Assembly (NCBI GenBank): GCA_044892525.1
Contig: CM097885.1
Coordinates: 189,720,001 to 189,784,000, forward strand
Source of the DNA: Schmidtea polychroa
Lineage: Eukaryota
DNA: 64,000 nt
Direction of reading: 5' to 3'
In this document: in pieces, positions 1 to 64,000 of the stretch
Layout of the letters: each line of letters begins with the position of its first letter
Position numbering within the stretch: the stretch's first letter is position 1
Translations under genes and position numbers: made by a program
Notes under the pieces: generated by a model
What the model saw: only the letters and a program-made list of their open reading frames with translations
What the model was told of the DNA's origin: nothing
Database searches by the model: none

Positions 1-1093
1 ATTTTAGAAAATATTATTGTCACCCGCTGTATCTGATTTTGGCGAGAAAGGTTGTCCAGAACCCTAACGATTGGTATTTTAAATAAAATGATTAGTATTT
101 TTAATTATTAGTATAACCTAAAACCTTTTTCTGAAGACTTTTCATATAAATTTTTAACACATTTTTAATATAAATTAAAAATGAATTTTAATTATTACAA
201 TTCTGCAGACATCACCCTACTTACAGATTTCAATAATAATATTTTTTGAATGCAGTATTACCCAACCACCCGTCCGCAACTTTAATCTAACTGATCAGTG
301 AAATTTTTTAAAATGTAGAACTAATTTTTGTAAAGTAATTTTAAGCTATATAGTAGAAAAGCCCTCAAGTTCACAGACACCTCCCTTTAGTTATTGATTT
401 TTTTTGGAATAATATTGTTAATTTTTNNNNNNNNNNNNNNNNNNNNNNNNNNNNNNNNNNNNNNNNNNNNNNNNNNNNNNNNNNNNNNNNNNNNNNNNNN
501 NNNNNNNNNNNNNNNNNNNNNNNNNNNNNNNNNNNNNNNNNNNNNNNNNNNNNNNNNNNNNNNNNNNNNNNNNNNNNNNNNNNNNNNCTAAAGGAATTAA
601 TTAATTTTATTGTACATTACTGTATTAAAGGTTAAGAATTCACCTTATCAAAGTCTAAGGAGCGATTCCTTATATTTGCAATAAGACTTCATGCGAACTT
701 TAGATAAATAAAATGATTATACATAAAAAGTATTTAATTAAAATTTTTTAATATTTTTTATGCCATTTTTATAAAATGACAAATCTACTTTAATGCCTGA
801 ATAGTATAATAAATTCAAGTGAATAATTACCTGAAATTAAAGTTATGTAGAAATGAGAACAACATTTTTGATGTTATGAATAACTGCCTTAGTGATACTT
901 TAACATTGAAGTGCGAATGCAAGGCCAACTAATCAATAAATTTGTGCTGTGCACACGAAACTGGGAAGAAGGGAGAAAAGTAATTTTTCAATTAAAAATC
1001 TCCCAACAGTATTTTATCGGCATTTAAATTCGCCAGTCATCAATTTCTCAGTCACTCGTATTTATTAACAATTCGTGGAAAGGAAAAGAAAAT

Positions 1094-1925
1094 ATGGTAG
1101 ACGTCAAAAAAGCTGCAGAATACAATGAATTGACTGGAGATCCATTTTGGACTCGAAAAATGAGAACGCTCTTCAGAAGGTTAGATTCAAGAGGACATGG
1201 GTTTGTAAACTTAGCTGATATTCTCAACGTTGCAACTGATGTTATTGCATCCTTTACCAACACGGATACATATAAAGGTGATCAAATCGTAAATGCTTCC
1301 ATAAACTTTTGGTATGGAGTTCTGTCAATCCATGTTGATGAGAAAGACAGAACATCAGTTACTACGAATGAGGCCAATTTTGTTGGAAATTTGCAGAAAG
1401 GATGCAATACAAACGGTGAATTGAGAACGAAATTCAATGAGATTTTAATTGAACCTTTTTTTGTTGCCGCCGATGAAGACGATGACGGCAAAATTACATT
1501 AGTCCAATTTAAAAGTTTGTTGAAGGCTTGGAAGTCTCCAGATACTTCTTTGGATACAATTTTCAGGTTCGCTGACCCTGAGAAGACTGGAAAAATCAAC
1601 AAACTCCAATTTGAAAATATAATGACTGAATTTTTTTTCTCGGAAAATTCAAAAAGTCATGTTGCAACACTATTTGGACGGCTTGTAAATTATAAAAGAC
1701 CTGAAGATTTCGGAGATTCAGAATTTGGACCGTATTGGGAAGGGAAAATGCGAACGATGTTTCGAAGATTTGATGTCGATAATGCTAGTAAACTGAAATG
1801 TCATGATTTTATTCAAATCGCTCGAAATATTGCCCATCGTGGACGACTAGATAAAAAACGCGCAAATGTGGTTTTGAGAGCGATGTTGGATGTTTGGGTA
1901 AAATGGATCGCTCTTGATAAAGAAG
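1094..1925 (+). CDS. Exon 1 of EF-hand calcium-binding protein (sarcoplasmic calcium-binding protein/calexcitin-like, two tandem SCP domains)
   Basis: SCP-type 'FWTRKMRTLFRRLDSRGHG' and a second copy 'YWEGKMRTMFRRFDVDNAS'; EF loops DEDDDGKIT and DPEKTGKIN; donor GAAG|gtaag at 1926. Confidence 0.85.
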
Positions 1926-1978
1926 GTAAGCTTTTATGCATTATTTTACTGATATCGTTACGTTTAATCGGTTTTCAG

Positions 1979-2190
1979 GTCGTCACTTTGCTGAGGTTAC
2001 TGAAAAGGAATTCATTCATAATCTTAGGGCTTTGCTTAATGGAGACTACCGACATGAAATAGATCAATTTGGGTGGACATTCTTCAAATCAATGGAGAGT
2101 GAAAACAGTGGATTTGTTACTCTTCAAGAATATCGTAATTTACAAGAAGCTTGGGGTATTGGTCGAGAGGAAGCTGAAGCAATGTTTAAA
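1979..2190 (+). CDS. Exon 2 of EF-hand calcium-binding protein
   Basis: 53-nt intron 1926-1978 ending ttttcag; frame continues GRHFAEVTEKEF...ESENSGFVTLQEY...AMFK; donor AAA|gtaag at 2191. Confidence 0.85.
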
Positions 2191-4006
2191 GTAAGAATGA
2201 ACAATTAAAGTTTTACCGTCCAGTCATGAAATTATTGTTTCTAAGTCAATATAATAAAGCAAACATACACATATCATTTATTCAGAAAGATTCTTTGAAA
2301 TTCTATAATCAAGACTAGATAAATATGGGAGTAAGAGTAACGTTCCGAAAGAGATGTAGTACTCAGAGACACCGAAATCTATTTTTTTCTATTTAAATAG
2401 TAAAATTAGAAATACATTTTTATACGTCACAAAATATGTAAAATCTGTAAAATATCTGTAAAAAATAAAATATCTAATATGTTTCTTTCAATAATTGGTC
2501 CCATCAATTTAGACTGAGACGTCGCGTTTATATTAAAACATATTCTTATCATGATCTTGTTATTTTTATCGTTGCATTCGAGATTTCTCACGGCAGAAAG
2601 GTNNNNNNNNNNNNNNNNNNNNNNNNNNNNNNNNNNNNNNNNNNNNNNNNNNNNNNNNNNNNNNNNNNNNNNNNNNNNNNNNNNNNNNNNNNNNNNNNNN
2701 NNNNNNNNNNNNNNNNNNNNNNNNNNNNNNNNNNNNNNNNNNATATATTTTTAGAAACTGTGCATAAGATTTAAAGTGTTCTAATTCTGTTGTTTAAAAT
2801 TATAATTAGTTTGTAAGTAGATATCAAAATCAATGTACAAAAAGTTATGCAATAAATTCAATGTTAAATTATATTATTAATTTGCATCACTATTAATATA
2901 ATAATAATAAGATTTTTACAGTGAAGTATTTAAGGAATGAAAAATATTTCAATTATTAGATCAGTGTTGTCCAAACTTTTTTGAGCCACGGCATACTTGG
3001 CTGAATTAAAAATTTTCGCGGCACACCTAAATATTTTTTTGCTTTATTTGCAATTTTTTATTGCAATTAATCTTTTAATAAGAAATGAAAAACTTATTTA
3101 CATGAAATTTAACATAATTAAGCTGCTTACGTATTTTAGATAGTCAATATTTCTAATAAGAAATATAAATATGATTGTAAACAAATAAATTTCGCACTTA
3201 ATTTACTGATTAACATTTAAATTTGAAATAACTGTTAAAATATCCACAACTAACATAAGATGTATATAGTCGATGTATAATTCGACCCCACCTAGCAAAA
3301 TTTATTGAAAAAAATCCAAAAAACTCTTCAAGTAAAATTTTTAACAAATGTATACCATTTAAGTTTCAAAATGAGAATTGTTAAAATTAAAATGAGAAAA
3401 GTAAGCCTGATTTTCTACAAATTGTTTAAATTAAACAGCAGAATTGCAATTATTTATATGTGTTTCTATAGCAAAATTGAAAGGCCCGAAATATGTCTGT
3501 GAAAATTAAAAAACAGACCTAAAAATGCAATTACTTGCCGTGTCAAACATGCCTGGAAACTGGCGACAACTTGCACGTATTATTAGCATTCCACAATCAA
3601 CAGCATATCGTTGGATAGCAGAGTGAGAAACCATAGATAAACGAGGAGGGAAAAGATTTAACAACTGAAATTCATTTAGATGATTGTATTATTATTGTAT
3701 TATACAAAATTTAAAGAATATTTTTTATTAGACATTTCAAAATGATAAAACCAATTTTTGCGATCTCTCTGGAGATTTGCGCGACTCACACTTTCAGCAC
3801 CGCTGTAGTATAGTGTAGTGTTTTTGCTGGTAATATAATTCATAGATAATTATATTTTTAAGAAAGTCGAATTTTATCTATAATTATCAGCAACATATTA
3901 AAATATATATATTTAAAATACCTTATTCAATTATTTATAAAAACAACATTAATTATTATAAGAACTTTTTTTCCCAATTTCACCACTGATTATTTTTTCC
4001 ATTGAA

Positions 4007-4186
4007 TTTATTAAAGAGAGAGCTTGAAGATTATAAATCAGTAATATATCGATGTTTGTTGATACTCACGAATTTTCGGCACTGCCTTTTCAATTCACTT
4101 GAAAAAGGCAGTGCCGAAAATTCGTGAGTATCAACAAACATCGATATATTACTGATTTATAATCTTCAAGCTCTCTTTTTAATAAA
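4007..4186. repeat. Long near-perfect inverted repeat (87/88-bp arms, 5-nt loop)
   Basis: 4007-4093 is the reverse complement of 4099-4186 except one mismatch and one extra A. Confidence 0.9.
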
Positions 4187-4555
4187 CATTAATTACTTAA
4201 GAAATATAAAAAAACAAGTTTGTTTCAATATCCGAAATTAAGTAAAGAAAAACAACATTTCACAATCACTTAAGTTTATTTCGACAATGAAGATATTTAT
4301 CAAACAGGTTCTCGACAGACCTACAATTATTTCAGATCAATGTTTATGGATTTATTTGAATAAAACTTTATATATATTCGTGATTTATATTATATGAGAA
4401 ACTTCACAGCATCATTCGAAAAACAACTTATTTTTTGCAGTTCACTTTATTTTAATAATTTTGAAATTGTAAACCGTAAAATTTTGCCCAATTCTAGTTA
4501 TATATAAACAGAATAATAATTATAATTAATATATGAATAAATGAAAGTTAACGAA

Positions 4556-5024
4556 TCTAATATATAAAAATGAAAGTTTGTTTGTTTGTTACCCATAGAA
4601 TTCCCCATCGTTAAACCTAGGGTGCTGAAATTTTGCATGTGACCCTCATTTGACTCGGGACAGGTTATGGGCTATGTTTCAACAACAGGTGACCACCCCT
4701 AGGGTAACCTAAGCCTACTCATGGTCACTTTGATTTACTACAGTAGATGCCACCAGTAGATACACATTAAGATTTTTCAAATTTTTAAAGTGCTATTATA
4801 CTTAGTTTTAAATTCCATCTATACATTGCACTAATGGAAATTGCATCAGAAGTCGGCTTCCAATCGTAAAATTTGGTCCCCAAAAGCAACTTCCGAGATT
4901 TTTTTAATTAAATTTTAATGTATTTTTTAAATTACTTTTTATAAATGAATGAATTGAAATAAATTTCTTTATTTTGAATCTGTTTACTATTTTTAAATCG
5001 TGCCACGCCGGGTACCCCAGCTAG
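4556..5024 (+). mobile_element. Non-autonomous Helitron-like element
   Basis: A|TC 5' end followed by TAATATATAAAAATG and (GTTT)n; 3' end CTAG|T preceded by short GC palindromes (cgtgccacg, gggtaccc). Confidence 0.6.
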
Positions 5025-7419
5025 TATATGAATAAATGAAAGTTAACAAATTATTTTCACTGCTGATGCATATTTGAGAAGGGAGATTATAAATATATAT
5101 CATTACCCCGAATAAATTACAATGTCCATCTATGCATTCTCGTCCTGAGGATTTTGTTACGATTTAAATGAATAAAATATAAATAACATTTAATTATTAT
5201 TAACATGAGACATAAAATGTCTAAATTGCAGACAGATGCCTATTTGGGACCAAGTTGTATCCATTTGCTGTGGGAAATCTGTCACTGTTTACTGCCAGGG
5301 AATCATTAACTGGCTTCAATTCAGCCAGACACGGCATTTATTTATATCCACTTAAAACCCAAAGTTTCATTTCATAAAAATACATTTAAAATGAATAAAA
5401 TATTAATTTCTGAATTAGTTAAGTAATTAAAAAATTAATTTTATTATTTGTCATAATCAAAGATTTTAGTAGTCCATGACTCGTTTGAGGCTGTGACCAT
5501 AGATTAGGAACCATTGTCCTAGGTCGGTGATTCTTAGCTTTTTATTGTCACAGACCTTCTATTAACCATGAATTCTTTTTTCTTCATTTTTTATATTTTT
5601 TTATAAAATATCGATTTTTTATCACTCTACTATTAAAACAAACAATCATTTATTGATTAAATAAACATAAATTGATAGCATTAGAAAAACATAAAAAATA
5701 ATCAAAATTTACTGTGACTTATGTTGTTGAATATCTTCAATAAATGTATTTATTTGAATTGGGCTGGTTATTTATGAGCTTTTACATAATTTATTGGACT
5801 CCACCAGATCTTTCTAGCACCCTCCTAGCTAAGAACCATTGTATTAAATGGCAGTAATAAAGAGTAATGGAATATAAAGTAATAAAATGAAACAGTACAA
5901 ATTTAGCTTCAGTCGAACGCCAATAAATAAAATTAATTAAAATATAATCAAGTCACTCAGTAAAAGTTGTTTTTTTACTTTTCTCTCTAAAAACTGAATT
6001 TATGGACTGAAAAGTTTATTGGGAAAAAGGAAAAATCTTATTAATAATCAAATAAATTTTGTTATTGCGCGCAGTTTCTATTCCATTTATTATGGATACA
6101 ATTATTAATTAATTTTCACCGATTTAATACTTTTAAACTGGTTATATAAAATTTATATCAATTGTGCATGGCTAAAACATTAAGACAGTAATAAAATTTA
6201 ACTTGTATTTGGATGTATTTTTTTCATGTCTAAAGCGAACATTTTGGGAAAAATAATCTTTCATACGGCTGACAAATATTTCCCCTCATTCTAGGAATCT
6301 TTTGAAGTTAAAAATAAGTGTACAATGTACACTGTANNNNNNNNNNNNNNNNNNNNNNNNNNNNNNNNNNNNNNNNNNNNNNNNNNNNNNNNNNNNNNNN
6401 NNNNNNNNNNNNNNNNNNNNNNNNNNNNNNNNNNNNNNNNNNNNNNNNNNNNNNNNNNNNNNNNNNNNNNNNNNNNNNNNNNNNNNNNNNNNNNNNNNNN
6501 NNNNNNNNNNNNNNNNNNNNNNNNNNNNNNNNNNNNNNNNNNNNNNNNNNNNNNNNNNNNNNNNNNNNNNNNNNNNNNNNNNNNNNNNNNNNNNNNNNNN
6601 NNNNNNNNNNNNNNNNNNNNNNNNNNNNNNNNNNNNNNNNNNNNNNNNTGATTTTTAAAACTATCCATTTTAGTTATAAATTAATAATATCAGTAAAATC
6701 TTCATATTCCCAAAAAATAAAACCTTAAATCGTCAGGGAGATATTGTGCGTCGGTAATATAAAAATATAGTAAATTATGTGTTTTTGACAGTATGAATAA
6801 AAAAAATACAGTAAGGTAAAAAAAAGAATGAACATCTGGATGTGGAAATGTCGATATGTTTCATGCTGCAAATAACTGATTGACAAACAGATGCGCCTCT
6901 TGTGCTATGTAATAAGTGAATAAATGTAAATTCAAAGGTTTTCTGTATGGCCTGGAAGGTTTTTCACTCATTATAATAAATAATTTGTGTGACAGCATAT
7001 AGGTACTCAGACAAATATACCAAATACAGAATCTATTAAATGGAACTTAGGATATTGATAGCATTCGGTACAAAAGAACATCAAATTAGAGAGCTTTTCA
7101 GTCAGTAAGAATAAGAAATAATATGAAGACACCCTCATTTGAAGACCCAGTCAACAAAATAAAACTGGCCAAATTTTTTTCTTATAAATTTGGACTGTTT
7201 TAAGCTATTAATGTGAATAATACTTGTATAAATAACACAGTAAAATGGTTAAATCATTGTTTTGGGAAGAACCACACAAACGTGTCATTCAAGGCTGACA
7301 AAGTTTGTTATCTTATTAAATTTAACAACAGTCTCTTTTACCATCATTAATAAAAAGAATTTTGAAATACATATTCTTCATCAACAACTCAAACAATTTA
7401 TCAACACTTTTTAGCATGA

Positions 7420-7686
7420 ATGATAAATCAATTCTTTCCCCATACTTCTCCTATTGATGAAAAAGTGCATTTCGTGAGTTTTAAAGTAGATTATCTATTC
7501 AATAATAAATGGTATCAGCAAATAGATAGAGTTGAGATGGGTCCTCTTTTGGCACCAATGATGGCATCAATCATTTTGGCAAGTTTAGAATGGAAAATTG
7601 ATTATTTCCATGTTGAGAAACCGATTGTTTATAAACGGTATGTGGATGATATTTTTTTTATACTCGAAAATCAGAAAAATGTATAG
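7420..7686 (+). pseudogene. Penelope-like retroelement reverse transcriptase fragment, degenerate
   Basis: FNNKWYQQIDRVEMGPLLAPMMASI...YKRYVDDIF matches PLE RT motifs (YxQxxGxxMGSPL, RYVDD); no intact ORF. Confidence 0.65.
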
Positions 7687-10107
7687 TCGATTTGGCATTA
7701 TATAATTAGTTTACNNNNNNNNNNNNNNNNNNNNNNNNNNNNNNNNNNNNNNNNNNNNNNNNNNNNNNNNNNNNNNNNNNNNNNNNNNNNNNNNNNNNNN
7801 NNNNNNNNNNNNNNNNNNNNNNNNNNNNNNNNNNNNNNNNNNNNNNNNNNNNNNNNNNNNNNNNCTTTGGTGTTGGTTTCTATTTGATCATTTTTAATTT
7901 TTCAAATTTTCATTAATGTTTTGACAATTGCTTTTGTTCTTTTATTGTCCGGCTCCGGAAATAGGATGTCAGATGTGATTCTGGAATTAAGCTGGTATTA
8001 TTTCTTATTAAGAGATGAATGGTTCATTGATTTTTATTACTGGAAATTCTGAATTTATTCTCTGGCATTTGGGTTCACGCAGTGACTTGATAAACTTGTA
8101 TATGTGGCATATTGGGACAATATGTATTTGTCGGATTGAGGTTGGATTTGATGGAAATTGATTTCAACTGTAAATTGGACACAGATTTGGTAGCATTTCG
8201 TTGGAATATTTTGCCTTTAGTTGCTCTTACTGGTACTGAATTCTCTAATACAAAATATTATAATTTGCATAGTGTATCCATTGAAATTTTCACTTATTAT
8301 AACGGAAATCTTTTGTTTACTTCATCACTGACCTTTCTTCACATATCCTTTATCTTCATTCTTATACTAAATATAAAATAAAAATATTGATTTAGTCTAA
8401 AAAATAATTGAGATATAATAAAATATTTTAAGCTATTTATTAATCATTGTACTGTTTTACCCATATATCGTATATATTCAACTGAATCGTGCAATTTGTT
8501 TAATTTTATCCACCTATTTGCTCACCTACCAATATCAGCCCTTCCCTGGTCTTATTCATAAGGAAATATGTTTTTAATTTTAAAAATATATTAAAANNNN
8601 NNNNNNNNNNNNNNNNNNNNNNNNNNNNNNNNNNNNNNNNNNNNNNNNNNNNNNNNNNNNNNNNNNNNNNNNNNNNNNNNNNNNNNNNNNNNNNNNNNNN
8701 NNNNNNNNNNNNNNNNNNNNNNNNNNNNNNNNNNNNNNNNNNNNNNNNNNNNNNNNNNNNNNNNNNNNNNNNNNNNNNNNNNNNNNNNNNNNNNNNNNNN
8801 NNNNNNNNNNNNNNNNNNNNNNNNNNNNNNNNNNNNNNNNNNNNNNNNNNNNNNNNNNNNNNNNNNNNNNNNNNNNNNNNNNNNNNNNNNNNNNNNNNNN
8901 NNNNNNNNNNNNNNNNNNNNTTATTTATTTTCATTTTTCTGATTTGATAAAATTATACATTTTGAGTCTAGTTAATATCTAAAGTAATTTTCTTTTCTTC
9001 ATACTCACAGACTCTTCTGGATCTTATTAAAAATAATTCTTCTGAATAAGTCACTTATTCACAATTATTTCGTAAAAATGTTTAATAGTTAAATCAATTT
9101 TTAAAAAATTAAAAACAAAATAAGTTCGTAATACGAAAAACATTTTTTTTTTCAAAATGAAAACCGTTTTTATACTTTTAAAAGCATGTTTTCAGCTAAT
9201 TCCCACCAGTAGGAAGCAATTCTGCACTTGGGAAATGTCAATTTGGGGATTTTCTTAAATTAAAAAAGGTGAATTGAATTAATATATTTTCCTGGTCATG
9301 ATAAAAATAATAAAACCATTATATCCAATCGATAATAAATTTAATTTATAATTTAATTTAATTGATTAATATTGATTATAATGTGCGAGAATATCAGATG
9401 TTTTCAATTCGATTAGTCACTTGTCTGTAAATGCGTGCTTGTTTTGATGCAATTCCTTTTAGAATTTGTTCTGGTATTGTAAATAAACAAAATTTTGTTT
9501 ACATTAAAAAATTGGAATTTTGAAACGTTTTGAAATCTAATTGTTACAATCTAAAGTTAAATAAATCAAATTAATTAATTGTTAGATTTTTAATAAAAAT
9601 GAAATTAATTTCCACTTCATTCAAATAATTACTACTCACAAAACTCTCAACGATGTATTAGGATTTATTGATATCAAATCGACTACAGTTTAATATGCAT
9701 ATGTAATAATAAGACTTTTCACTTCGAAGGAGTAGCACCTTTAGATATTAATTGATTAAAACTTTATGGAGTGTGTTGGTAAGATTTTAGATACAAAATT
9801 AGTTTTTTTTCAAAATTTATGGAAATTTTACATTTTAAATTATTTTTGTGGATTTTAATGGCAAAATTATTTCAAAAAATTGTAATTTATTTTTAATTTT
9901 TACATTTATAAATTAAATAAATATTATTAAAAAGTTTTTGAAAAATATATTTTAATATGATGTAAATGATTTGTTAGCAATAATTTGACAACAATTATTA
10001 ATATTAAAAAATTAAAACTTATAAATTTCATTCTTCATTTTCTCAAAATGAAAATTTATTTCGAGTACTGGCCTCGGAAATATTTTCAATTTAATTAAAA
10101 AAAAGTA

Positions 10108-10322
10108 CCGTATATACTCGCGTATACGTCAAGTAAAGTTTAAGAGGTTTTTATGCCCTAAATTGGAAACCCGCGTATAAGTCGAAGTAACAAAAATAAA
10201 AAAAGGTTTAATGATTTCATTAAAAATTAATTTGTACGTTTTTTGACCCGCATGTAAGTCGAAGTGGCTATTTTGACTTGAAAATTTGACATAAATTTCT
10301 CGACTTACCCAAGTATATACGG
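10108..10322. mobile_element. Tc1/mariner-type MITE
   Basis: TIRs CCGTATATACT / AGTATATACGG, TA on both sides, internal repeats CGCGTATAAGTCGA-like. Confidence 0.75.
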
Positions 10323-10803
10323 TATTTGATTAATGAATGGTGTATCTTTTTTAGGTGGTGTATTTTATCGCTTGTTTGTATGTTTGTTTCATCAAAAAAT
10401 TGCATGCACTTTGTTTGTATGTTTCATTAATTTTTTCTACCCTTTCTTGAATCCTGTAATAAATTGGCAGGTGTAACTCCTAATGAATTTTCGGCACAGA
10501 AGTGAGTTTGTATGTATCTTATAATATAACTTATTGATTATTTTTCTACTTTATAGGCAGGTTTTATCAAATGCAACGCGATGTAATAGATCTGATAGTT
10601 TGATAATTTACCTTCAAATATTCTTTTAAATTAAGCATATTGGCAAATCCTTCACCTCAAATTTTCTTTGACACTGTGTGAACTTATTAAGACAATCAGA
10701 AATGACTGTCTTGTAGAGAAATTATATAAGATGTAAAATGACAAAAAAAATATTTTAGAATTATTCAGAAAATCAACAATTATTTAATATCATAAATATT
10801 TAG

Positions 10804-10944
10804 GTACTTGATCTTGACAAGGATGGCAAACTTAGTAGTGATGAATATTTGACTGGTTGGGTGGATTATTTTCTAGGCGACGATACCAAGAGTCCTTACC
10901 GAGGCTTTTTTGGTCCAGTTATAGCAAAGTTTGAAGCTCGCTAA
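10804..10944 (+). CDS. Exon 3 (terminal) of EF-hand calcium-binding protein; absent from the ORF track
   Basis: Acceptor atttag at 10803; VLDLDKDGKLSSDEYLTGWVDYFLGDDTKSPYRGFFGPVIAKFEAR* supplies a canonical EF loop and mirrors the end of domain 1; joined CDS 1185 nt = 394 aa, in frame. Confidence 0.8.
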   Translation, partial: VLDLDKDGKLSSDEYLTGWVDYFLGDDTKSPYRGFFGPVIAKFEAR

Positions 10945-12551
10945 GACATATTTGGTTACCCTTTTGAATAACTAGTATTATTATGTGCACGCCCTTTTGC
11001 AAAACGTATTTTGAAATTGTATTACCTTATTGTTGACAATGGTAAAATATATTATATAATATCTTTTGATTAAAATATGTAGTGAAATATCTTTTTAATT
11101 TGCTTTTACTATCCACGTAATCATTTAATGAAATGGATCGTAAGATTTAGTTAATCTGTCTCATGATGGGTAAATAATCTTTGAAAGAAAAATAATTTAT
11201 GTATAATTATCATAAGTAAAATGCAAATTCAAATTGGAATATGGCGCTCAAACCTCTCTCACCTATCCATCATGAGAATGGAACCAGATGATACAAATGA
11301 CTTTAGGTAGATAACAGCATCCTAGTATATTCGATTGAAAGGACTGTGAAGAAGGAATTCAAGAAACCAACACTATATTTTGTAACAGTTTTCTTCTTGT
11401 TAATTGCAGAGAATGCTTTACCCAATGGCTCCTTTTAAAACTTTTACATTATTGTATGTAAATCTCATGATGTTACCTCTGTTTGGATAATGTTTTCAAA
11501 TGAAAAATTAACAGTTACAAATAAATATCCATACAAAGAACCAAAAACCTGAATTGGAACCCTGCTGATAGAACCTAGCTATGTGAATGTCTATAATAAT
11601 TAATTATATAAATTATATTAATTTCAGAAATAAAGTCGGTCTAGGAATCGAGAAGTCAGTAATATGAGAAAATATAGAGCTATTTTATACCAATAATAAA
11701 GTAATAAAATGAAACAAATATTAACAAAATTTAGGTTTTCTGAAACGATATTTTCAATCAACTCTAAAATTCATTTCCAATAAAAATCAAGGAAATTCTC
11801 CTCCTTGAATCCTAAAATAAATAATTATCATAAAACTCAAATGAAAATTATTTTGAAAAACAAATGATTTCAATTGAAAATTTCTTTGTGGTACATGCTA
11901 ATAATTATTGTTTTACTGATATAACTATTATTACTTATAGACTTCGTGATTTTATGTTTTGTTTTATGTTGCATCCACAGTTTGGTTGGCAATATGAATT
12001 GGTGCGTTATCTTGCAAGGAATAGATGTCTTGATTTCTGTACTTCCATCACAACTTTCTCACATCACTTGTCAGTGCATAGTAGTAATGAGAGTCAATGA
12101 TTCCTGGAATAAAATCGGTCATACTGAGCATGAGACATTTTTTGTGAGATGTCCCTGAAAAAAACATTTTTGGTGACTTTTCCTCTAGAAAATTCTATTC
12201 GCGAGACTCTCGTTTAATATATGGAATATAAAGAGATAATTTCCTCTCGTCCTTCGTTATAATATTCTTGCATTAAACTACTCAATTTAATAGCTAAGAA
12301 CATGAAAATTTCTTTAACAATTTGTGAAATTTTGGATTTCAGGACCAGACACATTTCATCAAATTGAGATTTAGAAAATAATTTCTTTTGAAAATCCTTA
12401 TTTAATGCATAACTCCCACAAGACATTAGCTGTTTCTTTTCATGATAAATATCAGGGTTATTTTTTATAATTTAACTTTAAAATCCCTACTTTTTTAATT
12501 TGTTTTTTGAAATTTTATTTATTTATAAGTGGATGGTAGTGTCCCGTTTAC

Positions 12552-15270
12552 ACCACCTACCCCGCCCTGAAAAATATCTAGGTCGACTAAGAATTTTATA
12601 TATATTTAACAGTGAATTTGTATGACCAGTGAGAATATATTTTCACCAGTGAAAATATATTTTCGCTAAGCAGGTCAGTGAATGTATATCTAACAATGAA
12701 GATACAAATTCACTGGTTACATTTAGTGAGTTTGTATTCATTACTACCTTATATAGTAGTAGACTATGTTGTTGAGTTTAGGGAATATTCAATCTTTAGC
12801 ATAATGTCGTCCCAACACCCTGCAGTTCGACCATCACTCAAAAATGTCACGATCATATCACGAGCTGTTCGTATTACTCGTTCTGCTAAACCATTAGACT
12901 TATGATAATATGGCGAAGTAAATAACCTTTCGGTGTTAAAATTAACAACTAACCCTTTGATTTGACTTCCCTCGAAAACCTTACCTTTATCCGAAACAAT
13001 GTAAGCTCGCTTACCGAATTTTTATATCCAATTGTGTAAAAGTACACGATATACAGTCTTTTCATCTTGGTTCTGAATAGGCGTTAAACTAATCATCTTG
13101 CTGAACTGATCAATTATTACTACAAATAACGGTTACGGTTTCTGGTTTTCTTCATATGAGCAATATCGATTACGATTTGTTCCATCGAGTTCATTATTAT
13201 CCTAAGGATTAAATATTCAGCTGTTTTATTTGTCAAAACTTTCCTTCTCATGCATACACCACATTTTTTATAATATCTCGTATATCGGTTAACATGTATA
13301 TCCAAAAGAAATAATCGTTCACATAATTTGTTTTTTTCTTAACTCCTAAATGCAGAGTTCTTTGTGCATATGTTGTACGACTTGTGACGCTATCTTCTGC
13401 CGAATTATTATCTGCTTATCATCATTTACTATTAATAACATATTGTCTTTTACCAATATCTGATCCTATCTTTTGAAATAAGGTGAATCCCGAATCAAGT
13501 AAGGTATCTCGGGACTCTAGTTTATTACAAACTTCTTTATTGTAGAAAACAAATTATATGTTTCCTGATTCTCAATATATAATTGCATATTTAAATTACT
13601 TGAAGTATTCACATTTAAAATTCTTATTCGGCTCTTCTCAAGTTTTCCTTCGGTTTGACATTGTGAACAATAACTTAACAATATCCTCGATAGTCCATCA
13701 ACGTTGTTATTACTTTCACTCTTCCTATATTTTAAATCAAAATCATAACCTGAAAACTCACTCAACCATGTTTGGAATTGTGGATTTATTGGTTTCGAAG
13801 TAGATTTTAAGAACTTTAAAGCTTTATTATCTGTATGTATATCAAACTTTTTCCATATAAGTAATGCCGAAAATATAAGCCGTACTCGTATATTGCTAAT
13901 ATTTCTTTTCTAGTTACACAGTACCCTTTCTTTTGAGCACTTAAATGTCTTGAACCATATGCTGAGTTTTTCACAACAATTTTGAACTTGACTTAGAACA
14001 GTGCCGATTCCACTAAAACACGCGTCAGTATTCAAAATAAGGTAATCGACCTTATTTGGAAACGCCAAAATTGGTGCACTCGATAATGCCTGTTTAAGTT
14101 TTCGGAAACTTTCTTCACAATTGTCATTCCATTTAATATATTTTTCATGTCCTTTTGTAGGTTCATACAACAATTTGGCTATTTCAGCAAAATTTGTAAC
14201 AAATTTGCGATAATAATATACTAATCCCATAAATGAACGTAGAGTTTTCCTGCATTTCGGCATTTCAACTTCAATAATTCTCTTTATCATATTATTATTC
14301 GTGGATATTCCTTCTGCTGAAATTTTATAGCCCAAGAATATCAATTCACTCTTATAAAAACTACACTTCTTAGGATTGATCTTTAATCCTGCTGATTTAA
14401 TTCACTTGAAAACTTCTTCGAAATTTCTATTGTGTTCTTCGATAGTTTTTCCATATATCAGAACATCATCTAAATATGCTACAACACCGTTATACAAAAT
14501 ATCATCAAACAATATGTGCATAAGTCTTTGGAAAGTTGCTGAAGCTGTGGATTATCCAAATGGCATTCAATTGTAGCAAAACTGTCCTTTTTTTGTAGAA
14601 AACACTGTTTTTAACTCAGACGCTTCATACACATGTACCTAATAATATGTCTGCCCCAAGTCTAGGGACGAAAAAACTGAAGATCCGGACAAAGAATCGA
14701 ATATTGTTTGGGGATCTGCCTTTGGAAAACTGAATCTTTCAGTAAATTCATTAACCTTCCTAAAATCTTGACACATCCTGATTGATCCGTCTTTCTTACC
14801 TACCACGACCGTAGGTGAGTTCCATGGGCTTTGGCATTTCAATCATATCGTCCACTTTTGATTCCATCTGCATTACCTATGATTTTGAATAATTGGATTT
14901 CCAGACGTTTTTATAATATGCGTAACCAAACTAGTACAACCTAGATCAAAATCTGTTGCCATGAAGATGGTTACCAACTCCTCCAGTCTTGGGTGTGAAT
15001 TTGGTCCAAAAACATCCAGCGCTCTTTGACATCGTTCGGTATCACTGTAGCTAACACCAACAGTATCTGAATCTATTAATGCAATTGATATATCTGGCAC
15101 AAGTTTTATTTTAAAAGCTAAAATCAAATTCATTCCACCCACAAAACCTGGACTTATATTCCTAACCACAATTCCAATCACTTTCTGACACAATTCATTC
15201 CAAACAAACGCCCCTCTGAGCGCCATATCTAACGGTTTTAAAACTGGAATGCCACACTTCCTCCATTTTT
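12552..15270 (-). mobile_element. Decayed Ty3/Gypsy LTR retrotransposon (RT-RNaseH-integrase), 5'-truncated
   Basis: Minus-strand SPWNSPTVVVGKKDGSIRMCQDFR, YYRKFV, NTDACFSGIGTVLSQ, IVSDKG, TSPYYHKSNGLAER, broken by frameshifts and stops; purine tract GGGCGGGGTAGG near 12556-12567. Confidence 0.8.
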
Positions 15271-15319
15271 TGATTTTAAAATATATTACAAAGTAATTTA
15301 ATTAATATCTAATAATATA

Positions 15320-15894
15320 CTCCCTCCGTCCGGAAATATGGTATACATTTGAGCGATTTTTGTTGTCCGGAAATATGGTATACATTTGCGAAAAAATAAA
15401 ATAAATCAAAAAATGTACATGACAAGTTTATTATATTACGTTTATTTGAAACATTTTAATAAATATTAATGTAAATATTAAATAAAATTTAAAAAAATAA
15501 ATATTACTCCCTCCGTCCGGAAATATGGTATTGATTGCACCGTGTTTTAACTTATTCTCCTTCATCTGCTGTAATAAATTTTCATAAATACCTTGACGTT
15601 GTTCTTTAGTTAACTGTTTATATTTTGAATCTCTTCTTTCTAAATTTAACAAATTTCCTTCCACATTTTCCATATTCGTCTTGCAGCGGTACTAATTTTA
15701 TCTACCTCAAGAAACACTGATGTTTGAGCGGTAAGTTTTTAACTAAGAATGATATTACTTAAGTCAAATATTTTAGGTTATATTGTCATGAATATTTACT
15801 ATGACAATGTCATGACAGTTGCCTATTTATTTTTATATTCACGATAATCTACGATTTTTGTTGAAATGTATACCATATTACCGGACGGTGGGAG
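15320..15894 (-). mobile_element. Deleted mariner of the plant-type DD39D/Stowaway-TIR lineage
   Basis: TA-CTCCCTCCGTCCGGAAATATGGTATACATTT TIR and its inverse at 15864-15894 (2 mismatches), TA on both sides; extra TIR copy at 15507; transposase N-terminus QLTKEQRQGIYENLLQQMKENKLKHG (15673 to about 15530). Confidence 0.8.
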
Positions 15895-16084
15895 TATTAA
15901 TTTTTTAAATAAACAAACGACAAATAATAATAATAGCTTTTAAAATATTTTTGTAACAAGTTCATTTAATCTATTGTTTATATAATTCATATTTAAGAAA
16001 AACTTTAAATTTGTAAACAAAGTCCTTATAATTAAAAGGTTCAAATTTATTTTAAAAATTCAATTTTTAATATAAAAATTGTAG

Positions 16085-16858
16085 ATGGGTTGCATTATTG
16101 GCTCATTAGCATGTTGTTTTTGTAGTTCAGCAGCTAGTTTATGTTGTGGTTGTTTACCTTCATGCAAAAGTTCCACATCTACTCGCTTAGTTTATGGTTT
16201 ATTTTTAATACTGGGCACAATTTTATCTTGTATAATGTTGGCACCTGGATTTCAAAAATCTCTTGCAAATATTAAAGCACTTTGTACTCCTTACGAAATT
16301 GGGTTGTACCCTGCATCGTATTCCATATATTCCGGCTTCGATTGTAGTTTAATAGCCGGATTCGGTGCAGTATATCGTGTTTGTTTCGCAATGGCGTGTT
16401 TCTTTTTCCTATTTTGTATATTGATGATAAAAGTTCATAGTTCTCGTGATCCTCGTGCTAAAATTCAAAATGGCTTTTGGTTTTTTAAGATATTGATTTT
16501 TATAGGGTTGATGGTTGGTGGATTTTTCATCCCAACGAATTCAGCATTTCTAAAATCCTGGCTTGTTATCGGAATGATTGGCGGTTTCATGTATATTATT
16601 ATCCAATTAATATTGCTAGTGGATTTTGCCCACAGCTGGAATGAAAGTTGGATTGATGGTTACGAAGAGAATGACAATAAAGCATATTATTTTGGATTGA
16701 TTTTCTTCACGATTTTCTTTTACGCTGTATCTTTGGCAAGTATTGTCTTGCTTTATATTTACTACGCTGGTCACCCGGAATGTGCACTCAACAAATTCTT
16801 TATTAGTTTTAACATGATTCTCTGCATAGCGATTAGCATTGTTTCAGTTTTACCTAAG
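16085..16858 (+). CDS. SERINC: Serine incorporator (SERINC/TDE family) exon 1
   Basis: Diagnostic MGCIIGSLACCFCSSAASLCC N-terminus, GFGAVYRVCF, RAKIQNGFWFFK, QLILLVDFAHSWNESW; donor AAG|gtaat at 16859. Confidence 0.95.
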
Positions 16859-18119
16859 GTAATATTACGATTTAATTAAATTAATTTTTAATATGCTTCA
16901 CAATATATAGAATATTTTCATGTGATTTGATCAATTCATTTCTATATTTTATATCTGTTGACCTTTATTCACATGAAACTGGGAGGGGAAGGATTTTTTT
17001 CATATTTTTTTAAATAATTAACATTTATTATACTTTTGGTAGTGCTGCAGGTGAAAAATCATAAGAAATTATATATTGTCTTGATGTGACAACTCATTAT
17101 ACTCAAAACAAACTTGTTATTTTTAGAATTCAAGGGTTATCACTATGTCATTTCATAAAAATGATTTTAAATTTTAAAATTCAAGAATATGGAAAACCTC
17201 GAAACAAACAGAATAGTGATTAATCGAACCATTTACAAGTACATATATAACTTTGAATTTTTAATTTACTATCCCAATTAAAGCCCGTCAAAGCTACAAT
17301 AAGCGTAAAATATCACAGTATGATACGGGATTTCTAGTACTCAGTGTAAATTATAAAGATTTAATAATAGAATTAAGAGAGAAATAATTATATAGAAAAT
17401 ATATATAAAAATTCATCCATACAAAACATGGTTTTTGAAACTCTATATTTCACTCTTAATTTCATTCAAAACTAGAATTTCAATATGCGTTTTCAATGCT
17501 ATGAAATATTTATTATTACGTATAATCACTTTTTGCGTGACCAAACGAAATCCTAAATAATGTGATAATGATAATCATATAAATTATTGGTTCCAACTTA
17601 TATAACATATTTTGGATATAGTTACGTTATCTCTTTAATTCGAAGTTAATCAATAGATAAGAATTTATATTGAAATAAGGAAATAACACTAGATTTGGCA
17701 TATCAATATTTTTTAAATTAACCCACTTTCCATGATCTGATCGATCTGAAATTTTGATAGCATCCAGTGTTCTCGACAACGAATCTATATGCCAAATTTC
17801 AGCTCAATCCGATAACAGAAAGTAGGTTAATTTAGGCCCACAAAATTAGCGTGGCATAATAAATCAATCATATAAAGTAGAAATAGACTTGAAATAGTGA
17901 GTAAAAACCCAAGAACAAAGTTCAAAAATCTTGCGTACAAGTTTATGGAAATCGATACCAATCTAAAATTATCTGTATTTATCTTAGAGAGCTTACGACC
18001 ACCGCTACATATACTTGCGGTACCTCAGTTAAGAATTCTTGTTTTATTAGCTTAGATTGTATAATTAATTAGATTATTCTTAAAACTTTGATTTCCATTT
18101 TGTGATATTTTTAAACCAG

Positions 18120-18422
18120 ATTCACGAATACATGCCAAGATCTGGCTTGCTTCAATCATCAATACTAACTTTGTACACAATTTATTTGACATGGTCAGCA
18201 ATGACCAATGGATCGAACAAATTATGTAATCCAACCTTAATATCAAACATTTATAATACTACTAAAAAGGATGGCATCGGTACCACTGTGACATCAGTTA
18301 CAAACAATGAGCAAAATTGGTCATGGACTGTTATAGTCGGATTAGTAGTATTTCTATTAACAGTTATTTATTCAAGCATTCGTAGTAGTGGCCATACAAG
18401 TGTTGGAAAATTGACAATGCAT
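18120..18422 (+). CDS. SERINC: SERINC exon 2
   Basis: Acceptor aaaccag at 18119; IHEYMPRSGLLQSSILTLYTIYLTWSAM; donor CAT|gtaagt at 18423; phase 0. Confidence 0.92.
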
Positions 18423-18552
18423 GTAAGTGAATACTGAATTATATTTTGAATATTATCTTGTATATATATATATATATATATGAAATTTTTTTTGAAAATT
18501 AAATACTAACATTGAACTTTTTGAGCCTTTTCGAGACAATATGACCCATAAG

Positions 18553-18956
18553 CAGGGCCGTAACAAGGGTGGTGCGAGCGGTGCACACCTGAAAGGGGAG
18601 TAAAATTGGAATGTAACATTTTTTTAATGTTACCAAAAAATAACAAAATATAAATAAAAGAAATTATCAAAAACGACACACTAGCTAGCCTATCTTTAAC
18701 ATTGCTGATTGGACTGGTCCTTTAACATGTCCTCGCTAGTGTGTATTTTGAAAAAACTTAGTCCACAAAATGGGCTCCTGTCATTTTTTCAATTAGCAAC
18801 AGAATTTTAAGAGCATTACTACCTATTATAATAGCTGGATATGAATAATCTCAACAGGAACATTATAATTATTATAGTAGGCTGATTTGAATTCGGGTTT
18901 TAAGGGGGCCAGATATATGAACCGCACAGGGTGCAATAATGCCTTGTTACGGCCTG
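18553..18956. mobile_element. hAT MITE in SERINC intron 2
   Basis: TIR CAGGGCCGTAACAAGG / CCTTGTTACGGCCTG; 8-bp TSD cccataag / tccataag. Confidence 0.8.
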
Positions 18957-19759
18957 TCCATAAGGGGATTTAAAAACACCAACATTCCATATTTGCTTTA
19001 CTATACGACCCTGTTAACATGCCAGAGTGTGGCGAAAGATATATTCATTCTTTTTGGTCACTCCCTATCTTTCGTCCTACTCTAGCGTGTTAACAAGGTC
19101 GTACAAGTTACAGTTTTTTGTGCAGTGCTACAATAATTTCATTTTCTTAACATTCCATGTGAGAAATAATTTCAGAAAGACAAGAAAGTTTGTTCGTTTC
19201 TATAATATAAACTGAGATATTATTTTTTTATAATATAAATGCATTTATTTATATTTATATATTTATAATTATAGCATGTAACATTTCTTGGGATATAAAA
19301 TACTAACGACATTATTTATCCCAAATAGTTTTAGCTCGAACTCTGAAAATAGATGAGTTGGAGATTTTTTTTAGGAATTTTTCCTATAATCTATATTGTT
19401 AATATAATATCTGGTTGGTAAAATAATATATGAGAAAAAATAAAAAATACTCTGTTGTTAAATTACTCAATCTTCTCACTGACATAAAATCCGTAAAAAT
19501 TGAATCTTCAATGCCTTTGGAAATCCGTCACTGTACTTAACTTTCTCATGCTTACTACTTACATGTTTGCTAGGATTATTAAGTGAGTTATTCTGCTTTA
19601 CCGTATCTGAGTCCATAGCCACCAAATTTATAATCTTATTAGAAGTTATTTTGTATTTATAATCAATATTCATTCACTCAATTACATCATCACAATTTAT
19701 ATTTAATAATAAATACTATAAAATATATTCCTATTCCGTCATATTTTGGTTTGATTTGG

Positions 19760-20670
19760 TTCCATGGCAAGTGCGCACAAGACAAATGCTCACATAGACA
19801 AATGTGCACCAAAGAATAATAATAAAAATATGGATTTACAGTAAATAGTTTTTTATTGACCTTCAGATTGATCTGACCGCCAATGTGTAGAGAGTATTTG
19901 TTATATATCAACTCATGTTGACACATTAAAATTGCATGCATTTATAATAATAATTAAATAATAAATATGTACAAAAGAAAATTTTAATTATTGCATATAT
20001 TGTCACATTAATTAAAATGCCCATCTTTCCCGTGTCTCAATAGGATTCTTGTCATCGAAGATTATTGCGGTAGATGAGCCAAAATATCATTACTCAGAAT
20101 ATCATTACGTTTTTTGCAGTATCACCTACATTTTTGATATCATCCTTAATATTACTCATCACAATGTTGGCTTTGGCTTTTTGTGGACAGGAATCATGCG
20201 AATGGGTACCTGTTTGTACAACATTATTTCCATCTGTTGAGGCAGTTGAAGGATTTTGATTGTCTGCATCCCCATGTTTCTATATACCAGTCGTCTTTTT
20301 TTCTCTGTATCTATTATATTCAAACCCAAGATATGTCATCACTGTATTTCCTTTCTGGTTCTTTGAATATTCCGTTGTAGTGACGGGGCTCATGAATAAA
20401 GGAATAGGACTCTGAAAATGGCAACTATTTCCAAAACCTAAAGTTATAAAGATAGCATTCTTTTAAAATACCTTTATTTAACAATTTTACAATGCAAAAA
20501 TAAAATTTGCACTTTTCAAGAAAATCTAATCAATTTATTTAAACAACAGAATTTGTCTTTGTAATTTACCCGATAAAAATTAATTAATTTTAAAAAAAAT
20601 ATTAAATTAATTAAATTAAAAATCATAATCTATCTAGTTAATCTAGTTTGTGAGCATTTGTCTGACCACC
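19760..20670 (-). pseudogene. Possible Mutator-like (FLYWCH) transposon remnant
   Basis: Inverted AGACAAATGCTCAC motif near 19779 and 20651; minus-strand broken W-x-C...GTHSH zinc-finger-like peptide near 20190-20290. Confidence 0.35.
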
Positions 20671-22489
20671 ATANNNNNNNNNNNNNNNNNNNNNNNNNNN
20701 NNNNNNNNNNNNNNNNNNNNNNNNNNNNNNNNNNNNNNNNNNNNNNNNNNNNNNNNNNNNNNNNNNNNNNNNNNNNNNNNNNNNNNNNNNNNNNNNNNNN
20801 NNNNNNNNNNNNNNNNNNNNNNNNNTGAAAATTCTTTAACATTTAAACCTACTCATTATAACAATGTTTTATCAAACATTAATTGGGGATTGTCAGTTAT
20901 ATTCACATTGCAATAATTTTCATTTGTCATCATAATTAAATTTAATAATAACGATTTAAGTTCCAACACTATTTTTCACACATGACACAGTTTATTTTAC
21001 AAGTTAGCTAACTTTCCCGTCGAAATTCCTTCGTCAAGCTTTTTTATTATAGCAAGCTCGTCACCAATATTTAATAGAAAAGGTTTTCGTTTTTCTGTCA
21101 TTTAAGTTATAAATTGAAATTATAAATGAAAGCTATATAAATATGTTCTTTGATTAAATAAATTCTGACAAATACAAAACAAATAAAAAACTATAAAATA
21201 TATATAATTACATATATAATTGTATTTAAAAAAGTATATAAATACAATTTTTGTTCGAATAATTGAGGATTTACTGTATTTATAGTTTTTATCATGTTGC
21301 CTTATCGCTTATATCTGAGTCATCAATAAAATTTTTAAGTATAAGGAGTACTCGACATATTTCTCGAAGCTTTTTCAGTTTCAAATAAGAGCGCGCTATT
21401 TTTTATTCTTTTCATTTTAATCAATAGGATACATTTGAAGCCATCTCCGTTTATAGCTAACCTTCAAGATACTCGATGAATTTAGAATGTCTTTGATTGA
21501 ATTGATATTGCTTTGACAAACTCGATAAGGATCTTGTCTTTTTCAGAAATATTAGGATGTATTTTTCATGCATTAGGGCATGTAAAATTATCGAGATTTT
21601 GTTAGTGAAAAATGTACACGTATTAGACAATTTGTATCAAGTGTTATGCAACTTAGACTAGTCCTTATTTTAGTGCATATTATTCCTGCTGATGAGAAAG
21701 CTCTTCAAGATTCAACGCTTATCGATTTAAATGCCTTCCTCGGTTTTCTTTTAATATAACGGTTACTTTTTTAAAGAATTTCAGTTGAGAGAGCTATGCA
21801 TTAGTTGACAGTTGCTTAAATAGTGCTTATTGATACGCTGTTAATTTAATTTTTCTCTTTAATGTGTAATTACAACTTATCTTTTACGGTTAACGGGGGT
21901 GCTAATTTAACCACCATCATTTCATTCATTTTTTAATTCACTCACATTTTTAATACAAGTTTTATTTAACTTAAGTATTCCTAAATTCTAAATAGTTGTA
22001 CAGGAACTCAAGAACATCCGAAAATCTTGTGCACCGGTCTTGTAGATGCAAAATTAACCAATATTTTTAATTCTACGCTTAAATGTATTATTTGGTGATA
22101 ATTCATCAAGCATGGCATTAAGGGTAACATCGATAACAATCGACTGTACCTAAAACTTCTACATAAAACAATTGATAGAATTTATTTAATGTTCAGAAAA
22201 TGAAATTTCAATATTTAAAACAAGATTTCAATTGATAATATCGTTCAACCATAGTCAATAGGCTTTTCTATCGTTCTATTTTCTAAAATTACCGAAATCT
22301 TCTCAAATTCATTTTTAACGCGATGTTGAATGTTAATTGACTTGTTATCATAAGATGAAGTCATTATTATAAATTGTAATTTTTATTCAACAATGTTATT
22401 TAAACAAAGATTAATTGTTCTTTTAAGAATTTCATTTATTAGGAAATTAAATCGAGTAATTTTATAATAATTAAACTCTACTTAACTCC

Positions 22490-24420
22490 CCTCCAAGACT
22501 GCGGCGGTTCAAGTGTTGCACGAAGTCGATTTGCAGTAACGACTGTTTTTATTTTTAATTTCTATTTTGAAGGTTTACATATCTGCTGATCTGTTTATTA
22601 CTTTGAATGGTCCACAGTAAGGAAGATCAAGTCATTTAGTTGTTGGTTTCTGTAATCAGACGTTATTACAATTACCTAATTCTCTTTGAACTGATATTTT
22701 GTCATTCTACAGTCTTTCTTCCTCCGAATTATGTTTGATAATTTATGAATTCTGTTCTGTTTCTGGAACTTCGTTATGTTATGTCACTGGGAAATTTCAA
22801 TTTGTATCCAAATACACATTCTGGTGGCGTGCAGCAGTTCTTCGGTGATACATACCCATGTCCTGTTTAATGAACCTAAATCAAATCGAAGTCCCTAATC
22901 ACTATGCCTGGGACGCCATATCTGCTAATCTATTCTCTTTTCAAGGTCTTTAATATGCTATCACTTGTTTTGTCGTTAATTGAAATTGCTTCGTCCCATG
23001 ATGCTCATTTGTCGATAATTGTATGAATAAATCTTTTGCTGTTTACAGGAGTTAACATGTCTACTAAGTCTATATGGATGATTTTAAACCTTCCCGTACC
23101 TGGAATAACTCTTAATGGAATTTTAGTATGAATAGATATTTTTGATTGCTCGCATTTAAGACATTCCCGGTTCGATGAGAAAACGTCAGATTTCATTCCA
23201 GACAATACATATCTTTCTGTCACTAGTTTCATCATTGGTTTGTAACCCGGATCAGAAAAAACATGAAGGATTTAAAATTCTGAAAAAGTTTTGGAAAAAC
23301 GATTCTTGGAGTTCTTGTGCCTGTATCAACTAGAACTATTTTTGTTTGGTATAGTTGTAGTGACGTTTCTTTTTGTTTTTTAAGGAGTCATTGGCGATTT
23401 GTTCATCGATCAGATGCTTGTAGTTTTCACAGTTTCAGGCACCTAGTTTGATAGCATTTATTTCCACTGAAGGTTTCCTTGATAAAAGGTATACCATCAC
23501 ATTTTCCTTTCTCTTCATGTATTTAATTGAGAATGTGAATTGAGAAAGATGTTCAATGATTCTCCATTGCCTGGCTGGCGATTCTATCATTAGCATCACA
23601 TGTAACAGAGGATTATGATCCGTTTTGATAGAGAATTAATAGATAATGATTGAAATGTTTGGTTGCTAGGTGTACAGCGAAATATTCCTAGTGAATTCGA
23701 AGTGAAATGTTGAATATTTAATTTCTGATTTAAGCAGTTTTCTAAGAATAAGATTGAGGTCAGGTTAGTTTGTGTTAAATATTTGTTTCTAAAATGTATT
23801 GGATTCTCGGAAGTCTTGTATTACTAACACCAGCGGTGATGCCAAACTGCTGTTGCGTGTTTGAATGATGTTATCTTTCAGTAGTTTGCTGAACTCCATC
23901 TTGCTCGCATACAGTAGTTCTTCGAATAGTTTGCCTTATTTTTGAGAAATTGGTTGTCCCCTGTAATTATTTTGAGTTCAACATTGACAGCTTTTGAAGA
24001 TCTATTCTTTGAATCAGTATTGGATATCGGGCCAAATTATCATGTAAGAATATATTGTTGATTTCGGGGTTCATGCCATGGCCTTGAAGGAATATAAAAT
24101 ACTCTTGTCTTTCCATTTGACTAATAAGTTGTAGTGAGATAAGAAATCCGCACCGAAAATAGGTTTACTTATATTTGCAATTGCACATATTTATTTGAAA
24201 CCTTCAATCTGAAGCGTGATTTCCTTGTCTCCATAATAAAATCTAACTGAATTATTGGTGCTGACTGGTGTTTTAGTTTTCTCGCAAGGATTGGTTAGTT
24301 TCGAACATTGTTGATGGTAAAACACTAAATAATTAAAGCTGGTGTGATACCATGACCGGTATGGTAAATGTCTAGTAGTTATTTGGATTATAGGTTGATG
24401 TAATTTTGAAGGTTCCAGTC
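22490..24420 (-). mobile_element. Heavily decayed Ty3/Gypsy pol fragment
   Basis: Minus-strand integrase pieces (CLKCEQSK...IIHIDLVD...TIIDK) with upstream RNaseH/RT/protease-like remnants, many stops. Confidence 0.6.
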
Positions 24421-25658
24421 TCCGAACTTAGCTGACAAGGGAAACTCAAAATAAATTCATATTTACATTGTTGATTAAAATTACGAAAGTATTTTCTGTC
24501 AGTAAAATCGATATTACTCGAATCACTCTGGTGAAATATGTAAATAAAGAATTATTTTTTTGCATTTCTAGAAATTTGAAATGAAAAATTAAAATAGCTT
24601 GTTTTCTATTAATAATTAAGGCCTAATTTTGAAAATGTTGACTTTATTGACGTTATATTTTTACAATTGTCGATAATAGATTTTCAATCCGTTCTTTTTT
24701 TGTTAAGATTTCATTTCTTTTGTAAATAAATCCAGTCATTCAATTTGTAATTCCAAAATAGAAATGTTTTAAATTCTTAATTATAGTTACATTGAGGCTA
24801 GAAACAGAATTTTCCAATGGGGATTCACAAAAATTTAGAAGCACGATGAACTTTGAACTATGAACTTTTGAACTTTGAAATAATGGGTTTCGGTAGCTTT
24901 TACTCTTACATACTTAACATGAACAGTTCTTTCATATTATAAAATAGATTTGCTCTTATATTAACATGATCTATAATTAAAATGCGTTTGATAGTAAATA
25001 ATCCAAAATTATAAACAAATAGTCATATTTATGAAATAAAAGCCTTCTTGCAATCAGATTGTATTTCCATAACATTTTATTTATTAATTGCTTCTTCAAT
25101 CATAATAAATATTGGTACATTCTTGGTTGACTACACAAAACGATATCTAGTCTTCGTTTTTTGTTTAACAATTCTTTGATTATTGCGTCTGTTGTTGAGG
25201 TCATTTCACAGTGAACATGTAGAAGAAGTTAGTGTAAAGAATGAGTACTCATTACAAGCAATGTTGTCAAGATTTGCAACAAGTTTTCAATATTTCGATA
25301 GACTGTTGAATGACAAAAGTGCATTGCATCTAAGTCATTTTTTGTCATATTACCCTCTTATGTGTGTGAAAGACGAAATTACCACAGCCTTAGTTCTGCC
25401 ACCAATGAATCCAAATTGTCATTCAAATAATCAATGCAAAATTCCACAAAATTAGTAGTCCTTCAATTGTATACTTCTTTGCAGTAGTTATCAAATTTTT
25501 AATCTTCTATTCATATGAATTATGACATTATTATATAATAGTTCTTTTGGAATATCTGCACGCATTTTAATATGAATTTTCATTGTTCTAACCAAATTAT
25601 TACATTGAAATTGTTTAATTCTCATTAAATAATCTGTCAATTCTCTCCCAGTCAACTC

Positions 25659-25903
25659 TGTGAGGAAGATTTAATTATTAGCACAATATAATATTATAAT
25701 AATAAATTACATCTGAATTATTACTATTAAGAAATTAACATATACATATATTAAAGTATTATATTCGTATTATATTATGGCGTACATAATTATTATTGTT
25801 ATTTAGAAATGCTTAATCGTCAATTTAATGATTTGTTTAGTCAAACCGATATTGTTATAATTTTTGAATATAATTTGAATTCGACTGCTAGTTTTATTTA
25901 ACA
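25659..25903 (+). repeat. 5' LTR
   Basis: TGTGAGG...TTTAACA, same sequence as 30248-30492. Confidence 0.97.
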
Positions 25904-27066
25904 TGGCGACCCTGGCAATAGTGAATAAGATGATTCCGGATGTTTACGACGGAAGACACGAAATCGAAACTTTCATTGAAGAATGTAAGCGATATTTTCA
26001 GTTATGTGGGTTAGATCAAGATAACCAAAATATGATGATAAAATGCCTTATTTCAAGAGATATTTTACCGATTTATGAAGCCGTCGATGTCAAATTTATT
26101 AATTTTGAAGATAGACTCAGAGAAGCTTTCAAGAAGCCGTCAACACTGATAGGCGATTTTCTGAACTTATACAATTATGAGAAAGATAACGATGCAGCGC
26201 CAGTGTTTTTCGAAAAGATTGAGAAAATGGTCGACAAAGTATTGAAACACAAGTGGGATAAAAACGAATTAGTCGCTTATTTTTTGATACATTGTGTCAA
26301 AGACAAAGAAATCCAAAAAGAGATCAAGATGCGAGATGCTTTAAAAGTCGAAGAGATCAAGGACGTAATTCGTAAAGTTGATGCTATCAACATTGAAGTT
26401 TCTAGTATTGCAGTTATGCAAAGAAAAGAAACGTTCGCAAACGTAATAAAGAAACGACAAGGATTTGCCGATATACAAGATCGACAACGCAATTTTTCGA
26501 ATGTTCAAGAAAGACGAAATTTTGAACCAAGATTCAATTCTATTCCGCACGCTCAAAGCTTCGATTCTGGAAGGAATACTAATCAACAGTATTACCATAG
26601 AGACAACAGAGCAAGTGGAAGTCGCGTTGTTACATGTTGGAATTGTCAAGAACTAGGACATTCGAGTCGAGAATGCCCAAAAAAGAAGTGTTATGGATGT
26701 GGAAAAGAAGGACACATGATTAGAGAATGTAAAAATAACAAGATAAATTCAGAATTGAGATGCAACGCTTGTAAGGAATCTGGCCATCACCGGGGAGAAT
26801 GTCCATCGATTTCATGCTCAGGATGTGGAAAACGTGGTCATTTGCGGTTTCAATGTTGGGGAACAGCAGACACACGATCATCAGGAAGAAACCAATCTAG
26901 AAATTACGAGGATAACAGACGATATCAAGACAGATATGCCGATGGAAGAGTGGCAGCTATGGAAGACCGCGGAAACGAAGCGGAGGATTCTCAGTCTACC
27001 CGAAGTGATGGACACCCAAATGGGAGGGCTCCATCATTAGGCGAGATGATAGGAGCCATGCATTAA
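25903..27066 (+). CDS. gag: Gag with four CCHC zinc knuckles
   Basis: CWNCQELGHSSREC, CYGCGKEGHMIREC, CNACKESGHHRGEC, CSGCGKRGHLRFQC. Confidence 0.92.
   Translation: MATLAIVNKMIPDVYDGRHEIETFIEECKRYFQLCGLDQDNQNMMIKCLISRDILPIYEAVDVKFINFEDRLREAFKKPSTLIGDFLNLYNYEKDNDAAPVFFEKIEKMVDKVLKHKWDKNELVAYFLIHCVKDKEIQKEIKMRDALKVEEIKDVIRKVDAINIEVSSIAVMQRKETFANVIKKRQGFADIQDRQRNFSNVQERRNFEPRFNSIPHAQSFDSGRNTNQQYYHRDNRASGSRVVTCWNCQELGHSSRECPKKKCYGCGKEGHMIRECKNNKINSELRCNACKESGHHRGECPSISCSGCGKRGHLRFQCWGTADTRSSGRNQSRNYEDNRRYQDRYADGRVAAMEDRGNEAEDSQSTRSDGHPNGRAPSLGEMIGAMH
25904..25912 (+). promoter_or_regulatory. Primer-binding site (TGGCGACCC, probably tRNA-Arg)
   Basis: Immediately follows LTR CA; 9-nt complement to the 3' end of metazoan tRNA-Arg as recalled; tRNA identity not verified. 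Confidence 0.55.
27015..27057 (+). promoter_or_regulatory. Programmed -1 ribosomal frameshift signal (gag-pol)
   Basis: C CCA AAT heptamer in gag frame, 5-nt spacer, stem GGCTCC-ATCAT / ATGAT-A-GGAGCC; the -1 (pol) frame is open from 27009. Confidence 0.75.
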
Positions 27067-27086
27067 AAGGTAATAATGATGATTGT

Positions 27087-28517
27087 GTGCGCCAAGATAA
27101 GTATAGTATATTTTTTAATAATAATAGTAATAGTAATTTAGACAGTATGTATAATTTTAAAAGTAGTAATAATAATTTAGACAGTATATCTAAATCAAAT
27201 TTAAAGGTAAAAAATATTAGATTTAAATCAGATGTAATTTTAGAAGATAGTATTAAAAACGTGAAAAGTAAATTAAAAAAATATGATGTAATAAAGGAAG
27301 ATAATCAGAGTAACAGTAAGATTATATATGACGTAAGAGATAAAACTGATATTAATGATTGTAATTGGATGCGTGATAAAATTAATGTAATTGAAAATAA
27401 ATGTGATCAGAATTGTAAGAAGATAATAAGTATTTGTGAGGCAAAATTAATAAATAGCAGTAAAAGGTTTGTTTATGACGAAACATTGGATAAACATATA
27501 AATAATATTTCTGTTTTAAATGACGATTTAGAAATTGTATATGATAAGATGGGTGGAAGACCAAGCGTAATAGTTGGGATTAATAGGATTTATTTCAAAC
27601 ATTGTCTATTGGATACGGGGGCTAGAATGAATGTAATAGATAGCTCGATCATCAAAGAAATAGGTGAGATAGATATTAAACCTCACAATGAAGGAATTTG
27701 GTGTGCAAATGGCAGTCCATTGGAAACATTTGGCAATGTTAAATTGAAGATTCAAATCGGTAACAAAGAAGAGAATGTGATTTTTGTTGTTGTTAAAAAG
27801 GTTTCACCGTCAATTATTGGTGGGATAGATTTACTTCGTCAATTCAACATCAAGTTAATGAAAATAAACGATAGTATAACTGAAAATACGGAAATAGAAA
27901 ATAATTTTAATGAAATTTGTAATATTGAGGCAAGATTTAGCAACTCATATAATGATGAGAAAAGATTTAGTCGAGCAATAAAATTATTTGATTTAAAAAA
28001 AGGAGATAAAATGTATCAGATAATTAATGAAAATAAAGAAGTTTTTATGGCTGATAAATGGGACATTGGAAAAACAGATTTATTATGGCACGAAATCAAA
28101 ACTACTGAGGGCCCAATTTACATGAACCCTAGACGACAACCGGCTCATTTAGAAGAAAAAATTGAGGAATCTATAAAAAATTTGGAAGAAAATGGTATTA
28201 TTAGGAAATGTGATTCGAGTTGGAATACTCCATTGGTATGTGTTTGGAAAAAAGAAAAGAATGACATCAGATTGTGTTTGGATTTTAGAAACCTAAATAA
28301 AATAACAGAAAGACAAATATTTCCAATGCCTAATATTGAACAAATGTTAGATTCACTCAATGGATCCAAGTTTTTTAGTACTATAGATCTTGGAAGTGCA
28401 TATTATCAAGTGGAGTTAACAAATAATTCACAAGAAAAAACCGCATTTTCAACAAGGAGCGGACAGTACTGTTTTAATAGAATGCCTTTTGGAATTGCTA
28501 TTATAGAAAATTTATAA
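27087..28517 (+). pseudogene. pol: Pol part 1: aspartic protease and N-terminal RT, truncated after MPFGIA
   Basis: LLDTGARMNV protease; WNTPLVCVWKK, RLCLDFR, FSTIDLGSAYYQ; YxDD absent. Confidence 0.9.
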
Positions 28518-30280
28518 AAAATTATTCAATGTTTTCACGAATATTAGAGTCTATATGTGGTACGACTAATGAAAAACTTATATGGTCAGAAAAATGTGAA
28601 GAAGCATTTGAAGAATTAAAAAATGCATTATCGAAAACACCAGTATTAATATACCCTAACTTTCAGAAAGAATTTATTTTGGACACTGATGCAAGTTTTG
28701 ACACAATTGGTGCGGTTTTATCACAGTTAGACGAACAGGGACATGAGCGAGTAATTGCATATGGTTCGCATTCAATGAATAAGCATGAAATAGGTTATTG
28801 TATAACAAGGAAGGAGTTATTGGCCATTTATTATTTTACTCAACATTTTAAACATTATTTGTATGGGAAAAAATTTAAATTAAGAACGGACCATAAAGCA
28901 ATAACATTCATGATGGCAACAAAAAAGCCAATCACGGCACAATTCCAAACTTGGATAAATTTTCTTAGCAGTTTGGATATGGATATTTCATTTAGAAAAG
29001 GTATGGAACATACCAATGCAGATGCATTATCCCGAGATAAGTGTGGACGATGTACTCAATGTATGGAAGTTCATGAAAATCCTAAAACAGAAAAAATGAA
29101 AACAAGACTTTTAACAATGACAGCTGTTAAGCAAGGTGTGATTTGGCAAAAGGGTAATGTTGAGATAGAAAATCAAAAAGAATTAATCATGAAAAATGTA
29201 AAAACTAAATTTAAGATTGATGATGATGTTATCATGACAAAAGAAAATAAAATTTGGATTCCTAAAAACAATCGCGAAAAATTTATCAAAGAAATGCATA
29301 AAATCCTATGCCACGCAGGTTGCAAAAAAGTGATTGACTACATAAAAGTAAATTATGACATGGATGAATTACAAATGATAACTACAGAAATTATTCAAAA
29401 TTGTGAATTATGTCAAAAAAGAAAAACACTAACAACTAAAACAAAGGAAACTATACTAAAAACGGAAGTGTCGAAACCGTTTGAAACAATTGCTATAGAT
29501 TTTTGTGGACCTTTGAAAACAAGTGTACATGGGAAAAAGTATATTTTAGGAATTATTGATATGTGCACTCGATATATTTCTCTTACAGCAGTTTCTAAGC
29601 AAGATGAGAAAACAACAGCGGACACAATAATGAAATTTTGGATTCTAAAATACGGTTCTCCTAGGATAATCCAAGTAGATTGTGGGAAGACATTTGAATC
29701 AGGTGTGATGAAAGAATTAGCTAAAACCCATAACATAATGCTTCAATTTTCAAGTCCATACCATCATAGTGCAAATGGATTAATAGAACGGCAATTTCGA
29801 ACAATAAGAGATTTCATGAGTACCTCAATTAAAGATAGATTAAAAAGCAATTGGGTAGAGGTATTACCAGAAATTGAATTTGCTTTGAACGCAACCGTAC
29901 AAAGTACATTAGGGAAAAGTCCAGCGGAAATAGTATTTGGGTTTCGAATAACAAGAGAATGGCAAAACAAAAAGGAAGTTACTAATGACCGAATTAGAAT
30001 CATTGAAGAGATACAAGAAAAGCAAAGAAATGTTAAGTACAGAAACGCAGATAGAATTAATAGAGAATTTAAAATAGATGACAACGTTTTAGTAAAGATA
30101 GACACAAGAAAAAAAGAAGATGATAGATACAGAGGACCTTTTCGAGTGATAAAAAAACTACATGATAGAAGTTACGAACTTATGGATAAAGAAGGTAAAA
30201 CAATGATTCGAAATGTAGAATGGCTAAAGCCTTTTAAACAGGGGGGATGTGAGGAAGATTTAATTATTAGCACAATATAA
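28499..30280 (+). pseudogene. pol: Pol part 2: RT connection, RNase H, integrase
   Basis: YYRKFIKNY, LDTDASFDTIGAVLSQ, TDHKAI, H-x4-H...CELC, IAIDFCGP, QVDCG, SANGLIER; stop lies inside the 3' LTR. Confidence 0.9.
30236..30247 (+). promoter_or_regulatory. Polypurine tract
   Basis: aaacagggggga directly before 3' LTR TGT. Confidence 0.85.
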
Positions 30281-30492
30281 TATTATAATAATAAATTACA
30301 TCTGAATTATTACTATTAAGAAATTAACATATACATATATTAAAGTATTATATTCGTATTATATTATGGCGTACATAATTATTATTGTTATTTAGAAATG
30401 CTTAATCGTCAATTTAATGATTTGTTTAGTCAAACCGATATTGTTATAATTTTTGAATATAATTTGAATTCGACTGCTAGTTTTATTTAACA
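30248..30492 (+). repeat. 3' LTR
   Basis: Same sequence as 25659-25903; followed by TSD AACTC. Confidence 0.97.
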
Positions 30493-31264
30493 AACTCCAT
30501 TCTGAAAATCGTATTTCCTATACCCAATCTCTGAACATTTTACATTGATATAAGTAATGATCTTTCTTGCACTTTAAACATTCTAATCCTGACCCTTTTA
30601 ACCCGTTGATGGCTTCTTTCGCTCTGTTGCCTTCTCCTTCCATTTGTGTGAGATGTGTTTGTCTTAGATTGTGGTACACCATCTCCGGAATCTTTCAGAG
30701 ACTGAGTTTCATTAATTTAATTGTCCTCACTAACGAATCCGTATTCATTATCAGTAACCAAAGCGACATCCTTATTCATCTTCCCTGTAAAATATTTGAA
30801 GTAAAAAAATAAAATCCACTAATTGAAAGTTTTATTTTCCATAATTTGCATTTACACACAATAAAACAAGTCCTGAAGGGACCAGAAACCACAATTAAAA
30901 AATCCAAATTTCAAGAATTCAACCCAAAATAAAATAAAAAAACCAAATTCACTCAATATCACATACTTTGACTCGACTACTCGCATCTGCAATTAGGCCA
31001 GAAGATGTGTGCGCATACAGACGCGAGTAGTCAGAATTAACCATCCTTTGGTATTAACCAGAAATTGCTCTGACTTATTTTCTTGTACTATTCTAAAACA
31101 TTAGGATATTGTATTTTACAACTGCTTTTTTATAAATTTTAATTTTGACGACTTTCATTTCAAAACTACTGATTATTGATGCTTGCAGGAAGTTTCTCAG
31201 TGAATTTGTAAATAATTATATAATCTATCCAGTTTTTGTAAATGTACATTTTGTCACTTTAGAC

Positions 31265-31768
31265 CAACGGTTCTTAAACTTGGGTCGCGACCCACTTTTG
31301 GGTCGTGGAGCATTTTTTCTTGGGTCGCGGAGCATTTTGATAAATTGAGGCAAATTTAATATTTGAAAGATTTTTTACATTTCAAGCGAACTTTAGCTTA
31401 AAATTTTCTTATGACTATTAACCAAAAATAGCTTTTTTAATGATCATTCAGAAGAAAGTTTAAAAATTAAATTTGTTTATTCTTAAGAGTATTGTTTAAA
31501 ATATTCAATTCAAAAAATTAATACAGAAATTTACATAATTTAAAAAACTGTATTATAACTTTCTATTTAAAAAAATTATTAAAATTGAAAAATTATATTC
31601 CTCATTATGAAAAAGCATGAATATTTGGATTTGGGATTTACATAGTTTGAAGATCTTTCTAATAATAAAAAATAATATTAAATTTTTAATTAAAAAAAAT
31701 TTTTTTTGAGTACTTTAATTATTTAAAAAATTTTTTGGGTCGTGACCAAAAATCCTTAAGAACCGCTA
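31265..31768. mobile_element. hAT MITE
   Basis: TIR CAACGGTTCTTAA / TTAAGAACCGCTA; perfect 8-bp TSD ctttagac; subterminal TGGGTCG repeats. Confidence 0.85.
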
Positions 31769-33496
31769 CTTTAGACATACGCGTTCTAATTCTTATTATA
31801 TTCCTATAATAAATTACATGAAATATTTCTATGGAAAAATGAAGATATTAGAAATACAGTAAAACCCCGAAAGCTTTTATAAAAAAATACAGGGTGATTA
31901 AGATTTCATATATTATATTAAGTTTGAAGCTCTTATTAGCCTTGAATTCAAAATAGTTATTAATTTCAGCACAAATTAATTCATGAGATCTCACAAAATT
32001 AGCCCACATGAACCTTGTCCTTATACAATATAATCATAAATAAATAAGCCTAAATGAAGACTAAATTTTAATTTAAAATTTTATACTTATATTTTATTTA
32101 TTTGAATGATTCTTATAATTGTGTTATATATTCATATATTCATATCTATGTAATTAGTAAATGCGATAAATATTTGTTGTATTAACTTGATATATAAAGT
32201 ATACTCAATCCTTGATTTACACGAGAACACGTCCCAGGTAAAATAATGTAAAGCGATACACAGAATTCATATTAAAAAGAGAGATAGATTCGAATGAACT
32301 TAGATTGTAAATCGAATCAAAGAATATAAAGAAAAGTTGTAAATGTGTTTATAATAACGTAAAATAAAGCAAGAATTTTAAGAAAATTAAAAATCGGCAT
32401 AACATTTACTAAATATTGAGTAACGTAATCGCTAGTGTATTCACATATTCTATTTCAAAAACTAGAATCAGTTACTTCACGTTACGAATACATAATCAAT
32501 ATTTGCGTGCTTTTGTCGAGATTTCTACAAATTTGAGATCTTGTGATATATTTTATAGAATCATATTCTTTCTAAGTCATTCACAAATTATATTTCCATA
32601 GCATTAATTGTTATTTTCGAAACTGATTTCATTAATATCATTGAGAACCTGAATTAACAAGACTATTAAATCTATATCTGGAATTTTCTTATCATCAAAC
32701 AACTCTTCAATATCTAGAATATTAAGATCATCGAATTTTTTCACCTCAATAGAATGCGCTAGATTTAGAGTCTTCATTATTTTTTTGATGCTGGTAAGGA
32801 AAAATCATTTTGATGCAGAGGAAAGCTGAGGGTTAAAATAATATCTTAAAAGTCTTCATTCTTTACATATGTAGCTTATTATAAGATAAAAGACCGAATT
32901 GAAACAAAACGGGTTTGTATGACTGTTACTCAGTATCTTATTGCTTAAGTATGTCACTGATATAACGCAGGGCACGTTATGAAGAATCTTTAATTAACCT
33001 GAAGAATTGAAAACTCGAAATCTTTGAGTAAAATGAACTGTTGGCAACCATAAGTAGATTTAAAGAGTTTTGTATAAATATAAATAAAAATAATCATAAA
33101 TATAATTAAAATCATAGAAAAATATTAAGAGTTAGGTTATCGATGACTCTTGAATATTGATCCCGTAGCAATCATTAACTAAATACATTTAAAAAAGAAA
33201 CTTTTTACTCAATTTAAATAGACTTAAATCTATACCATTTTGTCCCGTCACCCATGAAAATTAACTATGTAACCCCGGATGGAGCATGAAATTTTGCGAA
33301 ATCGTAAATGAATCTTTTATTTTAACTTAACATTCCACCGTTCAAAATACCTTAATTTCCAAGCAATTCATATATTGAAACTTTAATACATATTGATTTA
33401 TCGTGTCCTTAACGCGTTATAGTTGACTCGAATTAAAATTTTCACCAAAAACTTTAAAGATGGCGTTCGATATTTTTTACCGAATACATTTTATAG

Positions 33497-33817
33497 GGGT
33501 CAGAAACTGCTATATTGTCTGATCAGGAGTCTGGTGCTCCTATTTCAAAGACTCAAGAAGGTGGACAAAATGTATGGGATAATGAAGAGGAAGGTGTTGC
33601 ATACGATTATTCGTTTTTTCATTTCATGTTCTTTCTCGGTTCGCTATATGTAATGGTGACATTGACTAATTGGTATCAACCAAACAGCAATTTGTTGACC
33701 CTGAATTCCAATGACGCAAGCGTTTGGGTGAAAATTATCAGCAGTTGGTTATGTATTTGCATCTACTTGTGGACCCTTGTAGCTCCGTGTATGTTTCCCG
33801 ATCGGGAGTTCAATTGA
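33497..33817 (+). CDS. SERINC: SERINC exon 3 (terminal)
   Basis: Acceptor ttttatag at 33496; DNEEEGVAYDYSFFHFMF...WVKIISSWLC...LWTLVAPCMFPDREF*; joined CDS 1398 nt = 465 aa, normal SERINC length. Confidence 0.92.
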   Translation, partial: GSETAILSDQESGAPISKTQEGGQNVWDNEEEGVAYDYSFFHFMFFLGSLYVMVTLTNWYQPNSNLLTLNSNDASVWVKIISSWLCICIYLWTLVAPCMFPDREFN

Positions 33818-35630
33818 GTTTGATTTGATAATATAATTACAATATTTCATTAACTATGACTATGACGACTGCGTTTTCATCCACAAACTCTTTTGTTGTG
33901 AAAAATAATTCTTATTTTGAATTCATTTCATTAAATAAACATTTTTCTGTGTTTTAAACACTTTTGATTTGTTGATTTTTTAAAGACATTTTTAAAATCA
34001 TTTTATTTCAAATAGGGTAATTATTTAAAATAACCTTTAATTTTTTGCACTTTTAATTTTATTTATATTTGGAGTTTGCAATCCGGGATGTCGAGATTAT
34101 TGCAGCAATTTTCATTTATTAATTATGAGTATTTCCCACCTTATATGTTGGCATATTAATCAATAGGTCGGTTAATTTCTAATTCCTTTTACTAATCAAA
34201 TTATTAAGACCCAACACAGGACACATTTATTGATTTTCAACTCAATTTACCAATTGTCATAAAATTTGTACTTTTCTTCAGAAATTTGGAGTTATATTTA
34301 AAGTTTGTTTCTTTCCTTTCGTTGACCTCTGCTTAAAAATAACTGTAAGATATTCAATTTTAACATTTAATAATTACAATTTATAAAACTACTTGATTAC
34401 TATCAATTAATTATCAGATAAATTCTTGTCTTGCTTTTGCGGCAAATCGTATCATATTTCTAAATCAACCATATCATCATTTAAAACAAGGAAACCATGT
34501 NNNNNNNNNNNNNNNNNNNNNNNNNNNNNNNNNNNNNNNNNNNNNNNNNNNNNNNNNNNNNNNNNNNNNNNNNNNNNNNNNNNNNNNNNNNNNNNNNNNN
34601 NNNNNNNNNNNNNNNNNNNNNNNNNNNNNNNNNNNNNNNNNNNNNNNNNNNNNNNNNNNNNNNNNNNNNNNNNNNNNNNNNNNNNNNNNNNNNNNNNNNN
34701 NNNNNNNNNNNNNNNNNNNNNNNNNNNNNNNNNNNNNNNNNNNNNNNNNNNNNNNNNNNNNNNNNNNNNNNNNNNNNNNNNNNNNNNNNNNNNNNNNNNN
34801 NNNNNNNNNNNNNNNNNNNNNNNNNNNNNNNNNNNNNNNNNNNNNNNNNNNNNNNNNNNNNNNNNNNNNNNNNNNNNNNNNNNNNNNNNNNNNNNNNNNN
34901 NNNNNNNNNNNNNNNNNNNNNNNNNNNNNNNNNNNNNNNNNNNNNNNNNNNNNNNNNNNNNNNNNNNNNNNNNNNNNNNNNNNNNNNNNNNNNNNNNNNN
35001 NNNNNNNNNNNNNNNNNNNNNNNNNNNNNNNNNNNNNNNNNNNNNNNNNNNNNNNNNNNNNNNNNNNNNNNNNNNNNNNNNNNNNNNNNNNNNNNNNNNN
35101 NNNNNNNNNNNNNNNNNNNNNNNNNNNNNNNNNNNNNNNNNNNNNNNNNNNNNNNNNNNNNNNNNNNNNNNNNNNNNNNNNNNNNNNNNNNNNNNNNNNN
35201 NNNNNNNNNNNNNNNNNNNNNNNNNNNNNNNNNNNNNNNNNNNNNNNNNNNNNNNNNNNNNNNNNNNNNNNNNNNNNNNNNNNNNNNNNNNNNNNNNNNN
35301 NNNNNNNNNNNNNNNNNNNNNNNNNNNNNNNNNNNNNNNNNNNNNNNNNNNNNNNNNNNNNNNNNNNNNNNNNNNNNNNNNNNNNNNNNNNNNNNNNNNN
35401 NNNNNNNNNNNNNNNNNNNNNNNNNNNNNNNNNNNNNNNNNNNNNNNNNNNNNNNNNNNNNNNNNNNNNNNNNNNNNNNNNNNNNNACTCCGAGTCTATC
35501 CGACAAGATATTCTGTCCCCCTATGGGTACTGCTCACGCTCAACAACTCACAAGGGTATTATTAAACAATTGCCTACCGCGCAGTTGGACCCGCGCAATT
35601 GGCGTCCGCGCAATTGACGTGCTACGAAAA

Positions 35631-37788
35631 CAAGGGTCGGTAACCTGCGGCCCGCGAAGGGATTTTGACCGTTCCGCAAAGGATTTTTACAAGTTTATGA
35701 AGATATTTGACTGGCCTGTGACCGCATGTTAAATAACGATAATAAATTTAATAAACAAAAATTGCTTTATCATTCATAAAAATTCAATATTTAAATTTTA
35801 AATTAACTCATGAATTCAAAGATCAGGAAGGAAGATGGCGAGTGTCGAATTTTTCAAGATACTTGGACGTTAGATTATTTTTTTTATCGAGCAAAATGTA
35901 AAGTCAACGTATCTTATTTACCTTAAAAAGGTTGCTGTGAATAAAGTGGCAAATATCAGGCGCCATTACATGACTCACCGTTTTGAAAATTTTTAAAAGA
36001 TTGGAGAATAAAGGAGAGATGAAGTTAAGCAGCTTAAATCCAATTTTGAAAAGCAGACATTATTTTTTACGAAGAAAAGAAGTGAATGTGAAGATAATAC
36101 CCGTGCAAGCTATGAAGTTTCAAGACTTATCGCTGAAAAGATGAAACCGTTTACGGATGGTGAATTTGTTAAAGAATGTTTAATGACAGTGGTGGATATT
36201 GTTTGCCCAGAAAAAGTCTTTATTTTCTTTCATAAGTCTATCTAGTAGGACCGGCACAAAACGCATTGAAAAGATGTCATCAGATGTTAAAAGTTGTTTA
36301 ATGAACGCCTGCAACGAATTGCAGTTGATGAGAGTACAGACTAAAATGACACCGCTCAGCTTTCAGTATTCGTGAGAGGAGTGACTTCAAGTTTCCATGT
36401 TTTTGAAGAATTTATTCAGTTAATTCATTTGAAGGATACAGTTACTGGAGTAGTGATTAATATGATATCCAAAATGAACTTGGATATTTCAAAACTAATT
36501 GGCATCACAACTGATGGAGCACCGGAAATGGCGGGAAATAAAAAAGGGTTTGTTGCACGATTACATGAATACATGGAAAATCTTGGAATTCCACAGATGC
36601 TGGTGAAAATTCATTGTATTATTCATCAAGAAGCCTTATGTGCCAAATCTTTGAAACTGAAGAACGCAATGAACACTTGTGAAAGTTGTTAATGATCTTA
36701 TCTCGTGGATTTAATCATCACCAATTTATGCAATTTTTGGTGGATACAGAGGCTGAATATGGAGACCTAGTCTATTTTTCCAATATTTGATGGCTAAGCA
36801 GAGGTTCAATGCTCAAAAGAATATTAAAATTGCATAATGAAATTGTAATTTTACGTCAAAGTAAATCAGTGGATGGCATCACAATTTTGTGATCCTGTTT
36901 GGCTTACATCTTTGGCGTTTCCTGTGGACATTACGAATCATTTAAATAACTTGAATTTACTTTTGCAAGGTAAAGCTCAGCTTATAAATAAAATGTTTGG
37001 TCATATTATTGCACTTGAAAGAAAACTGCACCTATGGGAATAATGCCAGCTTCAACATGAAAATTATGCACATTTCCCATCCCTTCAAGAATACAAACCA
37101 CAAAATCCTGAAATATTTGTAAATATGATCAAAGATCTGACGAAAGAGTTCTCATCTTGTTTTACTGACTTTCGCTTGCACGAAGACGAATTCTAGCCTT
37201 TTGCTAATCCTTTTGATTTGGAAATGAATACTGTATCAGAATGCTTTCAAATGGAGTTTATTCAAATGCAATGTAATGACTTATTAACATTAAAATTTCA
37301 CTCGACGATGTTTCTTTGCTTGATTTTTATACAAAATACATTTATTCTAATGGGAAGTATCCTAACCTAGTGAACCACGCGAAAAAGATGACATATTTGT
37401 TTGGAAGTACTTACCAATGTCAGCAATTATTTGAGAACAAGATTAACCAATAGCAATTTGAATAATCTTTTGTTGTTGGCATGGACAGGCCTGACACCCA
37501 ATATTGAGAGGCTTTCAGATGACAAAGGCCATCAAGCTTCCCATTAATTATTCAAATTTTGGGATTTTGAATATAAAAAATTTTTAAAATTGTTTTTTGT
37601 CAACTTACTTGCTCATATGTAGAACTAAAATATTTTTAAGAATCTTCATTATTTTATTGATTTTAGGCAATTTGAAAAAATGCTTTTTGATAAACTTTTT
37701 TCTTATAATATTTTTAAGAACCCCTCCGGCCCGGCACTCTCAAAAAACTCAATCCGGACCCACATAGCCAAAATGTTGCCGACCCCTG
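35631..37788 (+). mobile_element. hAT DNA transposon, GTF2IRD2/SPIN-like transposase pseudogene
   Basis: TIR CAAGGGTCGGTAAC / GTTGCCGACCCCTG; broken transposase with DESTD, ITTDGAPEM, IHCIIHQEAL, WLSRG motifs; TSD not preserved. Confidence 0.85.
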
Positions 37789-39290
37789 ATTTAAAATATC
37801 TGTAATTTTTGTCAGGTCTTGAAACTGTATTTTTCATAATGTGTAAACTTATATCCTATTCTCTTTTCTTCTAATAGGCTATTACATATCTACTATGATG
37901 AAACCTACAATTTACCATAATGAGTTTATCGTTTCGATAATCACTAAAATGAGACATTAGCTCATTTTTAATAAAATCAATAAAGATATTACTATTAAAT
38001 GCACCGTCTCTTATTTCATAGGAACTCATAGCAAACTTTGATGGCAACTAAACTGATATTAGTGCCTCTCTACTAGCCTTTACTAACTTGTAATACTTGC
38101 TATTGACAGGCGGAATACCCATAGTTTACACCTGTTTCATCCAAAAAATGAGATTGTCATTGTTTAAATACTTATGTAATCGAGCGTGCAATTGTTTGTT
38201 TTTAATCTTTCTAAGGGTATTTCTTTCTTCTGGAAGTTTAACGTCTTTTTCTTGTGTATTTCATAGCTTTAAATGTTCTTGAAATTATATTTTGGCTTTT
38301 GAAAATTCCTTCAGAAACTAAGATTTCTTTCGGCTGATTTTAGTGCACTTTTAATCATTTCAAGAAGTTTGTCTTTTCTTTCTCGTTTTAAAGCTATCTT
38401 CATTAGGAATACCGAAATCATCACGTCTGTCGTGAAAATTATTGTCCACTTAATACCTAAAAAATTCTTTATATTGTTGGGCTAGAACTGATTTCTAGAC
38501 CCAAAATACTAATTGTGACTGAAATGTGTAGGTACACAGCAAGTAAAAAAGCACCAAGTAAAGTTAAATATTAAAACCTACACCAAATAAACAATGGTAA
38601 TTAAACAGAGAAAACAACAAAAATAATAAACACACAAATTAAATAAAATCATACAAAAGCAAGAAGTTATGCAAAATCTAACTCAAAAATAACCAAATAA
38701 ACATAGAATTACAAAAAGCAAACTCGAATAACTTAAAATATGGTAAAAACAGTAAAAAATTCCAGAAAACCCAGAACATTCCATTAAAATGGCGATGACC
38801 ATCACAGAAGCCATAAAGGTTAGAGAAAATAAATAAATTAGTATTAAAAATAATAAATCTTAAAAAGAAATTCATAAAACACCAGTTAGAATAAAAAGTA
38901 AATTAAAAGTAATATAGAATGTTCTGGAACCGTTCCAAATCCATCATGGACGTCAAATTAACGAAAAATAATAAAAAAATAAAAGTTTAAAAATAAAAAC
39001 AAAAATTATGGCACAAAAATCGCCATTAAAAATATCAAAATCGCAAAATAGAAAATTCTGGAATAAAAAGAATTCGAGTTTGTTTTAATGCATCAATACA
39101 TACACGTGTACTAAATAGGTATATATACTGACACGTTTCAGTCAGTATTTAGTATTAATTTTATGCCAAATTTTGAACAAAATTTTTCCAACCTACATAG
39201 TAAGTAGATTTGATTGAAATTTTTTTTTATGTAGTTATGATTTACTTAAAATTACAGTATTCCATATTTGATTTTTGTTTCTAAAATTTT

Positions 39291-39627
39291 TGTTGATGTA
39301 CGAAGGTTCAACGGCGTACCGGTATTCCTGCGTCGTTGTTCAGTCCTGCATTCGATTTTGTTAATATCCTTATAGTACATGCACACATACATTATTTATA
39401 TTATACTAATCACTTATTATACGGCTCTTTTTGTGTTCGGGTCCTTCGGAGGTCGAACTACTTCATGGTCCTGCCATGGAGTTAGGTCGAGGAAAACCTC
39501 CGTCTGACTCTTTGTATTTATGTAAGGTCGACCGTAAATGGTTGACTCAACACTCAACACTAAGGTTTGTGGAAGTGGTCACAGTGGGGCCATGGAAGCA
39601 ATATTCTTCCCGACCTTTTACGTAACA
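39291..39627 (-). repeat. Possible small solo-LTR-like segment nested in the putative LTR
   Basis: Minus strand begins TGTTACG and ends CAACA; GC-richer than flanks; no clean TSD. Confidence 0.3.
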
Positions 39628-40266
39628 CATTTAAATTCAACATTTAAAATCAGCGATACAAAAAATACCCTAAGGTTGGTAAATTGAGTAGATCTCATAC
39701 CTAAAATTCAACAAATCACACTTAGTATAGACGGTTGAGTTCCTAAAAATTGACTCTGCCCATACATTGTCGAACCTAGATAAATTTTTTGAATAAAGTA
39801 AAGAATTTTCATAATGATTTAGTTCGTAACTAAGGTTCGATAGATGTATTGGCAGGGCTTGGATTTTTCATTAAATGCAACTAGCTGAATACGAATCATA
39901 TACCTTTAGAACATAGAATCCCGTCATAATCTTATGAAGTGTCGAAGAATAGTTATAGTTGGGCTTGGATAAATTCGTCGCTGAAAATGGGAATTACCAG
40001 TAGCTGTAGATAAATGCTGTTACAGAAATAGATGGAAATTTTTATGAATTATAGATAATTAGAAACATAAGTTAAAATTGCGAAAGTACTTTATACCTAA
40101 ATATATCAATTTTGATCGTAAAAGTAGGAATTCTAAATTGTCATGGGTAAAATTTGCTTACAAAACCATAAATTACAGATCGTTACATGAAAGTTTTATT
40201 AAAATATAATAATTAGATATGAATTTTTTAGCATGAACCTCAACTGCAAAGTCAAAGTTTTAAAAC

Positions 40267-40519
40267 CCAAAATTTTAAATATAAAACATAAATTTCAACT
40301 ATAAAATATAAATTAATCCAAAATTTTAAATATAAAATATAAATTTCAACTATATAATATAAATTAATCCAAAATTTTAAATATAAAGTATGAATTTCAA
40401 CTATGAAATATAAATTAAACCAAAATGTTAAATATAAAATACAAATTTCAACTATATAATATAAATTAATCCAAAATTTTAAACATAAAGTATAAATTTC
40501 AGCTATAAAATATAAATTT
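40267..40519. repeat. Minisatellite, ~5 copies of a 51-bp AT-rich unit
   Basis: ccaaaattttaaatataaaa...ttcaactat...aattaat starts at 40267, 40318, 40369, 40420, 40471. Confidence 0.85.
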
Positions 40520-41910
40520 TGGTTATGAAAGTATTAACTTCAATCTAGAATTTTTAAATTANNNNNNNNNNNNNNNNNNNNNNNNNNNNNNNNNNNNNNN
40601 NNNNNNNNNNNNNNNNNNNNNNNNNNNNNNNNNNNNNNNNNNNNNNNNNNNNNNNNNNNNNNNNNNNNNNNNNNNNNNNNNNNNNNNNNNNNNNNNNNNN
40701 NNNNNNNNNNNNNNNNNNNNNNNNNNNNNNNNNNNNNNNNAGGATCACTCTTCCTAGCGTTATTCTTATCAACCGTATGATTATCATTATTATTATTATT
40801 GCTATTATTTCATTATTAATTTCCAAAAATCGATTGAATCATCGATTTAGGATTTCCCTCCACGACTAAATTTAGAACCTACCCCTTTGCTCCAATAAAA
40901 ATGAACGTAATTCCTAAAATCTATTTTTAGTAACCCCCCCCCCCCCCCTCTCTGAGAAAATGCTAGGACTATTAATTAAATAAGAACATAAGTAGGTGCA
41001 TATATATAGCTATATGAGTAAACGTAGGTAACTATACGTATCTAATAAGTTAATTTAACTCAGGCTTATCAGAGATGGATATCTTAGTTAACTTAGCGTC
41101 CCCAGAACTAAAAGTCAAGTAAAACCTACATTAACTCAAACCAATTCATCGAGGACACTAGGAATACATTGAGACAATCGATACCAACCATGGGACTCCA
41201 CGGAATCAGCCGCACGAATTATCAATAAATGACAAAAAATTATTTTACAAAAAATCGAAGCGATTAACAAAAGAACATGCTAAATTAAATTAGTCAACAA
41301 AACTTCTAACATTACTAGATACAAATCAGACTAAAAATACTAACACAGAGTCATATAACATTCCTTTAAGGCTTTGAACAACCGGCCACTCCATCCGAGT
41401 GAAAGATTCCCATCAAATATCTCTAAAATCGAAAAGCTATGGTTAATAAATGAACTACTTACAAGCAAATCAAAGCGGACTATACCACTCACGACGAGTA
41501 CAACCGAAGGAAAGGCAAGCAGACGAGAAGCTAAGCTCGTTGTTAATACCTGTCGCCTCAGCGTACCCGAATTTAGTGGCAAACGATTTAAACCCTGAAA
41601 TTTTAAATTCGTTATAATATTTAAATTAAAATACATAAAATATAATTTAAATGTTCACTTAGTGATAAATACAAATTTAGAGAAAAATAGTTAATTAAAA
41701 CAAGAGGATTGTTGATAAATTTTTTTTTAGTTATTAGTAGACAAAATATGAAATTTCATTCTATGGTTCCTAGGATTATAAATGTTAGTCTTAAAATAAA
41801 ATATTTCTTTTTATTTTTCAAATTCTTAAAGGGAAAAAGGGTCAACAAAATCCTGTGTTTAACGTCGTATTACAATCAGTATAAAGTGGCTTGATTGTTC
41901 TTTTGTAGAA

Positions 41911-42267
41911 ATGTCCTATTCTGACAGTGGTAGTAACGAAGCAGCCGACCGACAGATGCTTACACGACTCCGGACACGGTACATATGGTACCGTATCCAT
42001 GATTGGAACCGGGGCTTGGACCTCGACAACTGGGGCCCAGTAATCAGGAGTGGGCCGGAACCGGACGCCCCAGCGTGGGTAAAAACAGAGCCCACAAACG
42101 ATTTTTTGCAAGAGGCCCGTGACCGAGCGGCCATCGAGGTGGAAGCAGCCCAGATGCGATTGAGGAAAATCGACTTGCAAATCCGGGCAAACAAGGAAGG
42201 GAAAACCGTAGAGGACCTAGAGGAGGCCGAGACAACCCCGCGGAAGAGGGGAAGGCCTCGCAAGTGA
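41911..42267 (+). CDS. 118-aa orphan ORF with coiled coil and C-terminal AT-hook
   Basis: GC-rich island; ATG preceded by ttcttttgtag and TATAAAG at about 41880; ends TPRKRGRPRK. Confidence 0.55.
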   Translation: MSYSDSGSNEAADRQMLTRLRTRYIWYRIHDWNRGLDLDNWGPVIRSGPEPDAPAWVKTEPTNDFLQEARDRAAIEVEAAQMRLRKIDLQIRANKEGKTVEDLEEAETTPRKRGRPRK

Positions 42268-42488
42268 CCGACCTGACTCATCATCAAAAAATTTTTTTTT
42301 TGCAATTAGCATCAGTTATGACTTAATTAAACTTTAATTTTAGTGACGAACAATTTTATTCCTTTCAATAAATTATCTTATGAATTGCGTGCTTAATGTC
42401 TGAGACTATGTTTATTTATAATATTGATCTTATTATATAATAGAATGAGCGTTATGCTGCAGGAATGAATCATTGAATTTTTATCTAG

Positions 42489-42919
42489 TGTTCAAACTAC
42501 TTGAAAATTTGCGAAAGGACAGGGAAGAAGCCCAAAAACAGGCCGAGGAGCTCCGCATACGAGTAGACAAGCTCAAGGGACGGTGCCGGGAACTAGAAAG
42601 CACCTGGTTTAGTCCCGAGGATATGAAAAAGAAGGTGGCGCAGGTCCTTCAACTGCAGACTCAAGCCGCGCAGGATCAGATGGAGATCCGGGCACTGAAG
42701 CTCCAGCTCCGCGCGTTAGAAACCGAGCGAAATGAACAAGTAGTTCACGGAGCCGCCATAAGCCAAATCCGGCCGTTGACTGTGGAACTAGCAGCAATAT
42801 ACCCTTCGGCCGCGAAAGAGAAACCCAAAAGAAAGCGGTTGGGACGGAACATCCGGGAGAAGTTAAAAAAGGCTAGGTTAGCCGAGTATGAGCGACAAGA
42901 AAAATCTACACCAGTGTAA
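42489..42919 (+). CDS. Coiled-coil/basic ORF, possibly a spliced exon
   Basis: GC-rich open frame (LRIRVDKLKGRCRELE...KPKRKRLGRNIREKLKK) after acceptor-like tttttatctag at 42488; first in-frame ATG is internal. Confidence 0.4.
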
Positions 42920-43326
42920 TTTCCGCGATGTGAACAGTCACTTATGCTAGATACACTGAGTTTTCCTTTTTTTTTTGTTGTTTATTGTTAATGTCTAAAT
43001 ACAAATTTAGTTAAATTAATGTATGAAGTATGTTGTTTGCAAATGTTGAGTGACTGAAAATCGAGGCGTTGAGAGTTGGGAAAACAATTTCGAATAGGGG
43101 ACCGGAGAAAATCGGACACATACCTTCTAACGGTAGTCCGTGAACCCGTGGAGTACTCGACAATTATAGTGCTTTGATGCGCTCACTTTTTGTGGGTACT
43201 CAACCCTTGGTACAGTACCAACGTTGATCACTCAACGGGTACCAAGCGGAAAAACAATGTTGTATTTTGGGTTACGCTGGTAACAGCACTCAATCATTCA
43301 ACCACCAGTAACCCACCATACAAATT

Positions 43327-43347
43327 TGGGGGCTCAGCCGGGATTTG
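43327..43347 (+). promoter_or_regulatory. Primer-binding site, tRNA-Pro
   Basis: TGGGGGCTCAGCCGGGATTTG versus the classical tRNA-Pro PBS TGGGGGCTCGTCCGGGAT(TTG): 19/21 identity. Confidence 0.85.
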
Positions 43348-44041
43348 CAAATTTAATTGGTGAAAGAACCCGAGAATAGATATAATGGAGAGAGTAAAAG
43401 CTGATATAAAGTAATATGCATTCAAGATTGAGCAAATTGTTTTCCCAAACACTTAAACTTAGTACATGGATATGTGAATATGATAAAATGTATGTGAAAT
43501 GTTTAAATGAGTGATTGAAGTTTTAAAGTGTGTCAACATATGAATGTATTAAAAGTGAGTATGAGAATATCGTACGAATAGCGTAGTAATAGAATGAAAT
43601 GATAATAAACGAAAAGTAAAACGAAAACAAAATATAATAAAAATTTTAAACATTAACGATTAATAGAATGTAAAAATAAAGAAATAATAAAAATTTAAAA
43701 ATAGGGAAAAAGGGGGGATAACACGCTAATAAAAATAAACCAAATGAACAAAGTAGTTAAACTTAATCAGAAAACGTGTAAATAGGGCGATAACGAATGG
43801 GATATGGGTTATATATAATAAAACGATTATGATAAAATCACAAGAACATGAGAGAAGTTTGCGCGGAATAGAACATTAAACCAAGGGAGACGGGGTTGTT
43901 AAGAGTGATAAGTAGAATGTAAAGGTTTATTGAAGCATTAATAAAATAAGGTATTCAGGATATTAGGGGGAAAATGATAAAGGGGGAAAATGACGCGGAA
44001 TACTAATAAAAAGGGAACCTTAATTAATAAATCTTACTTAG

Positions 44042-44524
44042 ATGGAATCAACCGGCTACATTACAAAGAGACTCGAAAAATTCGTAGATTTAACACACAA
44101 TTCGTTACAACGGCTAAATCGCAAAGCGGAACAATTGGTGAAAATCCAAGACGAGATGAGCTTGAAGCCAAGACCGCAAGCTGAGGACATATGTGTAATG
44201 ATGAAAATAGCAACACCTAATGCAGAATTGACCACTAAAAGAGTCTATCAAATTCAAAATTTACGATTAGATAATGCCAAATTCAACATCAAATGGCAGG
44301 AGATAATGATGAAAATGGGAACGATCGAAGAAGAAATTAAAGAAGCAATCGAACATCAAGTTAAAAATTTTAGAAAATGCTTCATATGCAGAACCAATGA
44401 AATACGAGTAATGACGATCCCATGTGGTCATTTATGTTACTGCGAGAATTGCGCAGAGAAAATTAAACGATGCAACGTATGCGATACGAATGTTAGAGAG
44501 AAAATTGTAATATACCTCCCGTAA
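44042..44524 (+). CDS. Coiled-coil plus C-terminal C3HC4 RING (IAP/MDM2-type) ORF upstream of gag
   Basis: CFICRTNEIRVMTIPCGHLCYCENCAEKIKRCNVC followed by VIYLP* at the extreme C-terminus. Confidence 0.85.
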   Translation: MESTGYITKRLEKFVDLTHNSLQRLNRKAEQLVKIQDEMSLKPRPQAEDICVMMKIATPNAELTTKRVYQIQNLRLDNAKFNIKWQEIMMKMGTIEEEIKEAIEHQVKNFRKCFICRTNEIRVMTIPCGHLCYCENCAEKIKRCNVCDTNVREKIVIYLP

Positions 44525-45260
44525 GGAGATGTTGTCAAATAAATTTCTTGTGAATGAATATGAAGTGATAAAATTATTATATTAAAAATCCATTATAGCA
44601 ACCGAAAGGTATAAAACATACGTCGAACATAGACATATAAAGGACACAAAATACGTTAAATAAATAGACAAGCAACACAGCAATTAGAACTAAAATCAGA
44701 ATTGAATGCAGGACTGATCATAGTCGTATGAATGAGCTGATCGATAAGATCAGTACGATTTTTACTTCCAATTTTCTTTTCTTCCTGTTTTATTATTTTG
44801 GCATAGAGTGATACGACAATGAGGGGATGACAAGTGAATCGTCCTTACGACACTTGCCCGGATGGGGAAATCCTGATCACCCTGACGAGAGAATGTAGTA
44901 GGATCCATCGCAAATGTTGGGGAGTTTCTGTCGAGTGACTGATCACCACTTGTGGGAAATGAACGAACGCGATTATTATATTTTTTTTTGTCTGGGAGAC
45001 TGGGGTTGACTAAAAGGGTGAATAAAAAAAAAAAAAAAAAAAAAAATAGAAATAAAAATCGAAAAACGCGCGCTAAATGTTAAAAATTTAATCCGAGAGC
45101 AGCTGCGGATTTGAAGAAACCGTTTTTGGACTTCAAATCAGATGAGAAATAATGATTTTTCCCTAGCGAGTGATGAGGCACCCGAGTACAGCGGCTAACC
45201 ACCGGACTGTAGTGTCCAGGAGATTATCAGCCAAGGGACTGATGATGCTGGATCACCCAA

Positions 45261-46235
45261 TACAAAAACCCGGATACCACACCGAGTATTGGGCGCACTT
45301 TTTTTGAGTTGCTAGCGGGACTTGATACAAAAACCCGGACGGGTAGCGAGCGAGAGAGACCCAGTTACCTACACCGAGTATCAAGGAGCCCAGTGAAACG
45401 GTTGTGAGATGCGAGTCAACCGGTAAAGGACTCGTACTCAATAGGCAACCAAGATTGGACCAGTTGTGAGGCGGAAGACCGAAAGTCAACTGCATATCCA
45501 ATTTCCTTTTATCTTCACTAATCGGGAGATCTGGTTCATCACTTTTGAGAGCACGATCGAGGCGATTAGGCATTTCCATGTTTTTTGAATCCTGACAGAT
45601 AGGATGTTTTTTTTTCTTCGTGATTATTGCTAGCAGGGGTCGGTACAAAACCCGGATGCCCACACCGAGTACCGATAGGCCCAGTGAAACGGCGATGAGA
45701 TTAGAGTTACCGGTATTAGACTCTTTTCAATAAGCGGCCAAGAATTGAGCCAGTTGTGAGGCCTCAGCAGATTAGGAATTTGAGTAGGAGGAGCCTTAAA
45801 TTTTTAATTAGTCCGAAAGCCAACTGTCAACTCAATTTAATCGCGGTAGGGACGATAGTAGGTGTAAAAACCGAAGGCGTCGAGGGGTTGAAGAAACCTC
45901 ATTTAGGGCATTTGAAACCGGTCAGGGACCGAAGACCGCGAATATGGCGTAATGGTGTAAAAGCCCAGGCGTCGAGGAGTCGTAAAAGACTTCAGATTAT
46001 GATTAAACCGGCCGGAAGCCGATGCCGACGTGGAGGTCTAACAAACCAAAGCGTTGATGGGTAATAATGGATTATATGGCGTAACGGTGTAAAAGCCCAG
46101 ACGTCGAGGAGTCGTAAAAGACTTCATGAGATTAAAATGAGTTGATTAAACCGGCCAGGGAGCCGATGGTAATTGAGTGAAATGATTTAAATGAAATAGG
46201 AGAGTCGATTAAACCGGCCAGGGAGCCGATGGTAA
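45261..46235. repeat. Modular imperfect direct repeats in the long gag leader
   Basis: TACAAAA(A)CCCGGA x3 (45261, 45326, 45644); ACACCGAGTA x3; 52-bp repeat 45943-45994 / 46075-46126; GATTAAACCGGCCAGGGAGCCGATGGTAA x2 (46143, 46207). Confidence 0.8.
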
Positions 46236-47216
46236 ATAAATGTAGACGCAGAGATCGCGCGAACCAAAGCATCGATGATTAAATATGAATTTGATTAAAT
46301 CGAAATAGATTAAGTGCGTTAAATATATAATGAGTAAAGGAAAATTATGATAAAGCGCCGGCGCAAGTGAAAATTAAACCAGTTTTTGGATGGGGAAAAG
46401 CGAACGAATAGATAGTAGTTGAATTATTGAATTTTATTTATTAATGATATGTTTATTTTGATACTTATGTGATTGATGTTATATTTCTATGATAATTATA
46501 AAAGGGATAGATAATTGATACGACTATATAGATAATTGATACGAGTTATAGATAATTTAAAATCAACTTAAAATCAAAATGGGGCGAATAGCGAGAAGTG
46601 TAGAAAAGCTAGAAAATTTGAAGCGAAGGGACAGTAAAATAAAGGGAAAAAGGAAAGTAAATGAAGGGTTTAGTAAAGAGAATTTATGATATGTACTAGA
46701 GGTGTTAATTATTTTAGAACAAAGCAAACAATTCAGAAAGAAATCAAAGAAATCAAGAAAGCAATAGCAATCAAGAGATATAGAGAAATCAATTAGAAGC
46801 GAAGAATCAAAGAAATTAATAAAACCAAATCCAAGAAGAGTTAGAGAATCGTAAAGATTAAAGCGAGAAAAATACTTAGAAAACATCGAGCTCGATTGAT
46901 AAAGTAGAAAATTTATCAAAGGATATTAAAAGGAGAAAAAATTGATAGCATAGCTAACCGAACGAGGCGAAAAAGTAAAGGAAACCTCAGTTTATTGGAA
47001 AAGGAAGAGATACAAAAGGCCAAGACCAACAGAAAACTACACAGGAAGCCAGCATCAGTAGAAACAGTATTTGAATCAGACAGTTTAACAAACGAATTTG
47101 AGAACAGCGACGATCTTAAACGAACCGAACTAGATCCGATAAGTGACATTGAATCATCAGACGAGGAAGGAAATAGTTCAGAGTCAACCAATATAACAAT
47201 TTTGTGTCAAGAAATA

Positions 47217-50200
47217 ATGACAGACGGAATTCCAAATGTAACAGGGCTAACGGACCCACCGGAAACAAGTAATGTGCACGTCAACATTGGAGAATTCAGA
47301 GAGAAATTTCGAGGAGAGCCATTCGATGGAAATATAAACCAGCTGGAAACGTTTATAAAGGAATTCGAAGTATACATTACGATATGTCACTGGCCAGATA
47401 TAGTCGTACGAGAACGAATACCCCTATATCTAAAGGGAAGCGCCCAAGATGTATACTTGGAGGCGAAATGTGATGCAACAAAGTTGAGAACGTGGAAAGA
47501 GATCAAGGAGTTTTTAATAAAAACATTCGGTACCGAAAAAGAGGGAAATCGAAAAATGTTAGACTTTCTGCATCGAAAGCAGAAATATAACGAATCCAAC
47601 GCACTGTACGCATGCGAATTGAGACGACTAGCACGAGAAGCCTTCGATTCAAATCAACCAGTTCCGGAAGACAAAATAATAGCCGTATTCGTAGATGGCA
47701 TGAAACGAGAGGATATACGAGCAACCTTGGGATGCCGAGCACCAGAGACGCTGGAAGAAGCACTAAAAATCGCTAACAAATGTGAAACCTACTTAACACC
47801 AATACAAGTAGCAGCAATGACAGCAGCTCCAGCAGCTCCAGCGGCAACAGCAACAACCACAAACAACCAAGTCAATAATGCAAATCCAGTAATGAATCAA
47901 TTCATCCCAGGATCGCAACAGTTGTTCAAAACCCCACAAACGAGGAACCAAGACAATGGAGGTAATATTCAAAATTTTACTAATAATTTCAGGAACAACG
48001 ACAATCGAACGTGCAACATATGCCAACGATCAGGGCATTGGAGCAATGAATGTTATAGAGCAAGGATGTGTCAAAAGTGTGGGAGAAGAGGCCACACGGA
48101 AAACATCTGCAGAGTTCCCACGATGTCTACGGGCAGAGGAGGAACTAGAACCTGCTACAATTGTAACCAGCCTGGACACATGGTTAGAGAATGCACGATG
48201 AGAGCCAAACCAAATCAACCAGGATCAAACAACCCAATTCAGAACACGAAAATCAACCTCATGCAGGAAATCGAACAATTAAAAGATATGATCCAACGAA
48301 TACCGGTTAATAATCAACAACAACGAATCAACATGATGCAGAGCACCGAGGAAATCCGGAAGCAACCAAGTAAGCAACAACAAGATCAACAACGAATCGA
48401 ATGGCAAAGATTGCAAAACGAAGAAGCCAGAGAAATTCAAGAAAGATGGAAACAACGGGAAGCGAATCCCGGAAGAATAAATATGATGAGGTTAACAAAT
48501 AAAGAGGAATCGCACACTGCGGAGCAGTGTGTTAACAACGAAGGGAGTGATCTGATAAAAACGACGAAAGAAAATGAGATTGATCCACAGACAAAATTGA
48601 GCAGCGAAGAGAAAATACAATTGATTAAAGAATTTACCAAAGAGGAGAAAGAAAGGAGACAAAAGAAAGATGAGAGCCAAGACGAATCAAAAAGCAATGA
48701 GATAGTTACAAAAAATCGAATTCAGAGGGTACTACTACAAAAAATCGAAGACAGAATCAAAAACGAAAACCCTACATTAACTAAGGAACAAATCAAAGAA
48801 AAAGTGAAAGAGCATTGGTTCAGGAAAAATGAGTGGTTCGAAAAGAAAGAACCACATACCAAAGCTAAAATAAACATGTTGAGACAAATGCGGAGTGATC
48901 AGACGGATCAGGAAGATGAGAAAAGTGAGGTGAGTAGCCTGGGAGGCGAATTATTTCAGTCAAGTGAGGAAAACAACGAACCGAAAACACCTCCAAACAG
49001 TGAAACACCTCAAAGTAGTGATAGGAGTGAAAATGATGACATGAAATCAATGATAGAAAAAGATGATGAGGAGATATTTGAGGAAATTTTCGACACAGTA
49101 ACAGAAATAGAGCGGAATGAGAGCTACATCAACGAGCTAACATATAGAAAATGCGTAAAACTTATAACTCAAGTATACCAGTGTGAAGGAGGTATAATAA
49201 CGGCAGCATGGAAAGATTTAGCAACAAGATATAAAGAGAAACTAAAGGAAGCAGGCCCAGATCAATATCAGGTAAGTATTCAACACCCCGAGATTCAGAT
49301 ACAGACTATTGAATTAAAAGGAACAAATACCGATGAACTGTACAACTGGGTACAGGAAAAAATGGGAACGAGCCATAAAAATAAACAATTATATGTCGAT
49401 GGTTACAAAGTTAAAAGGGGCATACATTTGGTAGATGCGATGATATGGCCCAACGAAACTAACATCTTAACCTTAGAGAAAACCAGAGACGACGAATCAG
49501 TGGCAGAAATGTTCCAGAAAATCCAACAAGTGTTTAACAATGAAGTGGAACCAGAATTGGAAAAGATCGAACGAAAAATAATGAAAGAAAACCAAATAAT
49601 CTTGGTTAAACAAGCTATCGATCAGGCAAGAAAATATATTAATAGACTGAGAGAAAGATGGCCACAACTAATGAAACAATTTGTCAAAGACGTACGAGAC
49701 ACAGAAATTATGAGATTCGAAGACGAACGAGCGACAGAATTGATATCTAAATACGGAGAATACGAGAGAACCAAATGCGAACGAGAAACGATAAAAATAA
49801 AGGTGAAGTTGCCAAATGAAGAGAAACAAATAATAGAAGTTGACCCCGATTGCCAAGTTGACGAGTTAGTGCAAATCATAGATCAAGAGATCATCCAAAA
49901 AGCTCGAGAAAATAGTGAGGATGGAATGATCGAAGATGTGATAATAATGTACAACCGACATATGTTAGAAAGAGGAGACCGAACTGTAATTTACGAACTA
50001 GGAATCTGGGAAGATGGAGCCGTCATCAATATAATCGCGATGGATGAGCCATCGGGTGGACACAAAAACGCCACCAAAACAGAGCAACAAATTAAAAGAT
50101 TCCAATGGGGGATGAGAGTAAAGATGGATCGAATAATAGATATTTATAACCATTGGCTAAAGGATGATAAACTAAAAGTAGCAGCCTTCAATGACGAAGA

Positions 50201-53200
50201 TTGCAAACTGATACCATGGAAAAAAGTGTGGATCGAAAGGGAAGCTCGATGGGATTGGGAGCAGCAAAAGTTGGAACCAAATTGGATAGATAATATACCT
50301 GAGGAGATCGCAGCAGTATGGGTAAGAGAGAAACCAATCGATGCTTACCAGGATATATTACCACAAGAATTCCAAAATGAGTTACAATCAGGAGAAGATG
50401 AGGAGATACGAGAACCGGTAAGGTTAGCACCATTCACGTGGAAAATTGAGAATTGGATGGAAAAGATAAAATCAGCAAGGGAAGAGAAAATCACACGATT
50501 AGTAAGTCCACCGTTCTACTCAGGATTAGGTGAGTACAAGATGAAATTGCGAATATACCCGAACGGAGATGGGGTAGGAAAAGGAAGTTATGTGTCGGCA
50601 TTCTTCATCATCTGCAAAGGGAATTATGACGATAAGGTACCAGGGCCGTTTAGCAGAAAGGTAACGATAGCGATCGAACCACTGAAAGATAGCCTTAACA
50701 TACATAAAGAAACAATGAAACCAGACCCAAGGAGCACATGCTACCAACGACCAACAACATCAGAAAATACCGCTTCTGGGACGTCTAAATTAATACGTCT
50801 AAATTACATTGAGAATGAACAATCAATATTTGTGAAAGACAATGCTATCCAGATAAGAGTAGAAGTTGAAACAGAGCAAGAAATGAACCAACGACTGAAC
50901 ATACCAGAAAATCAACCGAGAATCTGTATGATGAGGAGAAGAGTGCCTGATTCAGGATATCTACCAATAGACGCCGACGCAGATGAGGAGGAAGCAGCAA
51001 CATTGTTGGAAGCACAAAAATGTAAGGAATTGATGGAGATATTACAAAACGGGGCGAAAAATCGTCGACGAGCGGTAGTAGAACTACCAAAATGGATAGC
51101 CGAATCATGCAAAAGGATTCAAAACCTACGAAAAATCGTTAAAGCGATTGAAGAATATCGACGGGTATACGTATGGTACCCTGAACAATTTGGTGAAATC
51201 ATTCGGAAATGGAAACAACAAGAGTGGGCCGAAAACTTACCTGAGAAATATCAACTAAAAATATTCTTGCCAGATTTTGAACCAATGGAAAAGGAATTCT
51301 ACTCAACAGCCAAGGTCAGGGAAGTTAAAAAGAGAATACCTTATGAACTCCCATTCCACTTACAACACGAGGGACGATCATTAGACGACGATATCGAAAT
51401 TGGTGTGACACCACTCCAAGGAGAAATTGTGAACAGATTAACGGTGAGTAAAATTACAGGGAGAGAATTAAGAAGAAGAGAAATAAAGCAAAAATCATCT
51501 ACACAACAACCAGGAAGTTTAGACACACCAGAAGTTCCAAATGCGGTTAGTGAAGTAACGATCGAAACAACGGGAGAAGACGAAATACTAGACGAATTAC
51601 AAGAGATAGTAGAAACAGGCGAGATAATGAGAGCATCGCAATCAGGAGATCTATTCATCGACGAAGGTGAACCAACAACTGATGATCTAGATGGATTTGT
51701 TTGTGCGCAAAGACAACCAGTGGAAACGACAGAAGCCGAGACGGATTTAGATAAGGTGGGGGGAAGTGCCAATAAAGATGTAACCACAACCGATGAATGG
51801 AGTAACTGGAGAGTAGATCCAGGAGCGACCACGTCAAAAGATACAACTTACAATCCGCCAAAACGGAAAGAAACCGGAACGGCTATGGATCGACGAACAA
51901 GAGGAAGACCAAAAACAGATAAAGCAGAGGTGGAACCAAAATCCAAAATGCAAGCACAAATGGAACAGGTAAAAACTAAAATGGATAAACTAAGCGCATT
52001 AGTAAAACAAGTCAAAGTGAAAACAAACGTCCGGGAACAAGGGACACGATGGATAAACGACTTATTAGCTAACATGTTAGCGTTAGCAAATCCAGATGTG
52101 AAAAGAGTAATGAGGAAGGATAATATTCCGACCGAAGCCAAACAATTATGGGCGGTATTGAAACCGATAATAATGAAAATCATGGATAATAAAATTCGAT
52201 TAACGTTAAAGGATCCCGTGGAACTCAGATTAATTGTGGAACATCTGTTAAGCAGATCAGAAGACCAAAATCGATATTTAGTGGGATTAGCGTATTTGGT
52301 GTATAACGTCATTGGTCAATATAAAAAACGAATGCCAAAATATAACGCAACTGGTTATGAATTCACAGTAACAGAAATAATCAAACAATCAATAGAACCA
52401 TATATACTTGAACAAGGGGGATGGAGAAACTTCATCGAATCAACTGGGAAGAAAGATCAAACGGAGATGATGCAAGCAAAGTTACGCGATTTGCTAACGG
52501 AATTCGAAGGAACAATCAATATGAACGACCCAAGAGCAAGCCGAAAGGGAATAAATGCCATAATAACCACGATATTGATATGGATGATGTGCATCAAAGG
52601 AACGGAGTCATTTGCAGTATACGACTGCGACAACATAAAAATCCATGAGAAATATTCATTAAAGGATACGGAAGACTGTAAAGCGGCAAACCCAAGAAAA
52701 TTACAAACAGTCATGGCATCAGTCTCGTATAACGTATATCAAGAAGCAGATTTCATCAAAACCATGGTCCAAGAATGTACGGTAACCAGAAAGATATTTG
52801 CACATCACTGCGGTTCATCCTCCCACTCAACAATCATAGAACCGGGATTGGAATCGACAGTAATATTACTATCAAGAGAGGAATGCGAGGAAGGATTCCG
52901 ATCAGGGAGAATCCACTTAAGGCAAGGGATTGAAATTGCTGCAGAACCAGGAAAAATAAAAACGACTCGCGTGTATACGGCGGGCAGAATCACTAAAGGA
53001 GATGGAACATGTGAGACAGGAACGTACACCTTGAACGGACAACTGGTTAGTGGAGTGGTCGTGATAGAAAGCTACGAAGCTAAATTAGAAAGGTATCAAG
53101 GTTATTTCGACCCTGACACGCAAGCAATGAAGAAATACCCAAGTTGTCTCGCATCAGATCGATCATGTTCAACCGGAATGTCAACTCTGGTATACCATGC

Positions 53201-55667
53201 GGATCAGAAGGTATGTCGACTAATGTTGCTCAAAACAGCAATATTCGAAGAAATCCAAGCGAAAGTATACAGTGAACCAAAAGGAGAAGCAGAAAAACGA
53301 GCGATGGAAGAGTTGAGAGCAAGGAAAGGATTCAGAGAAGACGTAATAACCTCGAAATTGGAATCGGAAGTAACACCCACAGCGATAATCTCCAAAGACG
53401 ATGGAATAGGAATGAGGTTCATAAAGAACAAAATGGTGAGTAAATGCGATGAGATGGTGATCAGCACCAATTATAAAGGGATCTACTTGTCGCGGAGAAC
53501 CCTAGCAAATGCAGTCGGAAGACTAAGCGAAAAGGATGTCAAACTATATTTATACGCTAATAATAAGATGGATTTCTTATATCACAGAGGATTAACATCC
53601 ACGGAAAAAGTCTACCATGATCTGTTAAGAAACGATTGCCTGCTCAACAAAGAAATACTGAGAACCAAATTAGCAATGGCGATTACAAATCCAGATAACG
53701 CAATTCCGCTACTACCATTACAGGAAGGATATTTCGGACGAATCGTGGGTGAAGTGATGTACACCTACCAATGCAAAAAGATAATGGCAAGATTGCCAGA
53801 AAACCCTACAATACCAAGAGATAAGTGTGCAAACGAACTCGAAATTATTCACGAAGGTAAACCCAGGTTTGTGCAAGCAGTCACTAGGGTAATGAACCCG
53901 GTAGGGTTTCAACCAAACCTGTTTAATTGTAGTAATGCATATGGACCAATGTATGAAAAAGAAGATGGACAATGGGTTCAATTCCCAAGTAAAACAATCG
54001 TAGTAACACCCAAGAAATTTGGATTGACGGAACTAACAACAGAACTAGAGTTCAAGCCGATAGACGTATCCCAGAGTGGATTATATACACCAAAAGATCT
54101 CGAATCAGCAAGAGCCCACCTGTTATTCCCAGCGCAAAGACAAGCAATCTTATCAAATATAGTGACTATTTCTGGAGGAAATAATTATGGGGAGAGCCCG
54201 AACTACGAGCTATTATTATCACCAAGTCACTACCAACAAGCAACAGCAAACATGATGAAGGCTATGTGGGGTAGATTTTTAGTATTTGGCCAAATGATGG
54301 CAGGAATACTCGGAATTATTCTGATAATACAAATAGTTAGAGTGATACTAACTCAGATGCTAGCATGTTTTGACATCTATAAGCGCGAGAGAAAAGTAAA
54401 TTGGAAACTTGCAATTGGATTCTTACCGTTCTTAGCGAAAACAATGGTGTTACATGGACACTCAAAGGATATTCATCGAATAAAAAGATTGTTGAAAATA
54501 TTAACGCAAATGAAAGGGACAGACGAAGAAGTCGGACGTAAGTTCAAAGTGATAATGAGATTAGAAGCAGAAAGAACTCAAGAGAAAGCGAAAGGAACCG
54601 GGAAGTGGAAAAAGTGGATGAATCTCAGACGAGACGATGATAGTGATGACAATGATGATTTCGACGACGACGATAATAATCAAGGAGGGGTAACGTTGAT
54701 AAACAAAAATACAGCCACTTGGGAAAACGAAAAAATGAAACCATGGGGATCACCATATTTACAGGCACCAACTAATGGACCAATGCGACGACCAGGAACA
54801 ATGAGAGAACGGGTAAGAATGGGAACCGGGAGATTACCCGTACCAAATATTTACCCAACGGCGTATGAACCAAATTGGGCAGCAATGGACCCAACAATGA
54901 TCAAGCCAATTAAAAATGTGGGGCAAGAGGTGGAGACACGAACGATTGCGGTATTGCAGACACCAGCAGGACCATCGTTAACTATCACGGTCGAAGTAAA
55001 CGGAATAGAGATGGATGCAATGATTGATACCGGAGCAAATATCTCAGCAATAAATATGAATATGCTACCAGGAAGACTATGGCCATGCATTGAGGAGACA
55101 ACCATGGATGTAATAACATGCAGCAAACAATCCATAGCGGTAGTAGGAAGAGTATGGTCAACGATCGAATACAAAGGGGTTAAAGTTACAACGTACCTCG
55201 CAGTCATCAGACAGCTAAGCGTATCATGTATAATTGGAACAGATGTAATGCCGGAATTATTGAAAGAAATTGTGATTGATTTGAGTTCCATGAAATTAAA
55301 AGATAAAACTGGACAGATATGCACAATGAGAACAGAAGTGAGATGCTCCGAAAAAATGATAATACCAGCACGTACCCAGACAATATGTTATGTCAAGGTC
55401 GATAACGAAGCCAAAGGAGATATGATATTTGAACCAAGTCAAAAATTCGAGAAGAGAAGGGAGCTGCCATTGGCAAGAGAAATTGTCAGTATAAATGAGG
55501 ATAACGAGATACCCATCAACATCACCAATTTTGATGAGGAAGATAAAGTAATCTACGAAAACGAGAGACTTGGAAAACTCACACCAATGATGAACATTGA
55601 GCTGCCGGAGATAAAAAGCGAGGGAGCAGACGAAAAAGAATTATGGACCATCGATAGCGAACTCTAA
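47217..55667 (+). CDS. gag: Giant polyprotein part 1: Gag (3 CCHC), 2 ubiquitin-like, MATH, Bcl-2-like, fusion glycoprotein, aspartic protease
   Basis: First ATG 47217 (track start 46995 is TTG); FDGNINQLETF gag; knuckles 48012-48197; MATH 50427-50873; YILEQGGWRNF at 52401-52433; YDC/HCGxxSH glycoprotein 52548-54450; MIDTGANIS at about 55026. Confidence 0.92.
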   Translation: MTDGIPNVTGLTDPPETSNVHVNIGEFREKFRGEPFDGNINQLETFIKEFEVYITICHWPDIVVRERIPLYLKGSAQDVYLEAKCDATKLRTWKEIKEFLIKTFGTEKEGNRKMLDFLHRKQKYNESNALYACELRRLAREAFDSNQPVPEDKIIAVFVDGMKREDIRATLGCRAPETLEEALKIANKCETYLTPIQVAAMTAAPAAPAATATTTNNQVNNANPVMNQFIPGSQQLFKTPQTRNQDNGGNIQNFTNNFRNNDNRTCNICQRSGHWSNECYRARMCQKCGRRGHTENICRVPTMSTGRGGTRTCYNCNQPGHMVRECTMRAKPNQPGSNNPIQNTKINLMQEIEQLKDMIQRIPVNNQQQRINMMQSTEEIRKQPSKQQQDQQRIEWQRLQNEEAREIQERWKQREANPGRINMMRLTNKEESHTAEQCVNNEGSDLIKTTKENEIDPQTKLSSEEKIQLIKEFTKEEKERRQKKDESQDESKSNEIVTKNRIQRVLLQKIEDRIKNENPTLTKEQIKEKVKEHWFRKNEWFEKKEPHTKAKINMLRQMRSDQTDQEDEKSEVSSLGGELFQSSEENNEPKTPPNSETPQSSDRSENDDMKSMIEKDDEEIFEEIFDTVTEIERNESYINELTYRKCVKLITQVYQCEGGIITAAWKDLATRYKEKLKEAGPDQYQVSIQHPEIQIQTIELKGTNTDELYNWVQEKMGTSHKNKQLYVDGYKVKRGIHLVDAMIWPNETNILTLEKTRDDESVAEMFQKIQQVFNNEVEPELEKIERKIMKENQIILVKQAIDQARKYINRLRERWPQLMKQFVKDVRDTEIMRFEDERATELISKYGEYERTKCERETIKIKVKLPNEEKQIIEVDPDCQVDELVQIIDQEIIQKARENSEDGMIEDVIIMYNRHMLERGDRTVIYELGIWEDGAVINIIAMDEPSGGHKNATKTEQQIKRFQWGMRVKMDRIIDIYNHWLKDDKLKVAAFNDEDCKLIPWKKVWIEREARWDWEQQKLEPNWIDNIPEEIAAVWVREKPIDAYQDILPQEFQNELQSGEDEEIREPVRLAPFTWKIENWMEKIKSAREEKITRLVSPPFYSGLGEYKMKLRIYPNGDGVGKGSYVSAFFIICKGNYDDKVPGPFSRKVTIAIEPLKDSLNIHKETMKPDPRSTCYQRPTTSENTASGTSKLIRLNYIENEQSIFVKDNAIQIRVEVETEQEMNQRLNIPENQPRICMMRRRVPDSGYLPIDADADEEEAATLLEAQKCKELMEILQNGAKNRRRAVVELPKWIAESCKRIQNLRKIVKAIEEYRRVYVWYPEQFGEIIRKWKQQEWAENLPEKYQLKIFLPDFEPMEKEFYSTAKVREVKKRIPYELPFHLQHEGRSLDDDIEIGVTPLQGEIVNRLTVSKITGRELRRREIKQKSSTQQPGSLDTPEVPNAVSEVTIETTGEDEILDELQEIVETGEIMRASQSGDLFIDEGEPTTDDLDGFVCAQRQPVETTEAETDLDKVGGSANKDVTTTDEWSNWRVDPGATTSKDTTYNPPKRKETGTAMDRRTRGRPKTDKAEVEPKSKMQAQMEQVKTKMDKLSALVKQVKVKTNVREQGTRWINDLLANMLALANPDVKRVMRKDNIPTEAKQLWAVLKPIIMKIMDNKIRLTLKDPVELRLIVEHLLSRSEDQNRYLVGLAYLVYNVIGQYKKRMPKYNATGYEFTVTEIIKQSIEPYILEQGGWRNFIESTGKKDQTEMMQAKLRDLLTEFEGTINMNDPRASRKGINAIITTILIWMMCIKGTESFAVYDCDNIKIHEKYSLKDTEDCKAANPRKLQTVMASVSYNVYQEADFIKTMVQECTVTRKIFAHHCGSSSHSTIIEPGLESTVILLSREECEEGFRSGRIHLRQGIEIAAEPGKIKTTRVYTAGRITKGDGTCETGTYTLNGQLVSGVVVIESYEAKLERYQGYFDPDTQAMKKYPSCLASDRSCSTGMSTLVYHADQKVCRLMLLKTAIFEEIQAKVYSEPKGEAEKRAMEELRARKGFREDVITSKLESEVTPTAIISKDDGIGMRFIKNKMVSKCDEMVISTNYKGIYLSRRTLANAVGRLSEKDVKLYLYANNKMDFLYHRGLTSTEKVYHDLLRNDCLLNKEILRTKLAMAITNPDNAIPLLPLQEGYFGRIVGEVMYTYQCKKIMARLPENPTIPRDKCANELEIIHEGKPRFVQAVTRVMNPVGFQPNLFNCSNAYGPMYEKEDGQWVQFPSKTIVVTPKKFGLTELTTELEFKPIDVSQSGLYTPKDLESARAHLLFPAQRQAILSNIVTISGGNNYGESPNYELLLSPSHYQQATANMMKAMWGRFLVFGQMMAGILGIILIIQIVRVILTQMLACFDIYKRERKVNWKLAIGFLPFLAKTMVLHGHSKDIHRIKRLLKILTQMKGTDEEVGRKFKVIMRLEAERTQEKAKGTGKWKKWMNLRRDDDSDDNDDFDDDDNNQGGVTLINKNTATWENEKMKPWGSPYLQAPTNGPMRRPGTMRERVRMGTGRLPVPNIYPTAYEPNWAAMDPTMIKPIKNVGQEVETRTIAVLQTPAGPSLTITVEVNGIEMDAMIDTGANISAINMNMLPGRLWPCIEETTMDVITCSKQSIAVVGRVWSTIEYKGVKVTTYLAVIRQLSVSCIIGTDVMPELLKEIVIDLSSMKLKDKTGQICTMRTEVRCSEKMIIPARTQTICYVKVDNEAKGDMIFEPSQKFEKRRELPLAREIVSINEDNEIPINITNFDEEDKVIYENERLGKLTPMMNIELPEIKSEGADEKELWTIDSEL

Positions 55668-58600
55668 ATGAAGATGAAAAGGAACAACTCAGACAACTAC
55701 TGATTGAGTTTAAAGATATTTTTGCGGCTTCAGATTTGGATCTGGGTACTAGCGATGTAACTCAACACATTATACCATTAACAGATGAGACACCCATAAC
55801 CTTGAGACCATATCGATTGGCTGAAGCACAAAAAACGGTAGCAGAGGAAGAAGTACAAAAGATGTTAGATGCTGGTGTAATAGAACCTAGTTGCTCACCA
55901 TGGCAATTCCCAGTAGTAATGGTCAAAAAGAAAGATGGCACACAGAGATTTTGTATTGACTATCGGAGGTTGAATGCAGTAACTAAAAGGGATACGTACC
56001 CACTGCCAGACATAAACGAAATGTTACAGATGTTGCATGGAGCAGCATACTTTACATCTTTAGATCTAAAGAGTGGATACTGGCAAATTAAAGTTAAAGA
56101 GGAAGATAGAGAAAAGACAGCCTTTACCATCGGAAAAGATTTATATCAGTTTAAAAAGATGCCATTTGGATTAACAAACGCACCTGCTTCGTTTCAGAGA
56201 TGTATGAACTTTGTGACACACGGGATCAAACAATGTATGGTGTATATTGATGATCTGTTAATTTATTCAGGTACTTTCGAGCAACACTTAATCGACATCA
56301 GAAACATATTCATAAGACTGAAACAATGGAAGCTGAAGTTGAAACCGTCAAAATGCGATTGGGCAAAGGAGAGAGTCACATTTTTAGGACACATTGTGTC
56401 GGCAAAAGGAAAAGAACCAGATCCGAGAAACGTTGAGAAAATAAAGAATTGTCCGATACCAAAAACCGTGACTCAGGTGCAAGAATTTCTGGGATTATGC
56501 GGTTACTACCGCAAGTTCATCAAAAATTATGCAACTATCGCAAAACCAATTCAGGAACTAACAAAAAAGGATACTCCATTTCTGTGGGAAAGGGAACAGC
56601 AAATAGCGTTCGAATCGCTAAGAGATAAATTAATAGCCTCGCCTATCTTAATCCACCCAGATTTCAAAAAGCCTTTTTTATTAGCAACTGATGCAAGTGG
56701 ATACGCATCAGGAGCTGTGCTAGGACAATGGGATGAGGAGAAAAGAGAAAGAGTCATCGGATATTATAGCAAGACGTTCAAAAAGCACGAAAAGAATTAC
56801 TCAGTCACAGAAAGAGAAGCTTTAGCAATAATTCAGGCGATAAAACATTTCAAATATTTATTATGGGGGCACGAGATAATTATTACTACGGATCACCAAC
56901 CTCTAGTTTGGTTGGGCCAACATAAAGAAGCATCTAGCCGATTAATGAGATGGGCAATGCAATTACAGGAATATTCCCCATATATCAAGTTCAAGTCAGG
57001 AAAAGCAAACGCAAATGCAGATTGCATGTCGAGATTCGTATTTGAAGAACTCATGGATCATGACGTCAGGCGAATATGCATGATAATCGCGGAAGATATC
57101 GATTTTACCAATCTAAGGAACGAACAAAAGGAAGACAGCGAATTGAAACTAATAATCGAATTCCTGGATAAAAACGATATGAAAATATTCAACAACGAGG
57201 ATCGATTGAAAGAACATATGGAGAAAAATCGTCACAGATATACAATCGAGAAAGAATGGCTATTGGTAATGGATGGCGACAAACGACTGATGTGTCTACC
57301 AGAAAGTAGACGGAAAGAAATTATGATTCAATACCACGACGGTAAATTGGGCGGACATATGTCAGCCAAGAAAACAGAAGCAAGGCTCAAACAGAAATAT
57401 TACTGGCCAAATATGAGCGATGACGTGAAAGAATGGATTAAGAACTGCTTGATATGCGCAACCAGAAAAACAACGGGCAGTAAACTAAAGCCGCCATTGA
57501 AACCAATGCCGATACCGCCAGAACCGATGACAATGATTGCAATGGATGTAGTTGGACCACTACCAGAGACTAACAGTGGAAATGTGTATATATTGGTAAT
57601 AACTGATTATCTGACTAAGTTCCCTGAAGCATTTGCGATGCCAGACCAAAAAGCACGAACGGTTGCAAGGATATTAGTGGAAGAGATCTGCTGCAGATAT
57701 GGAACACCAAAACAAATCTTAACTGACCAAGGAACTAATTTCATGAGCGAGATAATAAATGAAGTGACAAATTATTTTAGAATTGCCAAATTGAGAACCT
57801 CACCATACCACCCGCAAACGAATGGTCAGACAGAAAGATTTAACGGCATACTAATAGACATGATGTCCAATTACGTGAGTAAACATCAAAAGGACTGGGA
57901 TGAATATATTAAGTTGTGTCTAATGGCTTATCGAATGTCAATACACTCAGCAACGAAAATGAGTCCGTTTAAACTCATGTATGGAAGGGAATGCAACATG
58001 CCGATGGATCTCGAATACCAACCGCCAATCTCACAATATATGGAAATAGATGATTATGTGACCAAGTTCAAGGAGAGAATGCAAGAAATATGGAAAACCG
58101 CAGGGATGAACATCCGATTCAACCAAGAGAGTTATAAGGAATTACATGATAAAAAGAAGAACGTGCAAAACCATCAATTTAAAGTCGGAGATTGGGTTAT
58201 TATAGAAACACCCGAATTAATCCCAGGAACAGCAAAGAAATTACAACGTAATGGCAGAGGGCCATATGAAATCATCCATGTAAACGAGAACAACGCTAGA
58301 GTGAAGTTGGTTAACAATCCACTAATTAGACCCATTTATGTGAATACATGTCGATGCAAAGCAGTAGCGAAAACTGCCACTAAAGACCCAGAAACAAGGA
58401 GGATAATTACGAGATCACAAACAAATGCCACAACGGAACCAGAAGTAAGCGGTAGATTAACTAGATCACAGACAAGACGGATATTCATGTTGAGAGGAGA
58501 AACAAGCAGCAGCGCCCATAAAGGAACTGAAGCAGAAAGCGAAGCTGACGCAATGGCAAGGAGCCAAGCAACATGGAATATGACAGTAAAAATAGCACGA

Positions 58601-61243
58601 GAAATTGTACCAGAATGGGCCGATATAACCAATAAATACCAAGTATTGGGCAAACTAATGTTAGTAGCAGAAAGATATGCGAAAGGACGAAGATATGCCG
58701 AAGGATTACAAATACCGACTCAAATATATGAACTAATCCGGAGATTACCAATCATGTTCCTAACAAGTGATTTGAGTAATAACTGGCCAATCCATCATGC
58801 AGTGAAAGCAGGACAAGAAAAACGAGCTTTAGAGATTATACGAATAATGGAAAACTGCAAACAATCAACAAACGTCAAAAACAGTAAAGGAAAAACTCCA
58901 CTGATGAAAGCCATAGCAATAGGCGCATCAAGAGATGTACTCAGAGAATTATTAAGAACGGGATCCACGTTGAAAGAAAAAGACAACAAACAACGAACCG
59001 TATTACGTTATGCCGTCAGGTCAAAAAGACCTAGTATAGTGAACTTTATCACAGGAAATGCAACAACCGAAGAAGCCGAGGTGTTGGGACAGAGCATTGA
59101 ACCAATTCTGGAAGCCATCAGAGGAAACTTAGACAGAACCGCAGCAATGTTAATCAAATGGAAACAAAACGAATTAAGAGCGGAAGTAATTGATATAAAT
59201 CAATTCCAAAACAACGAAAATATCGTACTAAGAAGCGCCATATACTCAAGACCACCAATGCCAAAAACCATTAAAGCAATATTACAAAGAAATAGAGCAG
59301 AATTGACAGGTAATTGGTGGAAATGCACAAAAGCACATACGATGAAAAAGCAACTAGAAATACTAGTGTGGGAATGGCACCGAAAACAACGGAAATATCA
59401 AGGAACCAAAGAAGAACGAGAAAGTATCCACAATGATAAAAAAGAGATAATTAAAAAATACGAAGAGATGATCAAAGCGACAAATGTCGAGGACGACATT
59501 TTTGGGAAAACCCCGGGTGAGAGGAATGACGACGATGACGACGACGAAAGGATGGGGGATAACGATAACAACCCAGAGGAAAACGACAGAGAACAAAATC
59601 CGGAGGGCGGAGAAACAACGGATGATGATGAGGAGTTGGAAGAAGACGAAGATGACCAATGTCGAGGTGAAGATCAAGGATTCGACAAAACAGAAAACAA
59701 AAAACGAAAGTCCCCACTACATAGCATAGTGTTTCGAAATCAAATCCAGCCAATCCTACTACAAAGAATATTTATAATATTAACATCTATCTGCTTAACG
59801 GAAACAAAAAATATGAGAATCGTAAGAGAAGCTTTCCAAGAAGGCGAAGTATTTATGATAAAAGTCAGTGATTACGACGGTAACGCCGTCGGAATATGTG
59901 TGCAACTAATGGAAGGAACAGGAGTAAGTTGTGATTTCAGATCGATAACAAAAGGAAAGATCTTTAGTAGCCAAAAAAGAGACCCCAGGCTATGCGGAGA
60001 TTATGACATCTGTAGGGACATAACAACAGAGGAAATGGAACTAGAAAGAGCCAATGAAACCGGAGTACATTTTCAACTTAACATTCTGGAAGAAGGTATC
60101 GAAATAGAGGATAAAGGGAGTCGATCAATTACACATGTATGCATCAGAGAAGACAGAGATATATGCATAGTAACTGATATGACACAGGATCACAAATTCT
60201 TCTGGGGAGAGGTCAAACCAAATACCCCTACTGTGGTATGCGCAGGAACACAAGGGATAGTAGTGTGTAAAGGAACAAGAACTGCACCAAGAAAAGACAA
60301 ACCAAGGAGTATGGCAATTAAACAAGGTCCATTGACGGAGAAAACAACCAAGAAGCCCAAGAAATCAGTTAGTACAAAAACAACAACAGAGCTAAATCGA
60401 AGCGAATTAATAACAACAACAACATGGATTAACGAAGTAATTAAAGACGAAAGACGGGAAGTGCAGATAACTATTAACCTCAACAAGAAAGGTGAAGAGG
60501 TAATTACAGTCAAAAACCAAGAAGGAGAACCAATCATAAGGATATGTGTAATGGATAAGACGGGAATAATCGACTGTACAACAACACCGATAGACAAAGG
60601 TACAGACGTTAAAATGGAGACAGGGAAACGGAAAGAACGATACCAAGTATGTATCCTTAAGAAAGGAAGAGGAGCCAGCGTATGTCAACCAATAACTCGA
60701 CAAAAACCCCAATTAATAAACATACCGTGGATACCCCGAGATCAGGAAGGGGGAGAGAAACGGGAAAATCACAGTCACCTAACAGAAAAAGAGAAGGAAC
60801 GATTACATCAAGCATTCAAGAAAATCAAAGCACCAGAAACAAACACCACAGGTAGTACAATATTAACGACAGTAAAAACAAATAATGGAACAACGATAAT
60901 CACAAAGATGATATGGATAACTAGCGCGATAGTAAGCACGATAATAGCGTTAGCAATGATTCAGTGGATAAGAACCACCAAAAGATGTAAACAAAAACCG
61001 GGAAACCGAAGAAAATGGCCCAAAGTGGAAAAATTTGAATACGGTATTCCAACCGAGAATCTGAATCTAGAAGAATACGAGGTGGTAGAGGACCCCGGAT
61101 CCAGTGGATTGTGGATGTCGGAACTACCAAGAATACCCACACCCAACGAATGGACACACGAAGTCGATATATACCGATTAACGGACGAAAGATATGGGGG
61201 GATGCGCACGTTGCATTCCGGCCCCATGGCGACACTGGTATAA
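55658..61243 (+). CDS. pol: Giant polyprotein part 2: RT, RNase H, integrase, ankyrin repeats, acidic tract, signal peptide/ectodomain/TM
   Basis: Frame open from 55658; YIDD 56243-56254; LATDASG; HDGKLGGH...CLIC; MDVVGP, TDQG, NGQTER; ANK GKTPLMKAI 58778-59160; TM MIWITSAIVSTIIALAMIQWI about 60907-60970. Confidence 0.92.
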   Translation, partial: RTLNEDEKEQLRQLLIEFKDIFAASDLDLGTSDVTQHIIPLTDETPITLRPYRLAEAQKTVAEEEVQKMLDAGVIEPSCSPWQFPVVMVKKKDGTQRFCIDYRRLNAVTKRDTYPLPDINEMLQMLHGAAYFTSLDLKSGYWQIKVKEEDREKTAFTIGKDLYQFKKMPFGLTNAPASFQRCMNFVTHGIKQCMVYIDDLLIYSGTFEQHLIDIRNIFIRLKQWKLKLKPSKCDWAKERVTFLGHIVSAKGKEPDPRNVEKIKNCPIPKTVTQVQEFLGLCGYYRKFIKNYATIAKPIQELTKKDTPFLWEREQQIAFESLRDKLIASPILIHPDFKKPFLLATDASGYASGAVLGQWDEEKRERVIGYYSKTFKKHEKNYSVTEREALAIIQAIKHFKYLLWGHEIIITTDHQPLVWLGQHKEASSRLMRWAMQLQEYSPYIKFKSGKANANADCMSRFVFEELMDHDVRRICMIIAEDIDFTNLRNEQKEDSELKLIIEFLDKNDMKIFNNEDRLKEHMEKNRHRYTIEKEWLLVMDGDKRLMCLPESRRKEIMIQYHDGKLGGHMSAKKTEARLKQKYYWPNMSDDVKEWIKNCLICATRKTTGSKLKPPLKPMPIPPEPMTMIAMDVVGPLPETNSGNVYILVITDYLTKFPEAFAMPDQKARTVARILVEEICCRYGTPKQILTDQGTNFMSEIINEVTNYFRIAKLRTSPYHPQTNGQTERFNGILIDMMSNYVSKHQKDWDEYIKLCLMAYRMSIHSATKMSPFKLMYGRECNMPMDLEYQPPISQYMEIDDYVTKFKERMQEIWKTAGMNIRFNQESYKELHDKKKNVQNHQFKVGDWVIIETPELIPGTAKKLQRNGRGPYEIIHVNENNARVKLVNNPLIRPIYVNTCRCKAVAKTATKDPETRRIITRSQTNATTEPEVSGRLTRSQTRRIFMLRGETSSSAHKGTEAESEADAMARSQATWNMTVKIAREIVPEWADITNKYQVLGKLMLVAERYAKGRRYAEGLQIPTQIYELIRRLPIMFLTSDLSNNWPIHHAVKAGQEKRALEIIRIMENCKQSTNVKNSKGKTPLMKAIAIGASRDVLRELLRTGSTLKEKDNKQRTVLRYAVRSKRPSIVNFITGNATTEEAEVLGQSIEPILEAIRGNLDRTAAMLIKWKQNELRAEVIDINQFQNNENIVLRSAIYSRPPMPKTIKAILQRNRAELTGNWWKCTKAHTMKKQLEILVWEWHRKQRKYQGTKEERESIHNDKKEIIKKYEEMIKATNVEDDIFGKTPGERNDDDDDDERMGDNDNNPEENDREQNPEGGETTDDDEELEEDEDDQCRGEDQGFDKTENKKRKSPLHSIVFRNQIQPILLQRIFIILTSICLTETKNMRIVREAFQEGEVFMIKVSDYDGNAVGICVQLMEGTGVSCDFRSITKGKIFSSQKRDPRLCGDYDICRDITTEEMELERANETGVHFQLNILEEGIEIEDKGSRSITHVCIREDRDICIVTDMTQDHKFFWGEVKPNTPTVVCAGTQGIVVCKGTRTAPRKDKPRSMAIKQGPLTEKTTKKPKKSVSTKTTTELNRSELITTTTWINEVIKDERREVQITINLNKKGEEVITVKNQEGEPIIRICVMDKTGIIDCTTTPIDKGTDVKMETGKRKERYQVCILKKGRGASVCQPITRQKPQLINIPWIPRDQEGGEKRENHSHLTEKEKERLHQAFKKIKAPETNTTGSTILTTVKTNNGTTIITKMIWITSAIVSTIIALAMIQWIRTTKRCKQKPGNRRKWPKVEKFEYGIPTENLNLEEYEVVEDPGSSGLWMSELPRIPTPNEWTHEVDIYRLTDERYGGMRTLHSGPMATLV

Positions 61244-61389
61244 CAAGAGGAGGAGCTGTTGTAAATAATGTATAAATGGAATGATAAAAGTAGTGATAAT
61301 AGTAGTATGTACAAAATAAAAATAGAAAAATTAAAACAATATGTAGAAAAATCAAAAACAAGTATGATGACCATGTATTATAAATAGGA

Positions 61390-61819
61390 ATGAACCAGAG
61401 AAACGAAGAGCAGGAACACCCAAATGGGATACCACATGTTGTTGAAGTAAGAGAACAGCCGCTTATGAATGTACATCCAGTAGACATGATGGAAATGAAC
61501 GTGCCAAACCAGCCGAGTCAGCCAACAGGATCCATGTGGAGGGCACAGTGTGAATTAATGACCCAATTGACAAATCAGACTCAAGAGCACTGGGTACGAA
61601 ACCAAACGGCGTTGATAGAGAGTATTAATAGAAATACAACACCAAATAATCGCGCAACTGGAATATAATAACAATCAGTTAATAAGCCAAATCAGATGGC
61701 AAGCGGAAGAAATTAGAAGGTTGCATGAAAATCGACAACATGATGAGATTGCCAGTTTAGTCGAGTGGATGACCGGACTGCCAGGAACTGAAGAACCGGA
61801 CTCGACGGTAGATGTATAG
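61390..61819 (+). CDS. Orphan ~142-aa ORF with probable +1 frameshift near 61617
   Basis: Track ORF 61390-61668; the +1 frame is open 61619-61819 (RVLIEIQHQIIAQLEY...DSTVDV*) and ends at the same post-stop motif as neighbouring genes. Confidence 0.5.
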
Positions 61820-61908
61820 GAGAGAAAGGAGTGAAATGTAAATAATCCTGTAAATAAATAGAGTTATAATCAAGTAGAAATCCCAAGATTAAAAATCATC
61901 ATTGTAGA

Positions 61909-63332
61909 ATGCAAAACAAAGCGGAAGAGAACCGGAGAGAAGCAGAGGAACAAAAGATTAACTATGAATTGATGAGAAAATATCAAGCCAAGCCGGACGA
62001 GTTCGAAGAGAGGCTATTATGTGCCGATGCAGCATGTAGAAGACTACTGATTGGAGCAAGTCAAACTCGATGCGGGTGTAGATTATGCCGAGGGTGTGAT
62101 ATAAGATTAGCCAAGCTAAAGAGAGAAACTTGTCCAGGATGTGGAGAAGCATTTAAGTTGGTTCCCACTGGTACAATACCGGATAGAGCAATGAACCGAG
62201 AAATCAGAGAAGTGAAAATAAGATGCACCCAAAGGTCATGCGAATGGACAGGTCGAGTAAAGGAGTTAAGAGCCCATACAGACGTATGCGAATATTTAGA
62301 ATTGGAATGCGAAGCATGCACGGTAAAGTTTTTACGAAAAGAGAAAACCAAACATAAAGGGGAATGCGAAGCGCGAACGGAAAAATGCGAATTTTGCGGA
62401 GAAACTGCTAATTGGAGAGAAATCGAAATGGAACATCGAAACGCAGTAGAAAGACGGATTTGCGACGAATATACAGGGAGATGCCCAAACGAGTGTGGAG
62501 AAATTAACAACGTCAGTTAAATGAACATTGGGAGATATGCACGAGAAAAGCAATAAAATACCCAATGGTGACATTCGACTGTAGAGCACAATTACCAGCA
62601 GAAGAAATGAAGAAGCATGTGGAGGAGAACACATTCGAACACATGCAAAAGATGATGAGAGCAATAGAGTTAACAGCAAGAGCAATTGAAGACGTCAAAG
62701 ACGAACTCAAATCACATAAAATCATGATAAAAGAAATGCTGAGCTCACAGGAAAGCTTCGAAAATACGAGAGAAGCCGTAACACAAAGGATGTTGAAATT
62801 AGACGACAAATTAGTCGAAGTAACTAAATTACAAACCAAATGGACTACAAAGGAACTGACAACAGAGGAACTACCAATACTACCATACATGTGGAAAATC
62901 CAAGGAATAACGGAAATAATGGAGCGAGCAAAGCAAGGAATCCAGACAACGATAGTGAGCAAACCATTCTACGCCAAGAAACATGGATACAAGATGAAAT
63001 TGAGATGGTTTCCAAATGGAGAGGGAAAGTTTAAAGATCGGTGCGTGTCCATATATATGCAAATTTGTAAAGGAGATTTTGACGACCTAATAGCATGGCC
63101 ATTCCGACATAGATTAAAAATATCTCTCTTAGGATCAAAAAAGACACATATAATGTGCTGTCGAGCATCCAGTCCAGCATGGAATAAACCGATTACAGAG
63201 GTTAATCCTGCGGTAGGAGTAGCAGAGTTTATGCAGCTATACCAATTTAATGAAGGGTCCTACATAGAAAAGGATACTATATTCTTCCTAATCGAACTAG
63301 ACGAGGAAGGACCAACAATAGAAATACGATAG
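61909..63332 (+). CDS. Intronless full-length TRAF-like protein (RING, TRAF zinc fingers, coiled coil, MATH), split by a 1-nt frameshift near 62506
   Basis: C-x4-C-x11-CGC-x2-C-x2-C...CPGC; CPNECGEI continues in the -1 frame as QRQLNEHWEIC...MKKHVEEN; MATH WKIQG...FYAKKHGYKMKLRWFPNG...KGDFDDLIAWPF; ~474 aa if repaired. Confidence 0.88.
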
Positions 63333-63472
63333 ACGGATAGAGGGGAACTGTAAATATTTTGTAAAAACGATGTAAAGTAAATATAAAGTTATTGTATACA
63401 GTAAAGTAACTTGCCAAAACCATAAAAATTAGAAAAAGAAAATGTAAAAAGAAATGATGAAATTTATTATAG

Positions 63473-64000
63473 ATGATTAATCAAGAGAGACCGAATATCC
63501 GAAAGAAAACGATCACAATGAGAGAGGAAGAGGACAATATGTCACCTAGAGAAAGAGTGAAGGATGCGGAAGTCAGCAAAACAAAACCAAGTAGTTACAC
63601 ATATTATCGAAGAATGGGAAACGATTATAATTTGGTACATGAAAATTTGAAACTGGGAGATAATGAACAATTCAGATGTGAGAAGCAGAGATATCTGTCA
63701 TTTGAACATCAGACCATTTTCACCAAGGAACAGAGCCGAGCGCTAGCACGCGACGGTATTTTCTTCTCCGGAAAACCAGAGATACCCGATCAAGTAACGT
63801 GTCGTTTCTGTAAAGGGAAATTAGCAGAATGGAAAAAAGGAGAACACCCAAAGGAGGAACATCGTAGACGATTTCCAACTTGTCTATTCGTACTGGGATT
63901 TGATGTACACAACAAACCGGAAATCAAATACGAAGCCTTGGAGAAATTGAAAACTGAAGACGAAAAAGGAGGGAAAATGAGCATCGCGATAACCAGAATC
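63473..64000 (+). CDS. BIR-domain (IAP-like) protein, 3'-truncated by the window; absent from the ORF track
   Basis: 176 open codons; EKQRYLSF...LARDGIFFSG...DQVTCRFCKGKLAEWKKGEHPKEEHRRRFPTC = CX2CX16HX6C BIR at about 63680-63892. Confidence 0.9.
   Translation, partial: MINQERPNIRKKTITMREEEDNMSPRERVKDAEVSKTKPSSYTYYRRMGNDYNLVHENLKLGDNEQFRCEKQRYLSFEHQTIFTKEQSRALARDGIFFSGKPEIPDQVTCRFCKGKLAEWKKGEHPKEEHRRRFPTCLFVLGFDVHNKPEIKYEALEKLKTEDEKGGKMSIAITRI

Follow-up and report, generated by a model that had tools for sequence, protein, structure and literature searches.

Does the genome of Schmidtea polychroa carry at this locus a single giant LTR retrotransposon of more than 25 kb, laid out like a complex virus, as the original prediction held, and if so, how would such an element express its genes? 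The window, i.e. the whole stretch of 64,000 nucleotides analysed (contig CM097885.1 of assembly GCA_044892525.1, positions 189,720,001 to 189,784,000), was followed past its right edge, and the features identified are collected in Table 1.

Extent, ends and copies of the element

The element is a Ty3/gypsy LTR retrotransposon of 35,090 bp with paired LTRs, an internal region of 25,343 bp and accessory genes, and the prediction of a giant, virus-like element is thereby borne out. The span first proposed, 38527 to 64000, does fall on the element, although the left end is the TG at 38475, 52 nt further left, and the right end lies 9.6 kb past the window. The LTRs are of the multi-kb size foreseen and are 99.8% alike, with 8 substitutions in 4,660 compared columns. 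The direct LTR pair, the TG...CA termini, the 4-bp target-site duplication (TSD; 4-6 bp expected) and the order protease (PR), RT, RNase H, integrase are those of Ty3/gypsy elements. A 4-bp TSD was also found in all five other full copies compared (5/5), and the gene order is common to five other insertions, the sites of which carry distinct TSDs. The LTR pairs of these insertions are only 0.02-0.22% apart, going by which the family is still multiplying.

The primer-binding site is 8 nt away from the 5' LTR. No tRNA genes were found in the window and no Rfam matches between 38000 and 64000. The original prediction had proposed a search downstream for a 3' LTR, a TSD and a polypurine tract, of which the first two are present, while no canonical polypurine tract was found in the last 420 nt before the 3' LTR, the best purine run (9/12 purines) being located about 290 nt away. 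As the same tract-less 3' internal end is found in all copies seen, plus-strand synthesis is likely to use another primer.

Table 1. Features of the element, in window coordinates; positions beyond 64000 are window equivalents.
Feature	Position	Strand	Remarks
Left TSD, 4 bp, ATAT	38471..38474	+	Second ATAT right after 3' LTR, 73565-73568
5' LTR, 4,844 nt	38475..43318	+	TGTTGGG...CCCACCA; by comparison with 3' LTR
51-bp tandem repeat	40267..40518	+	Within 5' LTR
Conserved island with candidate 5' splice donor AAG/GCAAG	41484..41520	+	Putative intron would begin at 41515; from sequence
LTR ORF A, 118 aa	41911..42267	+	YAG 2 nt before ATG
LTR ORF B, coiled-coil-like, basic tail	42489..42919	+	Conserved from a YAG onward
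Primer-binding site, 21 nt	43327..43347	+	21/21 nt complementary to 3' end of host tRNA-Pro(TGG) with CCA
RING-finger ORF, 160 aa	44042..44524	+	Upstream of gag; Pfam zf-C3HC4_3, E 5e-12
Polyprotein part 1, 2,919 codons	46908..55667	+	First Met at 47217
MATH/TRAF-C domain	50433..50867	+	Inside polyprotein; E 3e-26
env	52551..54350	+	In frame between gag and protease
Aspartic protease	54984..55259	+	DTG motif
Copy-specific frameshift	55640..55670	+	Divides polyprotein near 55.66 kb
Polyprotein part 2, 1,861 codons	55658..61243	+	
Second membrane-protein cassette	59744..60964	+	Hydropathy, fold comparison, constraint
Accessory ORF, 151 aa	61390..61845	+	Frame broken near 61.66 kb here
TRAF-like gene	61909..63332	+	RING-zinc fingers-coiled coil-MATH; frame broken near 62.51 kb here
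IAP gene, BIR part	63473..64000	+	Continues to 64651
ORFs of 532, 255 and 328 aa	Outside window, between IAP and 3' LTR		328-aa ORF with signal peptide and TM
3' LTR	68662-73564		Outside window; contig 189788662-189793564

The polyprotein and its predicted membrane segments

The polyprotein of about 14 kb that had been predicted is a single frame of 4,773-4,812 codons in 48 of 111 scored copies, the family having at least this number, while in the present copy it is divided into two frames. The break near 55.66 kb is a lesion of this copy, as the frame runs through this point uninterrupted in 28 of 30 loci, and a programmed frameshift between PR and RT is thereby ruled out; the frameshifts near 61.66 and 62.51 kb are likewise private to this copy. 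The first part encodes gag with three CCHC knuckles, a coiled-coil-like region, a weak ubiquitin-like match (UBX-like, E 7e-4, below the cut-off), the MATH domain, a weak BCL2-like match (Bcl-xL, E 0.3), env and the protease; in a relative a Bcl-2 match (E 1e-3) is found directly before env. The second part comprises RT, RNase H, integrase, ankyrin repeats and a second membrane cassette, and a domain search of the element gave no match to dUTPase. Compared to one diverged full copy, dN/dS is 0.02 for RT and 0.01 for integrase. A Met-Gly uORF considered as a spliced gag start was dropped, its start region being broken in the diverged copy.

The env segment consists of an internal hydrophobic signal (aa ~1882-1900), a class III ectodomain similar to those of gB and chuviruses, and a TM anchor (aa ~2463-2481), the hydrophobic segments here and in the second cassette being called by a simple hydropathy scan rather than by a signal-peptide predictor. 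It matches PF24664 (E 1e-68), its structure is predicted at pLDDT 89, and further matches were to herpes gB (E 1e-14) and chu-like glycoproteins (E 2e-40), so that env is confidently predicted to fold as a class III fusogen. The segment is constrained, with dN/dS of 0.08-0.15 against the diverged full copy and a value of 0.03 among four near copies, which belong to one subfamily and are not independent. Its ectodomain contains only one N-glycosylation sequon. It is common to a clade of 24 RT sequences in a midpoint-rooted tree of 38 rows, built from gypsy-type database proteins without named reference elements and leaving out P0253 as too short. Whether env still serves in entry is, in our judgement, evenly balanced.

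The cassette following integrase has a comparable layout, with a hydrophobic signal (aa ~1363-1381), a Cys-containing ectodomain of about 370 aa, a TM segment (aa ~1751-1769) and then basic residues. The ectodomain is predicted to form an Ig-like beta-sandwich with a Thr-rich stalk (best Z 8.4, generic), in a model of low confidence outside residues 220-305; it had no match at E <=0.001 in a viral fold library and no usable match in the Atlas. Its dN/dS is 0.11-0.24 against the diverged full copy. A post-integrase signal-TM pair is present in 18 of 20 testable relatives versus none of 27 control gypsy polyproteins whose tails reach 300 aa or more, a usable tail being available in 20 of the 23 rows of the clade and in 27 of the 102 controls. 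In one relative the hydrophobic segment behind integrase is directly followed by an Ig domain. These data make a topology with two membrane cassettes quite probable.

Accessory genes and candidate splice signals

An ORF before gag and at least three genes after integrase had been predicted; the former encodes the RING finger protein, and six of the latter were counted, namely the 151-aa ORF, TRAF, IAP, two coiled-coil-like ORFs and the ORF with signal peptide and TM. The RING ORF is kept in five of six other full copies, being deleted in one, and has a pN/pS of 0.25 among the four near copies of one subfamily. The 151-aa ORF has a dN/dS of 0.18. The two reading frames at 61870 and 62508 are not separate genes: they form one TRAF gene that is broken in this copy, open in 26 of 30 loci and 474 aa long in most. 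The IAP is 392 aa long with a C-terminal RING. Against the diverged full copy, dN/dS is 0.03-0.22 for TRAF, 0.06-0.14 for IAP over most of its length and 0.12 for the first coiled-coil ORF, while the second coiled-coil ORF is under little constraint (0.58-0.69, and 1.6 on few changes among near copies). A word-indexed homolog search with IAP returned a single match, a snail IAP, and one with TRAF returned none. Accessory genes and polyprotein are alike in their A-rich codons (A3 43-49%, versus 19% in a host exon).

Two further ORFs are located within the LTR. LTR ORF A, which ends in an RGRP motif that we take to be AT-hook-like, has a dN/dS of 0.15-0.20 against diverged LTRs, with no Pfam match and no usable Atlas match. 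LTR ORF B retains 90-93% aa identity to diverged LTRs at a dN/dS of 0.05-0.07 (dS 0.63-0.84). An ATG is missing at its acceptor, nor does the candidate donor supply a start, so that ORF B would depend on an exon further upstream or on a start codon within the frame.

A YAG is found 0-3 nt before seven of eight accessory ATGs compared to 17 of 159 ATGs in non-coding sequence (binomial P 1e-6). Three of the seven are also in-frame stop codons, and counting only the four out-of-frame YAGs gives P 0.001. Between LTR subfamilies the acceptors alternate between TAG and CAG and the donor between GC and GT, the diverged subfamily carrying GT, while the T-rich tracts change. Such signals suggest, with somewhat better than even probability, that the accessory genes are spliced to the acceptors preceding their ATGs.

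Kinship, expression and alternative readings

The resemblance to Burro elements noted in the original prediction holds in size and domains, both for Burro/GYPSM1 and for gB-type GAG-ENV-POL elements, and a Burro-type identity is almost certain. Burro1-4/GYPSM1, from Schmidtea mediterranea, are gypsy-like LTR retrotransposons of giant size (Jurka 2007; Grohme 2018, via PMC6431247), for which Arkhipova and Yushenova (2019) describe a gag with three knuckles, Smc, MATH, ubiquitin-like and BCL2-like domains, an in-frame env between gag and pol, PR-dUTPase-RT-RH-IN, ankyrin and BIR (PMC6431247). By that description they share with the present element a total size above 30 kb, an internal region near 25 kb, the knuckles, MATH, ankyrins, a BIR gene, env in frame before the protease, and a single polyprotein of ~4.8-5.1 k residues, which is present in 48 of 111 copies here and broken in this one (4,873 aa in Burro/GYPSM1, compared by description). 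Section 7 of the same paper, which deals with Burro, mentions no full-length TRAF gene, second membrane cassette, LTR-encoded ORFs or splicing, and likens the Burro env to gypsy Env, whereas the env here has a predicted class III fold. Chary and Hayashi (2026) report six S. mediterranea elements of GAG-ENV-POL type with HSV/gB-type env (PMC13524379); the class III ectodomain with a hydrophobic segment on either side, the gag-env-pol order and many near-identical copies are found here as well. The closest of these, Smed_errantivirus_6, is identical in 112 of 157 env columns (~70%, counted by eye from a supplement row) but is described as single-copy, over 18 kb long and with no primer-binding site assigned, whereas at least 111 copies were scored for the present family, the tRNA-Pro site of which is clear. 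As its env is only 33% identical to those of the high-copy elements Smed_1 and Smed_2 (45 and 215 copies; PMC13524379), the present element is probably a sister family of Burro1, although these signs are indirect and Burro1 is known here by description. The word 'accessory' is absent from the main text of that paper on errantiviruses. For the BIR-RING protein of Burro1 (B-IAP), element-borne like the IAP here, a protective effect on stem cells has been reported (Lee et al. 2026 Dev Cell, via PMC13465017), a function described in Burro1 and not in this family. The element thus belongs to a known kind, env and IAP having been described before in gypsy elements of giant size. Its domain architecture is largely in print; the part not found in print is the expression scheme, and in a literature search reaching few subscription papers no title or first lines of an abstract among those listed dealt with the second cassette, LTR ORFs or splicing.

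Complex retroviruses such as HIV, foamy viruses and MMTV, the last with an LTR-encoded gene, combine a leader donor with many acceptors, accessory genes and LTR ORFs. The element may operate on the same principle, if its expression scheme is inferred correctly, unlike them with a Ty3/gypsy-type pol, a class III env in frame inside the polyprotein and a size of 35 kb; a separate class I env after pol, the Retroviridae trait, is not present, env being class III and placed before the protease. The LTRs, the TSD, the tRNA-Pro site, the gene order and constraint on almost all of the genes are observed, whereas the mechanism that follows is inferred. In the explanation that we consider likely as a whole, full-length RNA from the 5' LTR would yield one polyprotein of ~4,700 residues, two segments of which, the class III fusogen and the second, Ig-like surface protein, would be threaded into the ER by internal hydrophobic signals. 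Signal peptidase would release the N-termini of both, while gag, PR, RT and IN would remain cytosolic, and the element protease would cleave at recurring I-N/C-M-M-like sites. LTR ORF A, RING, the 151-aa ORF, TRAF, IAP and the coiled-coil ORFs would be made from subgenomic spliced RNAs, with acceptors 0-3 nt before each accessory ATG and a donor most likely in the LTR, as in complex retroviruses. IAP, TRAF, RING, MATH and the weak BCL2-like domain may dampen both apoptosis and signalling by ubiquitin, allowing the stem cells that carry the element to survive, an anti-apoptotic role that we moderately favour, and the env proteins would permit spread from cell to cell. The present copy would be a recent insertion, now crippled, of an active Burro-type family.

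The splicing scheme competes with two readings of the same signals. The accessory cistrons could be resolved, operon-like, by spliced-leader trans-splicing instead of cis-splicing from an LTR donor, which predicts acceptors directly before the ATGs equally well and agrees with the pattern search for genomic copies joining the candidate donor to an accessory ATG, in which none was found (one of two patterns for integrated spliced copies, each with 0 matches). The flatworm SL RNA leader ends in AUG, and such a leader would be out of frame with LTR ORF B; the GT/GC donor is moreover conserved in an island kept between LTR subfamilies. Trans-splicing does exist in flatworms (PMC12582326), and for this element we regard it as unlikely. 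Alternatively, the YAGs might be stop codons or chance occurrences, the genes being read from internal promoters or by reinitiation. The three in-frame stops agree with this. No GT..AG joint was seen either among the 15 entries listed out of 81 (runs X1, X3, X4 and X7), although these runs are contigs of uncertain RNA origin and the result is uninformative. A deletion in the solo LTR L130, considered as an intron loss, is ambiguous, missing a GT-AG intron by one base with a 3-nt microhomology. The four out-of-frame YAGs, and acceptors that vary only between TAG and CAG while the T-rich tracts change, argue for splicing, and we give little credence to its absence.

For the surface proteins, a purely intracellular retrotransposon that uses them for budding or host-cell manipulation instead of infection is a serious possibility, if a somewhat doubtful one. 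Its env ectodomain has a single sequon, and env transmission is called unresolved for most such elements in PMC13524379; against this stand the strong constraint on env, its confidently predicted fusogen fold and its retention across the clade. A last alternative is that the assembly is chimeric, or that host genes happen to be neighbours of a common gypsy element; the three frameshifts in so young a copy could in part be assembly errors. The original prediction had named a missing 3' LTR, or accessory genes at host loci, as evidence of this kind; the LTR is present, TRAF is preceded by the end of pol and followed by IAP in 30 of 30 loci, the layout recurs at five other sites with distinct TSDs, and the genes carry the codon bias of the element. 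A chimera is thereby ruled out, with a probability close to nil.

The analysis provides a testable gene map for a giant gypsy family, with indications that there is a second surface protein and that many accessory genes are spliced individually. If both were true, a Ty3/gypsy lineage would independently have evolved expression in the style of complex retroviruses and entry by fusion plus attachment. A wider proposal, tentative and rather unlikely to hold in full, is that Burro-type elements and their metagenomic relatives are complex enveloped endogenous viruses that enter cells by means of two proteins. A class III fusogen, which is conserved, and an attachment protein of Ig-like type, which can be exchanged, would both be released from the same giant polyprotein through signal peptides within it. 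A single LTR donor would be spliced to at least eight accessory genes, among them TRAF and IAP as a survival module and two genes in the LTR, the proteins of which the many solo LTRs could still express in host cells. The constraint on ORFs in LTRs of 4.8 kb would imply that planarian stem cells can receive proteins from solo LTRs, a point of relevance to the host-transposon mutualism that has been reported.

Extent of the element, its copies and its surroundings

The element is a giant Ty3/gypsy LTR retrotransposon of 35,090 bp, residing in an AT-rich host genome of 781 Mb in which the window occupies G000:C1:189720001-189784000. A query of this genome with the left edge gave 40 scored matches among 2,933 candidates, and since the other 39 all start within 7 nt of the position equivalent to 38475, the LTR start is placed there, 52 nt further left than the 38527 of the original prediction. 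The partner LTR sought downstream is present in the adjoining 19 kb, and 8 substitutions over 4,660 compared columns separate it from the 5' LTR; a target site duplication, ATAT, flanks both ends. The primer site lies 8 nt from the LTR (gap 43319-43326), and no polypurine tract was found in the 420 nt adjoining the 3' LTR on its left. Both of these end structures are identical in other copies. The motif of the priming tRNA species, tRNA-Pro(TGG), has 1,580 matches genome-wide.

The gene order is repeated in five further full copies (read as separate 10-kb stretches), all five with 4-bp duplications of their own and with LTR pairs 0.02-0.22% apart. It is also preserved in a sixth, more diverged copy, in which the RING ORF is absent. 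A single open frame of 4,773-4,812 codons is found in 48 of 111 scored copies. Three frameshifts are private to the window copy (near 55.66 kb, 61.66 kb and 62.51 kb) and are either genuine or assembly errors; the first and last sites are open in 28 and 26 of 30 loci, respectively. The giant element lies between two copies of the 3' end of a host Serinc gene, as the segment with the last exon recurs past the 3' LTR.

Features of the element and of neighbouring sequence (window positions unless stated)
Feature	Position	Details
Host EF-hand protein ORF	1028-2062	344 codons
Palindrome	4007-4186	84 nt, near-perfect, 12-nt loop
RT/RNase H fragments of another LTR element	13517-14401 (-)	decayed
580-bp element	15317-15897	34-nt inverted ends beginning TACTCCCTCCGTCC, which we take to resemble Stowaway MITE ends
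Host Serinc exons	16085-16879, 18084-18437, 33497-33817; 1369-2363 of genome stretch L012	
Small gypsy element	25659-30492	4.8 kb, between Serinc exons; identical 245-bp LTRs; 5-bp duplication AACTC; gag, PR-RT and RH-IN in three overlapping frames
Segment with last Serinc exon	33129-34144	~1 kb; second copy just past 3' LTR, 96.6% identity
hAT-like transposase remnant	36012-37450	decayed; left of insertion; DUF4371, E 0.005
5' LTR	38475-43318	TGTTGGG...CCCACCA
Primer site	from 43327, 21 nt	complement of host tRNA-Pro(TGG) plus CCA, no mismatch
Repeats in 2.4-kb leader between RING ORF and gag	45359-46242	short direct repeats of 41-58 nt; imperfect ~290-nt duplication
Accessory genes downstream of polyprotein		151-aa ORF, TRAF, IAP, two coiled-coil-like ORFs, signal plus TM ORF
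3' LTR	68662-73564, window-equivalent, outside window	TGTTGGG...CCCACCA
tRNA-Pro(TGG) tandem gene array	G000:C1 130.90-130.95 Mb (genome stretch L074)	475-bp period

The polyprotein and two membrane cassettes

The polyprotein carries Pfam domains for zinc knuckles (three by motif), MATH (E 3e-26), a Monjiviricetes fusion glycoprotein (E 1e-68), protease, RT, RNase H, integrase and ankyrins, together with weak ubiquitin-like and BCL2-like signals. The 103 codons preceding the first gag methionine (46908-47216) form an open stretch in every copy seen, lack an ATG start and are constrained, with a dN/dS of 0.14 against the diverged copy. The motif [RK]-I-[NC]-M-M occurs seven times in the first part of the polyprotein versus a shuffled mean of 0.4, a generous control as the pattern was chosen after inspection of the sequence.

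The env region is preceded by a hydrophobic signal and followed by a TM anchor; Tacheng tick virus 4 glycoprotein is a named sequence match. The env structure model (pLDDT 89, 88-row alignment) resembles herpesvirus gB (PDB match, E 1e-14, TM about 0.35-0.4) and chu-like virus glycoproteins (E 2e-40), and env is therefore a class III fusogen. An RT-RNase H tree with 38 rows and a midpoint root places the element, on a long branch, in a group of 24 rows (support 95/87) together with unnamed metagenomic polyproteins, of which 19 bear env and four are probably partial. Six metagenomic relatives (P0152, P0236, P0240, P0244, P0262 and P0277) have two to six aspartic-protease-like repeats per polyprotein, some located after integrase.

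A second cassette follows integrase and the ankyrins. It opens with a hydrophobic signal, continues with a cysteine-containing ectodomain of ~370 residues that has a Thr-rich stalk, and closes with a TM segment and basic residues. Such a post-integrase hydrophobic pair is present in 18 of the 20 clade members that could be tested, and all of 27 other long-tailed gypsy polyproteins lack it. The second ectodomains compared show no or barely any sequence likeness between relatives. One relative has a Pfam Ig domain at this position, and residues 220-305 of the window model form a confident Ig-like beta-sandwich, whose best Z of 8.4 is at a generic level. We read the cassette as a conserved site at which surface proteins can be exchanged, with attachment as a possible function.

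Accessory genes and their expression

All 30 TRAF loci examined are flanked by the pol end and IAP, none standing at a host locus apart from the retroelement, and the accessory genes are therefore part of the element. TRAF is full, with RING, zinc fingers and MATH (human TRAF structures matched at E 1e-19), and IAP has one clear BIR plus RING. Comparison with the diverged copy gives the following dN/dS values: PR, RT and IN 0.01-0.03, env 0.08-0.15, second ectodomain 0.11-0.24, TRAF 0.03-0.22, most of IAP 0.06-0.14, first coiled-coil ORF 0.12 and signal plus TM ORF 0.31. For the second coiled-coil ORF (0.58-0.69) constraint is not clear. Two ORFs within the LTR are open in all ten LTRs of the five near copies, and both are under constraint across diverged LTR subfamilies, where ORF A has 71-75% identity (dN/dS 0.15-0.20) and ORF B 90-93% (0.05-0.07). 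The internal accessory genes share A-rich third codon positions with the polyprotein, which suggests long residence in the element.

A TAG stands 0-3 nt 5' of the ATG in seven of eight accessory genes; of the element's 159 non-coding ATGs, 17 have one (P 1e-6, or P 0.001 when just the four out-of-frame cases are counted). A candidate donor at 41515 reads AAG|GC in the window's LTR subfamily and AAG|GT in another. The candidate acceptors of ORFs A and B mostly vary between TAG and CAG among subfamilies, while the T-rich tracts change; among the solo or 3' LTRs seen, the YAG is gone before ORF B in two and before ORF A in one. Splicing that starts in an LTR leader would leave such a pattern, with SL trans-splicing as a possible alternative. 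Three observations count against the LTR-leader scheme: ORF B would be left without a start codon, no splice junction appeared among those listed for contig-only sequencing runs, and two genome pattern searches for integrated spliced copies gave no match. One LTR (L130, G000:C3:72570323-72580322) lacks the stretch equivalent to 41563-42488; this deletion reaches the ORF B acceptor, but its borders are displaced by one base from those of a GT-AG intron and show a 3-nt microhomology.

Relation to Burro-type elements

Burro/GYPSM1 exceeds 30 kb, with an internal region of up to 25 kb and a 4,873-aa ORF, and has largely the same ORF domains; its env lies in frame with gag and pol, between the two (PMC6431247). 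The predicted likeness to Burro holds in size, most domains and in-frame env. Giant Burro elements are mentioned in PMC11410931, BURRO1 transcripts are under PIWI control (PMC8532177), and Lee et al. 2026 is cited for a protective Burro1 BIR-RING protein (PMC13465017). By a count made by eye, the window env agrees with Smed_errantivirus_6 (PMC13524379) in 112 of 157 columns; Smed_errantivirus_6 is itself 33% identical to two elements with 45 and 215 copies, and one of these two, at a guess, is Burro1. From these likenesses the host would be a planarian.

The element is real and adds a member, probably a sister family, to the Burro-type, gB-env GAG-ENV-POL elements already known. That a two-protein entry system, LTR-led multi-acceptor splicing and LTR-encoded proteins are jointly at work is conceivable and on balance rather doubtful. 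The element stands outside Retroviridae, and may work like a complex retrovirus.

Follow-up and report, generated by a model that had tools for sequence, protein, structure and literature searches.

The downstream part of the window (the whole 64,000-nucleotide stretch of DNA that we analysed) is occupied by what, judged by its domains and architecture, is a Burro-like giant Ty3/gypsy retrotransposon. Its 5' edge is an N gap and its 3' part lies outside the window, the part in view being 40741..64000. A long polyprotein is flanked by accessory open reading frames (ORFs), lettered A to G:

40741..64000, + strand: Burro-like giant Ty3/gypsy element, more than 23 kb (domains, A-rich + strand and architecture compared with PMC6431247)
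40741..43322, + strand: probable 5' LTR holding ORFs A and B, ending in CA at 43321-43322 and starting beyond view; placed from the primer-site position and published Burro sizes
41906..41908, + strand: candidate acceptor TAG of ORF A, offset 2 (TTGTAG; AG-free for 20 nt; branch-like A at -15)
41911..42267, + strand: ORF A, putative gene of 118 aa with 57% GC and a basic C-terminus (codon z 2.1)
42441..42447, + strand: sixth TAG-a-ATG, its frame closing after 7 codons in the present copy (AG-free for 37 nt; branch-like A at -17)
42449..42919, + strand: stop-free frame of putative ORF B, coiled-coil-like, first in-frame ATG at 42623 (codon z 1.9)
43327..43347, + strand: probable primer-binding site, from sequence
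43552..43562 (GT at 43555), + strand: candidate 5' splice donor at the retroviral major-donor position
44039..44041, + strand: candidate acceptor TAG of ORF C, offset 0 (AG-free for 26 nt; branch-like A at -15 and -19)
44042..44524, + strand: ORF C, 160 aa with a C-terminal RING finger (Pfam zf-C3HC4_3, 4.9e-12)
47217..55667, + strand: polyprotein part 1, with Gag, three CCHC motifs, ubiquitin-like (below cut-off), MATH and Bcl-2-like (weak) regions, fusion glycoprotein and protease
49269..49279 (GT at 49272), + strand: U1-complementary candidate donor, perfect at 11/11, phase 0 after codon 685
55658..61243, + strand: polyprotein part 2, with RT, RNase H, integrase, ankyrin and a long tail
61244..61389, + strand: spacer from pol to ORF D, with TGTAAATA at +17 and candidate acceptor TAG at 61385-61387, offset 2
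61390..61818, + strand: ORF D, putative gene whose first frame gives 92 aa and ends at 61668, a second, coding-like frame running on to 61818 (z 2.9 and 2.5)
61819..61908, + strand: spacer from D to E, with TGTAAATA at +19 and +31 and candidate acceptor TAG at 61905-61907, offset 1
61909..63332, + strand: TRAF-like gene in two frames, E (61909-62520) the Cys-rich zinc-finger half and F (62508-63332) the MATH half (TRAF-MATH, 1.6e-27)
63333..63472, + strand: spacer from F to G, with TGTAAATA at +17 and candidate acceptor TAG at 63470-63472, offset 0
63473..64000, + strand: ORF G, BIR-domain (IAP-like) protein (Pfam BIR, 2e-14), truncated by the window end

The gypsy order is present, with Gag and its three CCHC knuckles followed by PR-RT-RH-IN (Pfam), and the fusion glycoprotein lies in frame in the gag–protease interval (Monjiviricetes_fusion, 1.3e-68, aa 2066-2389; protease at 2590; Pfam). 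Pfam also detected all four cargo domains (MATH, ankyrin, BIR and RING); the Bcl-2-like match is weak (Bcl-xL, E 0.39), the ubiquitin-like one falls below the cut-off (UBXL, 0.0016), and a dUTPase-like region sought in the element gave no match. Burro/GYPSM1 are giant Ty3/gypsy elements of dugesiid planarians, and they have in common with this element a Gag with three CCHC motifs, MATH, ubiquitin-like and Bcl-2-like regions (the last two weak matches here), a mononegavirus-type fusion protein between gag and pol followed by PR-RT-RH-IN, the ankyrin, BIR and RING cargo, accessory ORFs and a size above 23 kb (PMC6431247). The ubiquitin-like match precedes MATH here, unlike in Burro/GYPSM1. The Burro architecture suggests a flatworm host. 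Burro-like elements have one polyprotein of ~4,900-5,100 aa; here 2,816 and ~1,860 codons stand in two frames separated by a break at 55658-55667; they have two LTRs and a total above 30 kb, of which more than 23 kb is visible here, the 3' end falling outside the window. Within the window the 5' region has no long direct repeat; a 3' LTR would fall outside. The element is probably different from Burro1 itself: none of three published BURRO1 primers matches the window at up to 3 mismatches, although the primer target may fall outside it. The copy bears several frame breaks. A search of GTDB for a second copy with DNA context reduced 117 pattern hits to two loci, both rejected as mere 25-27 aa matches in bacterial contigs.

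The accessory ORFs differ in how far relatives could be traced. ORF C has two among 25 candidates, 93% and 82% identical, both 160 aa, with the start Met common to all. ORF A has no Pfam match and no relatives were found; its basic C-terminus, we presume, resembles an AT-hook. ORF B has no relatives among 129 candidates, a protein atlas returning only generic coiled-coil matches, ORF D has no domain, and the N-terminus of ORF E has no relatives among 228 candidates in longer proteins. We take the primer-binding site to resemble tRNA-Pro primer sites; Rfam gave no tRNA match for its region. A tRNA gene search found none, Rfam gave no match at gathering level (three chance-level matches in 40741-47300), and no element-encoded SL-like RNA, sought as ATG|GT with an Sm-like site, was found.

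An earlier note on this DNA had claimed that five accessory ORFs carry a TAG 0-2 nt before the ATG, and all five sites lie exactly where it placed them. The TAGs end at 41908, 44041, 61387, 61907 and 63472, the ATGs start at 41911, 44042, 61390, 61909 and 63473 (offsets 2, 0, 2, 1 and 0), and the junctions it named, 41909, 44042, 61388, 61908 and 63473, are the first exon bases. All five head accessory ORFs of the element, and the pattern exceeds chance. A TAG stands 0-2 nt before 23 of the 581 other plus-strand ATGs in the element and before 6 of 120 non-coding ATGs, and local shuffles give 0.06-0.08 per site, with a product over five sites of 1.4e-6. Counted over accessory ORFs of at least 80 aa, 5 of 7 have the site (P 2e-6 to 6e-5); with the polyprotein start added, 5 of 8 (P 5e-6 to 1.5e-4). 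The motif was picked after inspection; once any shared trinucleotide is allowed, P becomes 1.6e-4 to 5e-4 at offsets of 0-2, rising to 2e-3 when offsets up to 4 are counted. Only three or four of the five sites are independent, because two or three spacers are mutual duplicates; with 0.065 per site this gives, by our own arithmetic, P of about 3e-4 to 2e-5. No TAG site occurs at any of 16 minus-strand ORFs, and no YAG adjoins the polyprotein ATG (47217). The two accessory ORFs without a site (62565 and 42623) look like broken genes. The first is the C-terminal half of the TRAF gene, whose N-terminal half starts at 61909, the frames overlapping at 62508-62520. The second, ORF B, is probably broken at its 5' end: its stop-free frame opens at 42449, directly past the sixth TAG-a-ATG, which does not feed that frame here. 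This sixth site was absent from the earlier list.

The sites share further features with splice acceptors, for which a host gene outside the element serves as a comparator:

16082..16087, + strand: start of the host Serinc gene, TAG|ATG (AG-free for 44 nt; branch-like A at -15)

Against 98 non-coding TAGs, the T count at -15..-4 is raised at the five sites (p 0.004) and the AG-free zone extends over 18-26 nt (p 0.04); host introns have longer AG-free zones (33-46 nt) and a stronger T-rich/AG-free signal. A branch-like TRAY with its A at -15..-18 is found at 4/5 sites (5/6 with the sixth) versus 14/97 background TAGs (p 0.003, the interval being chosen post hoc); over a wide -12..-25 interval the background is 27/97 (p 0.03). 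A branch-like A, at -12 to -17, is seen in three of the window's four host introns. After background TAGs the next ATG follows at a median of 32 nt, and within 2 nt in 5/97, whereas the element AGs lie flush with the AUG. At four of the five acceptors, 2-5 ATGs lie within 100 nt upstream, and their removal would be needed. The flatworm SL acceptor motif, UUNYAG (PMC12582326), matches 3/5 sites (3/6 with the sixth) versus 7% of 102 background TAGs; it is also present at two of the four host cis introns. We consider it quite probable that the TAG sites are used as splice acceptors.

The sites do not form the single operon-like cassette that had been proposed; they fall in three regions separated by the primer site and the 14 kb polyprotein. 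The first site probably belongs to the 5' LTR, the second lies in the interval from primer site to gag, and the other three follow pol. Spacers of 90-146 nt, likewise proposed, were found for three of the five (stop-to-AG distances 144, 89 and 140 nt, the 89-nt D-to-E spacing presupposing ORF D's out-of-frame continuation to 61818), but not for 44042, where the previous stop is 1.1 kb upstream, or for 41911, which has no upstream ORF within the window. Same-strand genes at most 300 bp apart are pol-D-E/F-G and A-B (89-176 nt), and not ORF C or ORF A. Poly(A)-type hexamers do occur in all three downstream spacers, but shuffles yield the same with P 0.71, and we rejected them as evidence. Because these spacers are 25-26% T and their hexamers at chance level, whereas planarian cleavage sites are U-rich (PMC5068929), internal 3' ends are unsupported; the A-to-B spacer (176 nt from stop to AG, 43% T) is the sole T-rich one. 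What stands of the earlier proposal is the reading of the TAGs as 3' acceptors giving subgenomic mRNAs, supported by T-richness, AG-free zone and branch-like motifs.

The pol-to-D and F-to-G spacers are homologous (z 3.9, 0/400 shuffles), and the D-to-E and F-to-G spacers show a weak likeness (p 0.02, 15 pairs tested). Those of A, C and the sixth site are unrelated (12/12 pairs with them at p >=0.245). The pol-to-D and F-to-G spacers have different offsets and different bases immediately 5' of the TAG, yet both retain the branch-like motif and the TAG. Each of the three downstream spacers contains TGTAAATA, a further copy precedes the C acceptor by 264 nt, and the 14 kb of polyprotein sequence has one. 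Its spacing is constant from the upstream stop (+17, +19, +17), not from the ATG (-128, -71/-59, -124); the positional P of 2.5e-4 is inflated by the spacer homology, and ignoring position gives P 0.11. As a CFIm site it is disfavoured, since UGUA upstream of poly(A) signals is reportedly absent in planarians (PMC5068929).

Our main reading, to which we assign a probability of about 0.42, is that the accessory genes of this element are expressed from separate mRNAs spliced at acceptors flush with their start codons, with the host spliced leader (SL) as main donor and some cis-splicing. Every start codon would lie directly behind a host-type 3' acceptor, consisting of a branch-like A 15-18 nt upstream, a T-rich AG-free stretch and the TAG; splicing there would cut out the AUG-rich spacer along with the upstream ORF, and the leader would supply the entire 5' UTR. 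After pol, the acceptor would be part of a 90-145 nt spacer module copied between genes, which would open with the stop codon and a purine run, continue with TGTAAATA, an A-rich stretch and the branch point, and close with TAG and ATG. Host SL RNA would act as in flatworm operons, both SL and cis-splicing may occur at these sites, and the unspliced RNA would be the genome. The motif, its statistics, the spacer homology and the domains are directly observed; site use, and the SL as main donor, we infer, the latter being about half as probable as the former. The stop-to-AG distances of 89, 140, 144 and 176 nt are within the flatworm operon range (S. mansoni intercistronic median 99 bp, PMC12582326; M. 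lignano peak ~100 bp, PMC8629364), and an acceptor without an upstream donor is the default SL target (PMC8629364). We slightly favour SL over cis-splicing because of this operon-like spacing and the AGs flush with the AUG. Against SL, D, E and G are all preceded by a perfect cis donor, SL loses to cis donors in competition (PMC4558846), and ORFs A and D are putative genes only. Flatworm SLs end in AUG (PMC12582326), which would be out of frame at three of the five sites (upstream frames of 45, 2 and 18 codons); this argument is weak and non-discriminating, because just 28% of SL AUGs in S. mansoni are in frame (PMC9851317, citing Cheng 2006). That the element has built a eukaryotic operon, adding captured anti-death and ubiquitin-pathway genes (TRAF, IAP, RING) via a copied ~140-nt intercistronic module and letting the host SL resolve a polycistronic RNA, is possible but doubtful.

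The same acceptors might instead be mainly cis-spliced from an LTR or leader donor, in complex-retrovirus style with alternative 3' sites and one LTR poly(A) site, which we regard as conceivable though on the unlikely side. Internal poly(A) would be unnecessary, and across flatworm species 20-95% of SL acceptors showed cis-splicing (PMC12582326). The donor at 49272, inside gag, is the best among 913 GT sites (P 0.003 against codon-order shuffles, 0.026 against synonymous ones) and would yield a spliced, shortened Gag mRNA; from its phase 0 the D acceptor leads into one codon and then a stop, a weak point since any offset-2 ATG followed by A produces it. In the leader, the donor at 43555 scores 19 (host donors 16-19) at 228 nt past the primer site and is the best in the stretch from there to ORF C, but 11 ATGs lie between primer site and donor. 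The donors at 43239 and 43280 are preceded by ATG-free stretches and their region folds somewhat better than shuffles (z -2.0), but their score of 16 matches merely the weakest host donor. In retroviruses the acceptor usually precedes the AUG by tens of bases, and cis-splicing alone explains neither the flush AGs nor the operon-sized spacers.

It is improbable that the sites have no present function and reflect chance, one duplicated spacer and AG|ATG junctions imported with captured host genes. The homologous spacers, the frame breaks and the choice of motif after inspection fit such an origin, as does Serinc, one of the two host genes in the window, with its own TAG|ATG start. Sites A, C and the sixth nevertheless lie in unrelated spacers, P is still near 1e-4 with three or four independent sites, further splice-signal features co-occur, and branch-like motif and TAG persist between duplicated spacers whose offset and TAG neighbours changed. 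Slightly less probable again is that each spacer is a small internal promoter from which unspliced transcripts start, the TAG being part of the start region. The distribution of TGTAAATA, which we take to be readable as a forkhead-type DNA site, and a TATAAA ~30 nt before the ATG of A point that way, but TGTAAATA is fixed to the upstream stop, no TATA-like element keeps a fixed spacing, the AGs of D and G have upstream ATGs no more than 25 nt away, and the branch, T-rich and AG-free features are unaccounted for. Translational coupling, with ribosomes terminating at the TAG and re-initiating at the adjoining ATG, is very improbable: at D the TAG does close a 39-codon ATG-led spacer ORF, but at 4/5 sites (5/6) it ends none, where we rejected it, and real upstream stops are at least 89 nt away.

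Complex retroviruses (foamy viruses, lentiviruses) express accessory ORFs from alternative 3' acceptors. Our element resembles them in where its accessory ORFs lie, some behind pol and others within the probable LTR, and differs in that no clean leader donor was found, the acceptors are flush with the AUG and the cargo is of host-like apoptosis/ubiquitin type; foamy-like accessory ORFs are mentioned in PMC6431247. With flatworm SL operons it shares same-strand genes ~100 nt apart and, at three of its five sites, a UUNYAG-type acceptor before the downstream gene (PMC12582326, PMC8629364, PMC5832876). Unlike those operons, it is a retroelement, which has to keep its genomic RNA intact, it lacks the U-rich cleavage context, and its SL use is a prediction. 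The gypsy-type element Cer1 of C. elegans is similar, in the part of its report available, in making a subgenomic 2.4-kb mRNA via host splice sites, with and without host SL1 (SL use being predicted from sequence here), and in that its splice sites must be skipped for genomic RNA; that part describes one SL site and one cis-spliced 2.4-kb mRNA, and no gene array with an acceptor at each AUG (PMC3315495). Since a host-SL-bearing retrotransposon mRNA is thus already known, the novelty would be confined to operon-type use. The literature searched, which did not include the two main Burro papers, yielded no case of a retrotransposon gene array resolved by SL. Nor did the literature covered describe how a 30-kb element expresses genes behind a 14-kb polyprotein, the review of these elements being silent on accessory-ORF expression ('trans-splic', 0 occurrences; PMC6431247).

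Burro elements carry apoptosis regulators, and a Burro1 IAP is reported, second-hand, to protect planarian stem cells (PMC13465017). S. mediterranea has a stem-cell-enriched SL (PMC12582326). If the operon reading is true, the availability of SL would determine how accessory-gene expression is balanced against the supply of intact genomic RNA. With SL as donor, this would be a mobile element with operon logic, whose reusable spacer explains both the addition and the switching-on of cargo genes; with cis donors, it would be a complex-retrovirus-like splicing programme in a Ty3/gypsy element, useful and less surprising. For the accessory genes, the analysis supplies base-exact candidate junctions.

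The earlier note had placed a TAG 0-2 nt before the ATGs of five accessory open reading frames (ORFs), at 41911 (ORF A), 44042 (C), 61390 (D), 61909 (E) and 63473 (G), and we found all five there, in a Burro-like retrotransposon. Elsewhere in this element such a TAG precedes 23 of 581 ATGs, the figure for its non-coding parts being 6 of 120, and local shuffles give an expectation of 0.06-0.08 per site. Five of the seven accessory ORFs of at least 80 aa carry the motif (P 2e-6 to 6e-5), or five of eight when the polyprotein start is counted too; with any shared trinucleotide permitted, the chance P is 1.6e-4 to 5e-4. These five amount to three or four independent sites, since the spacers between pol and D and between F and G are homologous and that between D and E is weakly like the latter. 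The motif occurs at 0 of 16 minus-strand ORFs, and a TAG at 0-2 nt precedes 0 of the 3 ORF starts of an ordinary gypsy element at 25659-30492 (+). ORFs B and F, the two that lack the motif, look like broken genes. The TRAF gene beginning at E has ORF F as its second half, and a sixth TAG-a-ATG lies at 42441-42447, directly upstream of where the B frame opens; the frame of its ATG closes after 7 codons in this copy.

Beyond an N gap (40562-40740), the plus strand is A-rich as far as the end of the window and holds one retroelement, laid out as follows:
47217-55667, plus strand: polyprotein part 1, 2,816 codons, with Gag, three CCHC knuckles, MATH and protease
55658-61243, plus strand: polyprotein part 2, in a second frame, with RT, RNase H, integrase and ankyrin repeats
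43327 onwards, plus strand: candidate primer-binding site, following the CA at 43321-43322

We take the primer site to be of the tRNA-Pro type. Given this site and the preceding CA, ORFs A and B (41911-42919, +; GC-rich at 57% and 50%) probably lie within the 5' LTR and, being upstream of the primer site, are probably LTR-encoded genes. ORF C (RING) sits between this candidate site and gag, whereas the position of D, E/F (TRAF) and G (BIR) is 3' of pol. The first polyprotein ORF also holds a mononegavirus-type fusion glycoprotein (1.3e-68), a weak ubiquitin-like match and a weak Bcl-2-like stretch. This domain make-up matches the description in PMC6431247 of Burro elements from dugesiid planarians, a match that suggests a planarian host; because 0 of 3 published BURRO1 primers match the window, we call the element Burro-like only. 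In this copy the reading frame is broken where B starts, at the junction of the two polyprotein halves, within D, and from E to F. Evidence for coding takes the form of domain matches or codon z-scores of 3.9-6.8 for ORFs C, E, F and G; the scores of D, A and B are 2.9, 2.1 and 1.9. Two relatives of ORF C (93% and 82%) are both also 160 aa long with the same starting Met; a search for relatives of A, B and the start of E found none. The leader before gag is long, with tandem imperfect repeats at 45250-46300 and 46700-46910 (+) and a coding-like open frame of 103 codons (46908-47216, +; z 2.2) preceding the first gag ATG, 56 nt upstream of which lies an acceptor-like CAG at 47160. A tandem repeat with a 51-nt period (40244-40538) adjoins the N gap.

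Judged from the sequence, the five TAGs are probably used as splice acceptors (probability about 0.8). T is more frequent at -15 to -4 than at 98 non-coding TAGs (p 0.004), and the AG-free zones, at 18-26 nt, extend further (p 0.04). When all 295 TAGs of the element serve as the comparison, the values are 0.0006 and 0.006. The two features are correlated with each other. A branch-like TRAY with its A at -15 to -18 occurs at four of the five sites (or five of six) versus 14 of 97 (p 0.003, in a window picked post hoc); at -12 to -25 the background is 27 of 97 and p is 0.03. A branch-like motif is present in three of four host introns verified by translation, at -12, -17 and -15, and absent from the fourth; the AG-free zones of these introns, 33-46 nt, exceed those of the five sites. 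The acceptor features are supportive and not unique, because a composite filter passes 20 element sites, including all five. Within 100 nt upstream of four of the five acceptors lie 2-5 ATGs.

As to the donor, trans-splicing of the host spliced leader (SL) is the leading candidate for the dominant source, though tentatively so. Exons would begin 0-2 nt upstream of the AUG, versus a background TAG-to-ATG median of 32 nt, and stop-to-AG distances of 89-176 nt are similar to those of flatworm operons; published values are a median of 99 bp for S. mansoni (PMC12582326) and a peak at about 100 bp for M. lignano (PMC8629364). The best donor between the primer site and ORF C, at 43555, is separated from the primer site by 11 ATGs. 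C. elegans Cer1 offers a precedent, with spliced mRNA both with and without SL1 (PMC3315495). UUNYAG, the flatworm SL acceptor motif of PMC12582326, fits three of the five sites, yet two of the four host introns as well. The same paper describes flatworm acceptors as widely common to cis- and trans-splicing, least so at operon sites. Flatworm SLs end in AUG (PMC12582326), and the frame set by this AUG would differ from that of the ORF at A, D and E; the frame does not discriminate, because only 28% of SL AUGs are in frame in S. mansoni (PMC9851317, citing Cheng 2006). An operon reading of the accessory genes is possible but unproven.

Splicing from a donor within the same element RNA is a less likely dominant route. 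A perfect U1-complementary donor at 49272 is the best among 913 GT sites (P 0.003 by codon-order shuffle, 0.026 with the protein held fixed), and ATG-free stretches precede the weaker donors at 43239 and 43280. Cis donors win over the SL (PMC4558846), and the downstream spacers contain 25-26% T versus the U-rich planarian cleavage sites of PMC5068929. A mixture of SL trans- and cis-splicing is plausible. The two best element donors, 49269-49279 (the perfect one, after the Gag-side region at codon 685) and 54810-54820 (between the envelope-like domain and protease), are on the plus strand, both in phase 0 within the polyprotein, and may yield truncated Gag RNAs or prevent polyadenylation from occurring too early.

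The short spacers of the earlier note were confirmed at three of the five sites, and the poly(A)-type signals do not serve as evidence, hexamers in the spacers being expected by chance (P 0.71). The pol-to-D (61244-61387) and F-to-G (63333-63472) spacers are homologous along their whole length (z 3.9; 0 of 400 shuffles), with about 60% of 155 columns shared by our count, and the D-to-E spacer is weakly like F-to-G (p 0.02); all 12 pairings with the A, B or C spacers were unrelated. This homology suggests a duplicated expression module, in which a 3' UTR together with its acceptor would have been copied from cargo gene to cargo gene. Downstream of the stop codons that end pol, the D continuation and F lies a purine run, then TGTAAATA at +17, +19 and +17, a fixed spacing due in part to the homology.
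61260, 61837, 61849, 63349 and 43777, plus strand: copies of TGTAAATA

One copy occurs in the 14 kb of polyprotein sequence. We take the motif to match a Pumilio element and a forkhead site. A CFIm role for it is disfavoured by PMC5068929.

That the pattern has no function is improbable, and internal promoters in the spacers are slightly more so. Stop-start coupling is the most doubtful explanation: the TAG closes an ATG-led ORF at D only.

Both a Burro-type element and retrotransposon mRNA bearing a host SL are already known, and six S. mansoni SL exons are merged with transposons (PMC5832876). The literature searched, with most subscription papers beyond reach, holds no description of Burro splicing or SL-resolved retrotransposon gene arrays, and the accessible parts of PMC8532177, PMC11410931, PMC13238120, PMC7346339 and PMC3796463 add nothing on Burro splicing. 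The acceptor pattern is real, in a known kind of element, without earlier description in that literature, and open to direct test with existing RNA data.

Elsewhere in the window, the host Serinc gene (16085-33817, +, three exons) begins TAG|ATG and may therefore be trans-spliced or carry a 5' UTR intron; its 15 kb second intron contains other elements. The ordinary gypsy element at 25659-30492, 4.8 kb long, has identical 245-nt LTRs and therefore inserted recently. A host EF-hand protein gene (1094-10946, +) is interrupted by introns 53 nt and 8.6 kb long, and an inverted repeat at 4007-4186 pairs 84 nt at 99% complementarity around a 12-nt loop. By eye, putative decayed stretches resemble reverse transcriptase at 13900-15250 (-) and DNA transposase at 35800-37500 (+).

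Follow-up and report, generated by a model that had tools for sequence, protein, structure and literature searches.

The 64,000-nucleotide stretch of Schmidtea polychroa DNA analyzed here (the window) carries a gypsy-type LTR retroelement of 35,090 bp, which encloses all of the cargo modules discussed below and whose 3' end lies beyond the window. Every cargo module, and not the IAP gene alone, is under purifying selection. We consider it likely, with a probability of about 0.75, that this is a Burro-type 35-kb multi-copy element whose selected cargo raises, mainly by way of the IAP, the death threshold of the cell where the element is active. The domain set and the idea of an effect on apoptosis are already known. 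The additions made here are selection over all cargo modules, a Bcl-2-like domain that is degenerate at BH1 and widespread, the weakness of the NF-kB label, and a candidate splicing signature.

Anatomy of the element and its relation to Burro

All features described here lie on the + strand. The 5' LTR (38475..43318; 4,844 bp, with TG...CA ends) was located by self-BLAST of the window and its neighbouring stretches, and the 3' LTR (4,903 bp) lies at 68662-73564, counting on past the window into the following stretch (L001). Between them lie all of the modules that the original prediction had assigned to a single element. A 4-bp target duplication (ATAT) flanks the element, and the two LTRs, which are 98.0% and 99.7% identical in two blocks (28 mismatches), are young. 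Sequence inspection places a primer-binding-site-like sequence at 43327..43347, putatively that for tRNA-Pro. ARAGORN found no tRNA genes in the window; a 22-mer over the complement of this site occurs 1,555 times in the genome, the places listed being a 475-bp tandem array. An upstream accessory ORF of 160 aa (44042..44524) has a RING of the IAP/MDM2 type (Pfam zf-C3HC4_3, E 4.9e-12), which is 35% identical over 62 aa to the IAP RING.

The polyprotein, as defined by ORF and Pfam matches, is present in two parts. Part 1 (47217..55667) contains Gag with three CCHC knuckles, a ubiquitin-like segment, MATH, the Bcl-2-like domain, env, and protease; part 2 (55862..61243) contains RT, RNase H, integrase, ankyrin repeats, an acidic stretch, two hydrophobic segments, and a short tail, so that the order PR-RT-RH-IN is found. 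The env-like fusion glycoprotein (52620..54383; Pfam Monjiviricetes_fusion, PF24664, E 1.3e-68), with a transmembrane segment at 54300-54350, is positioned in frame between gag and pol inside ORF 47217-55667, with the Bcl-2-like domain before it and the protease after it. The first MATH, the Bcl-2-like domain, and the ankyrins are segments of this gag-env-pol polyprotein, not stand-alone genes.

In the window copy the polyprotein frame is interrupted near 55660, between protease and RT, and the TRAF frame near 62510; because of these two breaks the copy has no RT and no full TRAF in one frame. Intact relatives have a polyprotein frame of about 4,790 aa (a 4,791-aa open frame). The element is present in hundreds of copies, and the Bcl-2-like segment has 682 candidate loci in the genome; of the 150 that were scored, 48 are surrounded by an open frame of 4,770 aa or more. 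Frames, motifs, and variants were compared across a set of 41 copies. In 29 of these, protease and RT are read in a single frame, and in 11, including the window copy, they are separate, with the motif missing in one; TRAF is in one frame in 32 and split in 3, again including the window copy, with the motif missing in 6. The BIR zinc ligands and the IAP RING are each intact in 35 of the 41, and in 5 copies the region is missing from the stretch retrieved.

Judged by published layout, this element is probably a copy of the known planarian Burro-type giant gypsy element; the likeness is one of described layout. Burro1/GYPSM1 and Burro2-4, credited to Jurka 2007 and Grohme et al. 2018 in PMC6431247, are likewise described there as longer than 30 kb, bounded by LTRs, and of high copy number, with a polyprotein of 4,873 aa as compared with the 4,791 aa found here. 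The shared layout includes a three-CCHC Gag, MATH, Bcl-2-like domain, env between Bcl-2 and protease, PR-RT-RH-IN, ankyrin, and BIR (PMC6431247). The same domain list, together with a proposed meddling with host apoptosis and ubiquitination, has been published, and the passages of PMC6431247 that describe Burro make no mention of a missing BH1 NWGR, of selection among the copies, of ORF starts that resemble acceptors, or of smaller relatives bearing Bcl-2.

Signals that may bear on expression are also visible. A TAG stands 0-3 nt ahead of the ATG in 7 of the 8 accessory ORFs, as against 41 of 727 other ATGs; this acceptor-like TAG is a candidate splicing signature. The motif [RKQH][IV][NCF][MLT][MLI], a pattern defined after it had been seen, occurs at 8 places, including the end of the protease and both borders of the integrase, with RNase H and with the ankyrins. 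Contigs of three sequencing runs, guessed to be RNA, span 30, 26, and 30 of 30 bins and are given no weight here.

Purifying selection on the cargo

The dN/dS comparison foreseen in the original prediction was carried out with variants shared among the 41 copies. In the cargo these amount to 110 nonsynonymous (N) and 242 synonymous (S) changes with 0 stops, indicating purifying selection, while the ratio inverts in two wrong-frame controls (270:49:12 and 269:53:20, N:S:stop). Omega derived from the shared variants is 0.06-0.30 in all 8 cargo modules and 0.00-0.03 in the core enzymes, which are thus held more tightly. The counts are 22 N : 28 S for the first MATH (omega 0.30), 8 N : 34 S for the ankyrin region, and, within the IAP gene, 14 N : 20 S for the BIR, 9 N : 33 S for the middle, and 1 N : 6 S for the RING. 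The Bcl-2-like domain has 9 N : 32 S, and 3 N : 22 S in a second sample, picked separately, from which 8 of 15 loci without a match at the expected offset were left out. Env is strongly conserved (7 N : 83 S). Shared stop codons are absent from all 16 modules across the 41 copies, every stop counted being a single-copy event, and one shared frameshift is located in the BIR.

These counts bear directly on the idea that the domains are neutral passengers derived from host RNAs and now decaying. Although the window copy has its two frame breaks, and 18 of the 37 testable copies are broken somewhere from the first MATH to the ankyrins, shared variants are strongly synonymous in each cargo module and the stops are confined to single copies. 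Neutral decay across copies, one of the outcomes that the original prediction had named as fatal to it, is refuted at the level of the family by these counts, and we give it almost no credence.

The IAP gene (63473..64000, continuing to 64651, or L001:651, past the window; 392 aa; Pfam and PDB matches) is open in the window copy and encodes a BIR, a second, degenerate BIR, and a RING. The BIR (63701-63892; Pfam E 2e-14) has the C-x2-C...H-x6-C zinc ligands found in IAP proteins. The C-terminal RING (64481-64648 counting on into L001, just outside the window; cIAP1 match, E 1.4e-10) is of the cIAP/XIAP type, its best 10 PDB matches all being IAP RINGs; a word-index homologue search with the C-terminal half of the protein returned no matches. 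The predicted combination of BIR and RING is therefore confirmed, with the RING just past the window end. Baculovirus IAPs, which are virus-borne, have a similar layout of two BIRs and a RING. According to PMC13465017, the Burro1 BIR-RING (B-IAP; Lee et al. 2026, Dev Cell) shields planarian stem cells from caspase-mediated apoptosis, and the same citing paper credits the Burro1 IAP region with better stem-cell survival and regeneration. For B-IAP of Burro1 a function is thus reported, whereas the present work provides anatomy and selection alone, plus the visible second, degenerate BIR.

The TRAF gene (61909..63332; Pfam and TRAF6/TRAF2 matches) encodes a RING and zinc fingers (61909-62520; TRAF6 match, E 3.7e-10) followed by a coiled coil and MATH (62565-63332; Pfam E 2e-27), and the first MATH, which is TRAF-type, lies within the polyprotein (50433..50867; Pfam MATH_2, E 3.5e-26). 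All parts of the predicted RING-zinc finger-MATH protein and second MATH are present, but the TRAF is split in the window copy. A word-index homologue search with full-length TRAF gave no matches. Elsewhere in the genome is a host-type planarian TRAF (L172), likely a cellular gene, which has the same order of RING, zinc fingers, coiled coil, and MATH and shares a CGC RING variant with the element TRAF; the two are 29% identical end to end (462 aa, E 3e-69), and the first MATH is 44% identical to the MATH of L172. The original prediction took the lack of introns as a sign of capture via mRNA. The open frames are indeed there, but the argument is weak, since the host-type TRAF is itself a single 470-aa open frame and every LTR element passes through RNA. 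Knock-down of Smed-TRAF genes is reported in PMC7586133 to increase cleaved caspase-3.

The Bcl-2-like domain and the ankyrin repeats

The divergent Bcl-2-like domain (about 52044..52451), assigned by profile and position, is the weakest of the named modules. It retains the BH2 GGW and lacks the BH1 NWGR, which in pro-survival Bcl-2 proteins lines the BH3-binding groove. None of the 14 aligned element sequences contains NWGR, and each of the 41 copies in the window family has another string at this place. The window segment has no Pfam match of its own and is not among the 10 of 14 aligned members that match Pfam Bcl-2. With PDB sequences it matches the Bcl-xL BH2 region only (E 0.5-1.3); an alignment that includes positional homologues from three other element families matches PDB Bcl-2/Bcl-xL with an E of about 1e-5 (1.4e-5 for Bcl-2). 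In hhalign, this alignment reaches 95.9% probability against the genome's other Bcl-2-like proteins, compared with 66.9% for the window sequence alone. Two fold predictions had pLDDT values of 45.0 and 44.4, both under 50. With models of such low confidence, whose searches count neither for nor against the fold, Foldseek found no match at E 0.001, and a wide structure search gave unrelated helical proteins (best Z 7.0), with no Bcl-2 chain in the best 50 listed. In the Atlas the segment had no match at 0.9 or above; a search of 1.84 billion representatives returned a lone ankyrin protein, matched on the GGW word and taken as spurious. Poxvirus and herpesvirus Bcl-2-fold proteins are divergent as well, some being without BH motifs, but in the present case an endogenous LTR retroelement carries the domain, inside a gag-env-pol polyprotein.

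Just beyond the domain is a hydrophobic segment (52551..52595; Kyte-Doolittle 2.2 over 15 aa), predicted to double as the membrane anchor of this domain and as the signal sequence of env, and likely to direct env into the ER. Hydrophobic segments also precede env in element families F2 and F3 and in sequences P0003-P0006. The original prediction had placed the module in the mitochondrial pathway; the Bcl-2 likeness holds at the level of the profile, but the missing NWGR and the adjacent, putatively ER-directing segment weaken that assignment. In each of the four element families examined (the window family and three smaller ones) a Bcl-2-like slot immediately precedes the env signal, and the domain, degenerate as it is at BH1, has a wider spread among env-bearing families than the other cargo. 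TRAF, IAP, MATH, and ankyrin had no match in three related genome families, of which one copy each was examined, so this cargo is dispensable for an element of such layout. In the RT tree the base is unresolved, 4 of 7 inner branches being open.

The position of this slot is one reason to ask whether the polyprotein modules (ubiquitin-like, MATH, Bcl-2-like, and ankyrin) serve particle assembly, membrane anchoring, or ubiquitin handling by the element itself rather than host cell death. They are produced in step with Gag and env, and the slot before the env signal is constant while NWGR is found in none. However, no Bcl-2-like segment was seen in five outside relatives that likewise have gag, env, and pol in this order, and the domain is thus not needed for the layout; it still keeps BH2, and the free-standing IAP and TRAF genes are left unexplained. 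We regard such an element-internal role as rather doubtful.

The ankyrin region (58778..59146; Pfam Ank_2, E 2.4e-8) has three repeats according to Pfam and probably a fourth, judged by inspection. Beyond it lie an acidic stretch (59498-59656) and then a hydrophobic segment (59744-59794). IkB proteins have six or seven ankyrin repeats and a DSGxxS degron. No DSGxxS was found on reading the ankyrin piece, and its PDB matches are generic ankyrin proteins, with no IkB-type protein in the best 60 of 91. A search of the genome with PF00554 (RHD) gave 0 matches as compared with 16 for T-box, a search that is insensitive given the seven divergent RHD genes published. The ankyrin repeats of the predicted IkB-like, NF-kB-directed module are therefore real, but its IkB character did not hold up, and the NF-kB label is weak and poorly founded. 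That the piece is an IkB mimic keeping an NF-kB factor in the cytoplasm would agree with the PEST-like character of the acidic stretch, with the selection on the ankyrins, and with the seven divergent RHD genes reported for a planarian genome in PMC13563047. Nevertheless, the same source states that no clear NF-kB homologue was found in planarians, the repeats are too few, the degron and IkB-type matches are missing, and the hydrophobic segment may tie the piece to a membrane; a mimic of this kind is improbable.

Cell survival and the parasitism-mutualism boundary

The proposal in the original prediction that the element keeps its host cell alive is supported by the purifying selection on every cargo module and by the stem-cell protection reported for the Burro1 BIR-RING (PMC13465017). 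In intact relatives, one polyprotein of about 4,790 aa would be made, which the element protease likely cuts at the recurring motif into ubiquitin-like plus MATH, membrane-anchored Bcl-2-like, and ankyrin pieces; TRAF and IAP would each come from a spliced RNA of its own. The BIR-RING protein would act on caspases or their regulators by binding and ubiquitinating them, as has been described for Burro1; TRAF and MATH would tune survival signalling from receptor to kinase. The Bcl-2-like piece may act at the ER membrane, probably not by the standard BH3 groove. Selection here acts on the replicating lineages of the element, any benefit to the animal being a second step. Counting against a survival role are the Bcl-2-like domain without NWGR and without a confident fold, the looser constraint on cargo than on core enzymes, the shared BIR frameshift, the related families without a TRAF, IAP, MATH, or ankyrin match, the two frame breaks of the window copy, and the BURRO1 RNA and RNAi findings given below.

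A possible though clearly less probable explanation is that the cargo serves a selfish, virus-like cycle, in which TRAF, MATH, and RING jam innate signalling (TBK1 or MAPK) and any gain in regeneration is incidental. The conserved, in-frame env and the young LTRs fit this, as does the induction of planarian TRAF genes via TBK1 upon wounding (PMC13563047). In PMC8532177, BURRO1 is described as repressed by the PIWI pathway; its RNA rises in differentiated cells after loss of SMEDWI-2, and BURRO1 RNAi leaves the smedwi-2 phenotype no better, a behaviour in keeping with a repressed parasite. The reported improvement of stem-cell survival and regeneration by the Burro1 IAP region (PMC13465017) argues in the other direction. 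This explanation overlaps with the preferred one of a raised death threshold, the difference being who gains.

An ORF 3' of the window (L001:3319-4305) encodes a receptor-like protein with a signal, a six-cysteine N-terminus, a transmembrane segment, and a tail, which presumably carries a TRAF-binding PxEE motif; an Atlas search found no relative. The predicted complex of the TRAF MATH with this tail, run without an alignment, scored 0.06, which speaks neither for nor against it. It is conceivable, if unlikely, that this protein forms with TRAF and IAP a self-contained death-receptor circuit, made from acceptor-spliced subgenomic RNAs, beside an older, NWGR-less, non-BH3 Bcl-2-like domain, which in at least four families has the env signal as its anchor, the whole having been built in layers with the Bcl-2-like domain first and then TRAF, IAP, and ankyrin.

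The idea that such elements stand between parasitism and mutualism has already been published, and its IAP part is reported as tested (PMC13465017). A retroelement with selected cell-death regulators is relevant both to the survival of planarian stem cells under stress and to the point at which parasitism passes into mutualism.

Anatomy and copy number of the element

An LTR pair emerged when the window was compared with the next two stretches of the assembly (G000), and all of the cargo lies within this one LTR element. The 5' LTR (38475-43318) and the 3' LTR (68662-73564, counting on past the window) are 98.0% and 99.7% identical in two blocks, with 28 mismatches; the element ends in TG...CA, is flanked by a 4-bp duplication (ATAT) and totals 35,090 bp. 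On its + strand are a RING ORF (from 44042) and two long frames: one (47217-55667) runs from Gag through ubiquitin-like, MATH, Bcl-2-like and env to protease, the other (55862-61243) codes for RT, RNase H, integrase and ankyrins. The TRAF gene (61909-63332) is in two pieces, the IAP gene begins at 63473, and beyond the window end are two coiled-coil-like ORFs (532 and 255 aa) followed by a receptor-like ORF. This last ORF (L001:3319-4305 in the following stretch, or 67319-68305 counting on; 328 aa) begins with a signal-like sequence, contains six cysteines and a transmembrane segment, has a tail of 60 aa, and gave no useful match in Pfam, PDB or Atlas. At the end of the polyprotein (59744-61243), two hydrophobic segments enclose a cysteine-containing stretch and are followed by a tail with a terminal T/S-x-V/L, which resembles a class I PDZ-binding motif; the related families F2 and F3 and the outside relatives P0002 and P0003 share this ending, and P0004-P0006 do not. 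Elsewhere, the window holds, going by its ORF list only, an ordinary broken gypsy element (25903-30280) and more gypsy fragments (13910-15226). It also has host-like exons at 1094-2062 and 16085-18437, presumably of a calcium-binding-type protein with EF hands and of a Serinc-type membrane protein.

The element is high-copy in G000: the second MATH as a DNA query gave 298 candidates (40 scored, 98-100% identity), and the Bcl-2-like segment 682 (150 scored, 97-100%). The window copy has a broken frame near 55660 and near 62510; these breaks are not family traits. Frames were compared in 41 copies (40 of the 150 scored, about every fourth row, plus the window): a single frame covers protease and RT in 29 (not in 11, 1 untestable), TRAF RING and MATH in 32 (3 and 6), and BIR and RING in 30 (3 and 8). 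Of the 150 scored copies, 48 hold an open frame of 4,770 aa or longer.

The feature is real and striking, and already known: it is a Burro-type element, agreeing with Burro/GYPSM1 in every layout feature tested, a class set by layout rather than by identity to a reference. Burro/GYPSM1 of planarians is described with MATH, BIR, ankyrin and BCL2-like motifs, an in-frame env and a 4,873-aa ORF, and was proposed to meddle with host apoptosis and ubiquitination (PMC6431247); Burro elements >30 kb are mentioned (PMC11410931), and BURRO1 is reported to be under PIWI control (PMC8532177). A literature search found no further paper on the cargo, although the BH1 loss, selection and acceptor signature described below may be published nonetheless.

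Origin and identity of the cargo

The original prediction of MATH, ankyrin, BIR, TRAF and RING modules in one element held. MATH, ankyrin and BIR all exceed Pfam cut-offs, and the TRAF N-terminal half matches TRAF6 (E 3.7e-10). The BIR matches NAIP and XIAP BIR2, a second, degenerate BIR can be aligned with one of cIAP1, and the IAP RING, past the window end, has its best matches in cIAP1/2 and XIAP. The proposed IkB-like role fared worse: the three or four ankyrin repeats have generic matches only, and the RHD genes reported for a planarian, seven in number, are divergent, with no clear homologue of NF-kB (PMC13563047). An RHD profile scan of G000 was blank, at a sensitivity too low to count as absence; overall, involvement of NF-kB is quite improbable. 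Capture via mRNA had been argued from the lack of introns, an argument removed by a TRAF elsewhere in G000 that is itself a single 470-aa frame. This putatively host-type TRAF is 29% identical to the element TRAF and shares its RING variant, which fits a host origin.

The window Bcl-2-like segment has no Pfam match, and its PDB matches, to Bcl-xL BH2, are sub-threshold. A Pfam Bcl-2 scan of G000 (909 candidates, 150 scored) pointed to a second element family, with an unbroken tblastn match from this segment through env, and an env scan yielded two further families with the segment before env. Once 14 segments from the four families are aligned, the alignment matches Bcl-2 and Bcl-xL in PDB (E 1e-5 to 1e-4, among the best 60 of 142 matches) and, at 95.9% probability, nine further Bcl-2-like proteins of G000; the window sequence by itself reaches 66.9%. 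Homology to the Bcl-2 family is therefore well supported. The domain predicted originally thus stands as a homologue, but its Bcl-2 fold is only putative (pLDDT 45 and 44), and the BH1 motif NWGR is kept in 0/14 segments. Two other G000 Bcl-2 loci, L086 and L090, keep it. Seven near-identical matches with canonical NWGR lie within 0.9 Mb (G000:C4:89948841-90831822, L083-L089), through either local gene expansion or duplication in the assembly.

The related families F2 (L095/L145-L147), F3 (L148-L150) and F4 (L154-L155) are gag-env-pol elements of ~13-18 kb with repeats of 0.8-1.1 kb. They are ~30% identical over env and carry the Bcl-2-like slot directly before it; MATH, ankyrin, TRAF and IAP had no match in the one copy of each examined. 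That the copies examined of these three families show this slot alone, and five outside relatives lack it too, hints that the cargo was captured in layers, but the RT tree does not resolve its basal branches. A second kind of multi-copy element, likely Polinton-type, also carries a Bcl-2-like ORF, so that in G000 such genes are found on elements of two unrelated classes. Its short ORF at L002:5550-5834 (- strand) lies ~15.5 kb past the window end, and further loci are L107-L110 and L112 (Pfam Bcl-2 E 1.3e-7 at L107, 0.033 at L002). A TBP-like ORF (E 2e-14) is also present at L107; a fragment at L110 resembles family B DNA polymerase by eye, without such a Pfam match.

Selection across copies

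In each column, codon variants of a single base were tallied as either single-copy or shared, with multi-base changes excluded. Shared-variant omega (41 copies) was 0.30 for the first MATH, 0.11 for Bcl-2-like, 0.09 for ankyrin, 0.17 and 0.22 for the TRAF halves, and 0.29, 0.10 and 0.06 for the IAP BIR, middle and RING (the RING with only 7 variants); all eight cargo modules fall under neutral (each P <= 0.0022). Env and enzymes gave 0.00-0.03. Shared stop codons were found in none of 16 modules; of shared frameshifts, BIR has one and the first coiled-coil ORF has four. As the first 40 copies had been picked by Bcl-2 likeness, 15 more were drawn via BIR matches; the Bcl-2-like segment stood at the expected offset in 7, with 3 nonsynonymous and 22 synonymous changes. 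Given these values, and a control in which wrong-frame reading reversed the ratio, the cargo does not display neutral decay, the outcome that had originally been named as refuting the idea. This selection is on replicating element lineages and says nothing of the animal's benefit.

Proposed expression and function of the cargo

A five-residue motif, its pattern defined after inspection, occurs at 8 places, among them the protease end and the RNase H/integrase and integrase/ankyrin borders, and flanks the ubiquitin-like and MATH stretch on both sides; the element protease would likely release the pieces it bounds. Because a 15-residue hydrophobic segment separates the Bcl-2-like domain from env, that piece is predicted to be tail-anchored on the ER membrane rather than free at mitochondria.

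The accessory ORFs may be expressed differently. A TAG lies 0-3 nt upstream of the ATG in 7/8 of them (starts at 41911, 44042, 61390, 61909 and 63473, plus three in L001), versus 41/727 other ATGs and 14/159 in spacers and LTR, a pattern likewise defined after inspection. It is out of frame in 4/7 and in frame in 3/7, where it may partly reflect ORF definition, and no copy in which the start was located has lost it (TRAF 36/41, IAP 32/41, first coiled-coil ORF 34/41). This placement suggests that the TAGs are candidate splice or trans-splice acceptors of subgenomic RNAs; flatworms are reported to have spliced-leader trans-splicing (PMC8629364, PMC12582326).

Of the roles originally envisaged, the one through NF-kB is unlikely. 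Host TRAFs have been tied to cell survival (PMC7586133), and Lee et al. 2026, as reported in PMC13465017, found that the Burro1 BIR-RING region shields stem cells from caspase-mediated apoptosis. The IAP would probably be the main effector of the cargo, and a survival function through it is likely, at roughly three chances in four.

Follow-up and report, generated by a model that had tools for sequence, protein, structure and literature searches.

A predicted divergent viral-type Bcl-2 fold ahead of the glycoprotein signal in a giant planarian Gypsy element: a candidate survival factor, possibly held at the ER

Among described systems, the closest to the locus reported here are the Burro elements of Schmidtea mediterranea, i.e. 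Burro1/GYPSM1 and Burro-2 to -4. According to the available text of their description, these exceed 30 kb, with LTRs, an internal region of ~25 kb and an ORF of ~4.8k aa, and encode three CCHC knuckles, MATH, BIR, ankyrin and a BCL2-like motif, with an env that matches mononegavirus fusion glycoproteins in frame between BCL2 and protease (PMC6431247). The succession of BCL2-like motif and env was described there by Arkhipova and Yushenova (2019), who credit Grohme (2018), and the core observation of the present work is therefore already published: the domain and its position have been known since 2018–2019 at the level of domain architecture. The same account proposes that Burro interferes with apoptosis and ubiquitination in its host, and calls for experimental confirmation (PMC6431247). 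In smedwi-2(RNAi) animals, BURRO1 RNA reportedly increases, going by the accessible text of PMC8532177. Literature searches, which had subscription papers, Repbase Reports and Grohme 2018 outside their scope, yielded this paper as the only one treating the Burro BCL2-env region and no functional test, fold test or signal/anchor model; section 7 of the paper, in its available text, neither tests the fold nor analyses BH1, and it presents no model of a signal or anchor (PMC6431247).

DNA viruses provide another point of comparison. FPV039 of fowlpox virus, A179L of ASFV, BHRF1 of EBV, KSHV Bcl-2, ORFV125 of orf virus and vaccinia N1 have in common with the domain described below the predicted fold and a degenerate BH1, and in both cases the protein is likely host-derived survival cargo. 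The viral Bcl-2s are separate genes, whereas here we deal with a polyprotein domain of a reverse-transcribing element which, unlike them, has no tail anchor of its own save the glycoprotein signal. Anakin elements belong to BEL/Pao, and we know of no Bcl-2 cargo in them. They are likewise retroelements with a captured Jingchuvirales/Monjiviricetes glycoprotein but occur in mosquitoes, as the accessible parts of two reports state (PMC7642597, PMC10084718). A review of viral Bcl-2 in dsDNA viruses contains neither 'retrovirus' nor 'retrotransposon' in its available text, which reflects its scope only (PMC11209288).

Here, we describe the Bcl-2-like domain and the adjoining glycoprotein signal in a stretch of 64,000 nucleotides of Schmidtea polychroa (contig CM097885.1, positions 189,720,001 to 189,784,000; hereafter the window). 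The fold support and the anchor model are modest additions to what was known.

A giant Gypsy element of likely Burro type

The domain is part of a Gypsy LTR element of ~35.1 kb, with an internal region of ~25.3 kb and LTRs of 4.8–4.9 kb that have TG...CA termini and are 99.65% and 96.6% identical in two blocks. A 4-bp ATAT is present at both flanks of the 35.1-kb element. Its main features are:

38475..43318, + strand: 5′ LTR, 4.8 kb, TG...CA ends, from LTR comparison
46908..55667, + strand: polyprotein, first frame, 2919 aa, from ORF and Pfam analysis
50433-50867, + strand: MATH domain of the polyprotein
~54984-55259, + strand: protease
55658..61243, + strand: second frame of the window copy, with RT, RNase H, integrase and ankyrin repeats
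61870..64000, + strand: accessory ORFs, namely a Cys-rich zinc-finger ORF, a MATH (TRAF-like) ORF and then a BIR ORF
L061:1-651: RING ORF just past the window end
L061:4662-9564: 3′ LTR, beyond the window

The first frame encodes, in this order, Gag with three CCHC knuckles, a ubiquitin-like part (weak match), MATH, the Bcl-2-like domain, the glycoprotein and the protease. Many other copies have a single open frame of 4791 aa (stop to stop), and the window copy therefore appears broken near 55660. Across the 781-Mb genome, there are 733 candidates for the Bcl-2-like domain; all of the 150 that were scored are 97–100% identical, and 148 of these lack an internal stop.

Size, long LTRs, the order Gag(3xCCHC)-MATH-BCL2-env-PR-RT-RH-IN-ankyrin and the presence of BIR all agree with Burro, including the in-frame env between BCL2 and protease. 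The element is thus likely of the Burro1/GYPSM1 type, the family name being taken from the match to the published description rather than from a sequence comparison. Judged by the available text of PMC6431247, there are also differences: the ORF has 4,873 aa in the paper versus mostly 4,791 aa in the copies here, and the Ubi2/SUMO-like motif of Burro lies between MATH and BCL-2 whereas the sole (weak) ubiquitin-like match here precedes MATH. For the dUTPase-like part that HHpred placed between protease and RT in Burro, Pfam gave no dUTPase match at E≤1 here.

Several further features accompany the element. Another RING ORF lies between the 5′ LTR and gag (44042-44524), and ahead of the 3′ LTR (L061:731-4305) are coiled-coil ORFs together with one ORF that starts in a signal-like manner and has a hydrophobic segment close to its end. 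The LTR contains two short ORFs (41911-42919; L061:8108-9164), one of which ends in an AT-hook-like KRGRPRK, and the 5′ LTR carries 51-bp tandem repeats at 40244-40538. Past the integrase and ankyrin repeats, at 59744-60961, the polyprotein has another signal-like segment, followed by a region with Cys residues and by a transmembrane helix; these may form a second membrane protein, one without a convincing Pfam match. Elsewhere in the window, there is an ordinary, separate Gypsy element at 25879-30280, with Gag, protease/RT and RNase H/integrase each in a frame of its own, as well as an EF-hand ORF (1028-2062), a Serinc ORF (16085-16879) and an RT/RNase H fragment (13910-14401).

The Bcl-2-like domain and its sister families

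An earlier sequence-only reading of the window had proposed Bcl-2-like motifs and a hydrophobic segment in frame within the polyprotein, and both are found there, in the 2919-aa ORF at 46908-55667. Its borders for the domain, 51975..52440, which correspond to residues ~1690-1845 of that ORF, hold only in part: the domain itself is upheld, but 51975 takes in part of the preceding helix, and the modelled core covers 52023-52454.

51891..51914, + strand: AT-hook-like basic motif RRTRGRPK, upstream of the domain, also in family B
52023..52454, + strand: Bcl-2-fold domain, modelled core, 144 aa, polyprotein residues ~1706-1849
52263..52298, + strand: BH1-equivalent DQNRYLVGLAYL, start of helix 5, from the alignment with host Bcl-2 genes
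52401..52433, + strand: BH2 motif YILEQGGWRNF

The BH2 named by that reading is present, is identical in all 30 copies compared and fits the pattern W-x5-G-W as YILEQGGW, the first Trp being replaced by Tyr. The BH1-equivalent is identical in 29/30 copies. In the alignment with host Bcl-2 genes, DQNR falls in the register of NWGR and retains the Arg only, which bears out the proposal that NWGR is replaced here as in divergent viral Bcl-2s. A BH3 motif (L-x3-G/A-D) is absent from helix 2 when this alignment is inspected by eye, which therefore also argues against an effector of the Bak/Bax type.

On its own, the window domain finds few relatives. Pfam returned no family at E≤1, phmmer against the PDB aligned only the BH2, to Bcl-xL, at E≥1.3, and the ESM Atlas gave no usable match. 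The sole match among 1.84 billion representatives, an ankyrin-repeat protein, was rejected as spurious, having arisen via a repeated GW-x-x-F word. Homologue searches of a protein library with the window domain returned 0 of 1178 and 0 of 3819 candidates, and hence no relative was obtained outside this genome. Because the domain alone had no Pfam match and only BH2-level PDB matches, sister families were gathered from the same genome: B via the Pfam Bcl-2 model, C and D via the glycoprotein model and E via D, with the window family as A.

In all five families, a helical domain ending in [WY][IV]xxxGGW directly precedes signal and glycoprotein. The four sister counterparts are 18–25% identical to the window domain and have Trp at the first position of BH2, and the GGW is invariant in all 14 rows of the five-family alignment. 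Two family B copies score 28.8 and 31.7 bits against the PF00452 gathering cut-off of 31.4, which one of them passes. At BH1, family A has DQNR, B has NRDK and C–E have DRDV or DKEV-like sequences; Trp and Gly are thus gone in 5/5 families, while the Arg is kept in A and replaced by Lys in B and Val in C–E. At least five Gag-Bcl2-signal-glycoprotein-PR-Pol families occur in the genome (L063-L070, L073-L088), with commonest long frames of 4791, ~3053, 3334, ~3419 and 3437 aa; the available text of PMC6431247 names four Burro families.

Profiles built from these relatives recognise the window domain. A profile of families B–D alone gives it 21.5 bits versus 11.2 for the best of 2000 shuffles, and one of eight host or multicopy Bcl-2 genes gives 14.2 versus 10.0 for the best shuffle; neither ranked the domain among its top matches within the whole 2919-aa ORF. 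Profile-profile comparison with the same eight genes reaches a probability of 95.4 (E 1.7e-8; 79.6 for the window sequence alone), and the 14-row profile matches 214 PDB sequences at E≤10, of which the 60 listed are all Bcl-2 or Bcl-xL (best E 1.1e-5). This evidence carries a bias, in that family B was retrieved with a Bcl-2 model and the rows were trimmed around the GGW pattern. By these sequence comparisons, the resemblance to Bcl-2 exceeds chance.

The structure prediction that the sequence-only reading had suggested as its check, by AlphaFold and Foldseek, returned a Bcl-2 fold. From an input of 14 retroelement rows and zero cellular Bcl-2 sequences, AlphaFold2 modelled 52023-52454 with moderate confidence (pLDDT 70.9, pTM 0.71); the model from the single sequence had a pLDDT of 43.5 and no Foldseek match. 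In a Foldseek search of the PDB with the 14-row model, 44 of the 44 rows listed are Bcl-2-family proteins (TM 0.51–0.67; best E 1.4e-3, none at E≤0.001); when viral models were searched, viral Bcl-2 proteins led the named rows. VIA, run against 48,161 chains, gave Bcl-2 folds in its top 32 rows, led by Bfl-1 (Z 13.3, rmsd 2.9, 139/144 residues aligned), with A179L at 12.7 and BHRF1 at 12.4; the best-placed unrelated row scores Z 7.2, with 68 residues aligned, although helical bundles can score high Z through arrangement alone. Cellular, ASFV and herpesvirus pro-survival proteins (Z 11–13.3) rank above the poxvirus proteins A52 (9.5), A46 (8.5) and B14 (7.3).

The sister-family profiles and a model made without cellular Bcl-2 sequences thus agree, as the earlier claim of a divergent Bcl-2 fold had anticipated, and on this evidence the window domain almost certainly has that fold. 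It is classed from sequence and model as a divergent viral-type Bcl-2-fold domain, not as a canonical PF00452 member. With the cellular pro-survival family (Bfl-1/A1, Mcl-1, Bcl-xL, Bcl-2; PF00452), which supplies the best profile and fold matches, it shares BH2 and the arrangement of helices 4–8, but it lacks NWGR and the BH3 motif, is only 9–16% identical in structural alignments and falls below the Pfam cut-off.

The domain has diverged faster than the glycoprotein (18–25% versus 35–37% identity to the other families). In a tree of 16 Bcl-2-like rows, the nine retroelement rows lie on one side (90/89, not starred), and the window domain sits at the end of a very long branch. A single capture may be compatible with this tree, which points to no particular donor. 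In the set of the 30 closest copies (the window copy and 29 others), pN/pS for shared variants is 0.10 in the domain (11 synonymous, 4 non-synonymous) and 0.05–0.15 in neighbouring parts of the ORF, with small counts throughout; as the domain is not below its neighbours, selection is not specific to it.

Other Bcl-2-like genes were noted in the genome. A host Bcl-xL-like gene with NWGR is present in seven near-identical copies (L031-L037, ~89.9–90.8 Mb), and Bok-like host genes (L039-L041) are present as well. Two multicopy short Bcl-2-like genes (L046-L060), one intronless with 152 aa and one apparently spliced, resemble host gene L042 more closely than they resemble the Burro domain. As for the AT-hook-like motif, families A and B have an RGRP motif followed by a helix 159–178 residues ahead of the BH2 end, whereas D and E have a basic patch at 140 residues; the AT_hook Pfam match in family B is weak (E 0.77).

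Glycoprotein signal, linker and membrane topology

Behind the domain, a linker leads into a hydrophobic segment and the glycoprotein:

52455..52547, + strand: linker and basic n-region, with three weak protease-site candidates
52548..52610, + strand: glycoprotein signal peptide, internal to the polyprotein, with cleavage predicted after 52610, from anatomy and homology
52611..54383, + strand: Monjiviricetes-type fusion glycoprotein (env), PF24664 E 1.4e-68
~54294-54350, + strand: glycoprotein transmembrane helix, from hydropathy

The segment at 52548-52610 reads GINAIITTILIWMMCI-KGTES and is directly followed by FAVYDC of the glycoprotein. The PF24664 match begins inside it, at profile position 3 (52557), as it begins within the segment in 4/4 families tested (profile positions 3–6; position 7 in family B). 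Profile position 1, assumed to be the viral start Met, would map to 52551, where 26/30 copies have a Met. All five families show a basic n-region, an uncharged run of 14–26 residues, small or polar residues at -3/-1, three residues and then YDC. Given this alignment and the n/h/c anatomy in five families, the segment most likely arrived with the glycoprotein as signal peptide; in keeping with the earlier suggestion, it is very probably the glycoprotein's own cleavable signal, as predicted from sequence.

The second use once suggested for the segment, as a Bcl-2 tail anchor, is possible, and the targeting it implies is to the ER rather than to mitochondria. That it holds the domain lastingly is plausible but somewhat doubtful. 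The uncharged run of the window segment has 16 residues and lies 41 residues past BH2, with a KD15 of 2.21 and no 19-residue window that reaches KD 1.6. Several features count against an anchor: families A and B have only a short segment, the linker does contain protease-site candidates, albeit weak ones, and the Met at the segment start would permit separate production of the glycoprotein. Linkers range from 20 to 48 residues across families; family C has no Met at the segment start and a 20-residue linker, close to normal tail-anchor spacing. Contigs of four sequencing runs over 50500-54500 showed no splice joint into the glycoprotein, although contigs cannot exclude one.

Whether the domain would be released depends on the element's protease. 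A motif of the [RK]I[NCF]M[ML] type recurs at domain borders between 46908 and 61243 and likely marks protease sites. Left out one at a time, six of the 11 training sites of the border motif score 11–18, one scores 6.7 and four score below 3 (lowest -8.5). Three 10-residue windows in the linker, starting at 52452, 52506 and 52542, score 1.6–2.7 and rank 27, 33 and 41 of 4760 positions (top 1%); in families B–E, the linkers do not contain even the relaxed motif. A good border-motif match, QATANMMKAM (54237), is situated directly ahead of the glycoprotein transmembrane helix on the predicted lumenal side, and a weaker hydrophobic stretch is found at ~54408.

A precedent for such a topology is the anchored capsid of flaviviruses and hepaciviruses, where a cytosolic protein stays tethered to the ER through the internal signal peptide of the glycoprotein that follows it, until a protease releases it. 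The analogy is one of topology only, with no homology, and the releasing cut is hypothetical here.

A proposed survival factor and its alternatives

On balance, we favour the view that the divergent Bcl-2-fold domain serves as a viral-type survival factor, likely held at the ER by the predicted signal peptide of the glycoprotein. In the polyprotein, Gag, MATH and the Bcl-2 domain share a reading frame with the glycoprotein, and these three would be synthesised in the cytosol. The internal signal would send the glycoprotein into the ER lumen and its transmembrane helix would return protease and Pol to the cytosol, two crossings that would leave the Gag-to-Bcl-2 and protease-to-Pol parts cytosolic, provided that the stretch at ~54408 does not cross. 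Signal peptidase is predicted to cut after TES, which would leave the signal as a C-terminal anchor of the upstream product, comparable to the flavivirus capsid. The element's protease might trim this product N-terminally (weak candidate site at 51690), and a linker cut may or may not follow; the duration of the ER tether would depend on the latter. With its kept BH1 Arg, the groove could then bind pro-death BH3 helices of the host and block apoptosis in the element-producing cell, alongside the IAP-like (BIR, RING) and TRAF-like cargo of the element.

A pro-survival role by itself we consider slightly the better guess. Retention is indicated by the constant position of the domain in five families despite glycoproteins that are only 35–83% identical. 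The loss of BH1 Trp and Gly in all five families and of the Arg in B–E, as read from the alignment, counts against it. The available portions of three sources bear on this loss: known complexes show the BH1 Arg paired with the BH3 Asp (PMC7719400), vaccinia N1 is reported to be anti-apoptotic and to bind pro-apoptotic proteins yet has no NWGR (PMC2885619), and Bcl-xL G138A, altered at the equivalent BH1 Gly, is impaired in Bax binding but keeps BAD binding (bioRxiv 10.64898/2026.06.23.733989). A bolder version is speculative and rather unlikely: Burro-type elements would be enveloped planarian viruses whose captured signal peptide has a double duty, first translocating a chuvirus-like fusogen and afterwards tail-anchoring a captured, NWGR-less Bcl-2 that protects the producing cell, maybe riding in the particle envelope into the next cell.

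Alternatively, the fold might have a non-apoptotic job. Poxvirus A52, B14 and A46 are Bcl-2 folds that damp innate immune or ubiquitin signalling, and the domain could be a protein-binding module acting likewise with the TRAF-like, IAP-like and ankyrin cargo, which we regard as unlikely but worth keeping in mind. Such a module would fit the loss of NWG everywhere and of the Arg in C–E, a helix 2 without the L-x3-GD BH3 motif, the MATH, BIR, RING and ankyrin parts on the same element and the appearance of A52, A46 and B14 among the fold matches. However, the GGW of BH2 is invariant, both sequence and fold matches prefer BH3-binding pro-survival proteins over these three poxvirus proteins, and viral proteins without NWGR can remain anti-apoptotic, to go by the accessible text of PMC2885619.

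A little less probable again is a pro-survival or regulatory domain that is not anchored at all, with a segment that is signal only and a domain that is freed at the linker, or a glycoprotein made from its own Met, leaving a soluble or nuclear protein with an AT-hook-like motif. The homology of the segment to the start of the viral glycoprotein model, the Met in 26/30 copies, the linker protease candidates, weak as they are, the variable linker length and the RGRP motif upstream in families A and B are all consistent with this. Nevertheless, no linker site is strong (1.6–2.7 as against 11–18 for the six strongest border sites), the relaxed motif is missing from the B–E linkers, and family C, with no Met at the segment start, has a linker close to tail-anchor spacing.

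It is improbable that the captured fold is merely structural, i.e. a matrix-like, membrane-binding spacer that joins Gag to the glycoprotein in particle assembly and exerts no host control. Its position between Gag and env is fixed in five families while the MATH and ankyrin cargo vary, with no MATH match in the scanned stretch of family B, and functional BH1 residues are not conserved; but BH2 is kept, and the BIR, RING and TRAF-like genes on the same element speak for a role in controlling cell death. Finally, a chance likeness, i.e. a helical spacer that happens to contain GGW, is already largely refuted and has next to no probability left: the missing Pfam, Atlas and protein-library matches for the window domain alone and the high Z that bundles reach by arrangement would suit it, but the profiles agree with the fold search on Bcl-2, across the entire domain, at Z 13.3 with 139 residues aligned versus Z 7.2 with 68.

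The present analysis turns a published suggestion into a testable one by supplying the borders of the domain, support for its fold, BH1 variants that occur naturally (Arg, Lys or Val, in five families) and a membrane model. Under the bolder version above, a working anti-apoptotic Bcl-2 would exist in a reverse-transcribing element, would have been kept in at least five families and could shift the balance of cell survival in an animal whose regeneration starts from stem cells. If the domain works, hundreds of young copies carry a cell-death inhibitor in a regeneration model animal.
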